62,066 nucleotides of DNA. Source: a virus (Duplodnaviria > Caudoviricetes). The stretch is taken from the IMG/VR virus record IMGVR_UViG_3300005404_000004, positions 1 through 62,066 of that record. One strand, written 5' to 3'. The position numbers and the translations under genes were made by a program. Shown here piece by piece: positions 1 through 62,066 of this stretch. The notes under the pieces are model-generated. The model was not told where the DNA came from, did not search any database, and saw only the letters and a list, made by a program, of their open reading frames with translations. Each line of letters opens with the position of its first letter. Position 1 is the first letter of the stretch.

Positions 1-1
1 T

Positions 2-304
2 GAACAAAAACGAAGTTACACATTACAAAAAGTTAAAGACTGGTCGGACACCGAGATCACAATCACTGACTATATTGAAGGTCGTGGCAAATTCAAAAAT
101 GGCCTCGGCAAATTTATCGGCGTTGATTCAAACAATCGAGTAGTCGAGGTACCTTGGCCATCACTTACAATACTAGACCGTCAAGGTATATGGCATAACA
201 GACAATCTTATATCGGACAAAAACTAACCTTCGAGTATTTCGATCGTACACCATCTGGTGCATATCGTTTTCCTCGAGCTAAAACAGTACGTAACTATGA
301 GTAG
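2..304 (+). CDS. ATP-dependent DNA ligase, C-terminal OB-fold part (5' truncated by window edge)
   Basis: Manual translation, frame 2: EQKRSYTLQKVKDWSDTE...EGRGKFKNGLG...IGQKLTFEYFDRTPSGAYRFPRAKTVRNYE*. Matches ligase motif V (KRS..L.KVK) and motif VI (RFP....R). Confidence 0.85.
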   Translation, partial: EQKRSYTLQKVKDWSDTEITITDYIEGRGKFKNGLGKFIGVDSNNRVVEVPWPSLTILDRQGIWHNRQSYIGQKLTFEYFDRTPSGAYRFPRAKTVRNYE

Positions 305-383
305 ACTTATATGGAAATTATACAACGATAACTTAATAAGTGAAGAAGTAGCAAACATTTTATTAGACAAATTATATGAATAA
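297..383 (+). CDS. small hypothetical protein (28 aa)
   Basis: Manual ORF MSRLIWKLYNDNLISEEVANILLDKLYE; overlaps the ligase stop and the next start. Confidence 0.45.
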   Translation: MSRLIWKLYNDNLISEEVANILLDKLYE

Positions 384-543
384 AACAATTAAATTAACTG
401 ATGCGAGCGGCAAAACAACAAAATTTAAACCTTACTATATAGGTAATATTCCTAATAGCTTTGATAAAAACAAAGACAAATATTTTAATAGAGGTGGAAT
501 AACTTATATTGAAGAAAAAATGCATTGGTCACAAATGATATGA
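376..543 (+). CDS. small hypothetical protein (55 aa)
   Basis: Manual ORF MNKTIKLTDASG...HWSQMI; ATGA overlap with the next gene. Confidence 0.5.
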   Translation: MNKTIKLTDASGKTTKFKPYYIGNIPNSFDKNKDKYFNRGGITYIEEKMHWSQMI

Positions 544-749
544 AAATAAAAATAGGTAATAAAACAATTTTATGCACAAGGAAAAAAGACCATAAAGAGT
601 TTTTATTTGAAAGAATATTAGAACTGAGACAAGAAATAATTCAAGATGTACTTATGTCGTCTCAAAAAGGTAGAATACCTGTAAAGGCTCTTAAGCATAA
701 AGCTGAAATGATTAGAAAATATAGTAGAAGATTAAAATTATTATCATGA
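540..749 (+). CDS. hypothetical basic protein
   Basis: ORF track 525..749; the ATG at 540 is coupled to the upstream stop. Confidence 0.6.
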   Translation: MKIKIGNKTILCTRKKDHKEFLFERILELRQEIIQDVLMSSQKGRIPVKALKHKAEMIRKYSRRLKLLS

Positions 750-907
750 GCGTACTTAGTAAACTTATAGTTGATTGCCCTCGTTATGGGCGTGAGGAGT
801 TTTTAATAAACACCGAAGTTGCTATACACGTGCAAGAATCTACAATAAATAATATTTTAAAGTATTTTTCTGATCAAGCTATAATTGATATTGAGGAAAT
901 ATGCTAA
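746..907 (+). CDS. small hypothetical protein
   Basis: Manual ORF MSVLSKLIVDCPRYGREEF...; overlaps both neighbours. Confidence 0.5.
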   Translation: MSVLSKLIVDCPRYGREEFLINTEVAIHVQESTINNILKYFSDQAIIDIEEIC

Positions 908-1056
908 ACAAAATATGGAGAATATGGGCTAAAGCACTTGGCGAAAAAGCCCTTGAGGATGCAGATGCAGTCGCATTTGTAAGAACGTTATTAATAGCGC
1001 AAGCTGTTATAACTAATATATTAATATCTATTAACATTATAATTAACTGGTTATGA
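901..1056 (+). CDS. small membrane protein (WRIWAKALGEKA type seen in marine phages)
   Basis: Manual ORF MLNKIWRIWAKALGEKALEDADAVAFVRTLLIAQAVITNILISINIIINWL with a C-terminal hydrophobic helix. Confidence 0.65.
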   Translation: MLNKIWRIWAKALGEKALEDADAVAFVRTLLIAQAVITNILISINIIINWL

Positions 1057-1151
1057 GCGCAATAAAGACTTACAAACACTATATTAAAACAAACGTGTTT
1101 AAAATACGAGATAAAATAAAACTAGAAAGAAAACCTAAAAACAAAAGATGA
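1053..1151 (+). CDS. small basic hypothetical protein (32 aa)
   Basis: Manual ORF with ATGA overlaps at both ends. Confidence 0.4.
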   Translation: MSAIKTYKHYIKTNVFKIRDKIKLERKPKNKR

Positions 1152-1924
1152 AAAACTTTAATAAGAAAATATTTTCATTAAACATATCTTCTTTGCAAAA
1201 AGTTAAATCAGAAATACCACAAAAGTATTTTAATCTTGCGATTAATATTGCTAATAGTTTTTCAAAAGAATATTCTTCAATTGGTGTAATGAATACAAAT
1301 GATCTTATACAAGAATCATGCTACGCTTTAATAAAATCGTGGAATAATATTAATTGGGAATACATTAATCAAATTGAAAACAAATTAGACCGTAAAAAAT
1401 CAATAACTAACTATTTGAAAAAAAGTATTACTGGTTTAGTTAAAGATGAGATTAAAAAAAATATGGACGGTACTAAAAAACCTATAAAAGGTATATGGGA
1501 TAATAAAACTAAAACAAGAAGAACTGATGTGTTTGGGTTTTTATCTATATTATTTCCTAATTGGTTTGATAATAATGTGCTTACATTGATTGAAGATGAA
1601 GTTTATGATTACGACTATGAACAATTAGGTAATTATATTGAAACATGGTTAGATAAACATTTGCCTAAATATAAGCTTATGCTACTTATGCTGTTTGGCA
1701 TTGATGATGTATACTCTAAACCAAAAACAATGGCTGAAATTGCTATTAAGTTTTCAATGCGACCTGAGGCTGTTCGCAAACAAAAAGAACGTTTAATTAA
1801 AAGATTAAGGTCTAATGAGCATGCACTCAACGAGTTAGCATATTATGTTGTTACGCATGGCATAAAATCATCATCTAAAGTATATGATTATGCATCGGAA
1901 AATCTTAAAATTTATGCAAATTAA
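1148..1924 (+). CDS. phage sigma-70-like RNA polymerase sigma factor
   Basis: Region-2-like DLIQESCYALIKSW and region-4 HTH KTMAEIAIKFSMRPEAVRKQKERLIKRLR. Confidence 0.75.
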   Translation: MKNFNKKIFSLNISSLQKVKSEIPQKYFNLAINIANSFSKEYSSIGVMNTNDLIQESCYALIKSWNNINWEYINQIENKLDRKKSITNYLKKSITGLVKDEIKKNMDGTKKPIKGIWDNKTKTRRTDVFGFLSILFPNWFDNNVLTLIEDEVYDYDYEQLGNYIETWLDKHLPKYKLMLLMLFGIDDVYSKPKTMAEIAIKFSMRPEAVRKQKERLIKRLRSNEHALNELAYYVVTHGIKSSSKVYDYASENLKIYAN

Positions 1925-1932
1925 GGTCACTT

Positions 1933-2304
1933 TTGACTAAAATTGCACTATATTATATATACCTTATGGATACATTTAAAACAAAACTTAAGCTTACAAG
2001 TAACAACGTTGACACGTTGTCTTTTATACGTCATTCTAATGATTCAGTTAATTTAAGCGCTGATCTTAAAATGAAAGAGGGCAATTACAATATTAATAAT
2101 GTAAATGCTATTTCATCGTCTAAAGAAATTAATTTATCTTTAGATAGGTTAACAGGTTCGGGTGTTAATACAAGCAATAAAATATTAAATACCCATAAAT
2201 TGAAACCTGTGGAAGATGTTAATACTGGGTTTGGCAAATTAGAAAAATGCTACAAACGCAGAGTAATCAAAAAAAATAATATAATTTATGACTTACTTAA
2301 CTAA
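1933..2304 (+). CDS. hypothetical protein (likely start ATG 1966)
   Basis: ORF track; no recognisable motif. Confidence 0.5.
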   Translation: MTKIALYYIYLMDTFKTKLKLTSNNVDTLSFIRHSNDSVNLSADLKMKEGNYNINNVNAISSSKEINLSLDRLTGSGVNTSNKILNTHKLKPVEDVNTGFGKLEKCYKRRVIKKNNIIYDLLN

Positions 2305-2429
2305 AAGTACACAGCAAAAAATGAAAGCACGTGATAATATAGACAGTAACGTAAGTTATACAATTGGCGATGGCATTATAACTTATTACAAAAACGGAAT
2401 TTATTATAAACACAAATTTATTGAATCAA

Positions 2430-2963
2430 ATGACAACAGCAGAAAAATTAAGTAAAATTCAAATTGAGTTTAAAGCCAAAAAGTCTAGGTTTAATTCTTT
2501 TGGTAAATACAACTTCAGGTCAGCTGAAGATATACTAGAAGCATTGAAACCTATGAACGAGAAATACCGTGTACATTTTACAATTGATGAAAAGTATATA
2601 CACACGGATCAATTGCCTATTATTGAAACTAAAGCGAGTATGTTTGATATAGAAGATAATAGTGCTATACACGCAACCGCTATTGTAGGTGTTGATTTAC
2701 ACCAAAAGGGTATGGCTACTCCTCAGCAGTTTGGGAGCGCTTCTAGCTACGCTAAAAAGTATGCCTTAGGTAATCTACTATTAATAGATGATACTGCAGA
2801 TGCGGATGCTACAAATGATCATGGAGCTACACGCAAGCCTAAAATTACTTCTAGCAATATTGAAAAAGCTAAAAAGTTTTTATCAAACGGCGGATTACTT
2901 AAAACTTTACAAGACAAATATGATATAGAGCCTACAGCTCTAAAAGAATTACAGAATGGATAA
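2430..2963 (+). CDS. ERF-family single-strand annealing protein
   Basis: FGKYNFRSAEDIL and QQFGSASSYAKKYALGNLLLIDDTADAD are ERF signatures. Confidence 0.9.
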   Translation: MTTAEKLSKIQIEFKAKKSRFNSFGKYNFRSAEDILEALKPMNEKYRVHFTIDEKYIHTDQLPIIETKASMFDIEDNSAIHATAIVGVDLHQKGMATPQQFGSASSYAKKYALGNLLLIDDTADADATNDHGATRKPKITSSNIEKAKKFLSNGGLLKTLQDKYDIEPTALKELQNG

Positions 2964-3687
2964 ACAAGAGATATTAAATAAGTTGCGTGATGATGAGAAT
3001 TATTACGGTAAATTTGGTAAACAATACCTAAGTAATTCTGATATATCAGCATTATTAAATAATCCTCTTGATTTTAAGAAGAAAATACCGCCATCGCCAG
3101 CATTGGTTATTGGCGGTTATTTTCACACATGCATCCTCGAGCCTCATAAGCTTGATAAATACAAAGTAATTAAATCAAGTACAAGAAATACTAAATCATA
3201 TAAAGAGTTATCAGAAGGCGATATATGTTTGTTAGAGCATGAAGCAGATAGCATCGAGCTAATGCGGGAGATTGTTTTAGATAACGATTTATTTAAAGAT
3301 TTAATTCAAGAAGGTGAAGTTGAGTATGAAGTACCCGGCTTAGTAGAACTTGAGGGCATGATGTGGAAAGGTAAAGCAGACATTATTAATCATTCACATC
3401 AATTAGTAATTGATTTGAAAACTACTGGAAATATTAATGCATTTCAAAGTAGTGCTTACAAATATAATTATGATAGCCAAGCATATATTTATTCTAAAAT
3501 GTTTGGTTATGAACTTGTATTTATAGTTATTGATAAAAACAGTCATCAGCTTGGTTTATTTGATTGCAGCGATAAGTTTATGCATTCAGGTTCAAACAAA
3601 GTTGCTAGAGCTGTTCAATCTTATGAAGAGTTTTTCATAAATGGCGATGGAGATTTTAGCCAATATTATATCTCTAAAACACTTTAA
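2956..3687 (+). CDS. PD-(D/E)XK exonuclease (RecE/DUF3799-like)
   Basis: LSNSDI, GGYFHTCILEP, KGKADI...IDLKTT, YDSQAYIY; adjacent to the ERF gene. Confidence 0.85.
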   Translation: MDKQEILNKLRDDENYYGKFGKQYLSNSDISALLNNPLDFKKKIPPSPALVIGGYFHTCILEPHKLDKYKVIKSSTRNTKSYKELSEGDICLLEHEADSIELMREIVLDNDLFKDLIQEGEVEYEVPGLVELEGMMWKGKADIINHSHQLVIDLKTTGNINAFQSSAYKYNYDSQAYIYSKMFGYELVFIVIDKNSHQLGLFDCSDKFMHSGSNKVARAVQSYEEFFINGDGDFSQYYISKTL

Positions 3688-3702
3688 TTTAATTTATTTA
3701 TT

Positions 3703-3870
3703 ATGGCAAGAACTAAAAAACAAACTTGTGATGTTACTGGTATGACTACTAGTACTAAAAACTTTTATTCTAATCAATCTCATGTTAAAGCTGTAGACAA
3801 TATGAGAAGAGCTACTGGTGCGAATAAAACTCAGCTTAAAAGAATGTTTAACCAATTAGCTACATATTAA
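3703..3870 (+). CDS. small hypothetical protein (55 aa)
   Basis: Manual ORF MARTKKQTCDVTG...; TAATG coupling to the SSB gene. Confidence 0.6.
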   Translation: MARTKKQTCDVTGMTTSTKNFYSNQSHVKAVDNMRRATGANKTQLKRMFNQLATY

Positions 3871-4181
3871 TGGCAAGTATTATTTCAGCAAGTATTGATC
3901 TTACAAAGATTGATAAAGCAAAAATCTATGAAGGTAAAAAGGGTAAATACTATCCTATAACAGTTGTATTAAACGATGAGCCGGGTCAATATGGTGATTC
4001 AGGATATATAATGACTGAGCAAACTAAAGAAGAGCGAGACGCTAAAACTCAAAAGCAATATTTAGGAAACGTAAAAGTTGTTTGGACTAATGGGCAAAAT
4101 GTAACTACTGCAGAAAAGCAAGGAGTTCAACAATCTATTGAAATGCAAACAGCACCTGCTGAACCTGATTTACCTTTTTAA
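3870..4181 (+). CDS. single-stranded DNA-binding protein (Bacteroidota phage type)
   Basis: Short beta-rich protein with a C-terminal DLPF tail, between the recombination and primase genes. Confidence 0.7.
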   Translation: MASIISASIDLTKIDKAKIYEGKKGKYYPITVVLNDEPGQYGDSGYIMTEQTKEERDAKTQKQYLGNVKVVWTNGQNVTTAEKQGVQQSIEMQTAPAEPDLPF

Positions 4182-4252
4182 TGAATGAGGACTTTGATTT
4201 CATTAACGTTGAGTACGACGAAGATGGAGAGATAACATTAATCGAAGATTAA
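4181..4252 (+). CDS. acidic micropeptide (23 aa)
   Basis: MNEDFDFINVEYDEDGEITLIED fills the SSB-primase gap exactly, with TAATG coupling. Confidence 0.45.
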   Translation: MNEDFDFINVEYDEDGEITLIED

Positions 4253-4253
4253 T

Positions 4254-5963
4254 ATGAATACAACAGAGATTAACGGTTTTGAAATTGATATTTTTAACCA
4301 ATATGATCTTAATGTAGGCAAGCGAGAGGGTGTATGCCCTCTTTGCTCGCATACAAGACAACCCAAAAATCAAAAAGCAAAATGTGCTATGTATGATTGG
4401 GATCGTGGTCTCGGTACTTGTATGAATTGTAACGAAGTATTCCAGCTTCATACTTTTAAAAGAAAATCAGATTCTTTAAAAGAATATACCAAACCTGAAT
4501 GGAAAAATAATACTAGCCTTAGTAATAATGCTATTAAATGGTTTGAGAGTCGAGGTATAAGTCAAAAAACTTTAGTTAAAATGAAAATAACTGAAGGTAC
4601 TGAATTTATGCCGCAGACAGGAAAAAATGAGAATACAATTCAATTCAATTACTTTATTAATAACGAACTAATAAATATAAAGTATAGAGATGGTAGAAAG
4701 AATTTTAAACTCGTTAAAGGGGCCGAAAAAGTATTTTATAATATTGATAGGACTATCGGCCATGACTATATTGTTATTGTGGAAGGCGAAATGGATGCTC
4801 TTTCTTTTGTGGAAAGCGGGATTGAACCCGTTGTATCTGTTCCAAACGGAGCTACTATTAATAACACTAACCTTGATTACTTGGACAGCTGCATTGATTA
4901 TTTCGAAACAAAAGAAAAAGTCATACTCGCAGTTGATGCAGATGAGGCAGGACTCACACTTAAGCAAGAACTTATTAGAAGACTCGGTGCAGAGAGATGC
5001 TTTACGGTTGAGTTCGGAGTACACAAGGATGCTAATGAATTTCTTATGGAAAATGGGCGCAATAATCTTGCTAATATTATTAGTAAGGCTAAGCCTGTAC
5101 CCATTGAGAATGTTGTAACATTAAAAGATATAAATGAAGAACTGGAAGAATTTATTTATGAAGGTTTTAAACCGGGCTATCAAATCGGTCTTAATAACTT
5201 TGATAGCATATTCAGTACTTATACAGGGCAGTTCATCACCGTTACAGGCGTTCCTAGCAGTGGCAAGTCTGATTTTGTTGATCGAATGGTGGTGGGATAC
5301 TACCTAAAATATGGTTGGAAAACTGCGTTTGCTTCACCTGAAAATAAACCAACTTTTTTGCATACACATAAGTTAATAAGAAAGATTGGCGGATGGATGC
5401 CTAACAAAGATGATATAGGTACTGAGAAGTGGAACAATGTTATTTCTAAAGTTAACGATAATTTTTATTTTATTGAAAACGAAAGATATGATTTAGACGC
5501 GGTACTTGCAAAAGGTGCTGAACTTGTGAAGCGTAAAGGCATTAAATGTTTAGTTGTTGATCCTTATAATAAGGTTAAAATGCAAGGCGCAAGCGCTATG
5601 AGCATACCAGATGCTACAATGGAATATCTTACACGCATTGAGGCGTTTGCTAAAAAGTATGATGTACTTGTTATTATTGTCGCACACCCAACCAAAATGT
5701 ATAAAAAAGAAGATGGTACAATTGACGAACCAACTATGTATAGCATTAAAGGCGGTGGTGAATGGTATGATGCATCATATCACGGCTTACTTGTTCATCG
5801 CAATTACGAGCAAAAAACCGTCAAAGTTAAGGTGCTTAAAGTAAAATTCCAAAATTTAGGAGAAAATCAAGCTGAAGCACACTTTAAATGGGATCATACA
5901 AGCGGAGATTATATACCTATTGAAGAAACCAATGTTGATACTATGCCATGGGAAGTGGATTAA
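4254..5963 (+). CDS. primase-helicase (Zn finger + TOPRIM + SF4/DnaB-like helicase; T7 gp4/Twinkle-like)
   Basis: CPLC...CMNC, IVEGEMDAL, DADEAG, Walker A GVPSSGKS, Walker B LVVDPYN, VAHPTK. Confidence 0.93.
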   Translation: MNTTEINGFEIDIFNQYDLNVGKREGVCPLCSHTRQPKNQKAKCAMYDWDRGLGTCMNCNEVFQLHTFKRKSDSLKEYTKPEWKNNTSLSNNAIKWFESRGISQKTLVKMKITEGTEFMPQTGKNENTIQFNYFINNELINIKYRDGRKNFKLVKGAEKVFYNIDRTIGHDYIVIVEGEMDALSFVESGIEPVVSVPNGATINNTNLDYLDSCIDYFETKEKVILAVDADEAGLTLKQELIRRLGAERCFTVEFGVHKDANEFLMENGRNNLANIISKAKPVPIENVVTLKDINEELEEFIYEGFKPGYQIGLNNFDSIFSTYTGQFITVTGVPSSGKSDFVDRMVVGYYLKYGWKTAFASPENKPTFLHTHKLIRKIGGWMPNKDDIGTEKWNNVISKVNDNFYFIENERYDLDAVLAKGAELVKRKGIKCLVVDPYNKVKMQGASAMSIPDATMEYLTRIEAFAKKYDVLVIIVAHPTKMYKKEDGTIDEPTMYSIKGGGEWYDASYHGLLVHRNYEQKTVKVKVLKVKFQNLGENQAEAHFKWDHTSGDYIPIEETNVDTMPWEVD

Positions 5964-6238
5964 AAAAGAAAAAAAGCTATAAAGGATTAAATACAGGATT
6001 TACTCCAACACCCGAACAAACAGAATGGGATCGTTATTGTGTTAACAATAATATTAGAATAAGCCCTAAACCCACCCAACAAGGTATGCAACCCGAAGAG
6101 TGGCGAGTTGAGGTAAGAATAGGTCCATATAAAAGAGGTGAAAAAGCTTTTTTATCGCCTAATGTATATACAGCGGATAACATATGGCAGGAATTATATA
6201 ATATGAAGAAATACTATTATGATAAACGTACAAGATGA
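5948..6238 (+). CDS. hypothetical protein
   Basis: ORF track; overlaps both neighbours in the operon. Confidence 0.65.
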   Translation: MGSGLKKKKSYKGLNTGFTPTPEQTEWDRYCVNNNIRISPKPTQQGMQPEEWRVEVRIGPYKRGEKAFLSPNVYTADNIWQELYNMKKYYYDKRTR

Positions 6239-7043
6239 GTACAGAGGATTACTATCAGGAATACTCCATGGGGGAGCACAAAAAGAAGACAGAACAAAAA
6301 CTGGGACGCAATCTGTCTTTGGAAGAATGCTTAGACATGACATGGAACTGGGGTTTCCTTTATTAACAACTAAAAAAATATATTTTAACCATGCAGTTAC
6401 AGAATTACTATGGATATTACAGGGACGCACTGACATTGCTTACCTCAACGATCACGGTGTTACTTACTGGAATGCTGATTATAAGCGATCAGGTAGAACT
6501 GACGGTACGCTTGGCCCTGTTTATGGGCATCAGCTTAGGGACTTCAATGGTGTTGATCAGCTTGAAAAAATACTCAAGCAAATTAAACAAGAACCGTCAT
6601 CAAGGCGCATTATGGCAAGCTTATGGAATCCCAATGATTTGGATGATATGGCTTTGCCTCCTTGTCATTACGGCTTTCAAATATATATAAACAATGGAAA
6701 ACTTGACTTACTTTGGACCCAACGCTCTGCTGATGTGTTTCTTGGTCTCCCTTATGATTTTGCCATGTATGGCTTATTATTACTTATGTTGGCAAAAGGA
6801 TCGGGTTATAGACCTGGGCGCCTTACTGCTTCACTCGGCGATTGCCATTTGTATAACAATCATATCGAACAGGCTAAACAGCAACTATCCCGTGATTTTA
6901 GGGGCTTGCCTCACGTGGGAGTTGACCTTGGGATATTTATTGCAGAAGGGGCGGGAAACTTTATAACAATACCCACAAGAAGTATGATACATTTATCAGA
7001 ATATAATCCACACGAACCAATTAAAGCTAAATTAAATACATGA
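6219..7043 (+). CDS. thyA: thymidylate synthase
   Basis: DRTKTGT, FPLLTTKK, ELLW, GPVYG, MALPPCH, QRSADVFLGLP, GDCHLYNNH. Confidence 0.96.
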   Translation: MINVQDEYRGLLSGILHGGAQKEDRTKTGTQSVFGRMLRHDMELGFPLLTTKKIYFNHAVTELLWILQGRTDIAYLNDHGVTYWNADYKRSGRTDGTLGPVYGHQLRDFNGVDQLEKILKQIKQEPSSRRIMASLWNPNDLDDMALPPCHYGFQIYINNGKLDLLWTQRSADVFLGLPYDFAMYGLLLLMLAKGSGYRPGRLTASLGDCHLYNNHIEQAKQQLSRDFRGLPHVGVDLGIFIAEGAGNFITIPTRSMIHLSEYNPHEPIKAKLNT

Positions 7044-7825
7044 TAAAACTTAAAAAAGGCAAGTATAAAATATACCATATACCGGGAGTTAAAGTTGGCT
7101 GCACTACAAGCATACAGCGGAGAGTTATTGAGGCTCAGGGTTATAAGCCTGGTGAATATGAAATACTTTTTGAAACAGACAATGTTGCAGAAGCTTCACA
7201 CGTAGAAAAACAATTACAAGAAGATTTAGGATATAAAGTAGATCGCAAACTTTATAAGGATTTATTTAAAAAAGCAATGAACAAACACACATCATCCCCG
7301 GCAACTACTACATTTAAAATTTCTTCTAAAGATTTAGACGCTAAGTTTTTAGCTGATTTAGAAATTAAAACACAATATGGCACATTTAAATTGGACTCGA
7401 CTGATAAAATTGATTGGGTTATTTCCAATATACATGATAGCCAATTTGGGCCTAATACTTGTTATATTTATAATAAAGCTATGGCGAACGCTGGCGAATT
7501 CCAAAAATTAGAAGAGCCTAAAGAAAATAATCAAAATCAATTTGAATTAATTAGAGAATGGGCTCAAAATAGGGGCTTGTTTGATAAGGGTGATATTAAA
7601 ACACAATTAATTAAATTATATGAAGAATCAGGTGAATTATCGCAAGCCGTACTTAAAAATGATAAGGCAGGTATTATTGATGCTATCGGTGATAGTGTTG
7701 TCGTTCTTACTAATCTTGCCTACCTTGTCGGTACCGATATTGAAACTTGCATTAATTCTGCATATAATGAAATATCTAACAGAACTGGTAGAATGATTAA
7801 CGGAACATTTGTAAAAGATGAGTAA
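7040..7825 (+). CDS. fusion of an N-terminal GIY-YIG-like domain and a C-terminal MazG-like NTP pyrophosphohydrolase
   Basis: N-term YKIYHIPGVKVGCTTSIQRRV; C-term WAQNRGL...KLYEESGEL...DAIGDSVVVL...AYNEISNRTG. Confidence 0.75.
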   Translation: MIKLKKGKYKIYHIPGVKVGCTTSIQRRVIEAQGYKPGEYEILFETDNVAEASHVEKQLQEDLGYKVDRKLYKDLFKKAMNKHTSSPATTTFKISSKDLDAKFLADLEIKTQYGTFKLDSTDKIDWVISNIHDSQFGPNTCYIYNKAMANAGEFQKLEEPKENNQNQFELIREWAQNRGLFDKGDIKTQLIKLYEESGELSQAVLKNDKAGIIDAIGDSVVVLTNLAYLVGTDIETCINSAYNEISNRTGRMINGTFVKDE

Positions 7826-8132
7826 AGATAAAATAATACAAAACGTAATAGACAAAATACAAAAGCGTTCTGAAGTTGGCTTTAAAAAATATGGTGTTAC
7901 TCTATATGATGATAGTCAACCACTAGACACTTGGCTTAACCATTTGCAAGAAGAACTTATGGATGCAGTCAACTATATTGAAAAAACGCGTATGTCACTT
8001 CGTGAATCTATTGAAGATTGTTATATACGTGACTTAGAAGTTACTGATCCTGAAACTATATCTGCATATCCTGAACCCGATCATGTAGACCTGTGGACAA
8101 CTAATTATACTTATGAAACGAAAACGAAGTAA
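7818..8132 (+). CDS. conserved phage protein, probable all-alpha NTP pyrophosphatase fold
   Basis: RSEVGFKKYGVTL...WLNHLQEELMDAVNY with an EExxD acidic motif. Confidence 0.55.
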   Translation: MSKDKIIQNVIDKIQKRSEVGFKKYGVTLYDDSQPLDTWLNHLQEELMDAVNYIEKTRMSLRESIEDCYIRDLEVTDPETISAYPEPDHVDLWTTNYTYETKTK

Positions 8133-8571
8133 AAAGAGGGGACCTGTCCAGGCTAAAAAAATAAGCTATGACGGTATTAATTTTGCATCAGGTTTAGAAA
8201 GATACACATATATGGCCTTAAAAAAAGCTAAGTTATTTGAGGGATACGAAAATGAAATATTCCAACTTATAGATGGGTTTAGTTTTAAAAATCAATCTTA
8301 TGAGAAACAAGCAAATGGCAAAGGCGATTATATAAATAGGGGCCAAAAAAAAATATTAGGCATTAAGTATACACCTGATTTTGTAGGTAAAGATTTTATA
8401 ATTGAATGCAAGGGAAGGGCTAATGAGTCTTTTCCCCTGCGTTGGAAACTGTTTAAATTATGGCTCACGAAAAACAATATTGGAAAGACACTTTACAAAC
8501 CACAAAACCAGAAAGAAGTGGACTTGACAATACAACTAATAAAGAACAGCAGAAAAAGCAAGCGCGCATAA
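8113..8571 (+). CDS. PD-(D/E)XK endonuclease, T7 endonuclease I/Holliday junction resolvase-like
   Basis: FASGLE...YTPDF...IIECKG. Confidence 0.8.
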   Translation: MKRKRSKKRGPVQAKKISYDGINFASGLERYTYMALKKAKLFEGYENEIFQLIDGFSFKNQSYEKQANGKGDYINRGQKKILGIKYTPDFVGKDFIIECKGRANESFPLRWKLFKLWLTKNNIGKTLYKPQNQKEVDLTIQLIKNSRKSKRA

Positions 8572-8619
8572 TGTATAATAGGCGTAAGCTTGACAAAGAC
8601 ATCAAACAATATATTAAAA

Positions 8620-8772
8620 ATGATAGAATCAAAGGAAGCAGAATTGAAAGAATTGGACGACAACACGGATTTTACGTTGAGTAGTCACTATTCAGAAAGA
8701 ATAAAATTTCACATGAAGATGCTTAATTACTATTTAAAAGAAGAAAAATTATGTCATGGGAATTATCATTAG
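8620..8772 (+). CDS. small hypothetical protein
   Basis: ORF track 8590..8772; ATG at 8620. Confidence 0.45.
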   Translation: MIESKEAELKELDDNTDFTLSSHYSERIKFHMKMLNYYLKEEKLCHGNYH

Positions 8773-8888
8773 GATTATATCCAGGTATACTTATTGGTAT
8801 CCGTAGTTATGACCAAAAAGAAGCTACAGACCATGTGCTATACATACCGTTTATAGAATTATGTTTTACAATATATAAAAATGAATAA
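8751..8888 (+). CDS. small hypothetical protein (45 aa)
   Basis: Manual ORF MSWELSLGLYPGILIGIRSY...HVLYIPFIELCFTIYKNE. Confidence 0.6.
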   Translation: MSWELSLGLYPGILIGIRSYDQKEATDHVLYIPFIELCFTIYKNE

Positions 8889-9024
8889 TATAGAAGAATA
8901 CGTATTAAAAAGATTTCCTAAAAGATTTAAAAACAAAAAAGTATTAATTAAAGAATTTGATAGCCATTATGAAGTTAATCATAATAAAGATGCAAGTCCA
9001 ATTATATTAGGTAAAAATATATGA
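8881..9024 (+). CDS. small hypothetical protein (47 aa)
   Basis: Manual ORF; ATGA overlap with the gene at 9021. Confidence 0.5.
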   Translation: MNNIEEYVLKRFPKRFKNKKVLIKEFDSHYEVNHNKDASPIILGKNI

Positions 9025-9242
9025 AAGAATCAAAATTAATTGAAATGCAAAAACAATTAGAAACTTTAGGAGCCGCAGTAACAAGGCTTGTCAATGAAGT
9101 AACTAATTTAAAGGATTTAAGTGTTGGTACACTTGAACTAGTAAAAAGATTACCAGATTACGAAAAAGCATTAGAAGCATTAAAAGATAATTATAAAAAG
9201 AAAAAAGAGAATGAGTCTATTCAAACAGAGGATACCGTATAA
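9021..9242 (+). CDS. coiled-coil hypothetical protein
   Basis: ORF track; heptad pattern. Confidence 0.65.
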   Translation: MKESKLIEMQKQLETLGAAVTRLVNEVTNLKDLSVGTLELVKRLPDYEKALEALKDNYKKKKENESIQTEDTV

Positions 9243-10179
9243 ACCCTTTGAATACCCGGAATACTATAATGATGGGTGGCTAAAACAAGCACAAGCATTT
9301 TGGTTGCATACAGAAATACCTATGCAGGGTGATGTAAAAGACTGGAATGAAAAATTAACTAAACCTGAAAAAAATTTAGTTGGAAATATATTATTAGGAT
9401 TTGCGCAAACAGAATGTGCTGTATCAGACTATTGGACTCAGAAGGTTGTTGGTTGGTTTCCAAAACACGAAATACAACAAATGGCTATGATGTTTGGCAG
9501 TCAAGAAACAATACACGCTGTTGCTTATTCTTATTTAAATGAAACATTAGGCCTTGAAAATTTTGAAGCATTTTTACAAGATGAAGCAACTATGCAAAGG
9601 TTTGATAACCTCGTTGCTTATAAAGGAAACAATCCAGTTGGTATTGGGAAGTCCTTGGCTATTTTTTCTGCTTTTGCTGAAGGAGTTAGTCTTTATTCTG
9701 CTTTTGCTGTATTATATTCTTTTCAATTAAGAAATTTATTAAAAGGTATAGGGCAACAAATGAAATGGTCAGTAAGGGATGAATCGTTACATTCTAAAAT
9801 GGGATGTCATTTGTTTAGGCATATGTGCAGTGAAATTCCTAACTTACAAAATGATTGTTACGATGATGTTATTAAAGCCGCCACAGCCATGCTTAATGCA
9901 GAAGAAAAATATATCGACAAAATGTTTGAGCTTGGGGACATTGAAAACCTTAAAGCCTACGACCTCAAGCAATTCATTAGAAAACGTCTCAATGAAAAAA
10001 TTACAGAACTTGGTTACAGCAACAGGAGGAAACACTTTGAATTTGACGAGGTCGCAGCAAGCAATCTTGACTGGTTCTATCATCTTACCGGCGGGCATAC
10101 TCATACTGATTTTTTTGCTGTTCGCCCGACTGATTACTCAAAAGCTAATGAGGGTGAAGACTTTGAAGATATTTGGTAA
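9211..10179 (+). CDS. nrdB: ribonucleotide reductase class Ia beta subunit
   Basis: Di-iron motifs QETIHAVAY, EGVSLYSAF, RDESLH; C-terminal TDFFAVRPTDY. Confidence 0.96.
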   Translation: MSLFKQRIPYKPFEYPEYYNDGWLKQAQAFWLHTEIPMQGDVKDWNEKLTKPEKNLVGNILLGFAQTECAVSDYWTQKVVGWFPKHEIQQMAMMFGSQETIHAVAYSYLNETLGLENFEAFLQDEATMQRFDNLVAYKGNNPVGIGKSLAIFSAFAEGVSLYSAFAVLYSFQLRNLLKGIGQQMKWSVRDESLHSKMGCHLFRHMCSEIPNLQNDCYDDVIKAATAMLNAEEKYIDKMFELGDIENLKAYDLKQFIRKRLNEKITELGYSNRRKHFEFDEVAASNLDWFYHLTGGHTHTDFFAVRPTDYSKANEGEDFEDIW

Positions 10180-10197
10180 TGTAAAACAAAATAAAAT

Positions 10198-10527
10198 ATG
10201 AAAAAAATTATACTATTATTATTATTTATAAGCTATAATGCTTTTAGTCAAGCCGACATATATGGTATGTGGGGAACAGTTGATGGAGAATATGTAGAAA
10301 TATTTCCAGATAATACTTTTAAAAGATATAATTTAAGAGGATTAAATAAGAGAAAAGAAGTGTTAGCAGAAGGATATATAGAATATGACGGGGAAAGACT
10401 AGAAGTGCATAGAACTGACACTGTGGATGCTTATGATCTCGACTATTTTATGGGATACGAAAATATGGTTATAACAAAACCTAGAGAAAGCGAAGCTTGG
10501 CTATGGGAAAAACTATATGATTATTAA
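10198..10527 (+). CDS. hypothetical exported protein
   Basis: Bacteroidota-style signal peptide MKKIILLLLFISYNAFSQ followed by beta-rich sequence. Confidence 0.7.
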   Translation: MKKIILLLLFISYNAFSQADIYGMWGTVDGEYVEIFPDNTFKRYNLRGLNKRKEVLAEGYIEYDGERLEVHRTDTVDAYDLDYFMGYENMVITKPRESEAWLWEKLYDY

Positions 10528-10877
10528 TGAAGATATGTAATAAATGCCACAAGGAAAAAAGCGAAGATCGCTTTAGGCATGATAAAAAAACTTGCAGAAA
10601 ATGCGAGTTTAGGTTTAATCAAAGATGGCTAAGAAGATTAGTTAAAGAAAGAAAGCTTACACCAATAGAAAGATTATCTAATAGATTAGGATATATGGGA
10701 GCGGCTTTTATAATGATTTCGCCTTATTTATTACAATACGGAGCTGTTGGCGCAATAACCTATATAATAGGTGGGTTATTGTGCACACCTCAAGTGTGGA
10801 TTGCTAAACAGTGGAATTTAGTAGTTGTTAATTTAAACGTAACTTTAGGTTACATAATATATTTATATAATTTATAA
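10527..10877 (+). CDS. Zn-finger plus membrane protein
   Basis: CNKC...CRKC at the N-terminus, then three hydrophobic helices. Confidence 0.7.
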   Translation: MKICNKCHKEKSEDRFRHDKKTCRKCEFRFNQRWLRRLVKERKLTPIERLSNRLGYMGAAFIMISPYLLQYGAVGAITYIIGGLLCTPQVWIAKQWNLVVVNLNVTLGYIIYLYNL

Positions 10878-12622
10878 TGTGGAATAGCGATTGGAAAAAA
10901 GGTGAAGATTATCCTGCATGGGGGGACACCGACGTTTATAAAAAAACCATATCAGGTGGGTATTTAGTAAACGGTGAGTCGCCTAAAGATGCTTATTGGC
11001 GTGTTGCTAAAACTGTAGCTAAGCGTTTATATAAGCCAGAATTGGCTGAAAAGTTTTTCGAGTACATATGGAAAGGTTGGCTGTGTTTAGCGTCTCCTGT
11101 ACTGTCTAATACAGGTACAGATCGAGGTTTACCTATAAGCTGCTTCGGCATAGATGTAGCAGATAGCATACAAGATATTGGAAACAAGAATTTAGAAATG
11201 ATGCTCCTAGCGAAACATGGCGGAGGAGTTGGGATAGGCATCAATCAAATAAGAGCCGCCGGTAAAAGAATAACAGGTAATGGAACTTCAGACGGGGTTG
11301 TCCCTTTTTGCAAAATTTATGACTCAACTATACTCGCAACCAACCAAGGTAGCGTTAGAAGAGGAGCTGCATCAGTTAATATCAATATTGAACACGACGA
11401 CTTTCTCGATTGGGTTGAAATTAGGGAGCCTAAAGGCGATGTCAATAGACAATCTCTTAACCTGCACCAGTGTGCTGTCGTTGGCGATAAGTTTATGCGA
11501 AGACTTGAAGCAGGAGATCAAGACGCTCGGCAAAGATGGGCGAAGCTACTCCAAAAACGCAAAGCAACTGGGGAGCCATATATCCTTTTTAAAGGAAACA
11601 CGAACAAATCTAATCCGGAAGCATATAAGAAAAACAGCTTAAAGGTTCATATGACAAACATCTGTAGTGAGATAGTATTGCATACAGATGAAAGCCATAG
11701 TTTTGTTTGTTGCTTATCTTCTTTAAACTTAGATAAATACGATGAATGGAAGAATACGAATTTAATTTACGACGCAACCTGGTTCCTGGACGGTGTGCTA
11801 GAAGAATTTATCCAACGGGCAAAGAATATGAAGGGATTCGAGAACTCTGTACGCAGTGCGGAGAAAGGAAGAGCTTTAGGATTAGGTGTCCTTGGATGGC
11901 ACAGCCTGTTACAAAAAAATGGTATAGCCTTCGAGGGCTTATTAGCTCAATTCAAAACGCGGGAAATATTTTCAAAAATAAAAATTGAAACTGAAAGAGC
12001 ATCAAGAGCTTTAGCAGAAGTATATGGAGAACCACTGTGGTGTTCAGGTACGGGCTTTAGAAACACACATTTAAGAGCTGTTGCTCCGACCGTATCTAAC
12101 TCAAAACTTTCTGGTAATGTTTCGCCAGGTATTGAGCCGTGGGCTGCTAATGTGTTTACAGAGCAATCAGCTAAAGGAACATTTATAAGGAAAAATAATG
12201 AACTTAAAAAAGTATTTAGGAAGGTGGGCATTGACACTAAAGAAGTTTGGGATAAAGTGCTTGCAGACGGTGGATCAGTTCAAGGAATTAAACAACTTGA
12301 CGGATGGAATTACGATAACCGAGGACGACTTACCCAAGAAGATGACGGGGAAGCAGTAAAAAATGTTTTTAAAACGTTTAAAGAAATAAATCAATTAGAG
12401 CTTGTAAGGCAAGCAGGCATACGACAAGATTATATAGATCAATCTGTTTCTTTAAATCTTGCGTTTCCCGCGGAAGCACCACCCAGGTGGTTAAATCAAG
12501 TTCATATTGAAGCTTGGAAACGTGGTATTAAAACTTTATATTATACGCGTACAGAATCAGTATTAAGGGGAGATATAGCGGCAGCAGCTATGGATCCTGA
12601 TTGTTTAAGCTGCGATGGTTAA
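10877..12622 (+). CDS. nrdA: ribonucleotide reductase class Ia alpha subunit (no ATP cone)
   Basis: SPVLSN, ISCF, GGGVG, TNICSEI, VCCLSSLNL, APTVSNS, DQSVSLN, KTLYY, C-terminal CLSCDG. Confidence 0.96.
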   Translation: MWNSDWKKGEDYPAWGDTDVYKKTISGGYLVNGESPKDAYWRVAKTVAKRLYKPELAEKFFEYIWKGWLCLASPVLSNTGTDRGLPISCFGIDVADSIQDIGNKNLEMMLLAKHGGGVGIGINQIRAAGKRITGNGTSDGVVPFCKIYDSTILATNQGSVRRGAASVNINIEHDDFLDWVEIREPKGDVNRQSLNLHQCAVVGDKFMRRLEAGDQDARQRWAKLLQKRKATGEPYILFKGNTNKSNPEAYKKNSLKVHMTNICSEIVLHTDESHSFVCCLSSLNLDKYDEWKNTNLIYDATWFLDGVLEEFIQRAKNMKGFENSVRSAEKGRALGLGVLGWHSLLQKNGIAFEGLLAQFKTREIFSKIKIETERASRALAEVYGEPLWCSGTGFRNTHLRAVAPTVSNSKLSGNVSPGIEPWAANVFTEQSAKGTFIRKNNELKKVFRKVGIDTKEVWDKVLADGGSVQGIKQLDGWNYDNRGRLTQEDDGEAVKNVFKTFKEINQLELVRQAGIRQDYIDQSVSLNLAFPAEAPPRWLNQVHIEAWKRGIKTLYYTRTESVLRGDIAAAAMDPDCLSCDG

Positions 12623-12633
12623 TTTAATTTATT

Positions 12634-12822
12634 ATGACTTTAAAAGAAAAAGTAAAAAAGTTAGAAGCTGAATTGCTTGAAGCTAAGCAAAAAGCAGCTG
12701 ATGTTATTTTAGACACAAAAGACAATGTGTTTACGCAAAAAGAACTTGAAAGAATTAGGTTCTTAGAAATATGGGCTCTTGTTGGACCACTTGTTGGTAT
12801 TGGTATTGGCTTAATATTTTAA
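12634..12822 (+). CDS. small coiled-coil protein with C-terminal TM helix
   Basis: ORF track; hydrophobic tail IWALVGPLVGIGIGLIF. Confidence 0.65.
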   Translation: MTLKEKVKKLEAELLEAKQKAADVILDTKDNVFTQKELERIRFLEIWALVGPLVGIGIGLIF

Positions 12823-12830
12823 ATAATTAT

Positions 12831-12865
12831 AGGGGTGCTACTTAATTGTAACACCCCTTTTTTTT
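12831..12865 (+). terminator. intrinsic terminator at the convergence of the two transcription blocks
   Basis: AGGGGTGCTAC-TTAATT-GTAACACCCCT hairpin followed by a T run. Confidence 0.85.
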
Positions 12866-12870
12866 ATTTA

Positions 12871-13926
12871 TTAAAGTCCTCCCATTTTCCTTCTCAAAAA
12901 TTTTTCTTGAAATGTTTTTTCTTGCTGTTTTATATCAACATTTTTTGGAGGTAAAAAACCGGATTTTGTAAACTGTTGTTGATATTTTAAATTATCAGGG
13001 TCAACAGCCATGCTGGCTGTGCTAGATGTTCCTCTGCCTGTTGTGTCCATTATCTTTTCTACTCGTTCTGCAGTAGGATTAATAAATTTGTTTTTGTTGG
13101 GGTCATTATAAGTAGGAGGTTCATTAGGGTCTATAACATCTTTTACTGTATTAGCAGTAATATTCTCTTTTTCTTTTTGTTGATCTCTTACTGGATTTGG
13201 GGTACTAGAATTATCACCTTGTACAGGATCTATTAAATCTTGAAATTTAATTCTTGAAGATGGAATGTCTTTATTAACTTTAGCGTTAAACCTTAAGTAG
13301 TTGTCAGGCACTGTTTTTCTTGCTTGACCTCTACCTGTATAATCCGATCCTTCACCCTGATATGGCCCTGTTGCGTCGTAAGTCGTGCCATCGGCAGCCT
13401 TAACATTTTGTATAGTTCCCGAACCGTCTTTTCTAAAATATCTATCTTTTATATTATCAAGATTTTGTTCACCGCCGACTAATCCTTTGAAATATTCTTT
13501 TGTAGCAGCGTTAAATCTTTCTCTTCTATTTTTAATAAAATCTTTAGCTTGATCAGGGCTCATGCCTTTTCTAATAGCAACTAAAGAGGCTCTTCTATCT
13601 AGTCTATCGTCCTTTTTTTGTAATCTTTTTCTTTTTCGATTATAAACTCTTTCTTTCCTTTTTTCAAACCTGCTATTGCCAAACTTAGGTTCTTTAGCGG
13701 TTTCAAGCCTTAGGGTTTTGTCGCCTTGCTTAAATTCCTGCACATCTTTACCGTCTTTATAATTTTCGTTTATTCTAGACTTTCTTTTTTCAAGGCTTCT
13801 TTGTACATTGCCTTTATCTCCGATAATTCTAGGTTTATTAGTCAAATTAATGTCAGTTGCATTAGCTGCAGTAACATAAAGATCTCGTTGTGATTTTTTC
13901 TTTTCTTTATAGTAATGATCTGGCAT
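12871..13926 (-). CDS. hypothetical basic, low-complexity protein (possible virion core)
   Basis: 351-aa ORF at the end of the structural operon. Confidence 0.7.
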   Translation of the reverse strand: MPDHYYKEKKKSQRDLYVTAANATDINLTNKPRIIGDKGNVQRSLEKRKSRINENYKDGKDVQEFKQGDKTLRLETAKEPKFGNSRFEKRKERVYNRKRKRLQKKDDRLDRRASLVAIRKGMSPDQAKDFIKNRRERFNAATKEYFKGLVGGEQNLDNIKDRYFRKDGSGTIQNVKAADGTTYDATGPYQGEGSDYTGRGQARKTVPDNYLRFNAKVNKDIPSSRIKFQDLIDPVQGDNSSTPNPVRDQQKEKENITANTVKDVIDPNEPPTYNDPNKNKFINPTAERVEKIMDTTGRGTSSTASMAVDPDNLKYQQQFTKSGFLPPKNVDIKQQEKTFQEKFLRRKMGGL

Positions 13927-13936
13927 AATTATTTAT

Positions 13937-16900
13937 TTAAGAATTTGTTTTTTCTGCTTTATTAGCTCGAGCTTCCCAAGGCAATTTTATATGGCCTTCA
14001 GGCAAGAACTTACCTTTGTAATTAATGTGATTACCCACCCTAGGGTACTTATTTTTTTTCCAGTATACGAATTTGTCGTCATAATTTAATATCCCAGCGT
14101 TCATGTCTTTCATGTGCTGTTTTTCATGAGCAATAACTTCTTTTCTTTCTTGCCCTTTTAAATCAGGTGATATTTCTATTGTTCCGTCTTTATTTGCACG
14201 CCCTATTGCACCACCTGGTAATTTAGCATTTTTAACTTTTTTGAAAGGATTAATATATCCCCCACTAACACCGGGTACGGCTATTTTACCTGTACTTTTT
14301 TTCTTTGTATCAAGATTTAATTGATATGGGCTCCAGCCTAAAGCTAAAAATAAATTTTGCCATGCATCATTTTTATCAAAATCCATAGCTTTTAAGTTTT
14401 CAGCTTTTTTAAATGCTCTATCTAAAGGAACGTTTGTTAAAGCTGCTAAATAATTTGCTTTAGCAAAGCCATCATAAAAAGGATCATTTTTGTATTGTCT
14501 CCAGTTTTCAAACTTTTGTGCTTCAACAATATCGCCAATCTTTTTACTTAAAGGTGGTGATATAGATAAACCTTTTTGTATTAATCTTAATGAGCCGTCT
14601 CTTACAACTTTGCCTTGAGCTTTTCTTTCTTGTTGGCTCATATACTCCATACCTAAATTTTTCAATGCAGATATAGCGGCACCTGAATAACCCATGCCCC
14701 TTAAAAACCCATCAAAAACAGAATTGCTATAATAACTTAAACGCTTTTCGTCTTCTTCGTCGGAAGTCTCATCAAATAGCATACTGAACAAAGCACTTTG
14801 CATTGCAGAAAATATTAAATTTTGTGCAACACCATAATAAAGTATTTTAGAGGCGTTAGTTTTCCAGTCACCTCTTCTATTAATTAAATCAAGAGTTGCT
14901 TTTTTAGTAAGCCTAGCATATTGCAAAGGTGTATTAGCAAAAGCTAATATAATTCTACCAATATCAGATGCTTGTTGTCTAGATATTCTATCAGGCCTAG
15001 AGGATTGTTGCGTTTCTTCAGCAATTTCTTGCAGCTCAAGCATTGCTTGTTCCTTCGCTTGCACCTCGCTTTTACCGCCCTCAACTAATTGGTTTATTTT
15101 ATTTCTATACCAAGTTGCGCCACCAAAAGCAATAGCAAAACTATCACCCCATTGTGTTGGTTTAAAACCTAATTCTAATAACTTTTTATTAGTTCTCAAA
15201 AACCAATTGCCTGGTTGTGAATCAGCAAGATCAGCAGTATTAATTTCTATTTTCTGTCCGCCTCTTCTGTCTGTTAAAAAGTCAGAATTAATTAGTTCTA
15301 AAAAGTCAGAAGTAAATTGGGATGTATTGCCCATGGCCCTAGCCATAGCTAAAGGATTATTATGCGTAAAATTCATAAAATTAACTATAGACAACTGCTG
15401 CAGTACAGCAGATCTAATATTCACAGCCATAACATTTGCAACAGATTGATTAAGCCAATTCATTGCGGCATTAAATTCTTTGTCTTTACCTTTTTTACGA
15501 TTAATACCCGTTGACATTCTTTCTAATACATTTTTCAAAGCATCGGTAAAATCATTACCATGCATTTGATCTATTAGCTTCATGTTTTGCGACGAGAATA
15601 CTTCACTCTTGTTATTTAAAAACTCTTGTAAAAACTCTGCTCTTTGCGCTTTATTAGAAACGTTAGCTAAATCTGTTTGTATATTTCCACCTAGCCAATC
15701 TTCCGTTATTTGCGGATAGCCTTCTTTTATTTTTGTTATTTTAGAAAGTTCATCTGCAAAAGCTAAAAGATTATCATCTTGCATTACTGCTAAAAGAAGT
15801 TCGTTTTTATCAGTTTCATTAATACCAAGGTCTTGCCCAGCATTATCATAGTTATAAGCGCGAACAGCTTGCTCTTTAGTATATAATCCGTCTAATATAG
15901 TTTCTTTTAAAAGATCTTTATTTTTATATCTTTTTGATAATTCTTTATAATCTTTAGCAAGAGCAACTTTAGAAGATTCATATGCAGATATACCTTTAGC
16001 AAAAGGTGTCATTATATTATCTTGAAAAAACTTCATTTGAGTTTCACCAACTTTGCCTTTATCTAAAAATGTGTATAGCAATCCTACAAAATCATCAGCA
16101 CCTGGGGGAACGTATACATTAAATCTTCTAAGTAAAGAACCCTTTGTAGGCTTTTTACTTCTTAATATACTGTCCATTTGGTCTTCAAGCGAAGCCTTTG
16201 TAGGCTCTTTTGCTACTTGTGTTTTATTTTTAACACCTAAATTATTTAGCATTTTATTTACAGCAGCAACATTTTGTGGAGCGTCATCAGCAAAGAATAT
16301 ATCATTATACCCTTCAGATACTTTTTCCGCCATCCAATAAGCTTTAGCGCCAGGCTTTCCGTCGGCCAATCCTGTTATATTTTCTAAAGGTACACTAATA
16401 CCTAAACCTGCGCGCAAAAATTCTTTTATTGCGTTAGCTGATTCAGCTGGCCTAGCGGTCAATACAAATATATCTCTTTCACCTTTTGCTTCAACAAATT
16501 TTTTAGCGAGCAATGATAAAGGCCCTTTTTTACCCTCAACTACTTTATTAAATTCATCAAAGCTAAATTCTGCGCCGGCTTCAGAAAGCTCGCCAGAACG
16601 CTCCGCAAACTCTGCAGGAGTTAATGTACCTTCTGTTCCGTCTGGAAGCGTGTAACCTACCTTAGAATTGCTCTGAGCAAGTGTATCGTCAAAATCAAAC
16701 ACCCTTGCTTTTTTTACAGGAGCTTTTTTGTTTGAAGCAACTACTTTTGCTTGTTTAAGAACATCTAATTTGTTTATTATTTGTTTAGTAGACAGGCCTT
16801 CGGCTTCAACACCGAAACTTTTAAGGTCTTGTTTATTTTTTTGTCTTGCTTTTTCCTGCACCTTAGCTACACCTTTTTCATTTAATATAGCTAATTGCTT

Positions 16901-19900
16901 TTTAGCAGAGCCTGTTTTAGCATCAGAAGCATATACAGATTGCTGTACAAAATTTTGATACTCTTGTTTAGTTAAGTAATCTTTAACAACATTATACCCA
17001 GCTTCAATAGCTTTAGCCAATGTTTTACCACCTCTATATGCTAATTTAACTGTTCTTAACGAGTTTATTAATAAGAACGATGGTATAGCTGCAATATTGG
17101 TTTGTAATGAACCCGGATCGCCTTGAAGTGTTTTAATAGATTGTATTGCTCTTTCTATTAATAGTTCAAAATTATCTTCTAAAACAGCATTGTTTGAAGC
17201 TTCAATTCCGTCAGGAGTTGACGGGCCCTCAACGTTTAATTCTTGCGCTAAAGTTTTGTTTGTTATAGGATTAATTAAGCTATTTAAATCTATTCCAGAC
17301 GCAGATAATCTTACAGCTGAATTATCTAATATACTTTTACCTTTAGGCATTACAGAATCTAATTTAGCCGCATCAATTTTTTCGTCGTCTTTTTTAGATA
17401 ATTGTGTTTGGTAATAATTTTCTTTAATAGACGGCATTACAACAGAAACTTTATTGTTTGCAATAGCCCAAATTAAATTTGCTCCAATAACCGAAGCAGG
17501 CGGATTATGCTCTTCTCTAAATTTTTCACCTATACGCTGTTTCCCAGAAAGACCATATTCCATTATTTTAGATTTATATCTAAAAGGGGCTGCTATTTTT
17601 ATAATGCCAGTAGTTGCTTGATAACCAGAAGATATAAATAAAGCCGCAATTTCTACAGGCATTTGGTTATTAGCAACTGCTTCTGCAAGCTTATTAGCCA
17701 TAAATTCCAAAGCAATTAAATTGTCTTGCCCTTGCTTTTGTCCTTCTTTTGTAAAAGCTTTTACTATTGAAACTCTTTTTGGCTTAGAAATATTATACTC
17801 TTTATCAAAAGTTTTAGCAAGAGCTAAAGCTTCTTGATATGAAGGGTCTTTAGAACCATAATATAAACCACCTCTTGCCGGTAAATCAACATATTTGCCA
17901 TCTACTTTTCTTCTAGCAAAGTTTGCAAATTTAGATCCTTCAAATATCCAACTTGGTATTTTTGCCTCGCGAATAGCCTGCAGCATTTGAGATTTTTTCT
18001 GTTCTCTATTATTATCGTCTACAGTAATTTTATTTTCTATACCAGAAACTTTAGCAGCCTCATTTATATTTTTAGCGCCAGCCACTTCATTTAATTCCTC
18101 TCTATTAAAAATGGTATTATCTATTGTATCAGATAATGTTTTTTGCTTTTCAATAAATATATCAGTAATGCCATCAATATTATTAGCCAACAAATTTTCT
18201 GCCTCAACCGCACCTAATGATTCTGCTAATGAATTTAAAACAGCCATTCTGCGATTGTTAGCTTTAGTTTTATTTGTTTTAGCTAACTCAGCATTGTCAA
18301 AATATTTTTTAAATTTTTCTAAACCCACTTGTTCAAAAGCAACTTTTTTGTTGTTTTTCAACATACCTACCTCTTCAAAAGGATTTAGATTTACATCTCT
18401 AGCTTTCGCCATAGATTCAGGCCTAAGAGAATCGTATAACAATTTTGCATTGTTATTTATTAAATTACTGAATTGTCTGTTATTTTTTGTGTTTTTTCCT
18501 AATGCTTCTTTTAGTATAGGATATAACTCATTTTTTAATGTTTTAGCAATATCAGTTGTAAACTTTAATGAATCAACTTTTTGTTTTGTTGTTCCTAGCG
18601 CCAGTTTACTTGCTCTAGTTATTTCACTTTTAACAGACTCATCTAAATTTAATTGATCAGCAATACTAGTAGCATTAACATCTTTATTAAAATTGTCTAT
18701 ATCTATTTGATCTTCAACGGTTTGTGGTGTTGCTTCTGTTTCAGCAACTTGTAAGTCATCTATGTCTCTAGTATATTCTTGATCTGCAATATTTTCAAAA
18801 GCATCTTTACTCATTGCTCTAACAGGTAAACCTGTTCTAGGGTTATTCAAATAAGCTGCTAAAGGTACTCCTGACTCAGGATTGTATGTTCTTAATAACT
18901 TAAACACCTCAGCTTGCAAATTCATTTTATACTCTTCAAAAGTGCCTTTACGTAAGTCAACAGGTATTTTAGAATAGTTGTCTTTTGCAACCTTGTTTAT
19001 TAATGGGGCTTGTTGATCCATGATTTCATTAAACGTATTTCCGTCTATTTGGTTATACGTTTTTCCGTTACCTTCATCAACAACTCTTTTTATCTTACCG
19101 CTTTCTAATGCTTTATCAAAAGCTTCTTGCGTTTTTTGAGATCTTTCAACAGAGTCTTGCTTAACACCTTGAGTAGGGTCTGCAAATAAAGTCATTATAA
19201 TAACTGATTCTGCTTTTTTCTTTTGGTTGTCAGCTATATCTCTTTGCTTTTCAGAAGATTTTTTATCTTTGCTTTTACGATCAAAATATTTAAATTTAGC
19301 ATTTTCATTTAGCAAAAGCAATTTATCTTCATTAGAAAGTTTGTTTTGCTGTTCTCTTAATACAGCTTCATTTTCAGATAAGCTTTTATTTATATCGCTA
19401 ATTTCTTGATTAACAGCGTCTATTTCAACCCCTGGAGCATTATTTTTTTCTAAATCTTTTTTAGTATTTTCAAGATCAACTATTTCTTTTACTTTTTCAT
19501 TTCTTTTTTCTTGAATAAAACCAGGAGTTAGCTGTTGAAAAACATCTACATTATTTTCAATAGCTTTTTTTCTTTTTTCTTTTACAATATTAGCAACGTC
19601 GGTGTCTTTATTTGGAGTAAATATTTCAGCAGTAGCAACGTCGTTGTCGTTCATGTCATTAACGACATCTAAAAACTGATTTTTAGTTAACGCTTGTTTG
19701 TTTAAAACATAGCTTTTATCAGCCATAGAGGCTGCTGTTGTAAGTACAGCACCAAGGCCGCCACTAGCTTCTAAAACAATATCCGTAGGACTAAATTCTT
19801 CATCCGCCGCAACTTGAGCAACAGCTTCACCAACCGCACCCCCAACACCTTCACCAGTAAATTCACCTGCAAATTGTCCCGCTCTTCTAGCTACTTTAGC

Positions 19901-20710
19901 TGTTTTACTAGCTCCTTTTATACCTGTTGTTGCTAAAGTACCTACGCCTTTACCAATACCCATAAAAGCAAAATCAGCAAGTGCAACAGAAAGACCTCTA
20001 CCTAAAAGCTTTGATTTTATATCTTTAACTTTTTCTGAGTCCTTTAAAACGGCTCTTACAGATTCTTTTGATAAATCACCATTGGTGTATTTCATTATTT
20101 CTTCTGCAATTTTACCCGCACCTTCCATCATACCACTTGTCGCAGCATAAGCTCCTCTTGTGGCTCCCCCTGCTGTTCCAGCAAATGCCCCTATTGCACT
20201 TCCCAAGGGTCCACCTATAGATCCAGCTGCAGCCCCAGCAGCGGCTCCAACACCCGCCCCTGCACCTGCTCCTAATGCTAATCTACCGGCAACTTCTTCG
20301 CCTCCTGTAAAAACTTCTCCAGCTGTTCTAATAGAACCGGCAAGAGAGCCTAATTGGGTTTGAATAGCAGCATAAAGATAACCGGGATTTTTAGTAACAG
20401 CTCTTATAGCAGCTAAAAAATCGCCCCCCTCTTCTTCAACAGCTTTTTGGTAGTCTAGCATAGCTTGACTCATTACTCCAGCCTCTTGCTGTTCTTTAAG
20501 TGCGGCTAAACCTTCATTTAATTTTTCTTCGTTTTCAGGCGCATCCGAATCTAATAAATCAAATAATTCTTCAACGTTTCCACCTGTAGTTGTATATTGA
20601 TTAAAACTATCGACAATACCTTCAAAAAAGCCAGCACCCTTTTCTTCTTGCTCCTTTTCAGGGAAAGGGTCAAATGGGTTAATTTCGTATGATCTATCAA
20701 ATGGATTCAT
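13937..20710 (-). CDS. giant internal virion/ejected multidomain protein (Gly zipper, HAD-like, C-terminal zincin HExxH)
   Basis: 2257 aa, positioned after pilot-like genes; motifs VFDFDDTL/LTARP/FADD and AHEKQH...PWE. Confidence 0.75.
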   Translation of the reverse strand: MNPFDRSYEINPFDPFPEKEQEEKGAGFFEGIVDSFNQYTTTGGNVEELFDLLDSDAPENEEKLNEGLAALKEQQEAGVMSQAMLDYQKAVEEEGGDFLAAIRAVTKNPGYLYAAIQTQLGSLAGSIRTAGEVFTGGEEVAGRLALGAGAGAGVGAAAGAAAGSIGGPLGSAIGAFAGTAGGATRGAYAATSGMMEGAGKIAEEIMKYTNGDLSKESVRAVLKDSEKVKDIKSKLLGRGLSVALADFAFMGIGKGVGTLATTGIKGASKTAKVARRAGQFAGEFTGEGVGGAVGEAVAQVAADEEFSPTDIVLEASGGLGAVLTTAASMADKSYVLNKQALTKNQFLDVVNDMNDNDVATAEIFTPNKDTDVANIVKEKRKKAIENNVDVFQQLTPGFIQEKRNEKVKEIVDLENTKKDLEKNNAPGVEIDAVNQEISDINKSLSENEAVLREQQNKLSNEDKLLLLNENAKFKYFDRKSKDKKSSEKQRDIADNQKKKAESVIIMTLFADPTQGVKQDSVERSQKTQEAFDKALESGKIKRVVDEGNGKTYNQIDGNTFNEIMDQQAPLINKVAKDNYSKIPVDLRKGTFEEYKMNLQAEVFKLLRTYNPESGVPLAAYLNNPRTGLPVRAMSKDAFENIADQEYTRDIDDLQVAETEATPQTVEDQIDIDNFNKDVNATSIADQLNLDESVKSEITRASKLALGTTKQKVDSLKFTTDIAKTLKNELYPILKEALGKNTKNNRQFSNLINNNAKLLYDSLRPESMAKARDVNLNPFEEVGMLKNNKKVAFEQVGLEKFKKYFDNAELAKTNKTKANNRRMAVLNSLAESLGAVEAENLLANNIDGITDIFIEKQKTLSDTIDNTIFNREELNEVAGAKNINEAAKVSGIENKITVDDNNREQKKSQMLQAIREAKIPSWIFEGSKFANFARRKVDGKYVDLPARGGLYYGSKDPSYQEALALAKTFDKEYNISKPKRVSIVKAFTKEGQKQGQDNLIALEFMANKLAEAVANNQMPVEIAALFISSGYQATTGIIKIAAPFRYKSKIMEYGLSGKQRIGEKFREEHNPPASVIGANLIWAIANNKVSVVMPSIKENYYQTQLSKKDDEKIDAAKLDSVMPKGKSILDNSAVRLSASGIDLNSLINPITNKTLAQELNVEGPSTPDGIEASNNAVLEDNFELLIERAIQSIKTLQGDPGSLQTNIAAIPSFLLINSLRTVKLAYRGGKTLAKAIEAGYNVVKDYLTKQEYQNFVQQSVYASDAKTGSAKKQLAILNEKGVAKVQEKARQKNKQDLKSFGVEAEGLSTKQIINKLDVLKQAKVVASNKKAPVKKARVFDFDDTLAQSNSKVGYTLPDGTEGTLTPAEFAERSGELSEAGAEFSFDEFNKVVEGKKGPLSLLAKKFVEAKGERDIFVLTARPAESANAIKEFLRAGLGISVPLENITGLADGKPGAKAYWMAEKVSEGYNDIFFADDAPQNVAAVNKMLNNLGVKNKTQVAKEPTKASLEDQMDSILRSKKPTKGSLLRRFNVYVPPGADDFVGLLYTFLDKGKVGETQMKFFQDNIMTPFAKGISAYESSKVALAKDYKELSKRYKNKDLLKETILDGLYTKEQAVRAYNYDNAGQDLGINETDKNELLLAVMQDDNLLAFADELSKITKIKEGYPQITEDWLGGNIQTDLANVSNKAQRAEFLQEFLNNKSEVFSSQNMKLIDQMHGNDFTDALKNVLERMSTGINRKKGKDKEFNAAMNWLNQSVANVMAVNIRSAVLQQLSIVNFMNFTHNNPLAMARAMGNTSQFTSDFLELINSDFLTDRRGGQKIEINTADLADSQPGNWFLRTNKKLLELGFKPTQWGDSFAIAFGGATWYRNKINQLVEGGKSEVQAKEQAMLELQEIAEETQQSSRPDRISRQQASDIGRIILAFANTPLQYARLTKKATLDLINRRGDWKTNASKILYYGVAQNLIFSAMQSALFSMLFDETSDEEDEKRLSYYSNSVFDGFLRGMGYSGAAISALKNLGMEYMSQQERKAQGKVVRDGSLRLIQKGLSISPPLSKKIGDIVEAQKFENWRQYKNDPFYDGFAKANYLAALTNVPLDRAFKKAENLKAMDFDKNDAWQNLFLALGWSPYQLNLDTKKKSTGKIAVPGVSGGYINPFKKVKNAKLPGGAIGRANKDGTIEISPDLKGQERKEVIAHEKQHMKDMNAGILNYDDKFVYWKKNKYPRVGNHINYKGKFLPEGHIKLPWEARANKAEKTNS

Positions 20711-20719
20711 ATATATTAT

Positions 20720-22339
20720 TTAGTTTAATCTTCCTTCAGGAAATTTCATTAAGCTTCTAGCAAATTTTTGAAAATTTGATCTATTAGGTTTTTCTTTATT
20801 TTCTTGTTTTTTGGCATAGGTTATTGGTATTTGCCTAAGCTTATTTTTACTAAAGCCCATATCTAAAAGCTCAGCTGGACTTACTCCATGCCCTACTCCA
20901 TAATAAAAAAGAAAATCGTACATATTATTAATAGGTTCTTCCCTGTCTTGACCCTCTTTGTTTTGACCAATTGCAAATAATTTACCGTCTTTAAATTCAA
21001 AATTCACATTATCCCCAGTGTCCTGGTTTAAATTTGTTATTACACTTGAATCTGAAAAATCAGGTATTTTTTCTGTTCCAAAGCCTAAAGCACTTAAATC
21101 AGCCTGAAGCAGTTTTTGTCTACTAGCCATTTGCCTTTCGGTTAATGTACCGCGTCCACCTCCGCCGCCTGTTGCTCTTGCTTGAGTATTGAGCATTTTT
21201 TGTCTTTCTAGTTGCAGTTGTTCTTCTTTAAAGTCTCTTTCCGCTTGCAACTTACTTTGTAATTCGTTGTCTCTAGTTTGAGCAGCGGCTGTTTTAATAA
21301 ACTCTTTTTCCATTTCAAACTCTAATCGACTTGAAAATCTTTCACCTACCATGCTAGGAGTTTTATTAGGAGTAAAAAATGGAGAATCTTGATCATCAAG
21401 TTCTTCTGCAGTAAAATCGTCAACTGTTGGTGTATAAGGGCCGCTATCTAACATAGACTGCATTTGTTCCATATCATACCCTAAATGGTCCATAGCTAAT
21501 GACTTAAGCCCATTGTTTCCTTGTACTTTCACAAAATCGTCAAAAGCACCTCTCACACCTGAAGAAAAATCACCGTCAGATAAATTTGCATTTGGAGAAA
21601 CTATTATTGTTTTACCATCAACAAATTTTTCTTTAGGAACACTCATAGTGTCCGCTATAGTTTTTGTTAAGGCAGGAAAAGGGTCAACCTTTTTTATAGG
21701 CTGAGGTACAGCTGCTAATTGATTTATTGGTATACTAAATGGCTCAGTATTGCCATCCGCGTCTTCTGCTGTTTTACCTTGGTAAACTAAAACACCATTA
21801 TCATCTAAAAACAAATTACCTTTATCTTGAGATATAGCTTCGTAAAGATTTTCATACATGTCTTGATTAGCCGCACTTAGTGTTCCATTAGCTAAATCAG
21901 TACGGTAATTAGTCATCATAGTTTTTAAACCGGCTGCAAAAGGTTTTAACTGATCTACTTGGCTAGAAATAGTGCTGTATCTTTGAGCAAATTGGTCTGA
22001 GGTTATTTCATTATTAGAAAGTTGAGAAACTAAAGTAGAAGCTTCGTCTGCTAGTCCTCTGCCTGCTTGCCTAAAATAATCGTCTATTGAAGAATAACCA
22101 GAATTGGAGTCAATCATCAACCCTTTCTGTTGCTCGGCTTTAAGCATACCAAGCCTGTAATCTCTAGCTTGATCTAATTTTTGTTGCCTTCTTTCTTCTC
22201 TAAAACTTTTTTGTCTTTTATCAAATCTGTCTATGCTGCTATCAACAGTTCTAGCGATAGCATCGTAGTCCATTGTACGTGTATCGAGTTGGGTTGCTAG
22301 CCTTGCTAGATCTCCCGGTTTTTTTAAAGGACTTCCCAT
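20720..22339 (-). CDS. putative internal virion (ejection) protein
   Basis: 539-aa helical protein between the pilot-like gene and the giant core gene. Confidence 0.55.
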   Translation of the reverse strand: MGSPLKKPGDLARLATQLDTRTMDYDAIARTVDSSIDRFDKRQKSFREERRQQKLDQARDYRLGMLKAEQQKGLMIDSNSGYSSIDDYFRQAGRGLADEASTLVSQLSNNEITSDQFAQRYSTISSQVDQLKPFAAGLKTMMTNYRTDLANGTLSAANQDMYENLYEAISQDKGNLFLDDNGVLVYQGKTAEDADGNTEPFSIPINQLAAVPQPIKKVDPFPALTKTIADTMSVPKEKFVDGKTIIVSPNANLSDGDFSSGVRGAFDDFVKVQGNNGLKSLAMDHLGYDMEQMQSMLDSGPYTPTVDDFTAEELDDQDSPFFTPNKTPSMVGERFSSRLEFEMEKEFIKTAAAQTRDNELQSKLQAERDFKEEQLQLERQKMLNTQARATGGGGGRGTLTERQMASRQKLLQADLSALGFGTEKIPDFSDSSVITNLNQDTGDNVNFEFKDGKLFAIGQNKEGQDREEPINNMYDFLFYYGVGHGVSPAELLDMGFSKNKLRQIPITYAKKQENKEKPNRSNFQKFARSLMKFPEGRLN

Positions 22340-22340
22340 A

Positions 22341-23456
22341 TTAACCCATTAATGTGCTCATTATACCGCCTCCTGGGGAAAGAGCCGCTCCTATTCCGCC
22401 AACTAAAGCAGTTTTTGCATCCTTTCTTGCTTCATCTGCAGAAGCTTTTCTGCCAGAAGCAATCCCAAACAAATCTTGCATTTGACCATATTGATTTTGC
22501 TGGGCCATTTCTGTAAACTTAGCCCTATTAAGAGCCATTTGATTTGCCGCACTAGCACCAAATTCTGCTGCTCTATTTTGAGCATCCATACCCGCTAAGC
22601 CAAATTGTCCAGCCATACGTAATTGGTCTCTTGTTAAATCTTGTTGCTGTCCAACGTTAAACATATTCATTCTGTTTGCCGCATCAAATCCTTGTAGCCC
22701 AAATTGATTCATACCTGAAGCACCAAACTGAGCAGCTTGATTAGCAGCCGCTGCGCCAAATTGTGCCGCTTGATTTTGTGCCTGCGCAGTAAACTGTCTA
22801 GCTTGATTATCTTGACCAACATTAAATTGTTGCTGACCTAAATCAAATTTTGAAGCTAAATTTTCTTGTGCAAGTTGGTCTTTTTGCAACTGGCCTTCGG
22901 CTTGTGCTCTTAACATTTCATTTTGTTTAACTTGCTTGTCAATATCAGCTGATATACCCGCTTTAGCTTTTGCGGCTCCAGCTACAAGAGCGGTAGCCCC
23001 ACCGCCACCGGTCCCCGCTTGTGCTACTAAGTCTTGTTGGGCGGCTAAAGTATCATCAATCTCTTGAGCCTTCATTTCTGCGCCCGCAGTACTAACTTGA
23101 AGGTTATTCATTGTGTTGGCTAAACCCGCATCTTCACCTCTCATTAATTGACCTACATTAGTTTGCGCAGCATTATATCCAGTAGCATCATAGCCTTGCG
23201 CTTCATACCCTGCAGCTTCCCCCAGTTCTCCCATTTGCGATTGAGCTGGACCTCCTAAGCCTAAACTTTCTATTGTAGGAGCCGCATTAACAGTTGCGTC
23301 ATAGCCTTGACCTACTAACCCTTCGCCTACATCTTTAAATTTAAAATTTTGTAATTTACTTTTAATCGCGCCAAACTCTTTGTTGGCGGCCTTTTGTTCT
23401 CTTCTTCTTTTTCTACCTCCAAAAAGAGAAGCAACACCTCCTACTATTGCACCCAT
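22341..23456 (-). CDS. putative DNA pilot/ejection protein
   Basis: Gly-hydrophobic N-term MGAIVGGVASLFGG + RKRRR, Q/A-rich repeats (NQAAQFGA), Gly-rich C-terminus. Confidence 0.65.
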   Translation of the reverse strand: MGAIVGGVASLFGGRKRRREQKAANKEFGAIKSKLQNFKFKDVGEGLVGQGYDATVNAAPTIESLGLGGPAQSQMGELGEAAGYEAQGYDATGYNAAQTNVGQLMRGEDAGLANTMNNLQVSTAGAEMKAQEIDDTLAAQQDLVAQAGTGGGGATALVAGAAKAKAGISADIDKQVKQNEMLRAQAEGQLQKDQLAQENLASKFDLGQQQFNVGQDNQARQFTAQAQNQAAQFGAAAANQAAQFGASGMNQFGLQGFDAANRMNMFNVGQQQDLTRDQLRMAGQFGLAGMDAQNRAAEFGASAANQMALNRAKFTEMAQQNQYGQMQDLFGIASGRKASADEARKDAKTALVGGIGAALSPGGGIMSTLMG

Positions 23457-23857
23457 TAGTATTTTAATATTAATTCGTAAGAAGGACTTTTATCTTTCGT
23501 AAAGCCCAGTTTTTCATATTTTTCTAACAAAACTCCAGGTTTTGCCCAAGCAAAAGAGTATTTAAACCCTAAGTGTTTAGCAGCGTCTGTAGTAAAATCT
23601 AATAAAAGTTGCAATGCATCACTTCTGTCTTTTTGTTTGTAATCTTTATCACTTACAAGTACAGCTGGAATTGCAGTCTTACTATTTGTTTGGTATAACC
23701 ACATGGCAGCAATAGGCACGTCCTTTTTAACGATAAACCCGCTTAAGCCATTTTCTGGTAAAAACTCCCGAGGTGGTGGATCTTGATTATATTTTTTCCA
23801 CCAAGAGGGGAGATAACTCCAATCCTCTTCTTTAATTTGAGTAATATTTAATTTCAT
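23456..23857 (-). CDS. GNAT-fold protein (virion-module acetyltransferase-like)
   Basis: ALQLLLDF...AKHLGFKY...YEKLGF; position analogous to T7 gp13. Confidence 0.6.
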   Translation of the reverse strand: MKLNITQIKEEDWSYLPSWWKKYNQDPPPREFLPENGLSGFIVKKDVPIAAMWLYQTNSKTAIPAVLVSDKDYKQKDRSDALQLLLDFTTDAAKHLGFKYSFAWAKPGVLLEKYEKLGFTKDKSPSYELILKY

Positions 23858-23860
23858 AGA

Positions 23861-24100
23861 TTAATTTGATGAATATACCGCTTCAGAATTTAAAGCAAAT
23901 AATTCTGCCGCATTTATTGATTTATCTGTTGATAACTTAATACGAACGCGCATAAATGTTCCTTTTGCTCCTGACACAAGTTTAGTTGCATCCGCTACAA
24001 CCGCACCGTTAGAAACTTTATAAGTTGTTTCTTCAGATACTATTGGAGCAAAGTATTTACCTTCTTTTTCTTGAAAAGGAAACTTAATTATTGTACTCAT
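23861..24100 (-). CDS. small protein resembling the C-terminal end of the tail nozzle/stabilisation protein
   Basis: FQEKEGKYFAPI...KGTFMRVRI...ELFALNSEAVYSS; TAATG-coupled to the nozzle gene. Confidence 0.6.
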   Translation of the reverse strand: MSTIIKFPFQEKEGKYFAPIVSEETTYKVSNGAVVADATKLVSGAKGTFMRVRIKLSTDKSINAAELFALNSEAVYSSN

Positions 24101-27100
24101 TATGCATTTTGTGTTATAGTTATTGTTTGATTAGCCACCGCAGAACCAGTAACTCTTGCATTCTCAAATTTAGAAATAGTTACTGTTGCTGTTCTTTGAG
24201 AACCAGTCGTATTGTCTGCTACACCTATTGTAAAAGGATAATTAGACCCAGAAAGAGTTATACCATCGGGATCAACAATTTTAGTTCCAGCAGAGCCATT
24301 TAATAATACCCACGTTTGATTTGCAGATATTTGTATTGGTATTGTAGCCCCGTTTGAATTTGTTATACTTACCGGTGTACTACCTGTTGCAGCAAAATTT
24401 GCAGGATTAGAATATGTTCCCACAGAAGCTGTTACTTCACCTGAGCCTGTTATAGTAGCTGTTGCAGTAGTATTTTCTGAAACAGCAGGTAAAACAATGT
24501 TATATTGCAAATACTCTTGCGAAGCCCCATCAATACCCGCAGCGCCAATAGCAGCGCCGGGCACATTATATGTTAAGCTGTGACCGTTAGGTAAAAACAC
24601 TTTTGTTGTTCCGGTAGCGGTCCATCTAAGCGTAGCGGTTCTTCTTGAAGCTGCATCATATGGGCTTATTGCATATGCTGTATTAACAGAAGTGTTTGCA
24701 GGTGTAGTTAAAGCTCCACTTGCAGGTGTAGCCCAAGTTAATTGAGGTAATATAGTGGCAGACCCACTTATACCTAAAGAATTATTAGTTGCAGTTGCAG
24801 GGACTGTTATAGGAAATCCTGCTATAACATTGCCATTACTATAGCTTAAATTAAACGGCACCATATTAGTACTACCACCCATTCCTGAATGATTAGAACA
24901 ATAGTAATACAATGTAGGCGTATTTGAAGCTATTACTATTTGTGTGTATGCACCTGCTGAACCAGGAGTTCCATTATAAGTTACCCCGGTAGTATATTCA
25001 GTACCACTTGCATGAGTACCATTTGGAGTTGTACTAAATTTTAAAGGGTGTCCCGCGTTTGAGCTATTACTTTGATCAAATTTATAAGTTTTGCCTTTAG
25101 TTAATGCTAATACTGGTTGTTTTAAATAATCAATATTATTACTTGCATCATCTATTGCATATTTATTTGAGCCATAATTTCTAACAATTACATTTTTAGT
25201 AATAATTGAAGATGTGATAGCGGCCGCTTGAGTTAATCCTGTTATATTAGCCGATATTAGGCCTGGATCTATGTAATAAGTGCTAATGGGAGAAATTGTA
25301 ACATTTAAATTATTTGTGCCTGCTGTAGTATACGTTGCTAAAGCTGGGCTAACGTTACCGTTAGTTACAGAATCTGCTACACTTATAGTTAATAAATTAA
25401 TTTCAAAGATAAGACCAGCACCAACACCTCCTATATTTGCAGTTTTTGTTTCATCGTTTGCTCCAGCCGTATAACTTATTTTAAATACTAAATTCCCATT
25501 TGTAACAGCGGAAGGGTTTATTATATTTAATCCGCTTCCTGTTAATGTTATATCATTTGTATTATTAAATTCAAAATCAGCATTTTTTGGCTTAGCTGTC
25601 ACTACCCATTCTATAGTTTCGCCCTGCTTAGCATAAATAGTTTGTTCTCCTATAATTATGCTATTATTGGCAGCACCAGAAAGTTGTAATGTTATTGCAT
25701 AATAATTTTCTAAAGCAGGTTCTGAGCCTACAGAAGAAATATCCGTTTGCATAAAATCTAACTCCCAACCTGTTGTTCCCTCATAACTTATATTATTAAA
25801 TGTTTTAACCGTAGATGGGCTATCGTTCAATATAGGCTCTATATATGATTCTGCAGCAGTAGCACCGTAAAAAGTATTTCTATTAACAGTTTCGTCATTA
25901 TGCTGCCATAGTTTACCTGAGTTAAAAGTATAATATATATTATTTAAGCTTAAACCACCTTCTTGCTTATAAGATTTAAAACTTGTCCACCCTTGTGCTC
26001 CTTCATCAAATGATATTGTAAAGTAATTGTCTGTAGCAGTGGCTACATTGGTGTCTTTAAACCCGCTAAAACCTTTACCAATTAATGTAACATTGTAAAG
26101 GTTGTTATATTCATCATATGATCCAATAACTTCATCTGACTTAGCTAAAGCGTCTCTAAAAAAGTCACTCATGCCCATATTAGATATTTCAACTAAGCCA
26201 TTTTGAGACAACCTCATAACACTTCCCCTACTTTTATCAGTAAAGTATTTTGCATACCCATAATAAGCAAAAGATTTAGGATTTTTTGATATACCAAATT
26301 CACCCGCATATGGAGCGATTGTGCCTAAAAATTGTGTATTTGTAGTCACAGGTATTGCCCCACCTTCAGCCGAATATATAAAGTCTTTATTAACAGGAGA
26401 TCTTGATACTTTATCTTCTTGAAACACAACTATTTGAGTATCATCAGCAAACAACTTTTGTATAGACCCGTCTTGAGGATCTAAAGATATTGTTATGCCA
26501 CCTTCAGCTTCATTAAACTGATTTATATAGTTTATGTTTGTTCTTGAATTAAATAATCCGCTTGAATGTATAAGAGTGTTAAATCTTCTTTCTTCAGCAA
26601 AATTTTCTTTTACCACATAAGCTCTAACACCTACATCAAAAGCTTTTTCATTAAATCCAGCTCTTAGCCTATTTATTTCAATATGTGTACCGGAACTAAA
26701 AGTTAATAAATAACAATTGTAAAATTGAATATCAATTGCAGTAGTTGTAAGAGCTGATATTAAGCCTCCTGTAGATGTTTCAAAAAATACGTCTAAGTTT
26801 GACTCAAAAGGTTCTGTTTCAAATACAGCAACACCCGATGTTACAGAATCCGTAGGGACATTAGCCGTTCCTGCAGGATTATTTATAGATTGTACTTTAG
26901 TTAAACTAGATGTTGTTTTATTAACGCCTCCTAATATTTTAGGGTATACAGCAGTATCACATGGCGATATTGTAGCGCTAGTGCTAGGGGGTATTACGGC
27001 TGTTTGATCTCTTGGTATTTTATTAATACTGTCTCCAAACCTATTTACCACATTTGAAGAAGCCACGGTAGAAATCCAATTGTAATATTCTTGCTCTCTT

Positions 27101-28452
27101 TGCTTTACAACAATTCTATACGAATAACACCAGTCTAATGCTTGTAAAGCTGTTATGGTAGATTGCGAAAATGCTATACGCAACGAATTAAATACGCTGG
27201 TACTATCCGCTTCACCTGTAGCCGCATCAATAAATACCGTGTCACCGCCAGTTTCAGAAAGCAATACAGGTGTTTGTCTTCCAAACTTATCAGCAAGAAC
27301 AATTCCAACCTGGTATGTTCTTCTTGACTTTACAGACATTCTATCATCTAAAGCTGTATATCTAGCAGAGGCTTCACCCGTTCTGCTTACTGTAAATGAT
27401 ACTTTTGGTATATTAAAATTTTGTAAATAATTACCATATACTAGTCTACCACCTGCTAATTCTTGAGATTTAGCAAGCCTTGGTACTGCGTCAGATACTC
27501 TAGTTAATTGATCTGAAGGTAGAGTTTTAAAAGGATCTTGAGATTTATAAAAAAAGTTTACGCTTGTTTCTGAAGTTAAAACTTTACTTTCTACAACGTA
27601 CAAAGCACCGCTACCGGTTTCTTTATATATTAACTCGACCTTATTAATTCCTAATTCAGCTGGAGTAGGGACTGATAATTGAACAGATTTTATAGCATTT
27701 ACAAATGTTTCAATTTCTCCAAAATCTTGAATATTTGTAGCAATTGCATCAGCTTGGTTTAATCTTGAAAAACATATAGGAGTAAACGGAGCCAATACAC
27801 TGTATTCACCATCTTCAAACTGGTATCTATAAGAAAATCTAATTAATTTATTTTCAAGAAAATTTGAAGTAATTACATTACCCTGCTCGTCTGAATCAGA
27901 AACGCCAATTATATTTGCTGCAATATAGGGTGCATATTTAGCAACAGAAATTACATCGTCAATATTTGTGGCTAAATTATACCTACCTGGAGTATTTCTA
28001 GCTGTTTCAACATTTATTTTTCTTGGAGGATTTCTATCATCTGTAAAAAACAAAAGTTCATCAACTAAATTTATTCCGGTAATTAAATAATTTTGATGAA
28101 AGTTTAGTGCAGCACTATTAACTAAAACAGTGCCTTTGTTTGCTTTTTGATTATATTCTATTATTTGATGATTACCGCTATTTATTTCGTTATATGAAGA
28201 ATTTGTAGTAATAAAATAATATATTCTTTCATTGCCGTTATCTCTATATTCGCCTATAACTTTTGCACCAGACAAGCTGGTATCATTAATTAGTTTATTC
28301 CCTAAAATATTTTCAACCGCGCCTATATCTGCACTTTCTGACTTGCTAACATTTATATTCAATGCTTCTCGGTATTCACCGGACTTAAGCATTTTGTCAT
28401 CTAAATCGCGATTCATTTTGCTCGCGTTAAAGAGTCTTTTAATTTCTGGCAT
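24100..28452 (-). CDS. tail nozzle/stabilisation protein (P22 gp10/T7 gp12-like) with appended adhesin domains
   Basis: KMNRDLDD...GEYREALNI, LFFTDDRNPPRKIN, RFSYRY, RLVYGNY, YFTDKSRGSVMRLS; C-terminal cupredoxin-like and BACON-like domains. Confidence 0.75.
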   Translation of the reverse strand: MPEIKRLFNASKMNRDLDDKMLKSGEYREALNINVSKSESADIGAVENILGNKLINDTSLSGAKVIGEYRDNGNERIYYFITTNSSYNEINSGNHQIIEYNQKANKGTVLVNSAALNFHQNYLITGINLVDELLFFTDDRNPPRKINVETARNTPGRYNLATNIDDVISVAKYAPYIAANIIGVSDSDEQGNVITSNFLENKLIRFSYRYQFEDGEYSVLAPFTPICFSRLNQADAIATNIQDFGEIETFVNAIKSVQLSVPTPAELGINKVELIYKETGSGALYVVESKVLTSETSVNFFYKSQDPFKTLPSDQLTRVSDAVPRLAKSQELAGGRLVYGNYLQNFNIPKVSFTVSRTGEASARYTALDDRMSVKSRRTYQVGIVLADKFGRQTPVLLSETGGDTVFIDAATGEADSTSVFNSLRIAFSQSTITALQALDWCYSYRIVVKQREQEYYNWISTVASSNVVNRFGDSINKIPRDQTAVIPPSTSATISPCDTAVYPKILGGVNKTTSSLTKVQSINNPAGTANVPTDSVTSGVAVFETEPFESNLDVFFETSTGGLISALTTTAIDIQFYNCYLLTFSSGTHIEINRLRAGFNEKAFDVGVRAYVVKENFAEERRFNTLIHSSGLFNSRTNINYINQFNEAEGGITISLDPQDGSIQKLFADDTQIVVFQEDKVSRSPVNKDFIYSAEGGAIPVTTNTQFLGTIAPYAGEFGISKNPKSFAYYGYAKYFTDKSRGSVMRLSQNGLVEISNMGMSDFFRDALAKSDEVIGSYDEYNNLYNVTLIGKGFSGFKDTNVATATDNYFTISFDEGAQGWTSFKSYKQEGGLSLNNIYYTFNSGKLWQHNDETVNRNTFYGATAAESYIEPILNDSPSTVKTFNNISYEGTTGWELDFMQTDISSVGSEPALENYYAITLQLSGAANNSIIIGEQTIYAKQGETIEWVVTAKPKNADFEFNNTNDITLTGSGLNIINPSAVTNGNLVFKISYTAGANDETKTANIGGVGAGLIFEINLLTISVADSVTNGNVSPALATYTTAGTNNLNVTISPISTYYIDPGLISANITGLTQAAAITSSIITKNVIVRNYGSNKYAIDDASNNIDYLKQPVLALTKGKTYKFDQSNSSNAGHPLKFSTTPNGTHASGTEYTTGVTYNGTPGSAGAYTQIVIASNTPTLYYYCSNHSGMGGSTNMVPFNLSYSNGNVIAGFPITVPATATNNSLGISGSATILPQLTWATPASGALTTPANTSVNTAYAISPYDAASRRTATLRWTATGTTKVFLPNGHSLTYNVPGAAIGAAGIDGASQEYLQYNIVLPAVSENTTATATITGSGEVTASVGTYSNPANFAATGSTPVSITNSNGATIPIQISANQTWVLLNGSAGTKIVDPDGITLSGSNYPFTIGVADNTTGSQRTATVTISKFENARVTGSAVANQTITITQNA

Positions 28453-28455
28453 ATA

Positions 28456-29376
28456 TTAGTGTTTAATCCACTTAGATTTACCTCTTAATACTTGAGCTAA
28501 TTCGTTTATTTTTAAATTACTAAGTCTAATTTTTGCATTTTTCATTTTAGCATAAGCTTCTTTTTTATACAAAGGAGCCGCTCCTGCTGAAGAAGGCCGT
28601 AGCTTAGATAAATTATAAAGCATATTTGCATATACTGCATCCTCTGCTAATTTAGGTACTAATACATTATCAAAATTGCTATTATTACCTAATCCATCAG
28701 AAATATATTGTAACGATATTAAATCGCCCTCATTAAAAAATGAATTAAAATATACTTTACCCGCTTCTAAATCAAGTAAATATTCACCATTAATATTTTG
28801 TCTTTCTGGCTCGGAGCCATATCTTCTACCATAAGAAGAAATGTCATCGTCATCATAACCGTCGTTATAGTCTTCAATATTTTTTAATGTTGTAAAACTT
28901 CTTTCGGTTTTAAATCTATCTGCTGTTTCAGATATTTCACTAAATGTTAAATTACCTTCTTGATCATATATATATTTAAAATCCTGATCTTGCGCAACAG
29001 CTTTTGTTGGCTTTGTAGTTTTAGAATTTTGAATTGTTCTATGATTGCCATTTGCATCAACGTATGAAAATTTAACGTAATTAACATAGTCGGAGGGCAA
29101 AGAAAGCTGCAAAGTTGAACTTAATTCAATTTCAATACTTTTTTCTGCATGAAAAACATCATAGCTAAACTCCTGAACAGACCTTTGTGCCCAAAAAGCA
29201 ATTTCATATCTAGGAATTCTTGATAATACTTTTCCATCACCAACATAAGCAATCATAAAGTTATTGATTATGTCATTTAAATGGGTTCTGCTGTAATATC
29301 CGGGTATTGCTGTTCCTGTTCCTCCTTCTTGCGAAGAATAATTATCTACATCTAAAGGTTTTCTTGATATTGCCAT
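28456..29376 (-). CDS. tail ring/adaptor structural protein
   Basis: LPSDYVNYVK, LQYISDGL, VPKLAEDA; lies between the capsid and nozzle genes. Confidence 0.6.
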   Translation of the reverse strand: MAISRKPLDVDNYSSQEGGTGTAIPGYYSRTHLNDIINNFMIAYVGDGKVLSRIPRYEIAFWAQRSVQEFSYDVFHAEKSIEIELSSTLQLSLPSDYVNYVKFSYVDANGNHRTIQNSKTTKPTKAVAQDQDFKYIYDQEGNLTFSEISETADRFKTERSFTTLKNIEDYNDGYDDDDISSYGRRYGSEPERQNINGEYLLDLEAGKVYFNSFFNEGDLISLQYISDGLGNNSNFDNVLVPKLAEDAVYANMLYNLSKLRPSSAGAAPLYKKEAYAKMKNAKIRLSNLKINELAQVLRGKSKWIKH

Positions 29377-30122
29377 TATTGTTCAGTTGCTTGAATTTGT
29401 TGATCTTTTCCTTGTGCAAAACCTGCTACATCCGCTTGTTTGATTACAACACCAGCATAAGACAGTATTTTAGCAACCAAAGCGTGCTCTTCAGATTGGT
29501 GTAGCTCAAAGTCAAAAGATTTTGCTGTTGTGGAATAACTATCTGTTGATGGATCAAAAGCCGTAGAATCATATATAGGTTCATTAGGCACGCCGGCCGC
29601 TATTTGAGCAGCACTAGGCATTAAATAACCAAATTTAGGTTTAATAGGCTTTCTTAAATAATCTATAGTAACTCCAGTTGATATAGTTGTAGGATATACA
29701 ACTACACCATTAGAAACTAATGTAAATACAGGTTGTGTTTTTACAGGGGCTGTTAATGGTGATAAATTAACATATTTAACGGATTCATGCGAAATAAAAT
29801 CTGCCACTATATTGTCTACAGATATAACTCCTAATTTATAAAAATCAGAAGGAAATGCAAATATATCATTAGCTTTTGTTAAGCCCCCTGTTTTGTAAAA
29901 TATATTTATTTTTTCAGAGCTATTTAACAAAGGATCTGAAAAATCACTTTGCAATATAGGGCTGGCTTCGTAAGTAGCACTCCTAGCAAAGTATCCTTCA
30001 AATATTTCGTTTTGTGCCTGCGCAGCTAACTCATTAAATTCTTCAGGTGTTATATAACCTCTGTTGTCTTTGTTAGTTATTACAAGAACCGCTTTATATA
30101 CATTATTTATGTTTACACTCAT
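29376..30122 (-). CDS. tail tubular/head-tail adaptor protein
   Basis: NKDNRGYITPEEFN...AQ.EIFE, YLRKP..PK.GY, FELH.SE; probable start MSVNINN. Confidence 0.6.
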   Translation of the reverse strand: MSVNINNVYKAVLVITNKDNRGYITPEEFNELAAQAQNEIFEGYFARSATYEASPILQSDFSDPLLNSSEKINIFYKTGGLTKANDIFAFPSDFYKLGVISVDNIVADFISHESVKYVNLSPLTAPVKTQPVFTLVSNGVVVYPTTISTGVTIDYLRKPIKPKFGYLMPSAAQIAAGVPNEPIYDSTAFDPSTDSYSTTAKSFDFELHQSEEHALVAKILSYAGVVIKQADVAGFAQGKDQQIQATEQ

Positions 30123-30137
30123 ATTTTTTAAATTAGT

Positions 30138-30168
30138 GAGCACAAAGTTGATTTCTCACTTTATGCCC
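30138..30168 (-). other. intergenic stem-loop with GAAA tetraloop
   Basis: Minus strand GGGCATAAAG-TGA-GAAA-TCA-A-CTTTGTGCTC; no strong U tract. Confidence 0.5.
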
Positions 30169-30174
30169 TTTGTA

Positions 30175-30948
30175 TTATGAAATTTTTTTCATAATAGACT
30201 TCATTAAATCAATACCATCATCTGTTTTAAAATAAGCGGCTAGCGCTCCATAAGGGTGTTGATCAAAAGGTACTGTCATAACCTTTTTACCATTTGCTAA
30301 TTTAAACACGGTGCCATCGTCAGTTAAGTTTAATATACCTAATTCAACAGCCCTATTAGCAAGATTTCTTAGCTTTATATCTTCGTCTTTAGATAACTCT
30401 ATAAAAAGTTTTGGATCATTTTGTGCAAATCTGTATGCATCTCTTTTTAATTCTTTAGAGCTAAGGTCAGTAACTGTTGACCCTAATTCAGTTCGCATAA
30501 TAGCTTCTAAATGTTCAATGTCTAAAGTTTTAACAAGATTTAAAGCTTCTAATTCTAATTCTAAATCTTCAATTTCGTCAGTAGCCTCTGCCACTTCGTC
30601 AATTTCTTCCCACAAGTTTCCGGCTTGAGGGTGATATATAGATAATAGTTTTTGTAATGCTTGTTGTTGTCTAGAAACTTCAAGCACACCATCAAGAAAT
30701 ATAACATGGCCTAAAGTTACATAGCCTTGTTGTTCGTCTACAAATAAAGATTTTTGATTTGTAGCATATCTTATTTCTTTGTTTTCTCCAGTATTTTCAT
30801 CAAACCAAAACAATGGTTTTCTTAATGTGTGTTTAGACTGAATAGTCCAACTTATTGGAGATCTATTTTGAGTTAAAACATAAACTCTATCTTTTATTTC
30901 CCAACCCTTTTCAGGGCTAGTTTTTCTTTTTTGTATTTGTGTAGTCAT
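30175..30948 (-). CDS. conserved hypothetical protein downstream of the major capsid gene
   Basis: 257-aa ORF with IRYATNQKSLFVDEQ and an acidic helical middle. Confidence 0.7.
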   Translation of the reverse strand: MTTQIQKRKTSPEKGWEIKDRVYVLTQNRSPISWTIQSKHTLRKPLFWFDENTGENKEIRYATNQKSLFVDEQQGYVTLGHVIFLDGVLEVSRQQQALQKLLSIYHPQAGNLWEEIDEVAEATDEIEDLELELEALNLVKTLDIEHLEAIMRTELGSTVTDLSSKELKRDAYRFAQNDPKLFIELSKDEDIKLRNLANRAVELGILNLTDDGTVFKLANGKKVMTVPFDQHPYGALAAYFKTDDGIDLMKSIMKKIS

Positions 30949-30973
30949 GATATAATATAATAAAAATAAAAAT

Positions 30974-31005
30974 GAGGATAAGGGTGGCCGAAACCACCCG
31001 TCCTC
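30974..31005 (-). terminator. intrinsic terminator after the major capsid gene
   Basis: Minus strand GAGGAC-GGGTGGT-TTCG-GCCACCC-TTATCCTC followed by a T-rich tract. Confidence 0.75.
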
Positions 31006-31014
31006 TAATAATAA

Positions 31015-32541
31015 TTATGCTTTAAATAATACAAAGTTATTAGCACCTTGTACAATTAAACATCTTTCAGATAGATAGTGCATTCTCATTTCATCAATTG
31101 GTGATGAAGAAGCGCCACCTACAGATCCAGTAACCCAAGATTTCATTTTTCTGTTTTCAGTTTCAGAAGCTCTATATCTTACGTGTAGGAAAGGTCTCTT
31201 GATATTTTTTCCAAGAACTTGATCGTATACTGTTGAAGTACCAGCAGGAACTAGTACACCTTCAATATCTTTAAAACCACCTCTTGTTGAAAAATCATTT
31301 AAGTATTTCCAATCAGTTTTGTAAAAGTCATAAGAACCTCTTCTGTATCCAGTGAAACCTAGATTAAGAGCCATATCCTCGCTGTTGTTAAATACACCAA
31401 AAGAAGTACCTCCAGAGTATCCACCATTTTGTTGTGCAAGAATATCATCAATTTCTAAAGAAAGATCTCTACCTAAGAAAAGCATGTTTTCTTCAATAGC
31501 ACCTTGCTTATCTAATTGCTTAAGTACAGCATCAAAATCTGTTAAAGCACCACCAGAAGCTTGCGCTCCAAAGTCAGAATATACATTACCTCTTGCTTCA
31601 ATAGCTTCAAAGAAACCTTCAGTACCTCTAGCCGTAGCAGTGATACCTGAATCATAGAAATCTAAAGTAGCTCCAGTGTTTAATTGCTTAACACCTTCAA
31701 CCATAGACATTTCTAGATAATCTTCCCAACGTAGTCTGTTTTCGTGCTCAGACTTTAAATACCATAAATAACCAGATGCCCCATTTTCAGAAGTAACTTC
31801 AATCCATCCTATTTGAGCAGTGTCAGATCCATTGATTGAATAGTGCTCTTTAAGAATAATTGGAGAGTTAGTAAATGTAGCATAGCTAGGATCTAGTTTC
31901 TCAGTAAAGTTGCCAGTACCTTTTGCAAATTCAGATCCGTAAGCAAGAGCTGTAAATCTTTGAGCATTTGTAATAGCAGGAATTCCAGTTAAAGATTTAA
32001 CTTGGAAATAGTTACCAGAAACATTAGTTACAACACCTTTGATTACGGCGCCAGTACCTCCTACTGCAGATGTAGCAGAAGATTGAGCTTGAATCATAAC
32101 TGTTTGTCCTTTTCGGAAATTAACAGCAGTAGTTCCTTGTGTAGTAACACCTAAGCTTGTAGGCTGAGCTGTAGGAACATTAAAGTTCAATACAAGACCT
32201 CCGGTTGTAGCGGCACTTGCAGTTCCAGGAGTAGTTCCTGAAGTTGGCATTGTGCCTGCGTTACTTAGATAAATAGCATTAGCATATCGTGTATGCAATC
32301 TGCCTTGCTCAGTCCAGATAATTTGATCTGAAGTAGAAGGCATTTCGGCTGACACCATACGAAGGAAAGAGCCTATAGATCTGTTGCCATATCTTTCAAC
32401 TTCTTGTTCGTATACATCAGGTAAAAATTGTTGAGCCCACATATTAAATGAGCTGTCTGTAAAATCAATATAGTTACCAGCATATAATGCTTTGCTTTGG
32501 GTTGGTTGCAAAGCAGCTGGTATTCCACTTGTAAAAGCCAT
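31015..32541 (-). CDS. major capsid protein
   Basis: Follows portal and scaffold, precedes a terminator; QQFLPDVYEQEVERYGNR, WTEQGRLH, GTEGFFEAIEARG, HYLSERCL. Confidence 0.8.
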   Translation of the reverse strand: MAFTSGIPAALQPTQSKALYAGNYIDFTDSSFNMWAQQFLPDVYEQEVERYGNRSIGSFLRMVSAEMPSTSDQIIWTEQGRLHTRYANAIYLSNAGTMPTSGTTPGTASAATTGGLVLNFNVPTAQPTSLGVTTQGTTAVNFRKGQTVMIQAQSSATSAVGGTGAVIKGVVTNVSGNYFQVKSLTGIPAITNAQRFTALAYGSEFAKGTGNFTEKLDPSYATFTNSPIILKEHYSINGSDTAQIGWIEVTSENGASGYLWYLKSEHENRLRWEDYLEMSMVEGVKQLNTGATLDFYDSGITATARGTEGFFEAIEARGNVYSDFGAQASGGALTDFDAVLKQLDKQGAIEENMLFLGRDLSLEIDDILAQQNGGYSGGTSFGVFNNSEDMALNLGFTGYRRGSYDFYKTDWKYLNDFSTRGGFKDIEGVLVPAGTSTVYDQVLGKNIKRPFLHVRYRASETENRKMKSWVTGSVGGASSSPIDEMRMHYLSERCLIVQGANNFVLFKA

Positions 32542-32564
32542 TTGTAAAAATTTTTAAAATTAAG

Positions 32565-33842
32565 TTATTTAGTCCATTTTATACGAAGCTTGTCAGAAGA
32601 GTTACCGGAAACAACTTTTATTTTTTGGCCTGCTGGCGTGCTTATACTAGAATTGTCAACACGAGGTTGCATATCTATGTTTTTTGCTTTCTTAGCAGCA
32701 TCTTTTATTGCATCGGCACGGCCTTGCTCATAAAAATGATTTGCTATTTTATCAGCATTAGCGCCAACATATAAAGCCTTATGGTATTCCATTGGCTTTT
32801 CAATAACAGTTTTTTCTTTGTCCATGAATAAACTAGCAAAGTTTTTAAAATCACTTTGTGATTCTTTAACTTTTAGAGGATTCTCAATCTTAAATCTATA
32901 TTTGTTTTCACCAACCTTAAAATCAAAACCTTTGAATTCATCGTTAAAAACTTTATTCGTTTTTAAAGTAAAATCCTCTCTAATTTTTTCCGCTTCTTTT
33001 AAAGCTTCTTGATTATTATTATAAAGCTCTACGGCATCTTTATACTCTTCAGGGATACTATCTTGCTTTCTTAACTTAAGATCTGCATAGTATTTTTCTT
33101 TTGAATCTGTAAAATGCTTTTGAGCTTCATAAATTTTTTCTTTGAATGCTAATTGTTTTGCTTTAACTTCAGCTTGATCGGCTGTTTCTTCATCATAAGC
33201 AAAATCTTTTTGCATCAAAAAATTTATATCCTCATTATTTAAATGAGGTTTAGTTTGCCTTAAATATTCATATATTAGTGTAGCATTATCTAATTTGGAA
33301 TAGTCTTTATTTAAACTAACATAGTCTTCTAAAGAACCACCCGTTTCTTGCATAAAGCTTACTAACTTTTCAATATCTTCAGGGTAAATATTTTTTTCTT
33401 CTACCGCCTTTTGAACTTCCTCAACAATTTTTTCTTTTTGTTTAGTTTGCTCAACTTGTTTTTCTTCGGTATCTTTAATTAATTCTAAAGGAGAGTCTAC
33501 TCCTTGCCCTTGTTCTTCTTCGTTACTTTTATTTTCTTCTTCTTGTTTATTTTCTCCGGCAGGCTCTTTAGGTTCTTCTTCGTTTTTTTCTTGAACCTCT
33601 TTGCCAGCTTCGGATTCACCGCGTACAGGTATCTCATCTGTGCTTTGCTCTTGAACGGCATCTTCTTCTTTTTTAGCAGGAGGGGTGTCTACATTTACAC
33701 GATATACACCGTCCTCTTGAAATCCATAATTAGAATCAACTTCGCCTTTTTCTATTGCGTCTTGCAATACGTTGGCTTCTTTTTCTTGTGCTGAAACACT
33801 TTCGTTTGTTTCAACAGGTTTTACTTCAACTTGTTCTTCCAT
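32565..33842 (-). CDS. capsid scaffolding protein
   Basis: Highly acidic, Glu-rich N-terminal half, coiled coil, FYEQGRADA; lies between portal and MCP. Confidence 0.7.
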   Translation of the reverse strand: MEEQVEVKPVETNESVSAQEKEANVLQDAIEKGEVDSNYGFQEDGVYRVNVDTPPAKKEEDAVQEQSTDEIPVRGESEAGKEVQEKNEEEPKEPAGENKQEEENKSNEEEQGQGVDSPLELIKDTEEKQVEQTKQKEKIVEEVQKAVEEKNIYPEDIEKLVSFMQETGGSLEDYVSLNKDYSKLDNATLIYEYLRQTKPHLNNEDINFLMQKDFAYDEETADQAEVKAKQLAFKEKIYEAQKHFTDSKEKYYADLKLRKQDSIPEEYKDAVELYNNNQEALKEAEKIREDFTLKTNKVFNDEFKGFDFKVGENKYRFKIENPLKVKESQSDFKNFASLFMDKEKTVIEKPMEYHKALYVGANADKIANHFYEQGRADAIKDAAKKAKNIDMQPRVDNSSISTPAGQKIKVVSGNSSDKLRIKWTK

Positions 33843-33863
33843 GATATAATATAATATAATAAT
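33843..33863 (-). promoter_or_regulatory. AT-repeat translation-initiation leader (ATTATATTATATC-ATG), also present at 30949-30961
   Basis: The same + strand string CATGATATAATATAAT spans the start codons of the scaffold and 257-aa genes; no SD sequence. Confidence 0.4.
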
Positions 33864-33868
33864 TTATT

Positions 33869-36283
33869 TTACTTAGGTTCAAACCTTGATAGATCAAACC
33901 CACCTAAAACATCATTGCCTTTTGACTCAAATGATTTTTTAGGCTTTTCTGTTTTTGGAGGCCCAGCTATTGACGTAGAGCTAATTTTTTTGTCTGCTAT
34001 TCTTTCCTGGACTTCTGCCTGCTTTCCGGCTAATTCTTTTTGTGCTTTTAACTCTAATTCTTTTAATTTAACATTAAGCTCATATTCGTAATACATAAGC
34101 TCTTTTTTTGTTTTAGCCTCTATTTCTAATTTTTTAATATCTAATTCATTTTCAGCAGTAGATATTTGTACTGTAGATGCTGCTTTCATTTGAGCAGATT
34201 GAGCTTTTGCTTCTTCTATTTGTATTTGTGCTTGACCTTGCGCTTCCGCTTGTGCAACAGAAGCCGCTTTTGCCTGCTCTTGGTCCATTGCCGCTTTTCT
34301 TTGCCTTCTAATTTTTAAAAGCTGATTTGCTAGTTTAACATTTTTTATATCTCTAATGTCAATAGCATCTTCCAAGTTTATCCCTTGTTGTGATAGGGCC
34401 ACCTGTATGTTAGCTTCTAGTAATTGTTTTTCTTGTTCGTCTGGCTCTATTTCTAAAAATATACCAAAGTCATGAATATGCAGGCTATTAAGCTCTTGTA
34501 AAGCACCCACCGTAAATTGGCCTAAAGCACTAATAAACGATTCTTTTGTTGGGTGAAATTCTAATACATCTTTAAATCTTAAAGATATTGCTTCAGCTAT
34601 AGTTCCAGTAATAAACATACTACTGTCTAGTATATGCCTAGTTGCTACATTGCTATTTGCAGCAGCTAGTTTTTGTACTCCAACTAGGGCTTTAGGATCT
34701 GGGTCGGAACCATCCCTTGCTTCATTTAAACCAGTTATATCACGTATCATTTGTAAATACTGGTTATATGCACCTATAAGTACTTGCACTTGATTTCCGC
34801 CCCCTCCTGGAAGTTCTTGAATTGGAACTTTACCAGGATTAATATCGCCTTCTGTATTTAAAGATCTGCCTATAATAGAACCAGTCTGAAAATACATATT
34901 CAAAGCTTCCTGCGGATTGTAACTTGTGCCATTGCCTAAATCAATTTCTGAGAGCCCGTCTGCGTCTAAATAAACGCCAGAAGGAACCATCTTTTGGATA
35001 GCCTGTTGCATTTTTAAATGCGTTAGCTGAATTAGATCGGCATATGGTGTCATTTTTGAAACCAAAGAATCTATTTTGCCTTTATATATTCTAGGTGCAG
35101 AAACAATATAATTCATTAACACCTTGTTGGTATTAGAAAAAGGACGAATCATATTAGTAGCCTTTTCCCATTTTAGCAAATTATTATTGCCTAGCGCATA
35201 TACTCCTTCATAAATGACCTCTCTTGCTTGGGCCACTCTTTGAAATCTTGTTCTTTTATCTTTGGGTGGGTTAAAAGTATCTGATTTTTGTATAGCTCTT
35301 GCTCCACCAGATGTGGTTTCTTTTATTTTGTAAACATCGTTTTCAAATGTTTTCCAATTGAAATATAATAAACTTACCGTGTTGCTATCTTCTTCTTGCC
35401 CTCTATCACCTATAGAGTTTGAATATGAACTATAAGAATTTCCTTTTTGTCTTAAATCTTCTAATTGCTCAATGTCTAAATTTGGAAATTGCTTTTTAAG
35501 CTCATTTATTTTTACTCTTTTAACTTCACCAAAATAATAACAATCTTGGAAATTAGGATCTTCCGTGTACGACCATACTAAATTAGCGGGGTCTACGTAA
35601 TCTAATTTTATTCCGTCTGTATTATTAAAAGAATGTTTTACAGCACCTATACCTATTACAGCAATATCATAATCTACACGTTTTTTTATTTGATCATATT
35701 TATTGCTTAAAAATACATTTTGTATTGCTTGTTCTTGTGCTATTTCAATACTTTGTTTATATTGTAATTGCATATACAATTCAAGCTCTTCTGTATTTTG
35801 AGGAGCGTCATCATCAGGAACATTTCTAACATCTACATTTAATGTATTTTTTATATTGTCTATTAATGACTTTGCATTTATATCTCTTTGTATAGAGTTA
35901 ACAAATTCAGTTCTTCTTCCCGTTGATATTGGATCTTGCGCAAATGCTTTTATAGAAAATAATCTATCTTGCATGCCATTAACAACTATGTCAACAAATT
36001 TAGGAACTATTGGTACTGGTTTCCAATCTAAATTTAAATAAGATAGGTCTCCATTTATAGCAAACTCATCTTTATACTTATTAATAGACTGCTCACCTCT
36101 AGCATATAACCTAAGCCTATGGTACTCATCTCTAGATTGATTAAATCTTCCGGATGCTCCGTCTTTATTAAACCAATCTCGCTCAATAGCCTTTGCTACT
36201 TTTGTTCCGTAATCTATTGACTGCTTCTCTATGTCCAGCACTGCTTGACTAGGGAATTCAATATTTGTTTCAGTATATGCCAT
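33869..36283 (-). CDS. portal protein
   Basis: 804 aa directly after terminase; RLYARGEQ, LDWKPVPIVPKFVDIVVNG, TGLNEARDG, C-terminal coiled coil. Confidence 0.85.
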   Translation of the reverse strand: MAYTETNIEFPSQAVLDIEKQSIDYGTKVAKAIERDWFNKDGASGRFNQSRDEYHRLRLYARGEQSINKYKDEFAINGDLSYLNLDWKPVPIVPKFVDIVVNGMQDRLFSIKAFAQDPISTGRRTEFVNSIQRDINAKSLIDNIKNTLNVDVRNVPDDDAPQNTEELELYMQLQYKQSIEIAQEQAIQNVFLSNKYDQIKKRVDYDIAVIGIGAVKHSFNNTDGIKLDYVDPANLVWSYTEDPNFQDCYYFGEVKRVKINELKKQFPNLDIEQLEDLRQKGNSYSSYSNSIGDRGQEEDSNTVSLLYFNWKTFENDVYKIKETTSGGARAIQKSDTFNPPKDKRTRFQRVAQAREVIYEGVYALGNNNLLKWEKATNMIRPFSNTNKVLMNYIVSAPRIYKGKIDSLVSKMTPYADLIQLTHLKMQQAIQKMVPSGVYLDADGLSEIDLGNGTSYNPQEALNMYFQTGSIIGRSLNTEGDINPGKVPIQELPGGGGNQVQVLIGAYNQYLQMIRDITGLNEARDGSDPDPKALVGVQKLAAANSNVATRHILDSSMFITGTIAEAISLRFKDVLEFHPTKESFISALGQFTVGALQELNSLHIHDFGIFLEIEPDEQEKQLLEANIQVALSQQGINLEDAIDIRDIKNVKLANQLLKIRRQRKAAMDQEQAKAASVAQAEAQGQAQIQIEEAKAQSAQMKAASTVQISTAENELDIKKLEIEAKTKKELMYYEYELNVKLKELELKAQKELAGKQAEVQERIADKKISSTSIAGPPKTEKPKKSFESKGNDVLGGFDLSRFEPK

Positions 36284-36285
36284 AT

Positions 36286-38514
36286 TTATTTAATTAGCAT
36301 GCTTTTATTGCCTTCATTTTTATATTTTGAAAACGAAAAATTAAGTTTTTTCGTTGTTCTTTCTTGTCTTGGTCTGTATAAATGTTTTCTACAAGCCATT
36401 ATGGCTAAACCGCTGCTTATAGATGCATCATGGGCTGTACGTTTTGATATATCAAACTTAGCCCAATCTTCTAATGTTCTTTGAAAATACATATTTCCGT
36501 AATTTTCACCTAAAATACCAACGTTTTCTTCTATATAAGATTCTATTGCAGCCGCGTGGGCTTGTCTTATATCCTCAGAAGTGTTAGGTATACCACCTAG
36601 CTCAAATTCTGTTTTTGATAAATTGCCTATAAGTTTATCTGGGCGGTTCATAGAGTATCCTCTATAACCCCTCCTTTTAAAATGATATAATAATCTTGGC
36701 TTATTATTTTCAGCTAGTATGGACATACCATAAAAAACGCAAGCCATTAAAACATCTTCAAAAAATATTTCAGCTGTTTGGGGCCTTGCAATGTATTCTA
36801 AAAAAAATTTACTCGACGGGAAGTCGGAGTTCATTGAAAATGTAGTAAGCCCATGCAACGCTCCATTTGAACCACGACCACCAACTGTACCTGATATATC
36901 GTATGAATCACATCCAAAATATCCAAAGCCTTCATTCCCCGGATATTTTATTCCCTTTTTTTCAACTACATTATTTCTTATATGTTCTTTTGGAACCCAA
37001 CTTAACAAAAATCTTCCATTTCTATTTGGTGTCCAAATAACTTCAGTATCTTTAATTCCATTTTTCCAAGAAAAACTACCTTTAACAACATAGCCTTTCA
37101 TTGCCATTTCTTCATTATAATCTATTTGTTCGTATATTTTAGTAAGATTAAATAATGAGTTTAAAGTTTCATCTCTAAAAGCGTGTTTTTCTGATCTTGG
37201 AAATTGTCTATAATATTCATTTAGTGCGTCAGCGTCGTTTTTAAGACCTTCAACTTCATTTTCCCAATGCTCAATGACTCCCGTGGTAATGAGGCCTCCT
37301 TCAATTCCTTTAACCGGATTTTGTGGTGTATCGAACACAGGGTATCCATACACATCAATGAATCCTTCGTAGCCCCATTCCATAGGTATGAACAAAGAGT
37401 ATAGTCCACTTGCAGTCTGGCCATTTTTATTTCTTTCTGTAACATCTGAGTCATAATATAATTTTTTAAAATTATCACCCCCTTTATCTAAAGAATTTGA
37501 AGTTGACCCCATCAAGCATTTTCCAACTATTCTCGCTCCTAGCCTTAAGCAGGTTTTAGTTACTCGCCAGTTATTTAGTATATTATCGGGTCTTTCCCAT
37601 TTACCAGATTCGTCATGCACTAATAATATTAGCTTTTCACCATCATAACTATTATCACCAGTATTTTTCCAATCAATAGTTGTATCAAGACCTTGACCTA
37701 AAAGCTCGTCGTCGGACTCTTTAAAAGAATTTCTTGTTAATCTTCTTGACGGGACCTTGTAGGATAACTCGGTCTTCGGCCTTTCCATTCCGTCCTGTAT
37801 CGGTTTGAAAAAGAACGGGTAGTTGGTCGATATTGGTACGACTTTATCGGTGAACATTTTTTTAGCGTCAGAACCGGTCTTGGATAGTATGCCAAACCTC
37901 GAGTCTCTTGATGTTGTAGCCATGTTAACAGTTTCTGATGATGCCATGAAGCTAAACCCAGACCGTCTATTTTTGAGGTAGCACATACCGTAACATCTGT
38001 AATCCGCTTTGCACGCCTCCCAAAAGTAATAAAATATCCTGTTAGCATGTCTGAATTCCGGAGCCCCCACGTCAATCTTTGTCCAGTTGAGATACATATA
38101 GTGCGATCCTGTAACGTAACAGGGCTCACCATTGCACATGAACCAGTAACCATCATTACGCCTATTAAATTCAGTATCAATATAATTATAATACTGTTCT
38201 TTAGTTTGTTCGGGATGATGCTTAAACTCATGTACTGTTTTAATTTTGTTTAATGATTCAGGTCTATTCCTTCTAGTAAATATTTGGTTTTCTTTTTTTA
38301 AATGATCACCATCTATTTTATCAGGAGTTTTAGGTATTGCTATCTTAAGACCTTGAATTTCATATATCTCACCTATTGTACCGTCTTTACTAATTACAAC
38401 GCAGTCTAAATCAGCGTTATAACCATATTCGTATTTTTTATACTTGTTGTTTCTTTTTGTTTCTTTAGTATCTATGTGGTCTATAATTATGTTATAGAGA
38501 GATTGTTTATACAT
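36286..38514 (-). CDS. terminase large subunit
   Basis: Walker A KNRRSGFS, Walker B LVHDESGK, GSTSN, nuclease FGCDSYD...ENNK...HDASI. Confidence 0.92.
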   Translation of the reverse strand: MYKQSLYNIIIDHIDTKETKRNNKYKKYEYGYNADLDCVVISKDGTIGEIYEIQGLKIAIPKTPDKIDGDHLKKENQIFTRRNRPESLNKIKTVHEFKHHPEQTKEQYYNYIDTEFNRRNDGYWFMCNGEPCYVTGSHYMYLNWTKIDVGAPEFRHANRIFYYFWEACKADYRCYGMCYLKNRRSGFSFMASSETVNMATTSRDSRFGILSKTGSDAKKMFTDKVVPISTNYPFFFKPIQDGMERPKTELSYKVPSRRLTRNSFKESDDELLGQGLDTTIDWKNTGDNSYDGEKLILLVHDESGKWERPDNILNNWRVTKTCLRLGARIVGKCLMGSTSNSLDKGGDNFKKLYYDSDVTERNKNGQTASGLYSLFIPMEWGYEGFIDVYGYPVFDTPQNPVKGIEGGLITTGVIEHWENEVEGLKNDADALNEYYRQFPRSEKHAFRDETLNSLFNLTKIYEQIDYNEEMAMKGYVVKGSFSWKNGIKDTEVIWTPNRNGRFLLSWVPKEHIRNNVVEKKGIKYPGNEGFGYFGCDSYDISGTVGGRGSNGALHGLTTFSMNSDFPSSKFFLEYIARPQTAEIFFEDVLMACVFYGMSILAENNKPRLLYHFKRRGYRGYSMNRPDKLIGNLSKTEFELGGIPNTSEDIRQAHAAAIESYIEENVGILGENYGNMYFQRTLEDWAKFDISKRTAHDASISSGLAIMACRKHLYRPRQERTTKKLNFSFSKYKNEGNKSMLIK

Positions 38515-38759
38515 TATTTTATTCTATCTTCTACGCCTAAAAATTTTACAGACTCTTTATTTTGCTTTTTATTTTCTGAAAGCTCTTCTATTTTTTCTAT
38601 TATTTTAAATGAATCCTCTATCGCAACCCATTTTGCTTGCGCTGCTATTTTTGCTTTTTCAGGCTCTAATTCATTCAAATTTATTTTTTGTCTAATAACC
38701 TTGTCAAGTTCAAGTAAAGCTATTTCAGCAGCTTCAACTACTTTTTTGTGCCGGTTCAT
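38514..38759 (-). CDS. small helical protein upstream of terminase (possible small subunit)
   Basis: Position and coupled stop/start. Confidence 0.45.
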   Translation of the reverse strand: MNRHKKVVEAAEIALLELDKVIRQKINLNELEPEKAKIAAQAKWVAIEDSFKIIEKIEELSENKKQNKESVKFLGVEDRIK

Positions 38760-39312
38760 ATTTAATTGTAATTTGATTTGATAATACTCTATATAATTTT
38801 TGATCGTCTATATTAAATTCATATTCAGAGTCAGGCGAAAAGCCCACTACGTCTCCTACGGACAACCCTAACGAGTTCAAATACTTGTTGCTATACACAA
38901 GCTCTCCTAATAGTTTTTGCTCTCCTAAAACACTCCATTTTGAATCATCTTTAATAGGTTTTACAAAACAATATTCGTCTAAGCATTTCCATTCTCCATT
39001 TCTTTTATAAGCATATATTTGATCTGGAGCAACCATATAGTCATTTTCCTGTATAAGGCTGGACGAATCTTTTTCTTTCCCGCGTATATCAATCCATCTT
39101 CTAAAAACATTATGATGCAATATTACGCTATCGCCGGGTTTAATAGGAGTTTTAAACATAGCCGGAATTGCCTTAACTAAACCTATACGGTTAGTATACA
39201 TATAATCTCTTTCAGAAATTTCAGTATTAAGTATTAATTCTTTGCCTTCTATTTCTTTAGAGTTGTTATATCTTTTATTTGATTCAATAATAAAATTAAA
39301 AACTGACCTCAT
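38734..39312 (-). CDS. GroES-like (tandem-domain) protein
   Basis: Two GroES-like segments: IGLVKAIP...IKPGDSVILHH and GELVYSN...GLSVGDVVGF...EFNIDDQKLYRV. Confidence 0.55.
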   Translation of the reverse strand: MRSVFNFIIESNKRYNNSKEIEGKELILNTEISERDYMYTNRIGLVKAIPAMFKTPIKPGDSVILHHNVFRRWIDIRGKEKDSSSLIQENDYMVAPDQIYAYKRNGEWKCLDEYCFVKPIKDDSKWSVLGEQKLLGELVYSNKYLNSLGLSVGDVVGFSPDSEYEFNIDDQKLYRVLSNQITIKYEPAQKSS

Positions 39313-39530
39313 TAATAGTCCAAATTAAATTCGACAGACACTGCCATGTTTTTATTAAAATGTTTCCAAGGAAGCACCTCATCATTTTTTTTTATATATA
39401 TATTGTATGTGCCATCTTCTTCTAATATATCAGAAATGGTGTGGCCACCATAAACTTCTTGGCCTACCGAATAATGCATTGCTTCATTCTTGTAGTCTTG
39501 TCCAATTGATATTTTTCTAATTAATTTCAT
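39312..39530 (-). CDS. conserved hypothetical phage protein
   Basis: MKLIRKISIGQDYKNEAMHYSVGQEVYGGH... Confidence 0.7.
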   Translation of the reverse strand: MKLIRKISIGQDYKNEAMHYSVGQEVYGGHTISDILEEDGTYNIYIKKNDEVLPWKHFNKNMAVSVEFNLDY

Positions 39531-39531
39531 T

Positions 39532-39876
39532 TTAGTATGTCCATATTGTTGTATCGGGTGCACCAGGGTATCCAATACCTAAATGCATAAACCCTCTTTT
39601 TCTGCTAATACCTATTCTAGTAAATCCTACTTCAATTGCTGCTTTTACTAGTTTAAATGTTTTTGCTCCTCCTACACTTTCAATATCTACAGCAGCACCG
39701 TATGCGTGCTCGCCTGGTTGTTTTTTTGCAGCCTCTATAGGGTGTTCAGGACTTCTGTAGTCAGATGTAATCTTTATAGGATAGCCATATACTTCTCGCA
39801 GGCTATCTAGCATTGAAAGAAGTTTTTCATCCATCATTTCAAAGCCGTTAAATTCAGACTCTTCAAAGTATTTCAT
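39532..39876 (-). CDS. peptidase M15 family endolysin
   Basis: LDSLRE..G.PIKITSDYRSPEH...HAYGAAVDI...FMHL. Confidence 0.85.
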   Translation of the reverse strand: MKYFEESEFNGFEMMDEKLLSMLDSLREVYGYPIKITSDYRSPEHPIEAAKKQPGEHAYGAAVDIESVGGAKTFKLVKAAIEVGFTRIGISRKRGFMHLGIGYPGAPDTTIWTY

Positions 39877-40031
39877 TGTTTGTTCCTATCTTTTAATTTC
39901 ATATAAATATTCATCCCAGTGTATATTATTGTCATAACCAATACTACGGTTTGCAAAGTGGGGTTGATATTAGGCAGCGCCGAAAATGCAACTGCTCCGA
40001 CGTTTATGCCGTAAATTTTTAAGTCGTTCAT
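39873..40031 (-). CDS. small membrane protein, holin-like (52 aa)
   Basis: Manual ORF MNDLKIYGINVGAVAFSALPNINPTLQTVVLVMTIIYTGMNIYMKLKDRNKQ between the holin and endolysin genes. Confidence 0.6.
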   Translation of the reverse strand: MNDLKIYGINVGAVAFSALPNINPTLQTVVLVMTIIYTGMNIYMKLKDRNKQ

Positions 40032-40444
40032 TATTTGTGTTTACTGTTTCCAAAAACTTTTTCTACCCCTCGCGAACCAAAATAGCCACCAATAACAATA
40101 GTAAGTAAACCTGTAATTGAATCTAATGGATAACCCATATACCACCCAGCTACATAACTTACTGTTAAAAATACTAATGTTAAAGGCCTAACGTTAGCCG
40201 CTAGCCACGACCCTGAAGTTGCATCTGCAACCCAGCGCCTTGTTGTGCCATCTATTTCAGCTCTCTCTATATCTAATTTTTTAAGCGCAATTTTTTTATC
40301 AGCTTCTGACATATCAGATCCACCAATTATAGCCTGTATAACAGACCCAACAGGTGTATCACCCGCTATTGCACCAACGACGTTAGGAATTTTTTCTAAT
40401 AAGAACTTCCCAACGCCGGTATCTTTAAAACGTTTTTTAGCCAT
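40031..40444 (-). CDS. holin (3TM/GTA holin-like)
   Basis: RWVADA..SWLAANVRPLTL, TM helices, GGYFGSRGVEK. Confidence 0.75.
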   Translation of the reverse strand: MAKKRFKDTGVGKFLLEKIPNVVGAIAGDTPVGSVIQAIIGGSDMSEADKKIALKKLDIERAEIDGTTRRWVADATSGSWLAANVRPLTLVFLTVSYVAGWYMGYPLDSITGLLTIVIGGYFGSRGVEKVFGNSKHK

Positions 40445-40452
40445 ATTTAATT

Positions 40453-43400
40453 TTATTTAAATGCCATATATAAGTATGTATCACCAGATTTGTTCCAATG
40501 TACAGAAGATGAAACAGAACCTCTTGCTACTTTAAATCCATCTGTAATAAATTTACCTGAACCATAAGAAGAAGTACTATTCGCATTTTCAGAGTAGCTT
40601 TCGTTTGCATATAGGTTTTTCTCATCACCCCTTGCTATATCTATTATTTCCCAATTACTTCCGCTACTATCTACATTTTTAACTATAACAAAACTTGGGT
40701 CAAAACCTAATCCTGTTATTTCTTTGCTATAATCATTAGTCCCATCTCCGTCAAACGATCCTATCTTACTGTATCCTGCAACTGAATGCCAACAATAAGC
40801 AATATAAGTACGGCCACTAGTATTAGCATCGCCGTAAGTATTGTTAAGAGTTATATTTGTTCCGTCTATTGAAAATCCACCAGTACCTCCTGTGCTGTTA
40901 GTATTAAGATACAAATGTTTATTAGAAACAACGTTTGTTATACTTGTAATCCAATTGCCTGTAGTTGATATACATTTAAAAATTGCAATATCAGGGGCTG
41001 AAGAGAGCCCATGGCCTACGGTAGAACCACTTGTACCGGTACTTATATATTTTACAATACTAAATCCAGCTTCAGTATTAGCACTTACCGTACTTTCAAT
41101 TGTACCATTGTTATTTCTGGTTAAATGACCAGGGTTGTTAAATGTTACATTTGAAGGAGTCCCTGAATACGTATTGCTAAGATCTCCAGCCCCAACGCCT
41201 AAAGGATATGCTGCTACACAAGACGTGTCCCCTAAGACTTGTAAAGTGTTTATAGTACTGGCTGTTTCATTATAAAGTGTCGTAACTTCTGAAGATGATA
41301 TTGCTTTATTAAATATTCTTACTTGGTCTATATTACCATTAAAAGCATAATCTGTATTTGAACCATTAGATCCTATTGCAAAGTTTTGATTAGTAGGTGT
41401 AGGCCTTGTAGTTGTTTCTGTACCTGAGTTAGCATCTAAAACACCATTTACATAAATTTTCATAGCACCACCTGCTACAACAGTACAAACTACGTGATAC
41501 CATTTATTTTTTAACAAAGTTGTATCACCTCTAAAATAACTACCACCAACATTAAAATATAGTTTACCTGGATAAGAACCATAAGAAACTCCATAAAAAT
41601 ATATACCTATAGGTGATCCCGAATCAGAATTTGTTCTCTGACTGAAAATAATTTGTGCATTACTATCGTTACCTTTATTATTCATCCAAAAAGAAACACT
41701 ATAATCTCCTGAATTAAAAATAGTTTGGTTACCAAAATTTATCTTACTATTACTACCATTAAAACTAGCTGATCTGTTTAACAATCCTCCGCCTTTCCAA
41801 TTCCAAGCTACATAATCTATATTTGATTTATTAGTGGAGGCCCAAGGGTGGTTAGAATTACCACCTTGCCCAAGAAAAACGCCATTTGCGTCATATGAAC
41901 TTATATAGCCATAATTGCTATTTGAAGATGGTATTCGTTCTGGTGAGTTAATGTTCGAGACAAGATAGTTTTCGCCATCTCCTCTTAAAACATCATACAC
42001 CCCATGATCATAACTCCCTGTTCTAGCCTTAAACCAAGTTAAGCTAGGCTCAAACCCTACGCTAGAAATATATCTTGTAGCACCATTTCCTTTATACAAT
42101 ACGGCCTTAAAATTATTTGTATCTGTTTCAGGTTTTTCGTTATAAAGTTGGGTTACTTGAGAGCTTGTAAGTTCAGAATTAAAAATCCTCACTTGGTCTA
42201 TTTGCCCATTAAACCATGCCGCCGCATATGACCCGTTTATATATCTTCCTCCTATTCTAAAAGCATCATATGTATCAGTAATTAATATGGTTGTAGTGTG
42301 AGTACCATCTAAAACTCCATTAACATAAGTTTTAAGAGTTGAACCAATTGCGGTGCCACTCATTGTAAGAACACAATGAACCCAACTCCCTGTATTTATA
42401 CTCTCGCCTGAAGTTGGCCCATAATTTTCTCCATTGCCTTTGCCTGAAGTAGAATATAATTTATTATTATAAACAAACATATTTAACCCGCTAGCGTGAG
42501 AGGCCCCTCCATTAGTTATTATACTCTGAAATGCTGTAGAGGTAGTTTTAATCCAGGCTGAAAAGCTTCTTGCACCACCCTCGGAATTAGGGTTACCAGC
42601 ACTTATATAACTACTACTTCCGTTAAACACTGCAGCTTGACCAAAGCGTCCAAACCTGTACTCTATATTTGTATCTGTTCCGCTGTAATCATACTTTACG
42701 TTACTATCTCCAACGCCACTATAGTTGCCGGATATATCTACGCCATCTCCATCTAATTTATATGTTGCTATTGCTGTTTTACCAGTTGGGAATGCTAATG
42801 TATTAGCTGTACTTACTGTTTCGTTGTTATATAAATTAGCAACATCTGTAGCTGTTAATACTACATTATATACTCTGACTTGGTCTATTGTTCCGGGAAA
42901 ATATTCTCCCGGATAATTAGGCATTGATCCTATTACACATTTTTGATAACCGCTATAGGAATAAGAACCCATAGAATTTGAGTCAGTAGCAACAGAACTC
43001 CCATTCACATATACTGTAGAGCCGCTGTTATTTCTTGTCACAACAATATGATACCAAATATTTGCTGTTGATAAAGTAAAATATACCTCATTGCTTGACT
43101 CATTTCTGTAATGAAAAGATGTTGTTCGGTCAGGTCTTTTACCTAAAGTAAAAGTCGGTCCACCGCTAAAATATGACCCAAATGCAATCTGCCACTTACC
43201 TGATCCAATATCCTGAGGTTTCATCCAAAGAGAAACAGAATGCGCTGTTGAGCTTAATTGTAAAGTTGAATTCTCAATACCGGTTGAATTTCCAACAAAC
43301 GTAGCTCCTTGATTAAATTTGCCCCTTGTTTTACATAAATCTTTACTATTATTATCTAATTTATAATATGCTAAATTTGCTACAGGATAATTTATATCAG

Positions 43401-44778
43401 TTGTTGTAGCCGTATACTCACAAGCAATTTCACCCGCACCATTTCCGTAAAGTTTACTAACTTCTGAAGATGATAATGCTTTATTAAATATACGAACTTG
43501 ATCTATTTCTCCGTCAAAATATTGTGAATACCCACTTGAAGAACTATAAAAAGCTCCTATTGTAACTTTTTGTCCAGAACCATTCCAGCTCTGACTTGGC
43601 AAAGTTATTGAGTCTACCAATAACCTATCTATATAAATAGTCCTTTGGTTTGCTGACTGGTTTATTGACACAACAATATGATGCCAATTGTCATCATTAT
43701 AAGTTGAACTTGTAGTGTGTTTATCTGAAGTGCTTCCGTAATCTGTTACAATTTCAATATTACCTCCGTCTATTGTAATATCACAATTTCTACTGTTTTG
43801 AGCATAATCAGTAAACATTCTTTGTCTTGCTGTTGTGGTTGTTTTAAACCAAAAAGAAACAGCCAAAGTATTTTTACCGCCAAATATTGATGTTAATGGC
43901 AAATCAACATAACTATTACTTCCGTTAAACCTCGCTCCGTATAATGATTTCCCGCTAACGCCAAAGTCTACGTTTGTAGGAGTGCCGTTAATATTTGTAT
44001 AAACTAAATTAGAAGAAGTTGCATTATAATTACCGGATAGGTCATTAACATTATTATTTAAAGTGTATGTTGCATAGCAAGAAGAATCTCCTAAAATTTG
44101 TAAAGTATTTGTTGTTTCCTTAGACTCATTATAAAGCGTTGATACTTCTGCGCTTGTTACTAACCTATTAAAAAAACGAACTTGATCAATCTCACCCACT
44201 AAGCTTGACACACTTTGGTTTTGGTAGCCTAATCTATTATACTTATAGTTTGAGTTTGTATATGTAAGAAAAGTACCATCCCAAGCGGAATTGCCTATTA
44301 ATGAATTATTTATGTATAAAGAAACCCCACTAGCTGTATTTCCGGTCCAAACTATATGATACCAATTACCTACAGTTAATGCTGATGATGTTACCTCTGA
44401 TGTTACAGACGAAGAACTTAAAACTCTTGCGCGTATAGTACCGTTGGTTTCAACATCAATTAAATTATAAATATCATTTAAAAGCTTCATAATAGCTCCG
44501 CCATAACTATTTGTTTGAGCCGCATGCTTATACCATAAAGAAACAGTAAAAGCACTTCCAGACCTCATTGGGTTATCTATTGTGGAAGGTAATTCTACAT
44601 AACTATTGGTATTATTAAACTTTGCAGCTTCACCAAATTTACCACCTCCATCGGAGGCAGAAGCGTCATAGTCTAAAGTGTATAAGGCTACGCCACTATT
44701 ATCTTTGAATATATCTGTGGTATCTGTAAAGCACAAAGGCTTACCTAAGAATCCATAGTTAAATCCTTGTCCAAACAT
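40453..44778 (-). CDS. LamG/concanavalin A-like repeat adhesin (tail fibre/receptor-binding protein)
   Basis: Five DQVR(I/F/V)(F/Y)N LamG units with WYH/WHH/WVH strands; C-terminal YKGNG...GFEPSLTWFK / GFDPSFVIVK repeats. Confidence 0.85.
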   Translation of the reverse strand: MFGQGFNYGFLGKPLCFTDTTDIFKDNSGVALYTLDYDASASDGGGKFGEAAKFNNTNSYVELPSTIDNPMRSGSAFTVSLWYKHAAQTNSYGGAIMKLLNDIYNLIDVETNGTIRARVLSSSSVTSEVTSSALTVGNWYHIVWTGNTASGVSLYINNSLIGNSAWDGTFLTYTNSNYKYNRLGYQNQSVSSLVGEIDQVRFFNRLVTSAEVSTLYNESKETTNTLQILGDSSCYATYTLNNNVNDLSGNYNATSSNLVYTNINGTPTNVDFGVSGKSLYGARFNGSNSYVDLPLTSIFGGKNTLAVSFWFKTTTTARQRMFTDYAQNSRNCDITIDGGNIEIVTDYGSTSDKHTTSSTYNDDNWHHIVVSINQSANQRTIYIDRLLVDSITLPSQSWNGSGQKVTIGAFYSSSSGYSQYFDGEIDQVRIFNKALSSSEVSKLYGNGAGEIACEYTATTTDINYPVANLAYYKLDNNSKDLCKTRGKFNQGATFVGNSTGIENSTLQLSSTAHSVSLWMKPQDIGSGKWQIAFGSYFSGGPTFTLGKRPDRTTSFHYRNESSNEVYFTLSTANIWYHIVVTRNNSGSTVYVNGSSVATDSNSMGSYSYSGYQKCVIGSMPNYPGEYFPGTIDQVRVYNVVLTATDVANLYNNETVSTANTLAFPTGKTAIATYKLDGDGVDISGNYSGVGDSNVKYDYSGTDTNIEYRFGRFGQAAVFNGSSSYISAGNPNSEGGARSFSAWIKTTSTAFQSIITNGGASHASGLNMFVYNNKLYSTSGKGNGENYGPTSGESINTGSWVHCVLTMSGTAIGSTLKTYVNGVLDGTHTTTILITDTYDAFRIGGRYINGSYAAAWFNGQIDQVRIFNSELTSSQVTQLYNEKPETDTNNFKAVLYKGNGATRYISSVGFEPSLTWFKARTGSYDHGVYDVLRGDGENYLVSNINSPERIPSSNSNYGYISSYDANGVFLGQGGNSNHPWASTNKSNIDYVAWNWKGGGLLNRSASFNGSNSKINFGNQTIFNSGDYSVSFWMNNKGNDSNAQIIFSQRTNSDSGSPIGIYFYGVSYGSYPGKLYFNVGGSYFRGDTTLLKNKWYHVVCTVVAGGAMKIYVNGVLDANSGTETTTRPTPTNQNFAIGSNGSNTDYAFNGNIDQVRIFNKAISSSEVTTLYNETASTINTLQVLGDTSCVAAYPLGVGAGDLSNTYSGTPSNVTFNNPGHLTRNNNGTIESTVSANTEAGFSIVKYISTGTSGSTVGHGLSSAPDIAIFKCISTTGNWITSITNVVSNKHLYLNTNSTGGTGGFSIDGTNITLNNTYGDANTSGRTYIAYCWHSVAGYSKIGSFDGDGTNDYSKEITGLGFDPSFVIVKNVDSSGSNWEIIDIARGDEKNLYANESYSENANSTSSYGSGKFITDGFKVARGSVSSSVHWNKSGDTYLYMAFK

Positions 44779-44779
44779 A

Positions 44780-45139
44780 TTATGTTGCAGGTTGCACTAT
44801 AGTATACCAAAATTCAGCTGCAGATATACATAGTATTTGAATTAAATTTTTAGTTCCTGAAGTATCATCATATTCCCCTAAAACCCTATTAAATGTACCT
44901 GAACTACCGCCTACAGTCCAAGTATCTGCTGTATATGAACTACCAGCTCCGGTAACTAATATTATTTTTGTTATTCCTACAACAGGATTTTGTATGTTAA
45001 ATGTCGTATTAGCGTTAGGTGTTAAGGTAAATACCTCAGCGTTTTTAAAGTTAACATTAACTGTTGCACCTGCTGTAAGCGTATCTGTTGTGTTAAATTC
45101 ATCGGCTAATATATCCGACGTTATTTTTGTTAATGCCAT
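44780..45139 (-). CDS. small fibre adaptor protein (paralog of 45973-46326)
   Basis: MALTKIT...FTLTP...GEYDDTSGTKNLIQILC...EFWYTI.QP. Confidence 0.7.
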   Translation of the reverse strand: MALTKITSDILADEFNTTDTLTAGATVNVNFKNAEVFTLTPNANTTFNIQNPVVGITKIILVTGAGSSYTADTWTVGGSSGTFNRVLGEYDDTSGTKNLIQILCISAAEFWYTIVQPAT

Positions 45140-45146
45140 ATTTTAT

Positions 45147-45971
45147 TTATTGAACCCATAATTGATTATTCCATCTATCTGCACCAGAGGGAACAACATC
45201 ATAATAAATACCCCGACCATACCAGTCAAAATAATCATAATCCCACTTGCTTCCCCAGCTATAATAACCACTAGCTCCGTTCCCAAATAGTCTGCCTGCT
45301 GTACCATAACCAGTGTTATTGTCTGTATTTACGGTATAATTACCAATTCCCGTACCTAAGTTTGGCCAGTTCCCAGTGCAAGAACTATAATAATATGAGC
45401 CGTTATGACTATTACTCCAGCCAGAATTAGCTTGTATTTTAGTCCAAATGTATTTTTTATTAACATTAGCACAAGTGTTGCCTCCTGGAAAGCCGGTTGT
45501 ATGGTTTTCACCAAAAGTAGTTCCATTTTCTTGAGCAATTAAAACTATCATGCCAAAATTACCAGGACTTGATGTTGATCTTCCAGATATATTAGAATTC
45601 CATCTTATTTTTCTTGTGCCATTAAAATACTGCCACATATGTATATATCCCTCTGTATTCAGGTTAGTCCAGTCCCCGGTTATTAGACCAGGAGCACTAT
45701 TGTTTTCCCAGCCCGACCAATGGCCTACCCCAGTGGGCCCTATTCTAAGATCTAAAGTGTAATTTAAAGGGGCTTCCGCTGTCCTGTTATACCAAAGCAT
45801 CCATCCACCGCCATTGTTTGCCATATCACAATAAACTTGTTGAGGTGCAGTCCAGCCCGGGAGTTGTATAGAATAAAATCCACTTGTGGTGTTCCCCGCG
45901 TCATATGCTTCTTTTGCAGATGCCCAAACCCCTGTTACAGCAGATGTCATCATTATAGTATCTCCTAACAT
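45147..45971 (-). CDS. fibrinogen-C-like lectin/adhesin
   Basis: SAKEAYDAG...SGFYSI...QVYCDM...GGGWML. Confidence 0.75.
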   Translation of the reverse strand: MLGDTIMMTSAVTGVWASAKEAYDAGNTTSGFYSIQLPGWTAPQQVYCDMANNGGGWMLWYNRTAEAPLNYTLDLRIGPTGVGHWSGWENNSAPGLITGDWTNLNTEGYIHMWQYFNGTRKIRWNSNISGRSTSSPGNFGMIVLIAQENGTTFGENHTTGFPGGNTCANVNKKYIWTKIQANSGWSNSHNGSYYYSSCTGNWPNLGTGIGNYTVNTDNNTGYGTAGRLFGNGASGYYSWGSKWDYDYFDWYGRGIYYDVVPSGADRWNNQLWVQ

Positions 45972-45972
45972 A

Positions 45973-46326
45973 TTAAGCCGGTTGGGTTATTGTATACCAA
46001 AATTCAGTTGCCCCGACGCACATAATTTGTATTAAATTTTTTTTTGCCGAGGTATCATCATAGTCTCCTATTATTTTATTAAATGTATTAGCAGATCCGC
46101 CAACGTTTAAAGTTATAGTATATGAATTGCCAGTACCTGTTATTATAAAAGCTTTTGATATACCAATTACTGGGTTTGTAATATTCAATGTTGTATTTGA
46201 CGTAGGAGTTAGCGTAAATATTTGGGCACTATCATAATCTACAGCAATAGTCGAAGCTGGCGTTAAAGCCGTAACTGTATTAAATCCGCCAGATAGTAGC
46301 TCTGGTTTTACTTTAGTTTGTGCCAT
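45973..46326 (-). CDS. small fibre adaptor protein (paralog of 44780-45139)
   Basis: MAQTKVK...FTLTP...GDYDDTSAKKNLIQIMC...EFWYTITQP. Confidence 0.7.
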   Translation of the reverse strand: MAQTKVKPELLSGGFNTVTALTPASTIAVDYDSAQIFTLTPTSNTTLNITNPVIGISKAFIITGTGNSYTITLNVGGSANTFNKIIGDYDDTSAKKNLIQIMCVGATEFWYTITQPA

Positions 46327-46329
46327 TAT

Positions 46330-46890
46330 TTAAGTTGTTGCTATTAATTGATACGTTGGTCTTTGAAAAGTATTTTCACTACCTCCAAAATTATAAATGT
46401 TTTTGCCTATCCCTACTCTATAACTACTAGTATTATACGAACCAATTCTATATTCTAAAGTTTTATCACTAGTCCAAGTCCCTATTATTCCATTAGCAAT
46501 ATTTTCCGAGGATGCACCCACTTGGAGGCATCTTTGTACGTTTACTGTATTGTAATAATCGTCAGCCCCTCCGTAAAGAGAATCATGAGATGTAGTTACA
46601 TTTGTACTATCCACATATATAGAGGTAAGCCATATGGCGCTAGTTGATCCTTCCTTTACATAATTAAAATTCATAGCAAATAATAAATTTTTAGTTCCTT
46701 CAGGAGGTGTATAGGAAATAGTGCTACCAAAATCTGTAAAACTAGCTGGAGCGACTGCATACGAAGTTACATTATCTGCTGTTTTATCTCCATTTACCGT
46801 TTTTATAGTTCTACCATCTGGCTGCCAAATCAAATGTTCTAATACATTTGTGCTACTAGCTGCTGGAAAAAATGTTGATAGATTACTCAT
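46330..46890 (-). CDS. fibre tip/receptor-binding-like protein (paralog of 60016-60591)
   Basis: NVLEHLIWQPDGRTIKT...NVT...YTPPEG...GTWTS..TL. Confidence 0.65.
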   Translation of the reverse strand: MSNLSTFFPAASSTNVLEHLIWQPDGRTIKTVNGDKTADNVTSYAVAPASFTDFGSTISYTPPEGTKNLLFAMNFNYVKEGSTSAIWLTSIYVDSTNVTTSHDSLYGGADDYYNTVNVQRCLQVGASSENIANGIIGTWTSDKTLEYRIGSYNTSSYRVGIGKNIYNFGGSENTFQRPTYQLIATT

Positions 46891-46891
46891 A

Positions 46892-49800
46892 TTATTGTCC
46901 TATTATTACCCAGCCTTGATCAACGCCAGAGTATATTAATTCAAAACTAGCAGATGCCGTATCTAATGTTAAATTAGCTACTGCACCCATAATTTTTTTA
47001 TTGTTTGCTCCTAACACACAAGTTGCAACACCAGACCTATTAGATATTTTAATACTGTCCCCAATTTGTGGATTAGCAGGCAGCGTTAAAGTTAAATTAG
47101 CTGTTAACACATATACACTATTTGCTACTGCCGTTGTATTACTTGATATAACACCTACAGTTGGCCTTGTTGATGGATTAGTTAATAAACCACCACCGTT
47201 TATAGATATTACCTCAATTGTATAATTAAGATCCGGGGCAGTTGTAAATGTTATAACTCTGTTCGATAAAGAATACGTAGATTTTTCTTGGTATACACCT
47301 TGTAAAAATACCATCGTAAACTTTTCATCTGTAGGATTACCGTTTACAAGAGTGAATGCTGTTTGACTTCCTGTACCGGTAAATCCATCATATTCCATAT
47401 ATGATGACTGTTGTACATTAACAGCATTAATATGCATTACTTCTATAGTATAACCATTTTGTGGTGCTGTACTGAAAGTAATTATATTATTAGCAACTAC
47501 ATAAGTTGACTTTTCTTGATATACACCTTGTATAAATACAAAAGTAAAATCTTCAGATGTGGGCGCAGCACTAAGTGTAAACCCTGTTGTGCTACCATTT
47601 CCTGTAAAAGTATTTTTATTTAAAGCAGAAGCACCATTAACCGTTACAGTAGCAACATGTATAACCTCTATATTATTTGTGCCCGAAGGTGGCGCTGAGC
47701 TAAATGTTAATACATTGCCTGAAGTGCTGTAATTTAATTTAGACTGATATACACCATCAATATATACCTGCGTATGTATTTCATCTGTAACCGCGCTTGA
47801 TAAGGTAAACTGCGTTGTTGAACCATTACCTGAAAAAGTATTTCTTTCAATAGTAGATGCATCTCCACCACCACCAGCAATAGCACCCCATTGAGTAGTA
47901 TACCCTTCAAATTGATTGTCGGTAGTATTATATCTAAACATACCGGCAACTGCAGAACCTGGTCTTTGTGCTGTAGTACCATCAGGAACTCTTAAAGCAC
48001 CTGTAGTATTAATATCTATTATTTGCCCTGATTCAGATATAGCAGAGTCTGCAAGTGTATCTGAATCACTAAACTTAGGAAGTGCATTAGCACTACCGGA
48101 TCCATCTATAAAACTTGAGAGAGCAGGCGGAGTGTATGTAAATACCCCAGTTGAATTATTATATGCTAATGATCCATCTCCCGAAGGTGAGCCTTCGGAA
48201 CCTACAGATATATCGGTTAATGAAATACCCGCTGGTAGTGCTACATTTTCCCATCTAGCATTTGAACTATTATAGCGTATAATTTGGTTATTAGCTATAC
48301 TAGCTATGTTTACATCTTGTAAATCACCAAGTGAAGCTGAAGCCGATACGCCACCTAAATCAACAGATGCTAAACCTCTAAATGCACCAGCGGTTAATAT
48401 TTTTGCTTGAGCTGCATTGTTAAGAGCACTTGCATCACCTTTCATTATAATAGCACCAAGATATATAGCTTGATTAGAAGTGTTTTCCGCTTCTAAAAAG
48501 TCTTCAAGTATATATTCTTTTTCAGCATCAAGTAGCGAATCATATACATTATGTCCATAATAAGACACAACAATATTAGGTGTACCTGGAAAATAAAATA
48601 ATCTTTGTGCCGCAAATTTAGTACTAGTTACATTCTGTAATGTACCCGATCCATTATCATATTTTGTTGGATCTAATACAGTGTAACCATTACCGCTAGG
48701 TCCGTCGTCTAAAACAAAACCACCTGAGTTGTTTCTATAATACCTATGTATAACACACTGCGTTTTAGCAGAGTCTGAAACGGTTGATGGGTTTTCAGGG
48801 TCAGCAGCATAATTTCTACCTAATGCAAAAGCAACACCGGCCGCTCTATTTATAGATAGATTAGCACCATTTGCAGTTACTTTATGCCCTGATTTTTTAA
48901 GTGGGCCAAATATATTAGCAAACTCGTTTATCTGACTTGTATTGTCGTAAGCTGTTATAGGAAATGTTTTTACAAACTTAAGCACACCTTCAGTGTGTAT
49001 AGCACTTCCTATTGTTATATTGTTTCTCTTTTGAGCGTCTGTAAATGCAGTTGCTTGCTGTTGTACAGCACCATTTGCATCTACATATATCCACGAGTTA
49101 AGCTGCTGCGTATTACCGGAGTCTAAATTAGATACTGTAATAGTTTGCTGCGACCAAGAAATCTTTTTAATTTCAGGGTGTGGATCAGAACCACTCGCTT
49201 TATTTATATCGTTTATTATACCATCGCCCGCAGCAATAGTAAATTGTGTACCGTTGGCAACAGATAGTTCACCACCGTTTAATATACCGGTTGATAATAC
49301 TTCTGTTAAATAATCAATACTTAGATCTTTATCGTCGTATCTAAAATGCAAAGTATCATTACCACTTTCGGTACTAAAGTATATACCGTTATCAAATGTG
49401 GGCGTAGAGCTTTGAGCGTTAGATAGTTGGATAGAATCGCCAACCGTAAGATCACTTGCTATTGTTACATCGTTAGGTAAACCTACAGTCCATGTTCTAT
49501 TTGCTGATAAATCTTGCGCTCCACCTGCTACGTCAATTTCATTTGCAGTGCCCTGTACTGTTAATGTAGTAGAAGGGCTTGCTATAGCTGGTTTATTTTG
49601 TATGAATGCGTCATTTGTATTATCCGATTCATTCCAATTTGACTGTACATTAACTTCTGCATTTGTAGCTATGCTATTTAACTTAGCTAAAAGTGCTGAA
49701 GTAAAATCTTCAGTTGATAAACCTTTGCCGGCAACCTTATCTTCTTTAGTAGCCATAGTGGTATTAAGGCTAGCTATAGAAGCATTGTTTGCTTTTATAT

Positions 49801-50479
49801 AATCTACAATTTCTTGTATTGTATCTAAAGACGCATCGTTTGACGCTAATATACCATTTATAGTATCAATCAGTCCTTTAAGTACATTGCCTTGTTTTGC
49901 TGATAATACTTTAGTTCCGTCTTGCGATAATAAATTATCAACGACATCTGCGTCTGTTATAGCGTTAATATCTTCAGCTCTTACAATACCAGAAAAAGCA
50001 ACAACCACATCTGCTTCAGCAGGGGTACCTGATGCTGTTAGCATTGTAACAGAAACTAACTTACCGCCAGTTGTGTCTTCAATATTAGTAACTTTATAAA
50101 TAGCATAGCTATTAATACCATCGCCGGCTAAATCAGTTACTTTTATTATTTGATTTGTAAATAAAGTATAAATACCAGAAACATCTGTTCCGTTTTGTAT
50201 TGTATTTGAAAAAGCTATTTTTTGTATATTAGCCCAGCCAAATTGTGAAGGTGCTGTAGGATCAACTAAATACTCTATTGAACCTGCACCAACTGATGAA
50301 TCTGTATATTTACCACCATAGGTGTATTGATAACCTGTACCATTGCCTTGCTTAGCAAAATGCAGACCTATATCGCTTATTTGAAATAACTTAGTAGAGT
50401 TGTCCGCTGCGTCGTTACCTACTAGTTTATCGCCACCAGTGATAGTGGTATCTGTTGAATATTGTTGTATTCTAGCCAT
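46892..50479 (-). CDS. large tail fibre/hub protein
   Basis: MARI N-term shared with 53144-55270; KVAGKGLSTEDFT, PDGTTAQRP...RYN fibre motifs, three FTGNG...GVYQ repeats, C-terminal LTLP...GW domain. Confidence 0.75.
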   Translation of the reverse strand: MARIQQYSTDTTITGGDKLVGNDAADNSTKLFQISDIGLHFAKQGNGTGYQYTYGGKYTDSSVGAGSIEYLVDPTAPSQFGWANIQKIAFSNTIQNGTDVSGIYTLFTNQIIKVTDLAGDGINSYAIYKVTNIEDTTGGKLVSVTMLTASGTPAEADVVVAFSGIVRAEDINAITDADVVDNLLSQDGTKVLSAKQGNVLKGLIDTINGILASNDASLDTIQEIVDYIKANNASIASLNTTMATKEDKVAGKGLSTEDFTSALLAKLNSIATNAEVNVQSNWNESDNTNDAFIQNKPAIASPSTTLTVQGTANEIDVAGGAQDLSANRTWTVGLPNDVTIASDLTVGDSIQLSNAQSSTPTFDNGIYFSTESGNDTLHFRYDDKDLSIDYLTEVLSTGILNGGELSVANGTQFTIAAGDGIINDINKASGSDPHPEIKKISWSQQTITVSNLDSGNTQQLNSWIYVDANGAVQQQATAFTDAQKRNNITIGSAIHTEGVLKFVKTFPITAYDNTSQINEFANIFGPLKKSGHKVTANGANLSINRAAGVAFALGRNYAADPENPSTVSDSAKTQCVIHRYYRNNSGGFVLDDGPSGNGYTVLDPTKYDNGSGTLQNVTSTKFAAQRLFYFPGTPNIVVSYYGHNVYDSLLDAEKEYILEDFLEAENTSNQAIYLGAIIMKGDASALNNAAQAKILTAGAFRGLASVDLGGVSASASLGDLQDVNIASIANNQIIRYNSSNARWENVALPAGISLTDISVGSEGSPSGDGSLAYNNSTGVFTYTPPALSSFIDGSGSANALPKFSDSDTLADSAISESGQIIDINTTGALRVPDGTTAQRPGSAVAGMFRYNTTDNQFEGYTTQWGAIAGGGGDASTIERNTFSGNGSTTQFTLSSAVTDEIHTQVYIDGVYQSKLNYSTSGNVLTFSSAPPSGTNNIEVIHVATVTVNGASALNKNTFTGNGSTTGFTLSAAPTSEDFTFVFIQGVYQEKSTYVVANNIITFSTAPQNGYTIEVMHINAVNVQQSSYMEYDGFTGTGSQTAFTLVNGNPTDEKFTMVFLQGVYQEKSTYSLSNRVITFTTAPDLNYTIEVISINGGGLLTNPSTRPTVGVISSNTTAVANSVYVLTANLTLTLPANPQIGDSIKISNRSGVATCVLGANNKKIMGAVANLTLDTASASFELIYSGVDQGWVIIGQ
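47200..47850 (-). repeat. three tandem ~70-aa repeats (F.G.GS.T.FTL...V...GVYQ.K..Y...TF..AP...IEV)
   Basis: Directly visible in the translation of 46892-50479. Confidence 0.85.
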
Positions 50480-51324
50480 TATGGATAATGATTTGCGCCT
50501 GTCTGTATTGCATTACCTGACCCTGTAAAGTTAACATCGTAGCATCCGCCACTTCCAGGGTCAATATAATTATAATAAGCTTGAGAAGATCCTCTTACAA
50601 AGCCAGTGTAACCTTGGCTTAAAGTGTAATCAATTGCAGCTGTCATATTAACGCCAGAGCTGGGATTTGATGGAATAAATCTACTTGTTCCATCAGCAGT
50701 ACCACCTGTTAAACTAATTAATGTTGCATTACTAAAACTACAACAAGCGCCAGCGCTAAAACTACCATCATAAGAGGTATTACCAACAGAGTAGTTGCCC
50801 GAATAAGTCCAGTTAAATGTTATTCTTACTTTAGCACCGTAATTCCACATCAATACTCCATTAGAAGTAGTTGTTATATTATCTATTGTTGTATACGATA
50901 TATTGCAAGTTGGTTGCACTATAGTATTAGATGGGCCCGCGGCATGCGTTGCACTTGAAGAAAACGTAGAACCGCCTCCTTGTAAAGTCGTACCACCTGT
51001 GGGCGTTAAAGTAACAGTATACGTATCGGCACTTCTGCCACATCTGTAATTAGTTTCGAACGTTTGGGTGTGATCATAAGGCGATGAAGAAAGCACATAG
51101 CTTCCTGTTAAATTTCCTGATAAATCATATGTTGACCCGGTCTCTCCTGTAACCCTAAATGTATTAGATGTTGCAGTGTTTGCTAAAGATGTATTAGTAA
51201 ATGCAGCACTTTGTAACTCTCTAGTATTTGGATATACTTCTTCGTGCCCTATATAACCTTTTGTAACAGTGGCAGTACCTAGCTTTAAAGCTGAGATGTT
51301 TGCGTGTTCAATATTAGAAGGCAT
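50479..51324 (-). CDS. Ser/Thr-rich fibre/adhesin protein
   Basis: N-term ISALKLGTATVTKGYIGHEEVYP; beta-rich composition. Confidence 0.65.
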   Translation of the reverse strand: MPSNIEHANISALKLGTATVTKGYIGHEEVYPNTRELQSAAFTNTSLANTATSNTFRVTGETGSTYDLSGNLTGSYVLSSSPYDHTQTFETNYRCGRSADTYTVTLTPTGGTTLQGGGSTFSSSATHAAGPSNTIVQPTCNISYTTIDNITTTSNGVLMWNYGAKVRITFNWTYSGNYSVGNTSYDGSFSAGACCSFSNATLISLTGGTADGTSRFIPSNPSSGVNMTAAIDYTLSQGYTGFVRGSSQAYYNYIDPGSGGCYDVNFTGSGNAIQTGANHYP

Positions 51325-51325
51325 A

Positions 51326-51709
51326 CTAAGCTGTTATAATATAAAATGTATTCGGGTCGTATAAATCTACTTGGTATCCGGAAGCAGCTGCTGATGTATA
51401 TGCAGGCGTAAAGCTTACAGTTACGGTTGTACCAGAAGGCACTGCTGAAACAGTACCTTCCGTCCTTGTGGTATTACCACTAGTTCCAGTTACAAATACA
51501 GTTGCGTTTACCGAAAATATACTTGATGACGTTACTGTAAAAGTTACAGAAGATGCACCTGAAGGATTACCACTTGTAGTAGCACCCGTTTGTTTTAAAG
51601 CATCATATTGTGCTTGGGTACCTTTCCAAAAGTTTAATAGGCTTTCATTGTTTCCAGTAGCAGCTTTATAATAATGCTGTCCACCTATTCTTGTTGTTAA
51701 ATTTGCCAT
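51326..51709 (-). CDS. small fibre adaptor (W.GT..QY...NT.Y motif with insert)
   Basis: FWKGTQAQYDAL ... DPNTFYIITA. Confidence 0.65.
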   Translation of the reverse strand: MANLTTRIGGQHYYKAATGNNESLLNFWKGTQAQYDALKQTGATTSGNPSGASSVTFTVTSSSIFSVNATVFVTGTSGNTTRTEGTVSAVPSGTTVTVSFTPAYTSAAASGYQVDLYDPNTFYIITA

Positions 51710-51724
51710 TTTTTATTTTTTATT

Positions 51725-52669
51725 TTATGCAGTATATGTTCCACTTTCTTTAAAGACTACAATAGTATCAGTTCCTTCTGTGTATGTTAAAACAGAAGAA
51801 CCGCTAGTTGTTCCAGAATAAGATGAAGTTGGCATTCTTAAAATAACAACGCCTGTTGCTCCATAAGAAGCATTATTGTATCCCGAAGCAGTCGCCCCTC
51901 CTGCACCTGTGTTTGCAGTTGCAGTTGAGTTGCTACTTGCAGCAGTTCCCCCGATCCCACGGGTGCCATTACCTGACTTACCTCCGCCCGCATAATATAC
52001 GTCAGTACCACTTACTTCTCCTACGTAAGCAGCTGCTGCATTTGTATGATTTAATATATTAACAGCGAGACCGGCTCCACCGCTAGCACCTGAGCCTGCA
52101 GCTGCAGCACCACCACCACCACCGCCTTGGTTTCCATTACCTCCTCCGGCATATCCTTGATTTGCAGTACCTGATCCAGGGCTTCCGTAAGGTGATAAAC
52201 AGCCACCACCACCAGAACCACCGCTATCAGCAACTCCAGTAGTAGAATTAGTATAATACCTTGCACCATGGCCTCCGCCTACAGTGGTAATATCTGTTAT
52301 ATCTGAACCTGTTATACTTGATGCACCTCCATTACTACCAATATTACCGGTTGTACCGAGGCCTCCTCTTGCCCCTACCGTTATTGTGTAAACGGTACCG
52401 GGCTGAAGCGTTAATGCGGTTTCAGCACTAGCTCCTCCACCGGAATTTGATCCATAAGAGGTTCTTAATCCTCCGGCACCACCGCCACCGGCTTCATTAA
52501 TGTTATTAATTATTCGGGAACCACCGCCACCGCCTGCTACTACTAAAAAATCTGCAATAGTAACACTTTGGTAAACAGAAGTAGTGCCTTTATATACATT
52601 CATAATCTCAGTTGTACCTTTATAAAGCTTACCTCCGGTTATTTCTGCTGTTCCTTTGTATAATGGCAT
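51725..52669 (-). CDS. glycine-rich fibre/adhesin protein
   Basis: FLVVAGGGGG...GGGGAGG...YTITVG...GVVILR; N-term LYKGT repeated three times. Confidence 0.75.
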   Translation of the reverse strand: MPLYKGTAEITGGKLYKGTTEIMNVYKGTTSVYQSVTIADFLVVAGGGGGSRIINNINEAGGGGAGGLRTSYGSNSGGGASAETALTLQPGTVYTITVGARGGLGTTGNIGSNGGASSITGSDITDITTVGGGHGARYYTNSTTGVADSGGSGGGGCLSPYGSPGSGTANQGYAGGGNGNQGGGGGGAAAAGSGASGGAGLAVNILNHTNAAAAYVGEVSGTDVYYAGGGKSGNGTRGIGGTAASSNSTATANTGAGGATASGYNNASYGATGVVILRMPTSSYSGTTSGSSVLTYTEGTDTIVVFKESGTYTA

Positions 52670-52670
52670 A

Positions 52671-52829
52671 TTATGCTGTTACGAAGTAAAGTGTATTTGC
52701 GTCTTTAGACCCAATTGCTGCATATTGCGAAGCAGTACCGGTCCATATTAAAGAATCGTTAGCAGAGTTTTGGTCATCTACTGCATTGGCTAATCTAGCT
52801 GGTGGATAAAAAGTATTTATATCTGCCAT
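52671..52829 (-). CDS. 52-aa fibre adaptor peptide
   Basis: Manual ORF MADINTFYPPARLANAVDDQNSANDSLIWTGTASQYAAIGSKDANTLYFVTA fills the gap exactly. Confidence 0.7.
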   Translation of the reverse strand: MADINTFYPPARLANAVDDQNSANDSLIWTGTASQYAAIGSKDANTLYFVTA

Positions 52830-52832
52830 AAT

Positions 52833-53144
52833 CTATGTTATTAAATATCCAATAGTGCTATTTAAGTATACTAACCGCACTGCTTGGTTGTTATTTACTG
52901 TTATTGATTGATTAGATGCTTCAATTAAAGCCGAAGCAATTGTTACGGTACCCGTACCTAAATTTTTAAGCAATACTGTACCGCCTTGTTCCATTGTTGC
53001 CGGAAGCGTTAGTGTTAAACTATTAGAGCCTTGAACTACATATATACCATTTTGTACTGCAGTTGTATTGCCTGTTATAGCACCTCCCGTTGAGCTGGAT
53101 ATTCCTAGAAGTCCAGCGCTTGGTAAATCTATTTGTAGTCCCAT
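52833..53144 (-). CDS. small fibre adaptor (LTLP...Y...G domain)
   Basis: SLTLTLPA...GGTVLLKN...VRLVY...GYLI. Confidence 0.65.
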   Translation of the reverse strand: MGLQIDLPSAGLLGISSSTGGAITGNTTAVQNGIYVVQGSNSLTLTLPATMEQGGTVLLKNLGTGTVTIASALIEASNQSITVNNNQAVRLVYLNSTIGYLIT

Positions 53145-55270
53145 TAGCTAATTCCATTTATTACCCAACCATTAGCAGCATCAGTATAAAACAGCTCAAA
53201 AGAAGAGGTCTGTTCATCTAATACCAGTGAGGTAGTTCTCATTATTTTTTCTGACCCATTTGGGTTTATTGTCCAGGTATATGCTGATTGCACATAATTA
53301 CCATTTGCATCAAAAGCAGAAAGATTTGTAAACTTAATACTGTCTCCTGCCACTCCTGCGGGTAAAGTTAAAGTTCTATCCGCAGTTATATTACTTAATA
53401 TATAGTATTTCCAAGCTACAGCTGTTGCATTAGCTGTTAATGCACCTCCATATTCATACCCTTGTTTTAATACTACAGCACCGTTAGTGCCCGCTGCGGC
53501 AACGATTAAATTATTAAAGTCTATAGATGCAACTTGTACGTCTGTATTTCCTCCAAAATCATAACTAGCCCCATTTGCAGAAGCTAAAACATTTAATGCG
53601 TTTTGCGATATAGCTTTTGTACTAGTATTATAATATAAATAATTATTTGTACTAGCAGTAGGTATATCATTTAACTTTAAAACTTCTGAATTTATGTTAA
53701 ATTCACTTGTATTTACTGTTAACGCACCGCTTCCTTGTTTACCAAATGTAAAACTATTATTAGAATCATTAATAGAAACTATTTGATATATATTTACAGA
53801 TGTATCATTTATAAGTTGCCCTTGTGCAGGGAATGCTGTAGTATATGTCGACTCAACAAAATATAAAGATTGGTTTGTGGGTATTGCCCCAAACAGTGTA
53901 TTTATACTAGCAAAGTTAGAAGCGCTGGCTGTAACACTTGTGCTACCGCTTGTTATAGATATTCCTGCTACTGAGGCAGGCGAGGTAGCAGCTTGGAACA
54001 AAGTGCCGTTGCTTTGTCTTATACCATAAAACATTCGGCCCATAGTTATATTGCCACTTGGGCCAGCTAGAGTTTCTGATAATCCTGGTAATATAGCCGC
54101 AACACCTGAGTTTAATTCAGGAAGTGTAAAATAATCCGAAGCTATTTGTAATTTTGTAAGTGTACCTTGATTAACTAGCCCAGATAAACTTGAAGGATTT
54201 CCAGCTACAGCAACTATCTGCGCACCTGTTGGTGCACCTGTTGAGTCTTGTAAAGATATACCCGTAGCGGATAATACAGCTCTGTTACCATTAGTAGCAA
54301 TAGCTGTAACAGTATTTTGGCCCATAATTGTGCGGCCATCATTTGCAGTAGTATTAGAGTCTACTACTAAATCTTGCGTAAATCTAGTAGAGTTAGATAT
54401 TATGTTAGACCCATTTCCTGATATTAATAAATCAGATCCGTCTGTACCTAGAGTAACATTAGGAGCAGTATCACCAAAAACAATTGTAGACTCGGAGTCT
54501 TTCATGTTGATTGCCCCATGCATATTTAAATTCCTTGGGTCATTATTGGGATTATCTGTACCTATTGTAACGTCCCCTGAGTCTATAATTAGATCTCGTG
54601 TAATTTTTAATTTGCCAACTACTTGAGTTTCAATTTGTTGTGCTCCTGTTAAAAAAGTAAATTCTGTAAAAGCAGTTTGGCCCCCTGTATATGCTTGATC
54701 TAATGTTACATTAAAGCACCACTCAGTATATTTATTATTGCCATTTGTTACATATTTACTGTCATTAGCGGCCGGTGAATCTGAAGTAAAAGTTGGTGCA
54801 TTGAAAGATGTTACCGTTCCTGTATAAGTTGACCCGCCAAGAGTGCCTGTAAAAGTTGCTGAATTTGTTGCAAAGTCTGCTAAATCATAATCAACAGCAA
54901 ATTGTCCGTCGTTATAATCTCTTATAATTAAAAACACTTGGCCTGTGCCGAGTGTATTCAAATAAATATCGGCTCCGGTGTTTACCGTAGCACTTTTTAA
55001 TACAACATTTGTAAGCACCGAACCTTTTAATGTTCTTACTAGCGCTTTTTCGTATGCTGTACCTTCTCTGTTTACTGAAAGAAAGAAGCCTAAAGGAACA
55101 GAGTCGGGAATATTATTTACAGTATTCCCGTCCCCTATTATATAAGTCTTTAGACTATCTATCGTATAATTTTTAGTTGCTAATGCGGATGAAGAATTTG
55201 CATCAGTACCCAAAAGCTTATCGCTTCCTTCGACAGTAGAGTCTATGGTATATGTACTGATTCTTGCCAT
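53144..55270 (-). CDS. tail fibre/hub protein
   Basis: MARISTY...DKLLGTDA N-term; C-terminal TLTLPAG..GDSIK...KIM...FELFY...GWVI. Confidence 0.7.
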   Translation of the reverse strand: MARISTYTIDSTVEGSDKLLGTDANSSSALATKNYTIDSLKTYIIGDGNTVNNIPDSVPLGFFLSVNREGTAYEKALVRTLKGSVLTNVVLKSATVNTGADIYLNTLGTGQVFLIIRDYNDGQFAVDYDLADFATNSATFTGTLGGSTYTGTVTSFNAPTFTSDSPAANDSKYVTNGNNKYTEWCFNVTLDQAYTGGQTAFTEFTFLTGAQQIETQVVGKLKITRDLIIDSGDVTIGTDNPNNDPRNLNMHGAINMKDSESTIVFGDTAPNVTLGTDGSDLLISGNGSNIISNSTRFTQDLVVDSNTTANDGRTIMGQNTVTAIATNGNRAVLSATGISLQDSTGAPTGAQIVAVAGNPSSLSGLVNQGTLTKLQIASDYFTLPELNSGVAAILPGLSETLAGPSGNITMGRMFYGIRQSNGTLFQAATSPASVAGISITSGSTSVTASASNFASINTLFGAIPTNQSLYFVESTYTTAFPAQGQLINDTSVNIYQIVSINDSNNSFTFGKQGSGALTVNTSEFNINSEVLKLNDIPTASTNNYLYYNTSTKAISQNALNVLASANGASYDFGGNTDVQVASIDFNNLIVAAAGTNGAVVLKQGYEYGGALTANATAVAWKYYILSNITADRTLTLPAGVAGDSIKFTNLSAFDANGNYVQSAYTWTINPNGSEKIMRTTSLVLDEQTSSFELFYTDAANGWVINGIS

Positions 55271-55407
55271 TATTTATTTTTTAATAAAGTTCCCTTAGAA
55301 TTATTTTTAACTCGTCTAGTTATTGGCACCATACAATCACAAATTGTTCTCTTGCAATCGCATAAATCTTTTCCTTTACCTAATAAACTTATTTTTTTAC
55401 TTTTCAT
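55270..55407 (-). CDS. small basic Cys-containing protein (45 aa)
   Basis: Manual ORF MKSKKISLLGKGKDLCDCKRTICDCMVPITRRVKNN...; TAATG coupling. Confidence 0.5.
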   Translation of the reverse strand: MKSKKISLLGKGKDLCDCKRTICDCMVPITRRVKNNSKGTLLKNK

Positions 55408-55409
55408 AA

Positions 55410-55766
55410 TTATGCGTCTGTTATTAGTGCTTCTATTACTCCGTTGACTTTAAGAGTGTCGTTAGTAGCAAATTTGTATGATTGTTGTATTCCTTCAGGT
55501 GTTTTAAACATTATTACAGTATGAACAGCTGATCCTTTAGTTACAGTCATAGTTGCTGTAACACTATTAGGCCTTACCTTAACATCATATACTAACTTGG
55601 CAACATCTGTTTGATATGTTCCATTAGCAAGTTTTTCAGGCCCATTTGTCATAAATTCTCTTAATACAACACCAGTTATGGTTACACCATTTGATGGAGC
55701 AGCAGCGGAGTATGTCACTTCGCCTGTAGTTGCATTAACAGAAGGAGTTATAGCTAAAAATCCCAT
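55410..55766 (-). CDS. hypothetical beta-rich protein (possibly structural)
   Basis: ORF track. Confidence 0.6.
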   Translation of the reverse strand: MGFLAITPSVNATTGEVTYSAAAPSNGVTITGVVLREFMTNGPEKLANGTYQTDVAKLVYDVKVRPNSVTATMTVTKGSAVHTVIMFKTPEGIQQSYKFATNDTLKVNGVIEALITDA

Positions 55767-55769
55767 TTT

Positions 55770-56219
55770 TTATTTTTTTTGTTTGTTAAATTTTTTAATT
55801 GCTTGGCTATATACTTTATCTATATACCGTTCGCGCTTCATTATTTTATTGCGCTTAGTAGACTCAGGTAAATTTTCTTCACCTATAAGTATTCTATATA
55901 TTCTATTTATTAAATATTTTCCTTTGTGGCTTACTTTATATTTGTTATGGTCCCCTATTCTTCCTTTGCCCATATGGACTTTTTCAATCCAACCTTCTTT
56001 TTGTAATCTATAAAACCTTGTTTTATCCCAAGAATAATATAAAGTACCGTCTTTAAAGTCATTAATTGTAAAGTAAAAAATAGGGTCTAAATAAAACAAA
56101 AGCTCTAAATCTGCCACACCTAAATTATTATTAATACAGGCCCAACGTGATACTAATCTATAATTTTTTAAAAAATCTACTTTTAACTCTCCTCTTTCAA
56201 CAAAATCAGATCGATCCAT
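55770..56219 (-). CDS. winged-helix (MarR-like) DNA-binding protein
   Basis: LGVADLELLFYL...RLQKEGWIE...YKVSHKGK pattern. Confidence 0.55.
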   Translation of the reverse strand: MDRSDFVERGELKVDFLKNYRLVSRWACINNNLGVADLELLFYLDPIFYFTINDFKDGTLYYSWDKTRFYRLQKEGWIEKVHMGKGRIGDHNKYKVSHKGKYLINRIYRILIGEENLPESTKRNKIMKRERYIDKVYSQAIKKFNKQKK

Positions 56220-56470
56220 TATAAAATAGCAACTACGTCTTTAAGAGCTATAACTTTGTATAGTTCATCGCTATACTCTATATCGTGGCCTGAAACTTTA
56301 TCGTATAATATTTTTTGCTTTTCTTTTATTACATCTGGTCCAGATGACATTACAATTCCTTTGCGGTAGCGCATTTCTTCATGCTTATCCGCAAGCTCTA
56401 AGCCTCCAGCTGTTTTTTTAATATTTTCAGCTATGTCTTTTATAATTATGTAATTGCCTATTGCTATCAT
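56219..56470 (-). CDS. groES: co-chaperonin GroES
   Basis: Mobile loop KKTAGGLEL, GIVMSSG, final DVVAIL; coupled to groEL. Confidence 0.85.
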   Translation of the reverse strand: MIAIGNYIIIKDIAENIKKTAGGLELADKHEEMRYRKGIVMSSGPDVIKEKQKILYDKVSGHDIEYSDELYKVIALKDVVAIL

Positions 56471-58050
56471 TCTTCTCTAACATTTGAAATTACACAATCA
56501 GTGGAAAGAATAGTAGCAGCTACAGATACAGCATTATTTAAAGCTGTTTTTGTAACAAGGAGTGGGTCTACAATACCACGATTAATCATGTCTTTAATAC
56601 ACCCACAGGTAACATCAACACCTTCGCCCCATTTGTTTAAACTATATGAAGCAGGTTCTAAACCAGCATTTTTAAGTATTTTGGTAAAAGGCGCTGCTAG
56701 AGCTGATTGCAATATTTGCAAACCAGTTAGCATTGCTCCGTTTAATTTCATAGGATCTGTGTCCATAACGGCAGCATACGCAAGTGCTGATCCACCCCCG
56801 GGTAATATGCCTTCTTTTTTGGCAGCACGAACGGCGTGTATAGCATCATCTACTCTGTCTTGTTTTTCTTTTAGCTCTACTTCAGTATCTGCGCCTACAA
56901 ATATTACTGCAACGCCGCCCGATAATAAAGCTAATCGATCATTTAAATGTTTAGTCATTACATGATGATCTTCTTTTTCAAGAACAGTTTTTAAATACTT
57001 AATTCTGTCTTGTACTTCTTTTGGCTTATCATTAACCATAAGTACAGTACCATCTTTATCTGAAAAGGCTTTATCAGCCGACCCTAGCATGTCAGGGGTG
57101 ATTGCATCAATTGAATCACCCAGCGTTTCATCAAAAACTTTCGCACCGACAAGCAACGCTAGATCCTCTAGTATATCTTTTCTTTTAAGTCCAAAACTTG
57201 GAGGGTCTATAACGTTGACCTTAATGTTGCCCTTTACTTTATTCATAGCTAAAGCCGCTAGCGGTTGCGACTCTAAAGGAGCAACAAGGAGCATTGATCG
57301 ATTGGACTGTATCGCATACTCCAAGATGTCTTGAATTTTTCTCATGTTTGGAATATCCGAAACACTTAAGAAAATTAAAGGATTATCTAGTTCAGTAATC
57401 TCTTTTTCATTATTAGTATAAAAATGAGGACTTTTGCTTACTGAACCTATTTTTGTGCCTTGTACCGCTTGCACATAAGTTTCGCTAGTAGGAGAGCTTT
57501 CCATGGTAACAACCCCATTATCACCTGCTTGATTAAAAGCTTTAGCTATTATATCACCTAGCGCTACATCGTTATTGGCTGATATAGTTGAAACCTGCAC
57601 TAACTTTTCTTCTTCTATAGGTATAGCTTTTTTATCTAGTATTTTTATAATATGATCTTTAAAAAGATCCATACCTTTTCTTATATCTCTAAAAGAATGC
57701 TCATACCCTTTTGCTGAATAGTAATAGTCAATAATAGCTTTTGTAAGTACTATGGAGGTAGTTGTACCATCACCTGCTACAGCTGCTGTTTTTTGTGCAG
57801 CTTGCTTCATCATAGACACTGCAAGATTTTCTATAGGATCTTGAAGTAATATGCTGTTTGCAACAGTTACACCGTCTTTAGTTACTTGAGGACCACCGAA
57901 GTCGTCTTCTATAATAACAGTTTTACCGCTAGCTCCTAAAGTCGAGCCAACGGCATTTGCTATCTTATTTATTCCATTAATTAACTTTTCTTTTGCCTCG
58001 CCGTCAAAATACATTTTTTTAACAAGCTTAGGCCCACCGAATTGTGCCAT
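56467..58050 (-). CDS. groEL: chaperonin GroEL
   Basis: VTKDGVTVA, AGDGTTT, PSFG..RK..LED, GILPGGG, GIVDP..VTK.AL.NA.SVA. Confidence 0.96.
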   Translation of the reverse strand: MAQFGGPKLVKKMYFDGEAKEKLINGINKIANAVGSTLGASGKTVIIEDDFGGPQVTKDGVTVANSILLQDPIENLAVSMMKQAAQKTAAVAGDGTTTSIVLTKAIIDYYYSAKGYEHSFRDIRKGMDLFKDHIIKILDKKAIPIEEEKLVQVSTISANNDVALGDIIAKAFNQAGDNGVVTMESSPTSETYVQAVQGTKIGSVSKSPHFYTNNEKEITELDNPLIFLSVSDIPNMRKIQDILEYAIQSNRSMLLVAPLESQPLAALAMNKVKGNIKVNVIDPPSFGLKRKDILEDLALLVGAKVFDETLGDSIDAITPDMLGSADKAFSDKDGTVLMVNDKPKEVQDRIKYLKTVLEKEDHHVMTKHLNDRLALLSGGVAVIFVGADTEVELKEKQDRVDDAIHAVRAAKKEGILPGGGSALAYAAVMDTDPMKLNGAMLTGLQILQSALAAPFTKILKNAGLEPASYSLNKWGEGVDVTCGCIKDMINRGIVDPLLVTKTALNNAVSVAATILSTDCVISNVREE

Positions 58051-58078
58051 TTGATTTGATTTGATTTATATAATTGTA

Positions 58079-58381
58079 TTAACAATTCCATTTGCGTCTT
58101 GCGGCTCTACCTCTTTCCGAGGTCCAGCCTTTAGATCTCGCACAGAATGACTTTCTGCGTTTTGCAGCTTTACTTCCTTTTTTAAGTTTGGAAGGTGGTG
58201 TTGTAACCGCAGTCTTCAGTTTACTACCAGGATTGTCCCTGCGATATTTAGCAACACCTTTACGGGTCATTCCGCCACCGGCTTTTTTCCCTCTACCACC
58301 GCCTTTTTTAACTTTAGAATAATATCCCAAAGACTTCTTTTTAGAAGGGGCTGGTGGTTTACGTCTTTTTTTAGGAGGCAT
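58079..58381 (-). CDS. small highly basic phage protein
   Basis: GGMTRKGVAKYRRDNPGSKLKTAVT...KRRKSFCARS...ARRKWNC. Confidence 0.75.
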   Translation of the reverse strand: MPPKKRRKPPAPSKKKSLGYYSKVKKGGGRGKKAGGGMTRKGVAKYRRDNPGSKLKTAVTTPPSKLKKGSKAAKRRKSFCARSKGWTSERGRAARRKWNC

Positions 58382-58384
58382 TAG

Positions 58385-58687
58385 TTATATTTCGTCTAAT
58401 AGTTCTTTATTTTTTTTAGCCTTGGACAGCTCATCTACTACTTCTTGACCGTCTGATTGCCCTTTTTCAAAAGCAGCACCCATTTTTTCGTACTCGCTAG
58501 GTTGTTCTTCGTCGCTAACCATTTCTGAACTAGCTTTTTCTGCTGCATACATATCGCCAGGGGCAGTAAGTGGTGCTCCAGCCATTTTATACAAGTGAGA
58601 TGCTTTTATAAGATTTGAATCTCTTTCACTAATATTGCCTTCGGTGTGCTTTTGCTTGGTACCGATTTTCATTCTAAAATTGCTCAT
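58385..58687 (-). CDS. hypothetical protein
   Basis: ORF track; in operon. Confidence 0.6.
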   Translation of the reverse strand: MSNFRMKIGTKQKHTEGNISERDSNLIKASHLYKMAGAPLTAPGDMYAAEKASSEMVSDEEQPSEYEKMGAAFEKGQSDGQEVVDELSKAKKNKELLDEI

Positions 58688-58920
58688 TTTTTTTCTTTTT
58701 TAGTTCCTTTCCCGTCGTTTCCGCGGTTTCGTTTAATAGTTTTAAATTTACGGTCTTTATGATCATAGTCTTTACCGGTCAGAGAACGCCCCGCCTTCTT
58801 TGCAGCTCTACGTTTTTTTTGGCTATCCGCTTTTTTTCGTTTGCGGTCTTTGGATTTTGCATATCGCAAATCTCTTTTTGCCTTAGCCGCTCGGGCTCTT
58901 TGGGTTAGTTTCTGACTCAT
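58684..58920 (-). CDS. small highly basic protein (degenerate HNH-like DYDH...NRG)
   Basis: K/R-rich; GKDYDHKD...KRNRG. Confidence 0.6.
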   Translation of the reverse strand: MSQKLTQRARAAKAKRDLRYAKSKDRKRKKADSQKKRRAAKKAGRSLTGKDYDHKDRKFKTIKRNRGNDGKGTKKEKK

Positions 58921-59342
58921 TCGCCTATGTCTTTATTTAAGTAGCTTTTAGCAGCTACTCTGTCATCGTAGTCAAGTGCTGCTTTTAGGATAATTTTATC
59001 CATAACATCATCTTGATTTTTCAACATTTCCTGTTGTAAATTAATTACCATTCTTTCTAAGTCATCTTTAGACTTAACTAGTAATTCAATTTGATGATCT
59101 CTTTTTTCTACTTCGTTCTTTAGTGCATTTACGTCGTCTGGTTTTGTACCAGTTATTGCGCTAATTACTACGGGGATTGATGCTGCTATAGTTCCAATGA
59201 GCATCATCACAACTTCTTTGTTTGAATCTAGCACTGGAAATTGTAACAATGTTACTATTATAGCTATTACAAACAAAAATATAAATAGCGATCCTCCGTA
59301 AGATCTTAATTCTTTAGCTACGCCGTTTTTTGGTAGTGCCAT
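58917..59342 (-). CDS. membrane protein (2 TM + coiled coil)
   Basis: Two hydrophobic segments followed by heptad repeats. Confidence 0.7.
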   Translation of the reverse strand: MALPKNGVAKELRSYGGSLFIFLFVIAIIVTLLQFPVLDSNKEVVMMLIGTIAASIPVVISAITGTKPDDVNALKNEVEKRDHQIELLVKSKDDLERMVINLQQEMLKNQDDVMDKIILKAALDYDDRVAAKSYLNKDIGE

Positions 59343-59610
59343 TCTTTTTTCTTTTAGTAGTTTTACGTCTTATTTGAGATGTCTTCCTACCCATACCTAC
59401 GCGTTTCTTTTCCGCAACAGCCTTGCGTTTTTCTGAAGAACTCATTTCTCCCCAGGTCTTAACTGTTTTTCCGGACACCCGTCTCGATGGGCGACACTTT
59501 TTTGTATTTTTATTTTTAGTAGAACCGCAAACATTACCTTTTTCGTCGGTCCACTTTTCTTTAAACCAACGTTTAAGTGCTAATCCTTTTTTAGTTTTCC
59601 TTACGGCCAT
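59314..59610 (-). CDS. small highly basic phage protein
   Basis: LKRWFKEKWTD..G..CG...KCRPS..VS.KT..T..EMS. Confidence 0.7.
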   Translation of the reverse strand: MAVRKTKKGLALKRWFKEKWTDEKGNVCGSTKNKNTKKCRPSRRVSGKTVKTWGEMSSSEKRKAVAEKKRVGMGRKTSQIRRKTTKRKKNGTTKKRRS

Positions 59611-59762
59611 TATTTTTTATGAACTTTCTGAATGTTAAAGTTAGCATATAAAGAAGCCCCTTTGTGCTTTACAAACTTTCCAGTATGCTTCATTAGGTTA
59701 TATCCATTACCTTTTTTCATCCAGTGATAGCCAGCAGGCGCCTTAACCTTTTTTGCTGCCAT
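59610..59762 (-). CDS. small basic protein (50 aa)
   Basis: Manual ORF MAAKKVKAPAGYHWMKKGNGYNLMKHTGKFVKHKGASLYANFNIQKVHKK. Confidence 0.65.
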   Translation of the reverse strand: MAAKKVKAPAGYHWMKKGNGYNLMKHTGKFVKHKGASLYANFNIQKVHKK

Positions 59763-60000
59763 CTTTTTCTATTACGCCTTTTCCTATAAGGACGTCTTTT
59801 TGAGTTATTTTACCGTCACCTGATAAATCGTCTAATTTTGTTAATGCGCTACCAACCTTATCAGCAACTTTTTTAGCTATGATTTTTTTACCAATAGCCA
59901 TAGCTATAGCAGGTAATGCTTTCAGAGGAGATCCGCAGGGTTTGCTTTTGCCACTCATTCCAGCAGCACCTAAATTTTGTGGTCCTATTCCGTTTTTCAT
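59743..60000 (-). CDS. small protein with an EF-hand/dockerin-like loop
   Basis: DLSGDGKITQKDVL fits DxxxDGxIxxxD. Confidence 0.6.
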   Translation of the reverse strand: MKNGIGPQNLGAAGMSGKSKPCGSPLKALPAIAMAIGKKIIAKKVADKVGSALTKLDDLSGDGKITQKDVLIGKGVIEKDGSKKG

Positions 60001-60015
60001 ATTTTCTTTTTTATT

Positions 60016-60591
60016 TTATGAGTATGCTGTTATTTTGACTACAGGCTTGATAAACTTAGTTGCATCACCAGTACCATCCCAATTCCACAGCAAATGGACT
60101 CTGCCTTGGTAAGAAGAGCTATAGTCTCTTACTGTAGCCTGTATAGTTCTAGCCGACGTCCATGTGCCTACTTGCTCACTCGCTGCATTTTCAGTACCGT
60201 TTATTCTTATATATGCACCTGCGGTAAGCCAAAAGTCTCTCAGTTCTGGCGCGTAGTAGGTTCTTCTACTCTCTGTTATATCTGTAAGCGTTCCACTGGA
60301 ATTGTCGAGCTGCACCTTAATATGGTATATTGTATTAGTGTCAAGATACCCGACATTAAACCCTAGCTCATAATATACGCCTGTAGCCCCGGTAGGAGGG
60401 GTGTAATCTATGTTACTCCCCGTTAAAAGCACATGCGAGCTTGTTGTATTTTGGATTGCTGTAACGTTAGGCACTGTAATATTGCCCTGGCTAGTAGTTA
60501 TAGTTCTACCATCAGCTCTATAAACAATCTGCTCTAGTATATTACCAAATGATGCGTCTATAAGATTTTTCTTTACTTTAGTCCTACTCAT
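60016..60591 (-). CDS. fibre tip/receptor-binding-like protein (paralog of 46330-46890)
   Basis: NILEQIVYRADGRTITT...NVT...YTPPTG...GTWTSARTI. Confidence 0.65.
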   Translation of the reverse strand: MSRTKVKKNLIDASFGNILEQIVYRADGRTITTSQGNITVPNVTAIQNTTSSHVLLTGSNIDYTPPTGATGVYYELGFNVGYLDTNTIYHIKVQLDNSSGTLTDITESRRTYYAPELRDFWLTAGAYIRINGTENAASEQVGTWTSARTIQATVRDYSSSYQGRVHLLWNWDGTGDATKFIKPVVKITAYS

Positions 60592-60779
60592 TTTTTCTTT
60601 TTAATTGTATGCTTTTCTCCTAAGTATATCTTATACCCTATCTTAAAACGGGTACGGTATCTTAGGTCCTCATTGTACTCGTAGTCGATGTTTTCATTAA
60701 TATCTATATACGCCTGGCCTTTTATAGAACCACAAGCATAACATAAAATTAACAATAAGGTAGCGAATAGTGTCTTCAT
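60588..60779 (-). CDS. putative lipoprotein
   Basis: MKTLFATLLLILCYAC signal with a lipobox-like Cys. Confidence 0.55.
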   Translation of the reverse strand: MKTLFATLLLILCYACGSIKGQAYIDINENIDYEYNEDLRYRTRFKIGYKIYLGEKHTIKKKK

Positions 60780-60797
60780 TTTTTTTTTAAACGCAGG

Positions 60798-60971
60798 CTA
60801 CTTCTTCTTTTTACCTTTGTTTTTTCTACACTTAGCAATAGCACCAGAGGCATATGCCGATGGAAATACATCATACCGAGCCTTTACGCTATAATAGCAC
60901 GCATCTTTATTCGATCCCTTTGCTTTTTTAGCAAGAGGGGAACGCGAATGTTTGCTTATAAAGGTACCCAT
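60798..60971 (-). CDS. small basic phage protein (57 aa)
   Basis: Manual ORF ...DACYYSVKARYDVFPSAYASGAIAKCRK. Confidence 0.7.
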   Translation of the reverse strand: MGTFISKHSRSPLAKKAKGSNKDACYYSVKARYDVFPSAYASGAIAKCRKNKGKKKK

Positions 60972-61120
60972 TATTTTCTTTTATATCGTTTTTTTGTCAA
61001 CCCGCTTGGCTTTGTGCTGCGAACACTTTTTGACATCTTTCCTTTTGCTGCTTTTTTAGCCGCCATTTCTTTAGCTTTTTTCATAGCTGCTTTGTAGCTG
61101 TTTCTTCCGACTCCTGGCAT
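60971..61120 (-). CDS. small Lys/Ala-rich basic protein (49 aa)
   Basis: Manual ORF MPGVGRNSYKAAMKKAKEMAAKKAAKGK...; TAATG coupling. Confidence 0.6.
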   Translation of the reverse strand: MPGVGRNSYKAAMKKAKEMAAKKAAKGKMSKSVRSTKPSGLTKKRYKRK

Positions 61121-61131
61121 GATATTATTTT

Positions 61132-61293
61132 TTAATTGTGCATTATTTCGATGTATAGAATCTGGGCAAGCTTTGCTTCATCCCTGGTCTCTATACACAT
61201 ATCTTTAGTTAGTTCGTTAAATCTATTTCTTTTTGTCTTTACACTTGCACAGCTCATCATCGCTGTAAGTGCTATTAGAATGATAATTCTCAT
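61132..61293 (-). CDS. putative lipoprotein (53 aa), overlapping the 65-aa ORF
   Basis: Manual ORF MRIIILIALTAMMSCASVKTKRNRFNELTKDMCIETRDEAKLAQILYIEIMHN. Confidence 0.6.
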   Translation of the reverse strand: MRIIILIALTAMMSCASVKTKRNRFNELTKDMCIETRDEAKLAQILYIEIMHN

Positions 61294-61420
61294 TTTGTAG
61301 GTTTGCTTGCGCTATGTGTATTTCAATCATAGCCTCTGTTAGTTTGTCCACAGCCTTACGTATCTCTTTGAGTTCATTTCTGATACCATTAGCTTTAATG
61401 TGGGTATAATCTTTACTCAT
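61223..61420 (-). CDS. small coiled-coil protein
   Basis: ORF track. Confidence 0.5.
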   Translation of the reverse strand: MSKDYTHIKANGIRNELKEIRKAVDKLTEAMIEIHIAQANLQNENYHSNSTYSDDELCKCKDKKK

Positions 61421-61430
61421 TACATTCGAT

Positions 61431-61670
61431 TTAATTACTTTTCTCTTTTGCCTCTAAAAAACCACGCTCATATTCTAGCTGCTTTTCTACGGCTAATATC
61501 CTGTCTTCAAGTTTAGTTATCACAACTATCTTCTCATCTAATCTTTCATGTACTAAATGAATTTCATCTTTAAGCGCTGTAAACTCGGCAAATATACCAC
61601 CGGCCGTAAATACAGCAATAATAAAGGATATGACTACAGATAAGTTGTTTTTAACAAAGGTATCAGGCAT
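61431..61670 (-). CDS. N-terminal TM + coiled-coil protein (i-spanin-like architecture)
   Basis: LSVVISFIIAVFTAGGIFA followed by heptads; first gene of the minus-strand block. Confidence 0.6.
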   Translation of the reverse strand: MPDTFVKNNLSVVISFIIAVFTAGGIFAEFTALKDEIHLVHERLDEKIVVITKLEDRILAVEKQLEYERGFLEAKEKSN

Positions 61671-61679
61671 ATTTATTAG

Positions 61680-62066
61680 TTTTTATTTTATATATAGAGG
61701 TTTTGTATTACACATATGTATATGATAACCAAGTACATAGGAAAATCGTATTATAAAGTACCCCCATATTAGCAATAAATGTAAGTATTCGTCAATAATA
61801 TTGTAATAAATGTATACGATCGATGCATATGTGGCAGTCGTATGTAATTCATTGTCAGATCTTTACATTATATATACAATAATGTTACTATCGTCACATT
61901 ATTATTAATAATTTAACACTTTTATTGTCACATATATATACAAAAGATATAATATGTGTATATATAGTAATAACTACTTAATATTTTATAGTATTTACTT
62001 TTATAATTATTATATATTCAATGTTTATTAATATGTATTAAGTATTTAATAATAATGTTTATAATG
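61680..62066. promoter_or_regulatory. very AT-rich non-coding region upstream of the late operon
   Basis: No ORF of 60 aa or more; TA runs and recurring (A/T)T(C/T)GTCA words. Confidence 0.5.

Follow-up and report, generated by a model that had tools for sequence, protein, structure and literature searches.

Proposed short chains of putative plug and socket proteins in the probable receptor-binding gene cluster of a podovirus-like phage

Several phages carry more than one receptor-binding protein (RBP) by means of small docking domains. In KP32, K11 and KP34, which are podophages of Klebsiella, and in the Escherichia coli phage G7C, all with anchor-branched dual RBPs, the second RBP docks on a small beta-domain of the primary fibre or spike through a conserved N-terminal peptide of 7-29 aa; the tips are exchangeable and the interaction has been experimentally validated (gp66/gp63.1 in G7C) (PMC6872550, PMC13352976). 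Phages K1-5 and SP6 use a separate small adaptor, gp37, and their tips have conserved N-terminal peptides of 7 and 11 residues (PMC6872550). In CBA120 the tailspikes TSP1-4 form a branched multi-tip complex via small beta-domains. The N-terminal region of TSP4 is arranged as AD-XD1-XD2-XD3, the binding sites being XD2 and XD3; Chao et al. (2022) regard XD1 as a spacer, unable to bind a trimeric partner since its termini lie on opposite faces (PMC8825819). The first-pass annotation of the DNA described here knew of no description of such a grammar, yet docking domains with conserved N-terminal peptides, as well as adaptors, are published (PMC6872550, PMC13352976, PMC8825819). The general grammar is already known for Klebsiella, K1-5, G7C and CBA120 phages, and no new principle is put forward here.

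The window, i.e. the whole stretch of 62,066 nucleotides that was analysed, is an IMG/VR phage record about 95% complete. Its nearest isolates are Flavobacterium/Cellulophaga podophages: its TerL is 44% identical to that of the Flavobacterium podophages vB_FspP_elemo and 63% identical to that of a deposited Podoviridae sp. record. Marine Flavobacteriia are the probable hosts. MW202828, the closest deposited relative by TerL, is without the fibre cluster. Searches of 50,697 phage records with the cluster (megablast) and with the adaptor p117 (tblastn) gave zero matches, so that no annotated isolate has a p117-type adaptor at those thresholds. Among the papers listed on Cellulophaga/Flavobacterium phage tail fibres, none describes the system in its title or abstract, which is not proof of its being unpublished. 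The comparison set comprised about 125 related loci (L-numbered) and some further records (G-numbered), with ORFs called from ATG only by our own script; homologies, gene adjacency, co-variation and one model interface were computed.

The 12 ORFs of the cluster all lie on the minus strand, at the coordinates given in the first-pass annotation, and are tightly packed, the spacing from stop to start ranging from an overlap to 15 nt. Positions 40453-60591 hold six putative tips, with Gly_rich_2, Fibrinogen_C-like and five Laminin_G_3 domains, the p186/p191 type and p281, i.e. several putative RBPs in one cluster. It seems quite probable to us that this cluster codes for the receptor-binding apparatus of a phage of the podovirus kind, and that the apparatus consists of short chains of separate plug and socket proteins. 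Each non-terminal protein would close with one of two kinds of small docking domain: an XD1-like beta-sandwich, which is the A domain in p708, p103 and p1195 and the body in p117 and p119, or a 26-aa Phage_tail_C motif (p52 and p127). Usually the partner would be encoded by the gene that comes next, 0-3 nt downstream, and be bound through its first 7-15 residues; most likely the plug would extend the sandwich by an edge strand beside the socket's own C-terminus. The wiring would run from p708 to p103, p52 and p314; from p127 to p281; from p1195 to p186; from p117 to p274; and from p119 to p1441, with p191 on its own. Physical binding, the trimeric state, this wiring and a role in host range are what we infer. 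In the long fibres of T4, consecutive genes likewise encode consecutive fibre segments.

The chains would start from two large proteins:

53144-55270, minus strand: p708, root fibre 1, with an N-terminal anchor and a C-terminal A domain of the p708 subtype
55124-55270, minus strand: anchor of p708 (aa 1-49), common to p1195
53150-53446, minus strand: A domain of p708 (aa 609-707), ending ...GWVINGIS
46892-50479, minus strand: p1195, root fibre 2 (hub), with an anchor, Phage_fiber_rpt, three DUF4183-like repeats and a hub-type A domain
50342-50479, minus strand: anchor of p1195 (aa 1-46)
47645-47845, 47420-47617 and 47192-47392, minus strand: DUF4183-like repeats of p1195
46895-47155, minus strand: C-terminal hub-type A domain of p1195

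The common N-terminus claimed for these proteins is real (40.8% identity over the first 49 aa, E 1.2e-5), and their C-terminal parts of about 496 aa are also related (24.8% identity, E 1.4e-15). Both roots would share one virion anchor. All four non-redundant p708-type genes (4/4) are followed by a p103-like gene starting MGL[QT]ID[LM]P. The features that bear on the A domain are the following:

52833-53144, minus strand: p103, extension/adaptor, with an MGLQIDLP N-terminus and one A domain
52836-53084, minus strand: A domain of p103 (aa 21-103), AF2 pLDDT 85.4
46330-46890, minus strand: p186, putative tip, with the plug MSNLSTFFPAA (aa 1-11, 46858-46890)
60016-60591, minus strand: p191, putative tip, paralogue of p186, starting with the Nc peptide MSRTKVKK

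The three copies of the A domain reported in p708, p103 and p1195 are homologous, since that of p103 matches the C-end of p1195 at E 3.4e-9 and that of p708 at E 2.4e-4; an HMM built from them detected 56 such domains when the window and 51 related loci were scanned together. The A domain and the p117/p119 body are predicted to be XD1-like beta-sandwiches. The p103 model superposes in VIA on CBA120 TSP4 residues 78-175 (XD1) with Z 12.0 and rmsd 2.0 over 88 aa, the best structural match of the A domain, and gives Z 8.8 to gp9 and 8.2 to gp10, unrelated rows reaching at most 4.1. The p117 model (AF2 pLDDT 90.1) gives Z 9.4-7.5 to 9ny6, KP1 baseplate, TSP4-N 50-181, T4 gp10 20-152 and gp9 66-168 (8.5-8.7 for TSP4, 7.8 for gp10, 7.5 for gp9), the next, unrelated rows being at Z<=3.9. 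The predicted sandwiches superpose on the gp9 middle domain, gp10 XD1 and TSP4 XD1 (78-175, 50-181); within these TSP4 chains neither XD2 (189-250) nor XD3 (265-335) is the part matched, and neither the A domain nor p117, as modelled, is a docking domain of the T4 gp10 XD2/XD3 jelly-roll kind.

This likeness is one of fold. The sequence identity of CBA120 TSP4 to the sockets of the window is only 14-16%, Pfam (including PF07880) gave no match for p117, p119 or p103 at E<=10, and the A, C_D and repeat profiles had no significant hhalign match to single T4 gp9 and gp10 sequences (gp9 probability <2%). The A profile has no significant match to the C_D profile either (hhalign probability 0.8%) and, because of this, A and C_D are not claimed as one sequence family. 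One p117 relative, P0116, matches T4_gp9_10_N, in its N-terminal 40 aa only. The predicted fold links the A domain and p117 to T4 gp9 (the long-tail-fibre connector) and to gp10 of the gp10-gp11-gp12 assembly, the serial gp34-37 fibre being a parallel in gene order; however, the adaptors of the window show no significant sequence similarity to gp9 or gp10 and are far smaller, and T4 is a myovirus with a baseplate, unlike the podovirus-like phage studied here. In the KP32/G7C type the docking site is a T4 gp10-like domain 2/3 near the N-terminus, whereas the modelled XD1-superposing sockets stand at the C-terminal end. Such a placement would remove the opposite-faces obstacle raised for XD1.

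The gene starts MSNLSTFFP, MADINTFYP and MANLTT were found as described, p186 directly after p1195 and p52 directly after p103; the gene for p127 follows that for p314 in the window, and in L005 its homologue is directly after a p103-like gene. Among loci fetched by the A domain alone, without reference to plug genes, the gene after a hub-type A gene starts M-x-N-(L/F)-x-x-x-F in 48 of 49 non-redundant cases. In fused forms, an internal A domain is followed about 10-20 aa later by the start of a Gly-rich domain (15/20 non-redundant proteins), and this start resembles the split plug MSNFSDFFPAAGGGG. A relationship that the first-pass annotation had missed is that of the putative tips p186 and p191: they are paralogous throughout their length (30.6% identity over 183 aa, E 1.9e-19), and it is only the first 15 or so residues that set them apart. 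As exceptions in arrangement, the hub of L118 is followed by an Nc adaptor, not by an Na-like start, and in L003, L007 and L076 a single hub socket precedes three Na tips in tandem.

For one cognate pair, the hub A domain with p186, the modelling check that had been suggested for the A domain and MSNLSTFFP gave an ipSAE of 0.87, the best of three controls being 0.00. Residues 1-11 of p186 make up the whole interface: residues 1-5 and 7-11 contact hub residues 1155, 1163-1164, 1166, 1168-1178, 1192 and 1195. Between runs the contacts are identical (100% agreement), with a partner pLDDT of >=91. The ipSAE mark is reached by 58/80 solved complexes and 2/110 mismatched pairs, a calibration that is only roughly applicable to this job, in which, unlike in the calibration, trimers and our own shallow alignments (11 rows each) were used. 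According to the model, p186 would bind the hub A domain through residues 1-11.

The second socket class occurs in two small adaptors, each placed before a putative tip:

52671-52829, minus strand: p52, two-ended adaptor, following p103 after 3 nt
52797-52829, minus strand: plug MADINTFYP of p52 (aa 1-11)
52677-52748, minus strand: Phage_tail_C of p52 (aa 28-51), PF24243, E 1.8e-13
51725-52669, minus strand: p314, putative tip, with N-terminal (K)LYKGT repeats (Nb plug) and Gly_rich_2 (PF21722, E 1.1e-11)
51326-51709, minus strand: p127, adaptor, with an MANLTT start and a split Phage_tail_C
50479-51324, minus strand: p281, putative tip, whose N-terminal region contains ALKLGTATVTKGYIG (Nb-type)

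Both adaptors exceed the gathering cut-off of PF24243 (23.7 bits), p52 with 50.0 bits and p127 with 35.3 bits. The motif, said to end both proteins, does so in p52; the match of p127 covers no more than the first half of the profile (residues 25-38 on profile positions 1-14) and lies near the N-end, while its NTFYIITA half stands at the C-end, some 65 inserted aa further on. The start of p314 lies 1 nt after p52, and p281 has zero Pfam or PHROG matches. A gene for a protein starting (K/Y)(L/K)G follows the Phage_tail_C gene in 9/9 cases by eye and in 3/3 of a further set. Although Pfam names Phage_tail_C a phage tail tip domain, in the loci studied another protein comes after it in every case, so that it would act as a joint, a role suggested by gene order that was not found in the literature examined. 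It ends fibre proteins in the solved entries 9d93 (gp4) and 6v8i (80alpha FibU). In 80alpha FibU it ends the fibre without a known partner; the C-terminus of FibU is not resolved in the 80alpha structure paper. Among longer proteins, the search for a fused Phage_tail_C and Nb gave one match in six candidates, and there too the motif stood at the very C-end, a weak indication that no fused form exists. Proteins consisting of a plug and a socket only, such as p52 (52 aa), also occur in relatives in 61-aa and 41-aa forms.

The third pair involves the XD1-like adaptors with an Nc start:

45973-46326, minus strand: p117, adaptor, with the Nc peptide MAQTKVK... and a C_D beta-sandwich (aa 18-117)
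45147-45971, minus strand: p274, putative tip, with the plug MLGDTIM and a fibrinogen-C-like region (PF00147, E 5.7e-8, residues 20-81 only)
44780-45139, minus strand: p119, adaptor, paralogue of p117
40453-44778, minus strand: p1441, putative tip, with the plug MFGQGFN..., five Laminin_G_3 domains and DUF7483

The description of p117 and p119 as paralogues, each followed by an M(L/F)G adhesin, held good: they share 55.9% identity (E 2.9e-50), the MLG- or MFG-start gene lies 1 nt after each, and the two adhesins match Fibrinogen_C and Laminin_G_3. In relatives, D sockets of the TEFWY type are followed by an M[FL]G start in 13/14 cases. Clustered at 90% identity, the p117 family falls into 392 clusters; all are named 'hypothetical protein', and a Pfam domain is absent from every one of them. 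In L002 the seven-residue start of p274 stands on a Gly-rich body, and the L076 homologue of p1441 has the same body from CFTDTTDIFKD on and different first 14 or so residues. In subclass D1b the tip gene is upstream of the socket gene, the pairing being kept, and in the D2 subclasses a further gene, of 80-186 aa, stands between the two.

In the roughly 125 related loci, a gene that ends in one of three domain types is generally succeeded by one with the matching N-terminal peptide. Across 626 non-redundant adjacent gene pairs, A is followed by Na in 17/21, D1 by Nd in 29/32 and B by Nb in 6/7, while Na, Nd and Nb starts after other genes are rare (8, 6 and 7 of 556); these regex motif classes were drawn up post hoc, with knowledge of the data, the loci are inter-related so that conserved gene order inflates the counts, and a Fisher P on adjacency is not a probability of independence. 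The rule of socket gene first and plug gene next describes the usual order, with D1b and the intercalated genes departing from it. Five A subtypes pair with five plug subtypes, and at least five D subtypes each have distinct partner starts. For instance, a change of hub T1174 to N/K accompanies a change of plug L4 to F4, and in the complex model hub residues 1170-1174 touch plug residue 4. The plugs are also found on unrelated bodies, Na on 6 body families, Nd on 4 and Nb on 5: on Gly-rich tips the start is Nc (16), Nd (21) or Nb (1), on LamG tips Nd (15) or Nc (5), and on p186-like tips Na (12) or Nc (1). In these natural chimeras only the first 7-15 residues are kept, with breakpoints at residues 7-15.

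Conserved gene starts might instead be DNA- or RNA-level elements, such as recombination linkers or translational coupling, adjacency reflecting only inherited cassettes. Stop and start codons do overlap or lie 0-3 nt apart, the loci are related and the chimera breakpoints fall exactly at the junctions. However, conserved plug positions use several synonymous codons, e.g. each of the four codons for Pro and for Gly, which points to selection at the protein level. Moreover, the conservation is 7-15 codons deep and co-varies with residues about 20 aa before the socket's stop codon, exactly these plug residues are used in the complex model, and the inverted D1b genes are still paired, which leaves this explanation very improbable. 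A second alternative, also improbable albeit somewhat less so, is that plugs dock on a common tail site or a chaperone rather than on the neighbour's product, the C-terminal domains being fibre-end caps or spacers. XD1 is described as a spacer (PMC8825819), Phage_tail_C ends fibres in other phages, and N-proximal A domains occur in tips of 400-500 aa without an Na gene after them; against this stand the subtype-specific co-variation of sockets and plugs, the tiny plug-and-socket proteins of 52, 61 and 41 aa without other obvious role, and the complex model of the hub A domain with p186. Adjacency, subtype co-variation, chimeras and the complex model together support pairs A, B and D, so that the proposal of each C-terminal domain as a socket for the next protein's plug is supported for these and not for pair C. 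Likewise, co-variation across related genomes appears in adjacency and subtypes for A, B and D, and not in the counts for C.

Pair C concerns the hub repeats. Three repeats of about 66 aa in p1195 (residues 879-945, 955-1020 and 1030-1096) match DUF4183 (33.9 bits to PF13799, gathering cut-off 25.1), as do 38/38 aligned repeats at E<=1, 18 of these 38 also matching Phage_T7_tail. Three proteins of the window, p117, p119 and p191, start M(A/S)xTK(V/I). The first-pass annotation took the three FTGNG...GVYQ repeats as sockets for these three proteins, hanging six tips on two roots. The 3:3 ratio holds in the window, in the near-complete G005 (100%) and G002 (99%) and in L007; the repeats are positionally orthologous across hubs, and their profile matches the tail adaptor 7y22 (E 4.5e-9), the N-terminal region of the K1 depolymerase 9k4a (E 9.5e-6) and, at a weak E of 0.019, the XD2 of TSP4 (residues 210-254). 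For PDB codes 7Y22, 9K4A and 9D93, no relevant paper was found in full texts. In relatives, however, the ratio of repeats to Nc proteins is not kept, being 3:1 in L076, L081 and L090, 4:2 in L087, 4:3 in L109, L018 and L025, 2:3 in L098, 2:4 in L128 and 3:2 in G003 (85% complete), and a count correlation as a rule was rejected. The hubs of L097, L100, L103 and L111 start with an Nc peptide themselves, copies of the repeat stand upstream of C_D in non-hub proteins as well, their profile has no significant hhalign match to T4 gp10, and some p117 relatives have instead a T4 gp9/10-type N-terminus, which in T4 is a baseplate anchor. We consider the full tree unlikely. With such varying counts and Nc-starting hubs a single tree on two roots is unproven, and several short chains fit equally well. 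In the reading by short chains, the MxxTK peptide of p117, p119 and p191 would be a third kind of anchor, docking on the tail or the hub.

The cluster thus resembles the KP32, K11, KP34 and G7C systems in combining putative docking beta-domains with short N-terminal peptides, and K1-5/SP6 in its small separate adaptors. It would differ from the former in chains up to four proteins deep and in several apparently orthogonal socket classes, and from the latter, where one adaptor with a gp10-like domain carries two tailspikes, in that each adaptor of 52-127 aa would seem to hold a single partner, with no fewer than three adaptor families side by side. Since plugs and sockets are short and in matched subtypes, tips and adaptors would be exchangeable by recombination at the junctions, and such exchange would explain the chimeras of relatives. 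Whether XD1-like terminal sockets and Phage_tail_C form an orthogonal connector code, with at least ten matched subtypes, four-deep chains and tip swaps at junctions of 7-15 codons, is nearly an even question, and we lean slightly against it. If such a code existed, the position of a tip would be predictable from sequence alone, and uncultured marine phages would swap Gly-rich, LamG, fibrinogen-like and p186-like tips. The many natural, apparently orthogonal connector pairs would be material for the study of fibre assembly. The principle of docking domain plus peptide, described in enterobacterial phages, would then cover uncultured, abundant phages of the marine type as well, together with the XD1 fold and the Phage_tail_C motif. 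Tips set phage host range, and peptide-adaptor rules would let a wiring diagram be drawn for what are otherwise hypothetical proteins.

The fibre cluster of the window consists of twelve minus-strand genes at 40453-55270, plus p191 (proteins are named by their length in aa) at 60016-60591, as the first-pass annotation had described. Sequence comparison shows true homologies for the N-terminus common to the root fibres (p708 and the hub, p1195), for the C-terminal LTLP...GW domain (A) of p708, p103 and p1195, and for the p117/p119 pair of adaptors. Motif B corresponds to Pfam Phage_tail_C, which in the adaptor p127 is split by an insert, and the hub repeats correspond to Pfam DUF4183. Among the putative tips, p314 is a Gly_rich_2 protein (Pfam), p274 is fibrinogen-C-like across residues 20-81, and p1441 carries five LamG domains and DUF7483. 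The tips p186 and p191 are paralogues over their full length and their differences are confined to the first ~15 residues, the first sign of N-termini being swapped as modules.

The annotation had proposed that each C-terminal domain is a socket for the N-terminal plug of the next protein, in four pairs (A to D). Two sets of related viral loci were analysed, with ORFs from our own ATG-only script: 51 loci found via p117 and p186, yielding 626 non-redundant adjacent gene pairs, and 80 further loci (77 new) found via the hub A domain alone, the downstream gene playing no part in their selection. The predicted adjacency holds for pairs A, B and D, in counts that overstate independence, given related loci and classes drawn up post hoc: in the first set, A was followed by an Na plug (as MSNLSTFFP) in 17/21 cases, TEFWY-type C_D (the body of p117/p119) by an Nd plug (M(L/F)G) in 29/32, and Phage_tail_C by an Nb plug (KL/LK..GT) in 6/7 by regex and 9/9 by eye; in the second, an M-x-N/D-(L/F/I)-x-x-x-F start lies directly after 48/49 non-redundant hub-type A genes (L118 is the exception) and an M[FL]G start after 13/14 TEFWY-type C_D genes. 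All four A exceptions of the first set are p708-type domains followed by a p103-like MGLQIDLP start.

Three tandem p186-like tips, each with an Na plug, lie behind a single hub A domain in some relatives (L003:8216-9997, L007:7793-9542, L076:7137-8894); they may be rivals for one socket or assemble into mixed trimers. An 860-aa root-type protein (L097:2989-5825, start MAIIYSYP) also ends in Phage_tail_C; the next gene overlaps it and encodes an 84-aa protein starting with KIKLGSTSINKIYFG. In many loci (e.g. L009:12130-12507, L015:6077-6448), ~120-aa genes starting MAHFA or MAHYA, likely fibre chaperones, come after Gly-rich tips; the window has none, despite its Gly-rich tip p314.

Subtype co-variation, reshuffling of bodies and plugs, sharp breakpoints, synonymous codons and fused forms provide, at the sequence level, evidence independent of conserved gene order. 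Socket and plug subtypes co-vary: five A subtypes are matched by five plug subtypes, and each of at least five C_D subtypes has its own partner start.

C_D subtypes and their partner starts
TEFWY: MFGQ/MLGD
TPEFFYTISQQAT: MIG[TAV]SQL, from the gene immediately upstream
TEIFGTISNYT: MAINERL, after an intervening 80-aa gene
DYW[LI]SISQ: a 150-186-aa gene, then M.LNKRL
FFYS[IV]AT: MLNRRFL

The extra 80-186-aa gene between adaptor and tip is conserved in several subclasses (L005:10921-11451, L046:11245-11799, L128:7317-7877, others), and starts for example with MKAIEINGxIKT or MKARLExGKVVKYN; its product could be yet another adaptor or act as an assembly chaperone.

The same body is found with different plugs: Gly-rich tips with Nc (M(A/S)xTK(V/I); 16), Nd (21) and Nb (1), LamG tips with Nd (15) and Nc (5), and p186-like tips with Na (12) and Nc (1). 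p1441 and an L076 tip have a common body from CFTDTTDIFKD onward and differ in their first ~14 residues; p274 and a Gly-rich tip of L002 have only MLGDTIM in common, and p191 and an L046 adaptor only MSRTKVKK. Several synonymous codons are used at conserved plug residues, which places selection at the level of the peptide. In 15/20 non-redundant proteins with an internal A domain, a Gly-rich domain begins ~10-20 residues further on, with a start that resembles the split plug MSNFSDFFPAAGGGG; the arrangement looks like a fused counterpart.

A complex of three copies each of hub residues 1097-1195 and p186 was modelled with our own 11-row alignments, as one cognate pair with three controls. The cognate pair reached an ipSAE of 0.87 (best control, 0.00), a mark attained by 58/80 solved complexes and 2/110 mismatched pairs in a calibration that differs from the present alignment depth and trimer set-up. 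Contact agreement between runs was 100% and partner pLDDT at least 91. The entire confident interface comprises residues 1-5 and 7-11 of p186 and, in the hub, 1155, 1163-1164, 1166, 1168-1178, 1192 and 1195. Plug residue 4 contacts hub residues 1170-1174 in the model, and hub T1174 is replaced by N/K in exactly those hubs whose partner has F, not L, at position 4. The model supports, without showing it, binding of the p186 N-terminus to the hub A domain.

AlphaFold2 models of p103 (pLDDT 85.4) and p117 (pLDDT 90.1) are both beta-sandwiches. For p103 the best superposition is with CBA120 TSP4 residues 78-175 (Z 12.0, rmsd 2.0, 88 aa), and CpaA, StcE, T4 gp9 and gp10 residues 18-146 match too; p117 matches the same structures (Z 9.4-7.5; unrelated rows at most 3.9). 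By the domain limits taken from PMC8825819, the matched region is XD1, which that account regards as a spacer, and not the XD2/XD3 jelly-rolls, which it documents as docking sites. Since the XD1-like domain is C-terminal here, its distal face would be free. P0116, a relative of p117, has a T4_gp9_10_N N-terminus; the A, C_D and repeat profiles gave no significant sequence-level match to gp9 or gp10, and the A and C_D profiles did not match each other.

Pair C, in which the hub repeats would be matched in number by the Nc proteins, is not supported. The repeats are positionally orthologous between hubs, and their profile matches a tail adaptor and the N-region of a K1 depolymerase, with a weak match to TSP4 XD2 as well. 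The repeat:Nc ratio is 3:3 in the window, G005, G002 and L007, but 3:2, 2:1, 3:1, 4:2, 4:3, 2:3 or 2:4 in other relatives, and in four loci the hub itself begins with Nc. Because of these inconsistent counts and hub starts, the Nc peptide is treated here as a putative third anchor, and the idea of a single two-rooted tree remains a hypothesis.

The window is an entire IMG/VR virus record (62,066 bp; estimated completeness 95%) that also encodes a portal, holin and endolysin.

Other features of the window
36286-38514, minus strand: large terminase (TerL), 44% identity to Flavobacterium podophages vB_FspP_elemo
56219-58050, minus strand: chaperonin pair of GroEL (527 aa) and GroES (83 aa), lying upstream of the fibre genes
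38734-39312, minus strand: second, 192-aa protein matching PHROG 'co-chaperonin GroES' (E 2.2e-26)
58079-61120, minus strand: some ten short proteins of 49-141 aa, extremely rich in Lys/Arg, between p191 and GroEL, kept in relatives
24100-28452, minus strand: virion structural protein of 1450 aa whose C-terminal parts resemble tail fibres (PHROG 693, 30742)
13937-20710, minus strand: 2257-aa ORF

Further TerL matches are to Cellulophaga, Tenacibaculum and Maribacter phages, and identity to the TerL of MW202828 (deposited as Podoviridae sp.) reaches 63%; these relatives suggest podovirus morphology and a Flavobacteriia host. No near-identical DNA was found among 50,697 phage records. By TerL, MW202828 (L070, 9278-51503) is the deposited relative nearest to the window; it shares the head genes and also has GroEL/ES, but at the position of the 15-kb fibre cluster all its genes are small except one for a 648-aa protein. 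GroEL/ES adjoins fibre genes in relatives too. The Lys/Arg-rich proteins may sit inside the virion or be DNA-associated parts of it. A, C_D and repeat modules are absent from the 1450-aa protein and the 2257-aa ORF.

The original observation is confirmed, and its interpretation is partly supported: adjacency and subtype co-variation, with one modelled interface for A, favour pairs A, B and D, and pair C is not supported. The relatives of p117 form 392 unnamed clusters, none with a Pfam domain, and tblastn at the thresholds used found none in the 50,697 deposited phage records. The annotation knew of no description of such a system; however, the docking-peptide principle itself is not new. According to PMC6872550, PMC13352976 and PMC8825819, docking of a secondary receptor-binding protein on a gp10-like domain via a conserved 7-29-aa N-terminal peptide, and likewise separate adaptor proteins, have been modelled and experimentally confirmed in Klebsiella podophages, K1-5, G7C and CBA120. 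Compared with those systems as described there, the putative sockets of the window are XD1-like and C-terminal, Phage_tail_C would be a joint and not a tip, adaptors are as small as 52 aa, with plug and socket and nothing else, the proposed chains are up to four proteins deep, and many matched socket/plug subtypes occur, in a different phage lineage.
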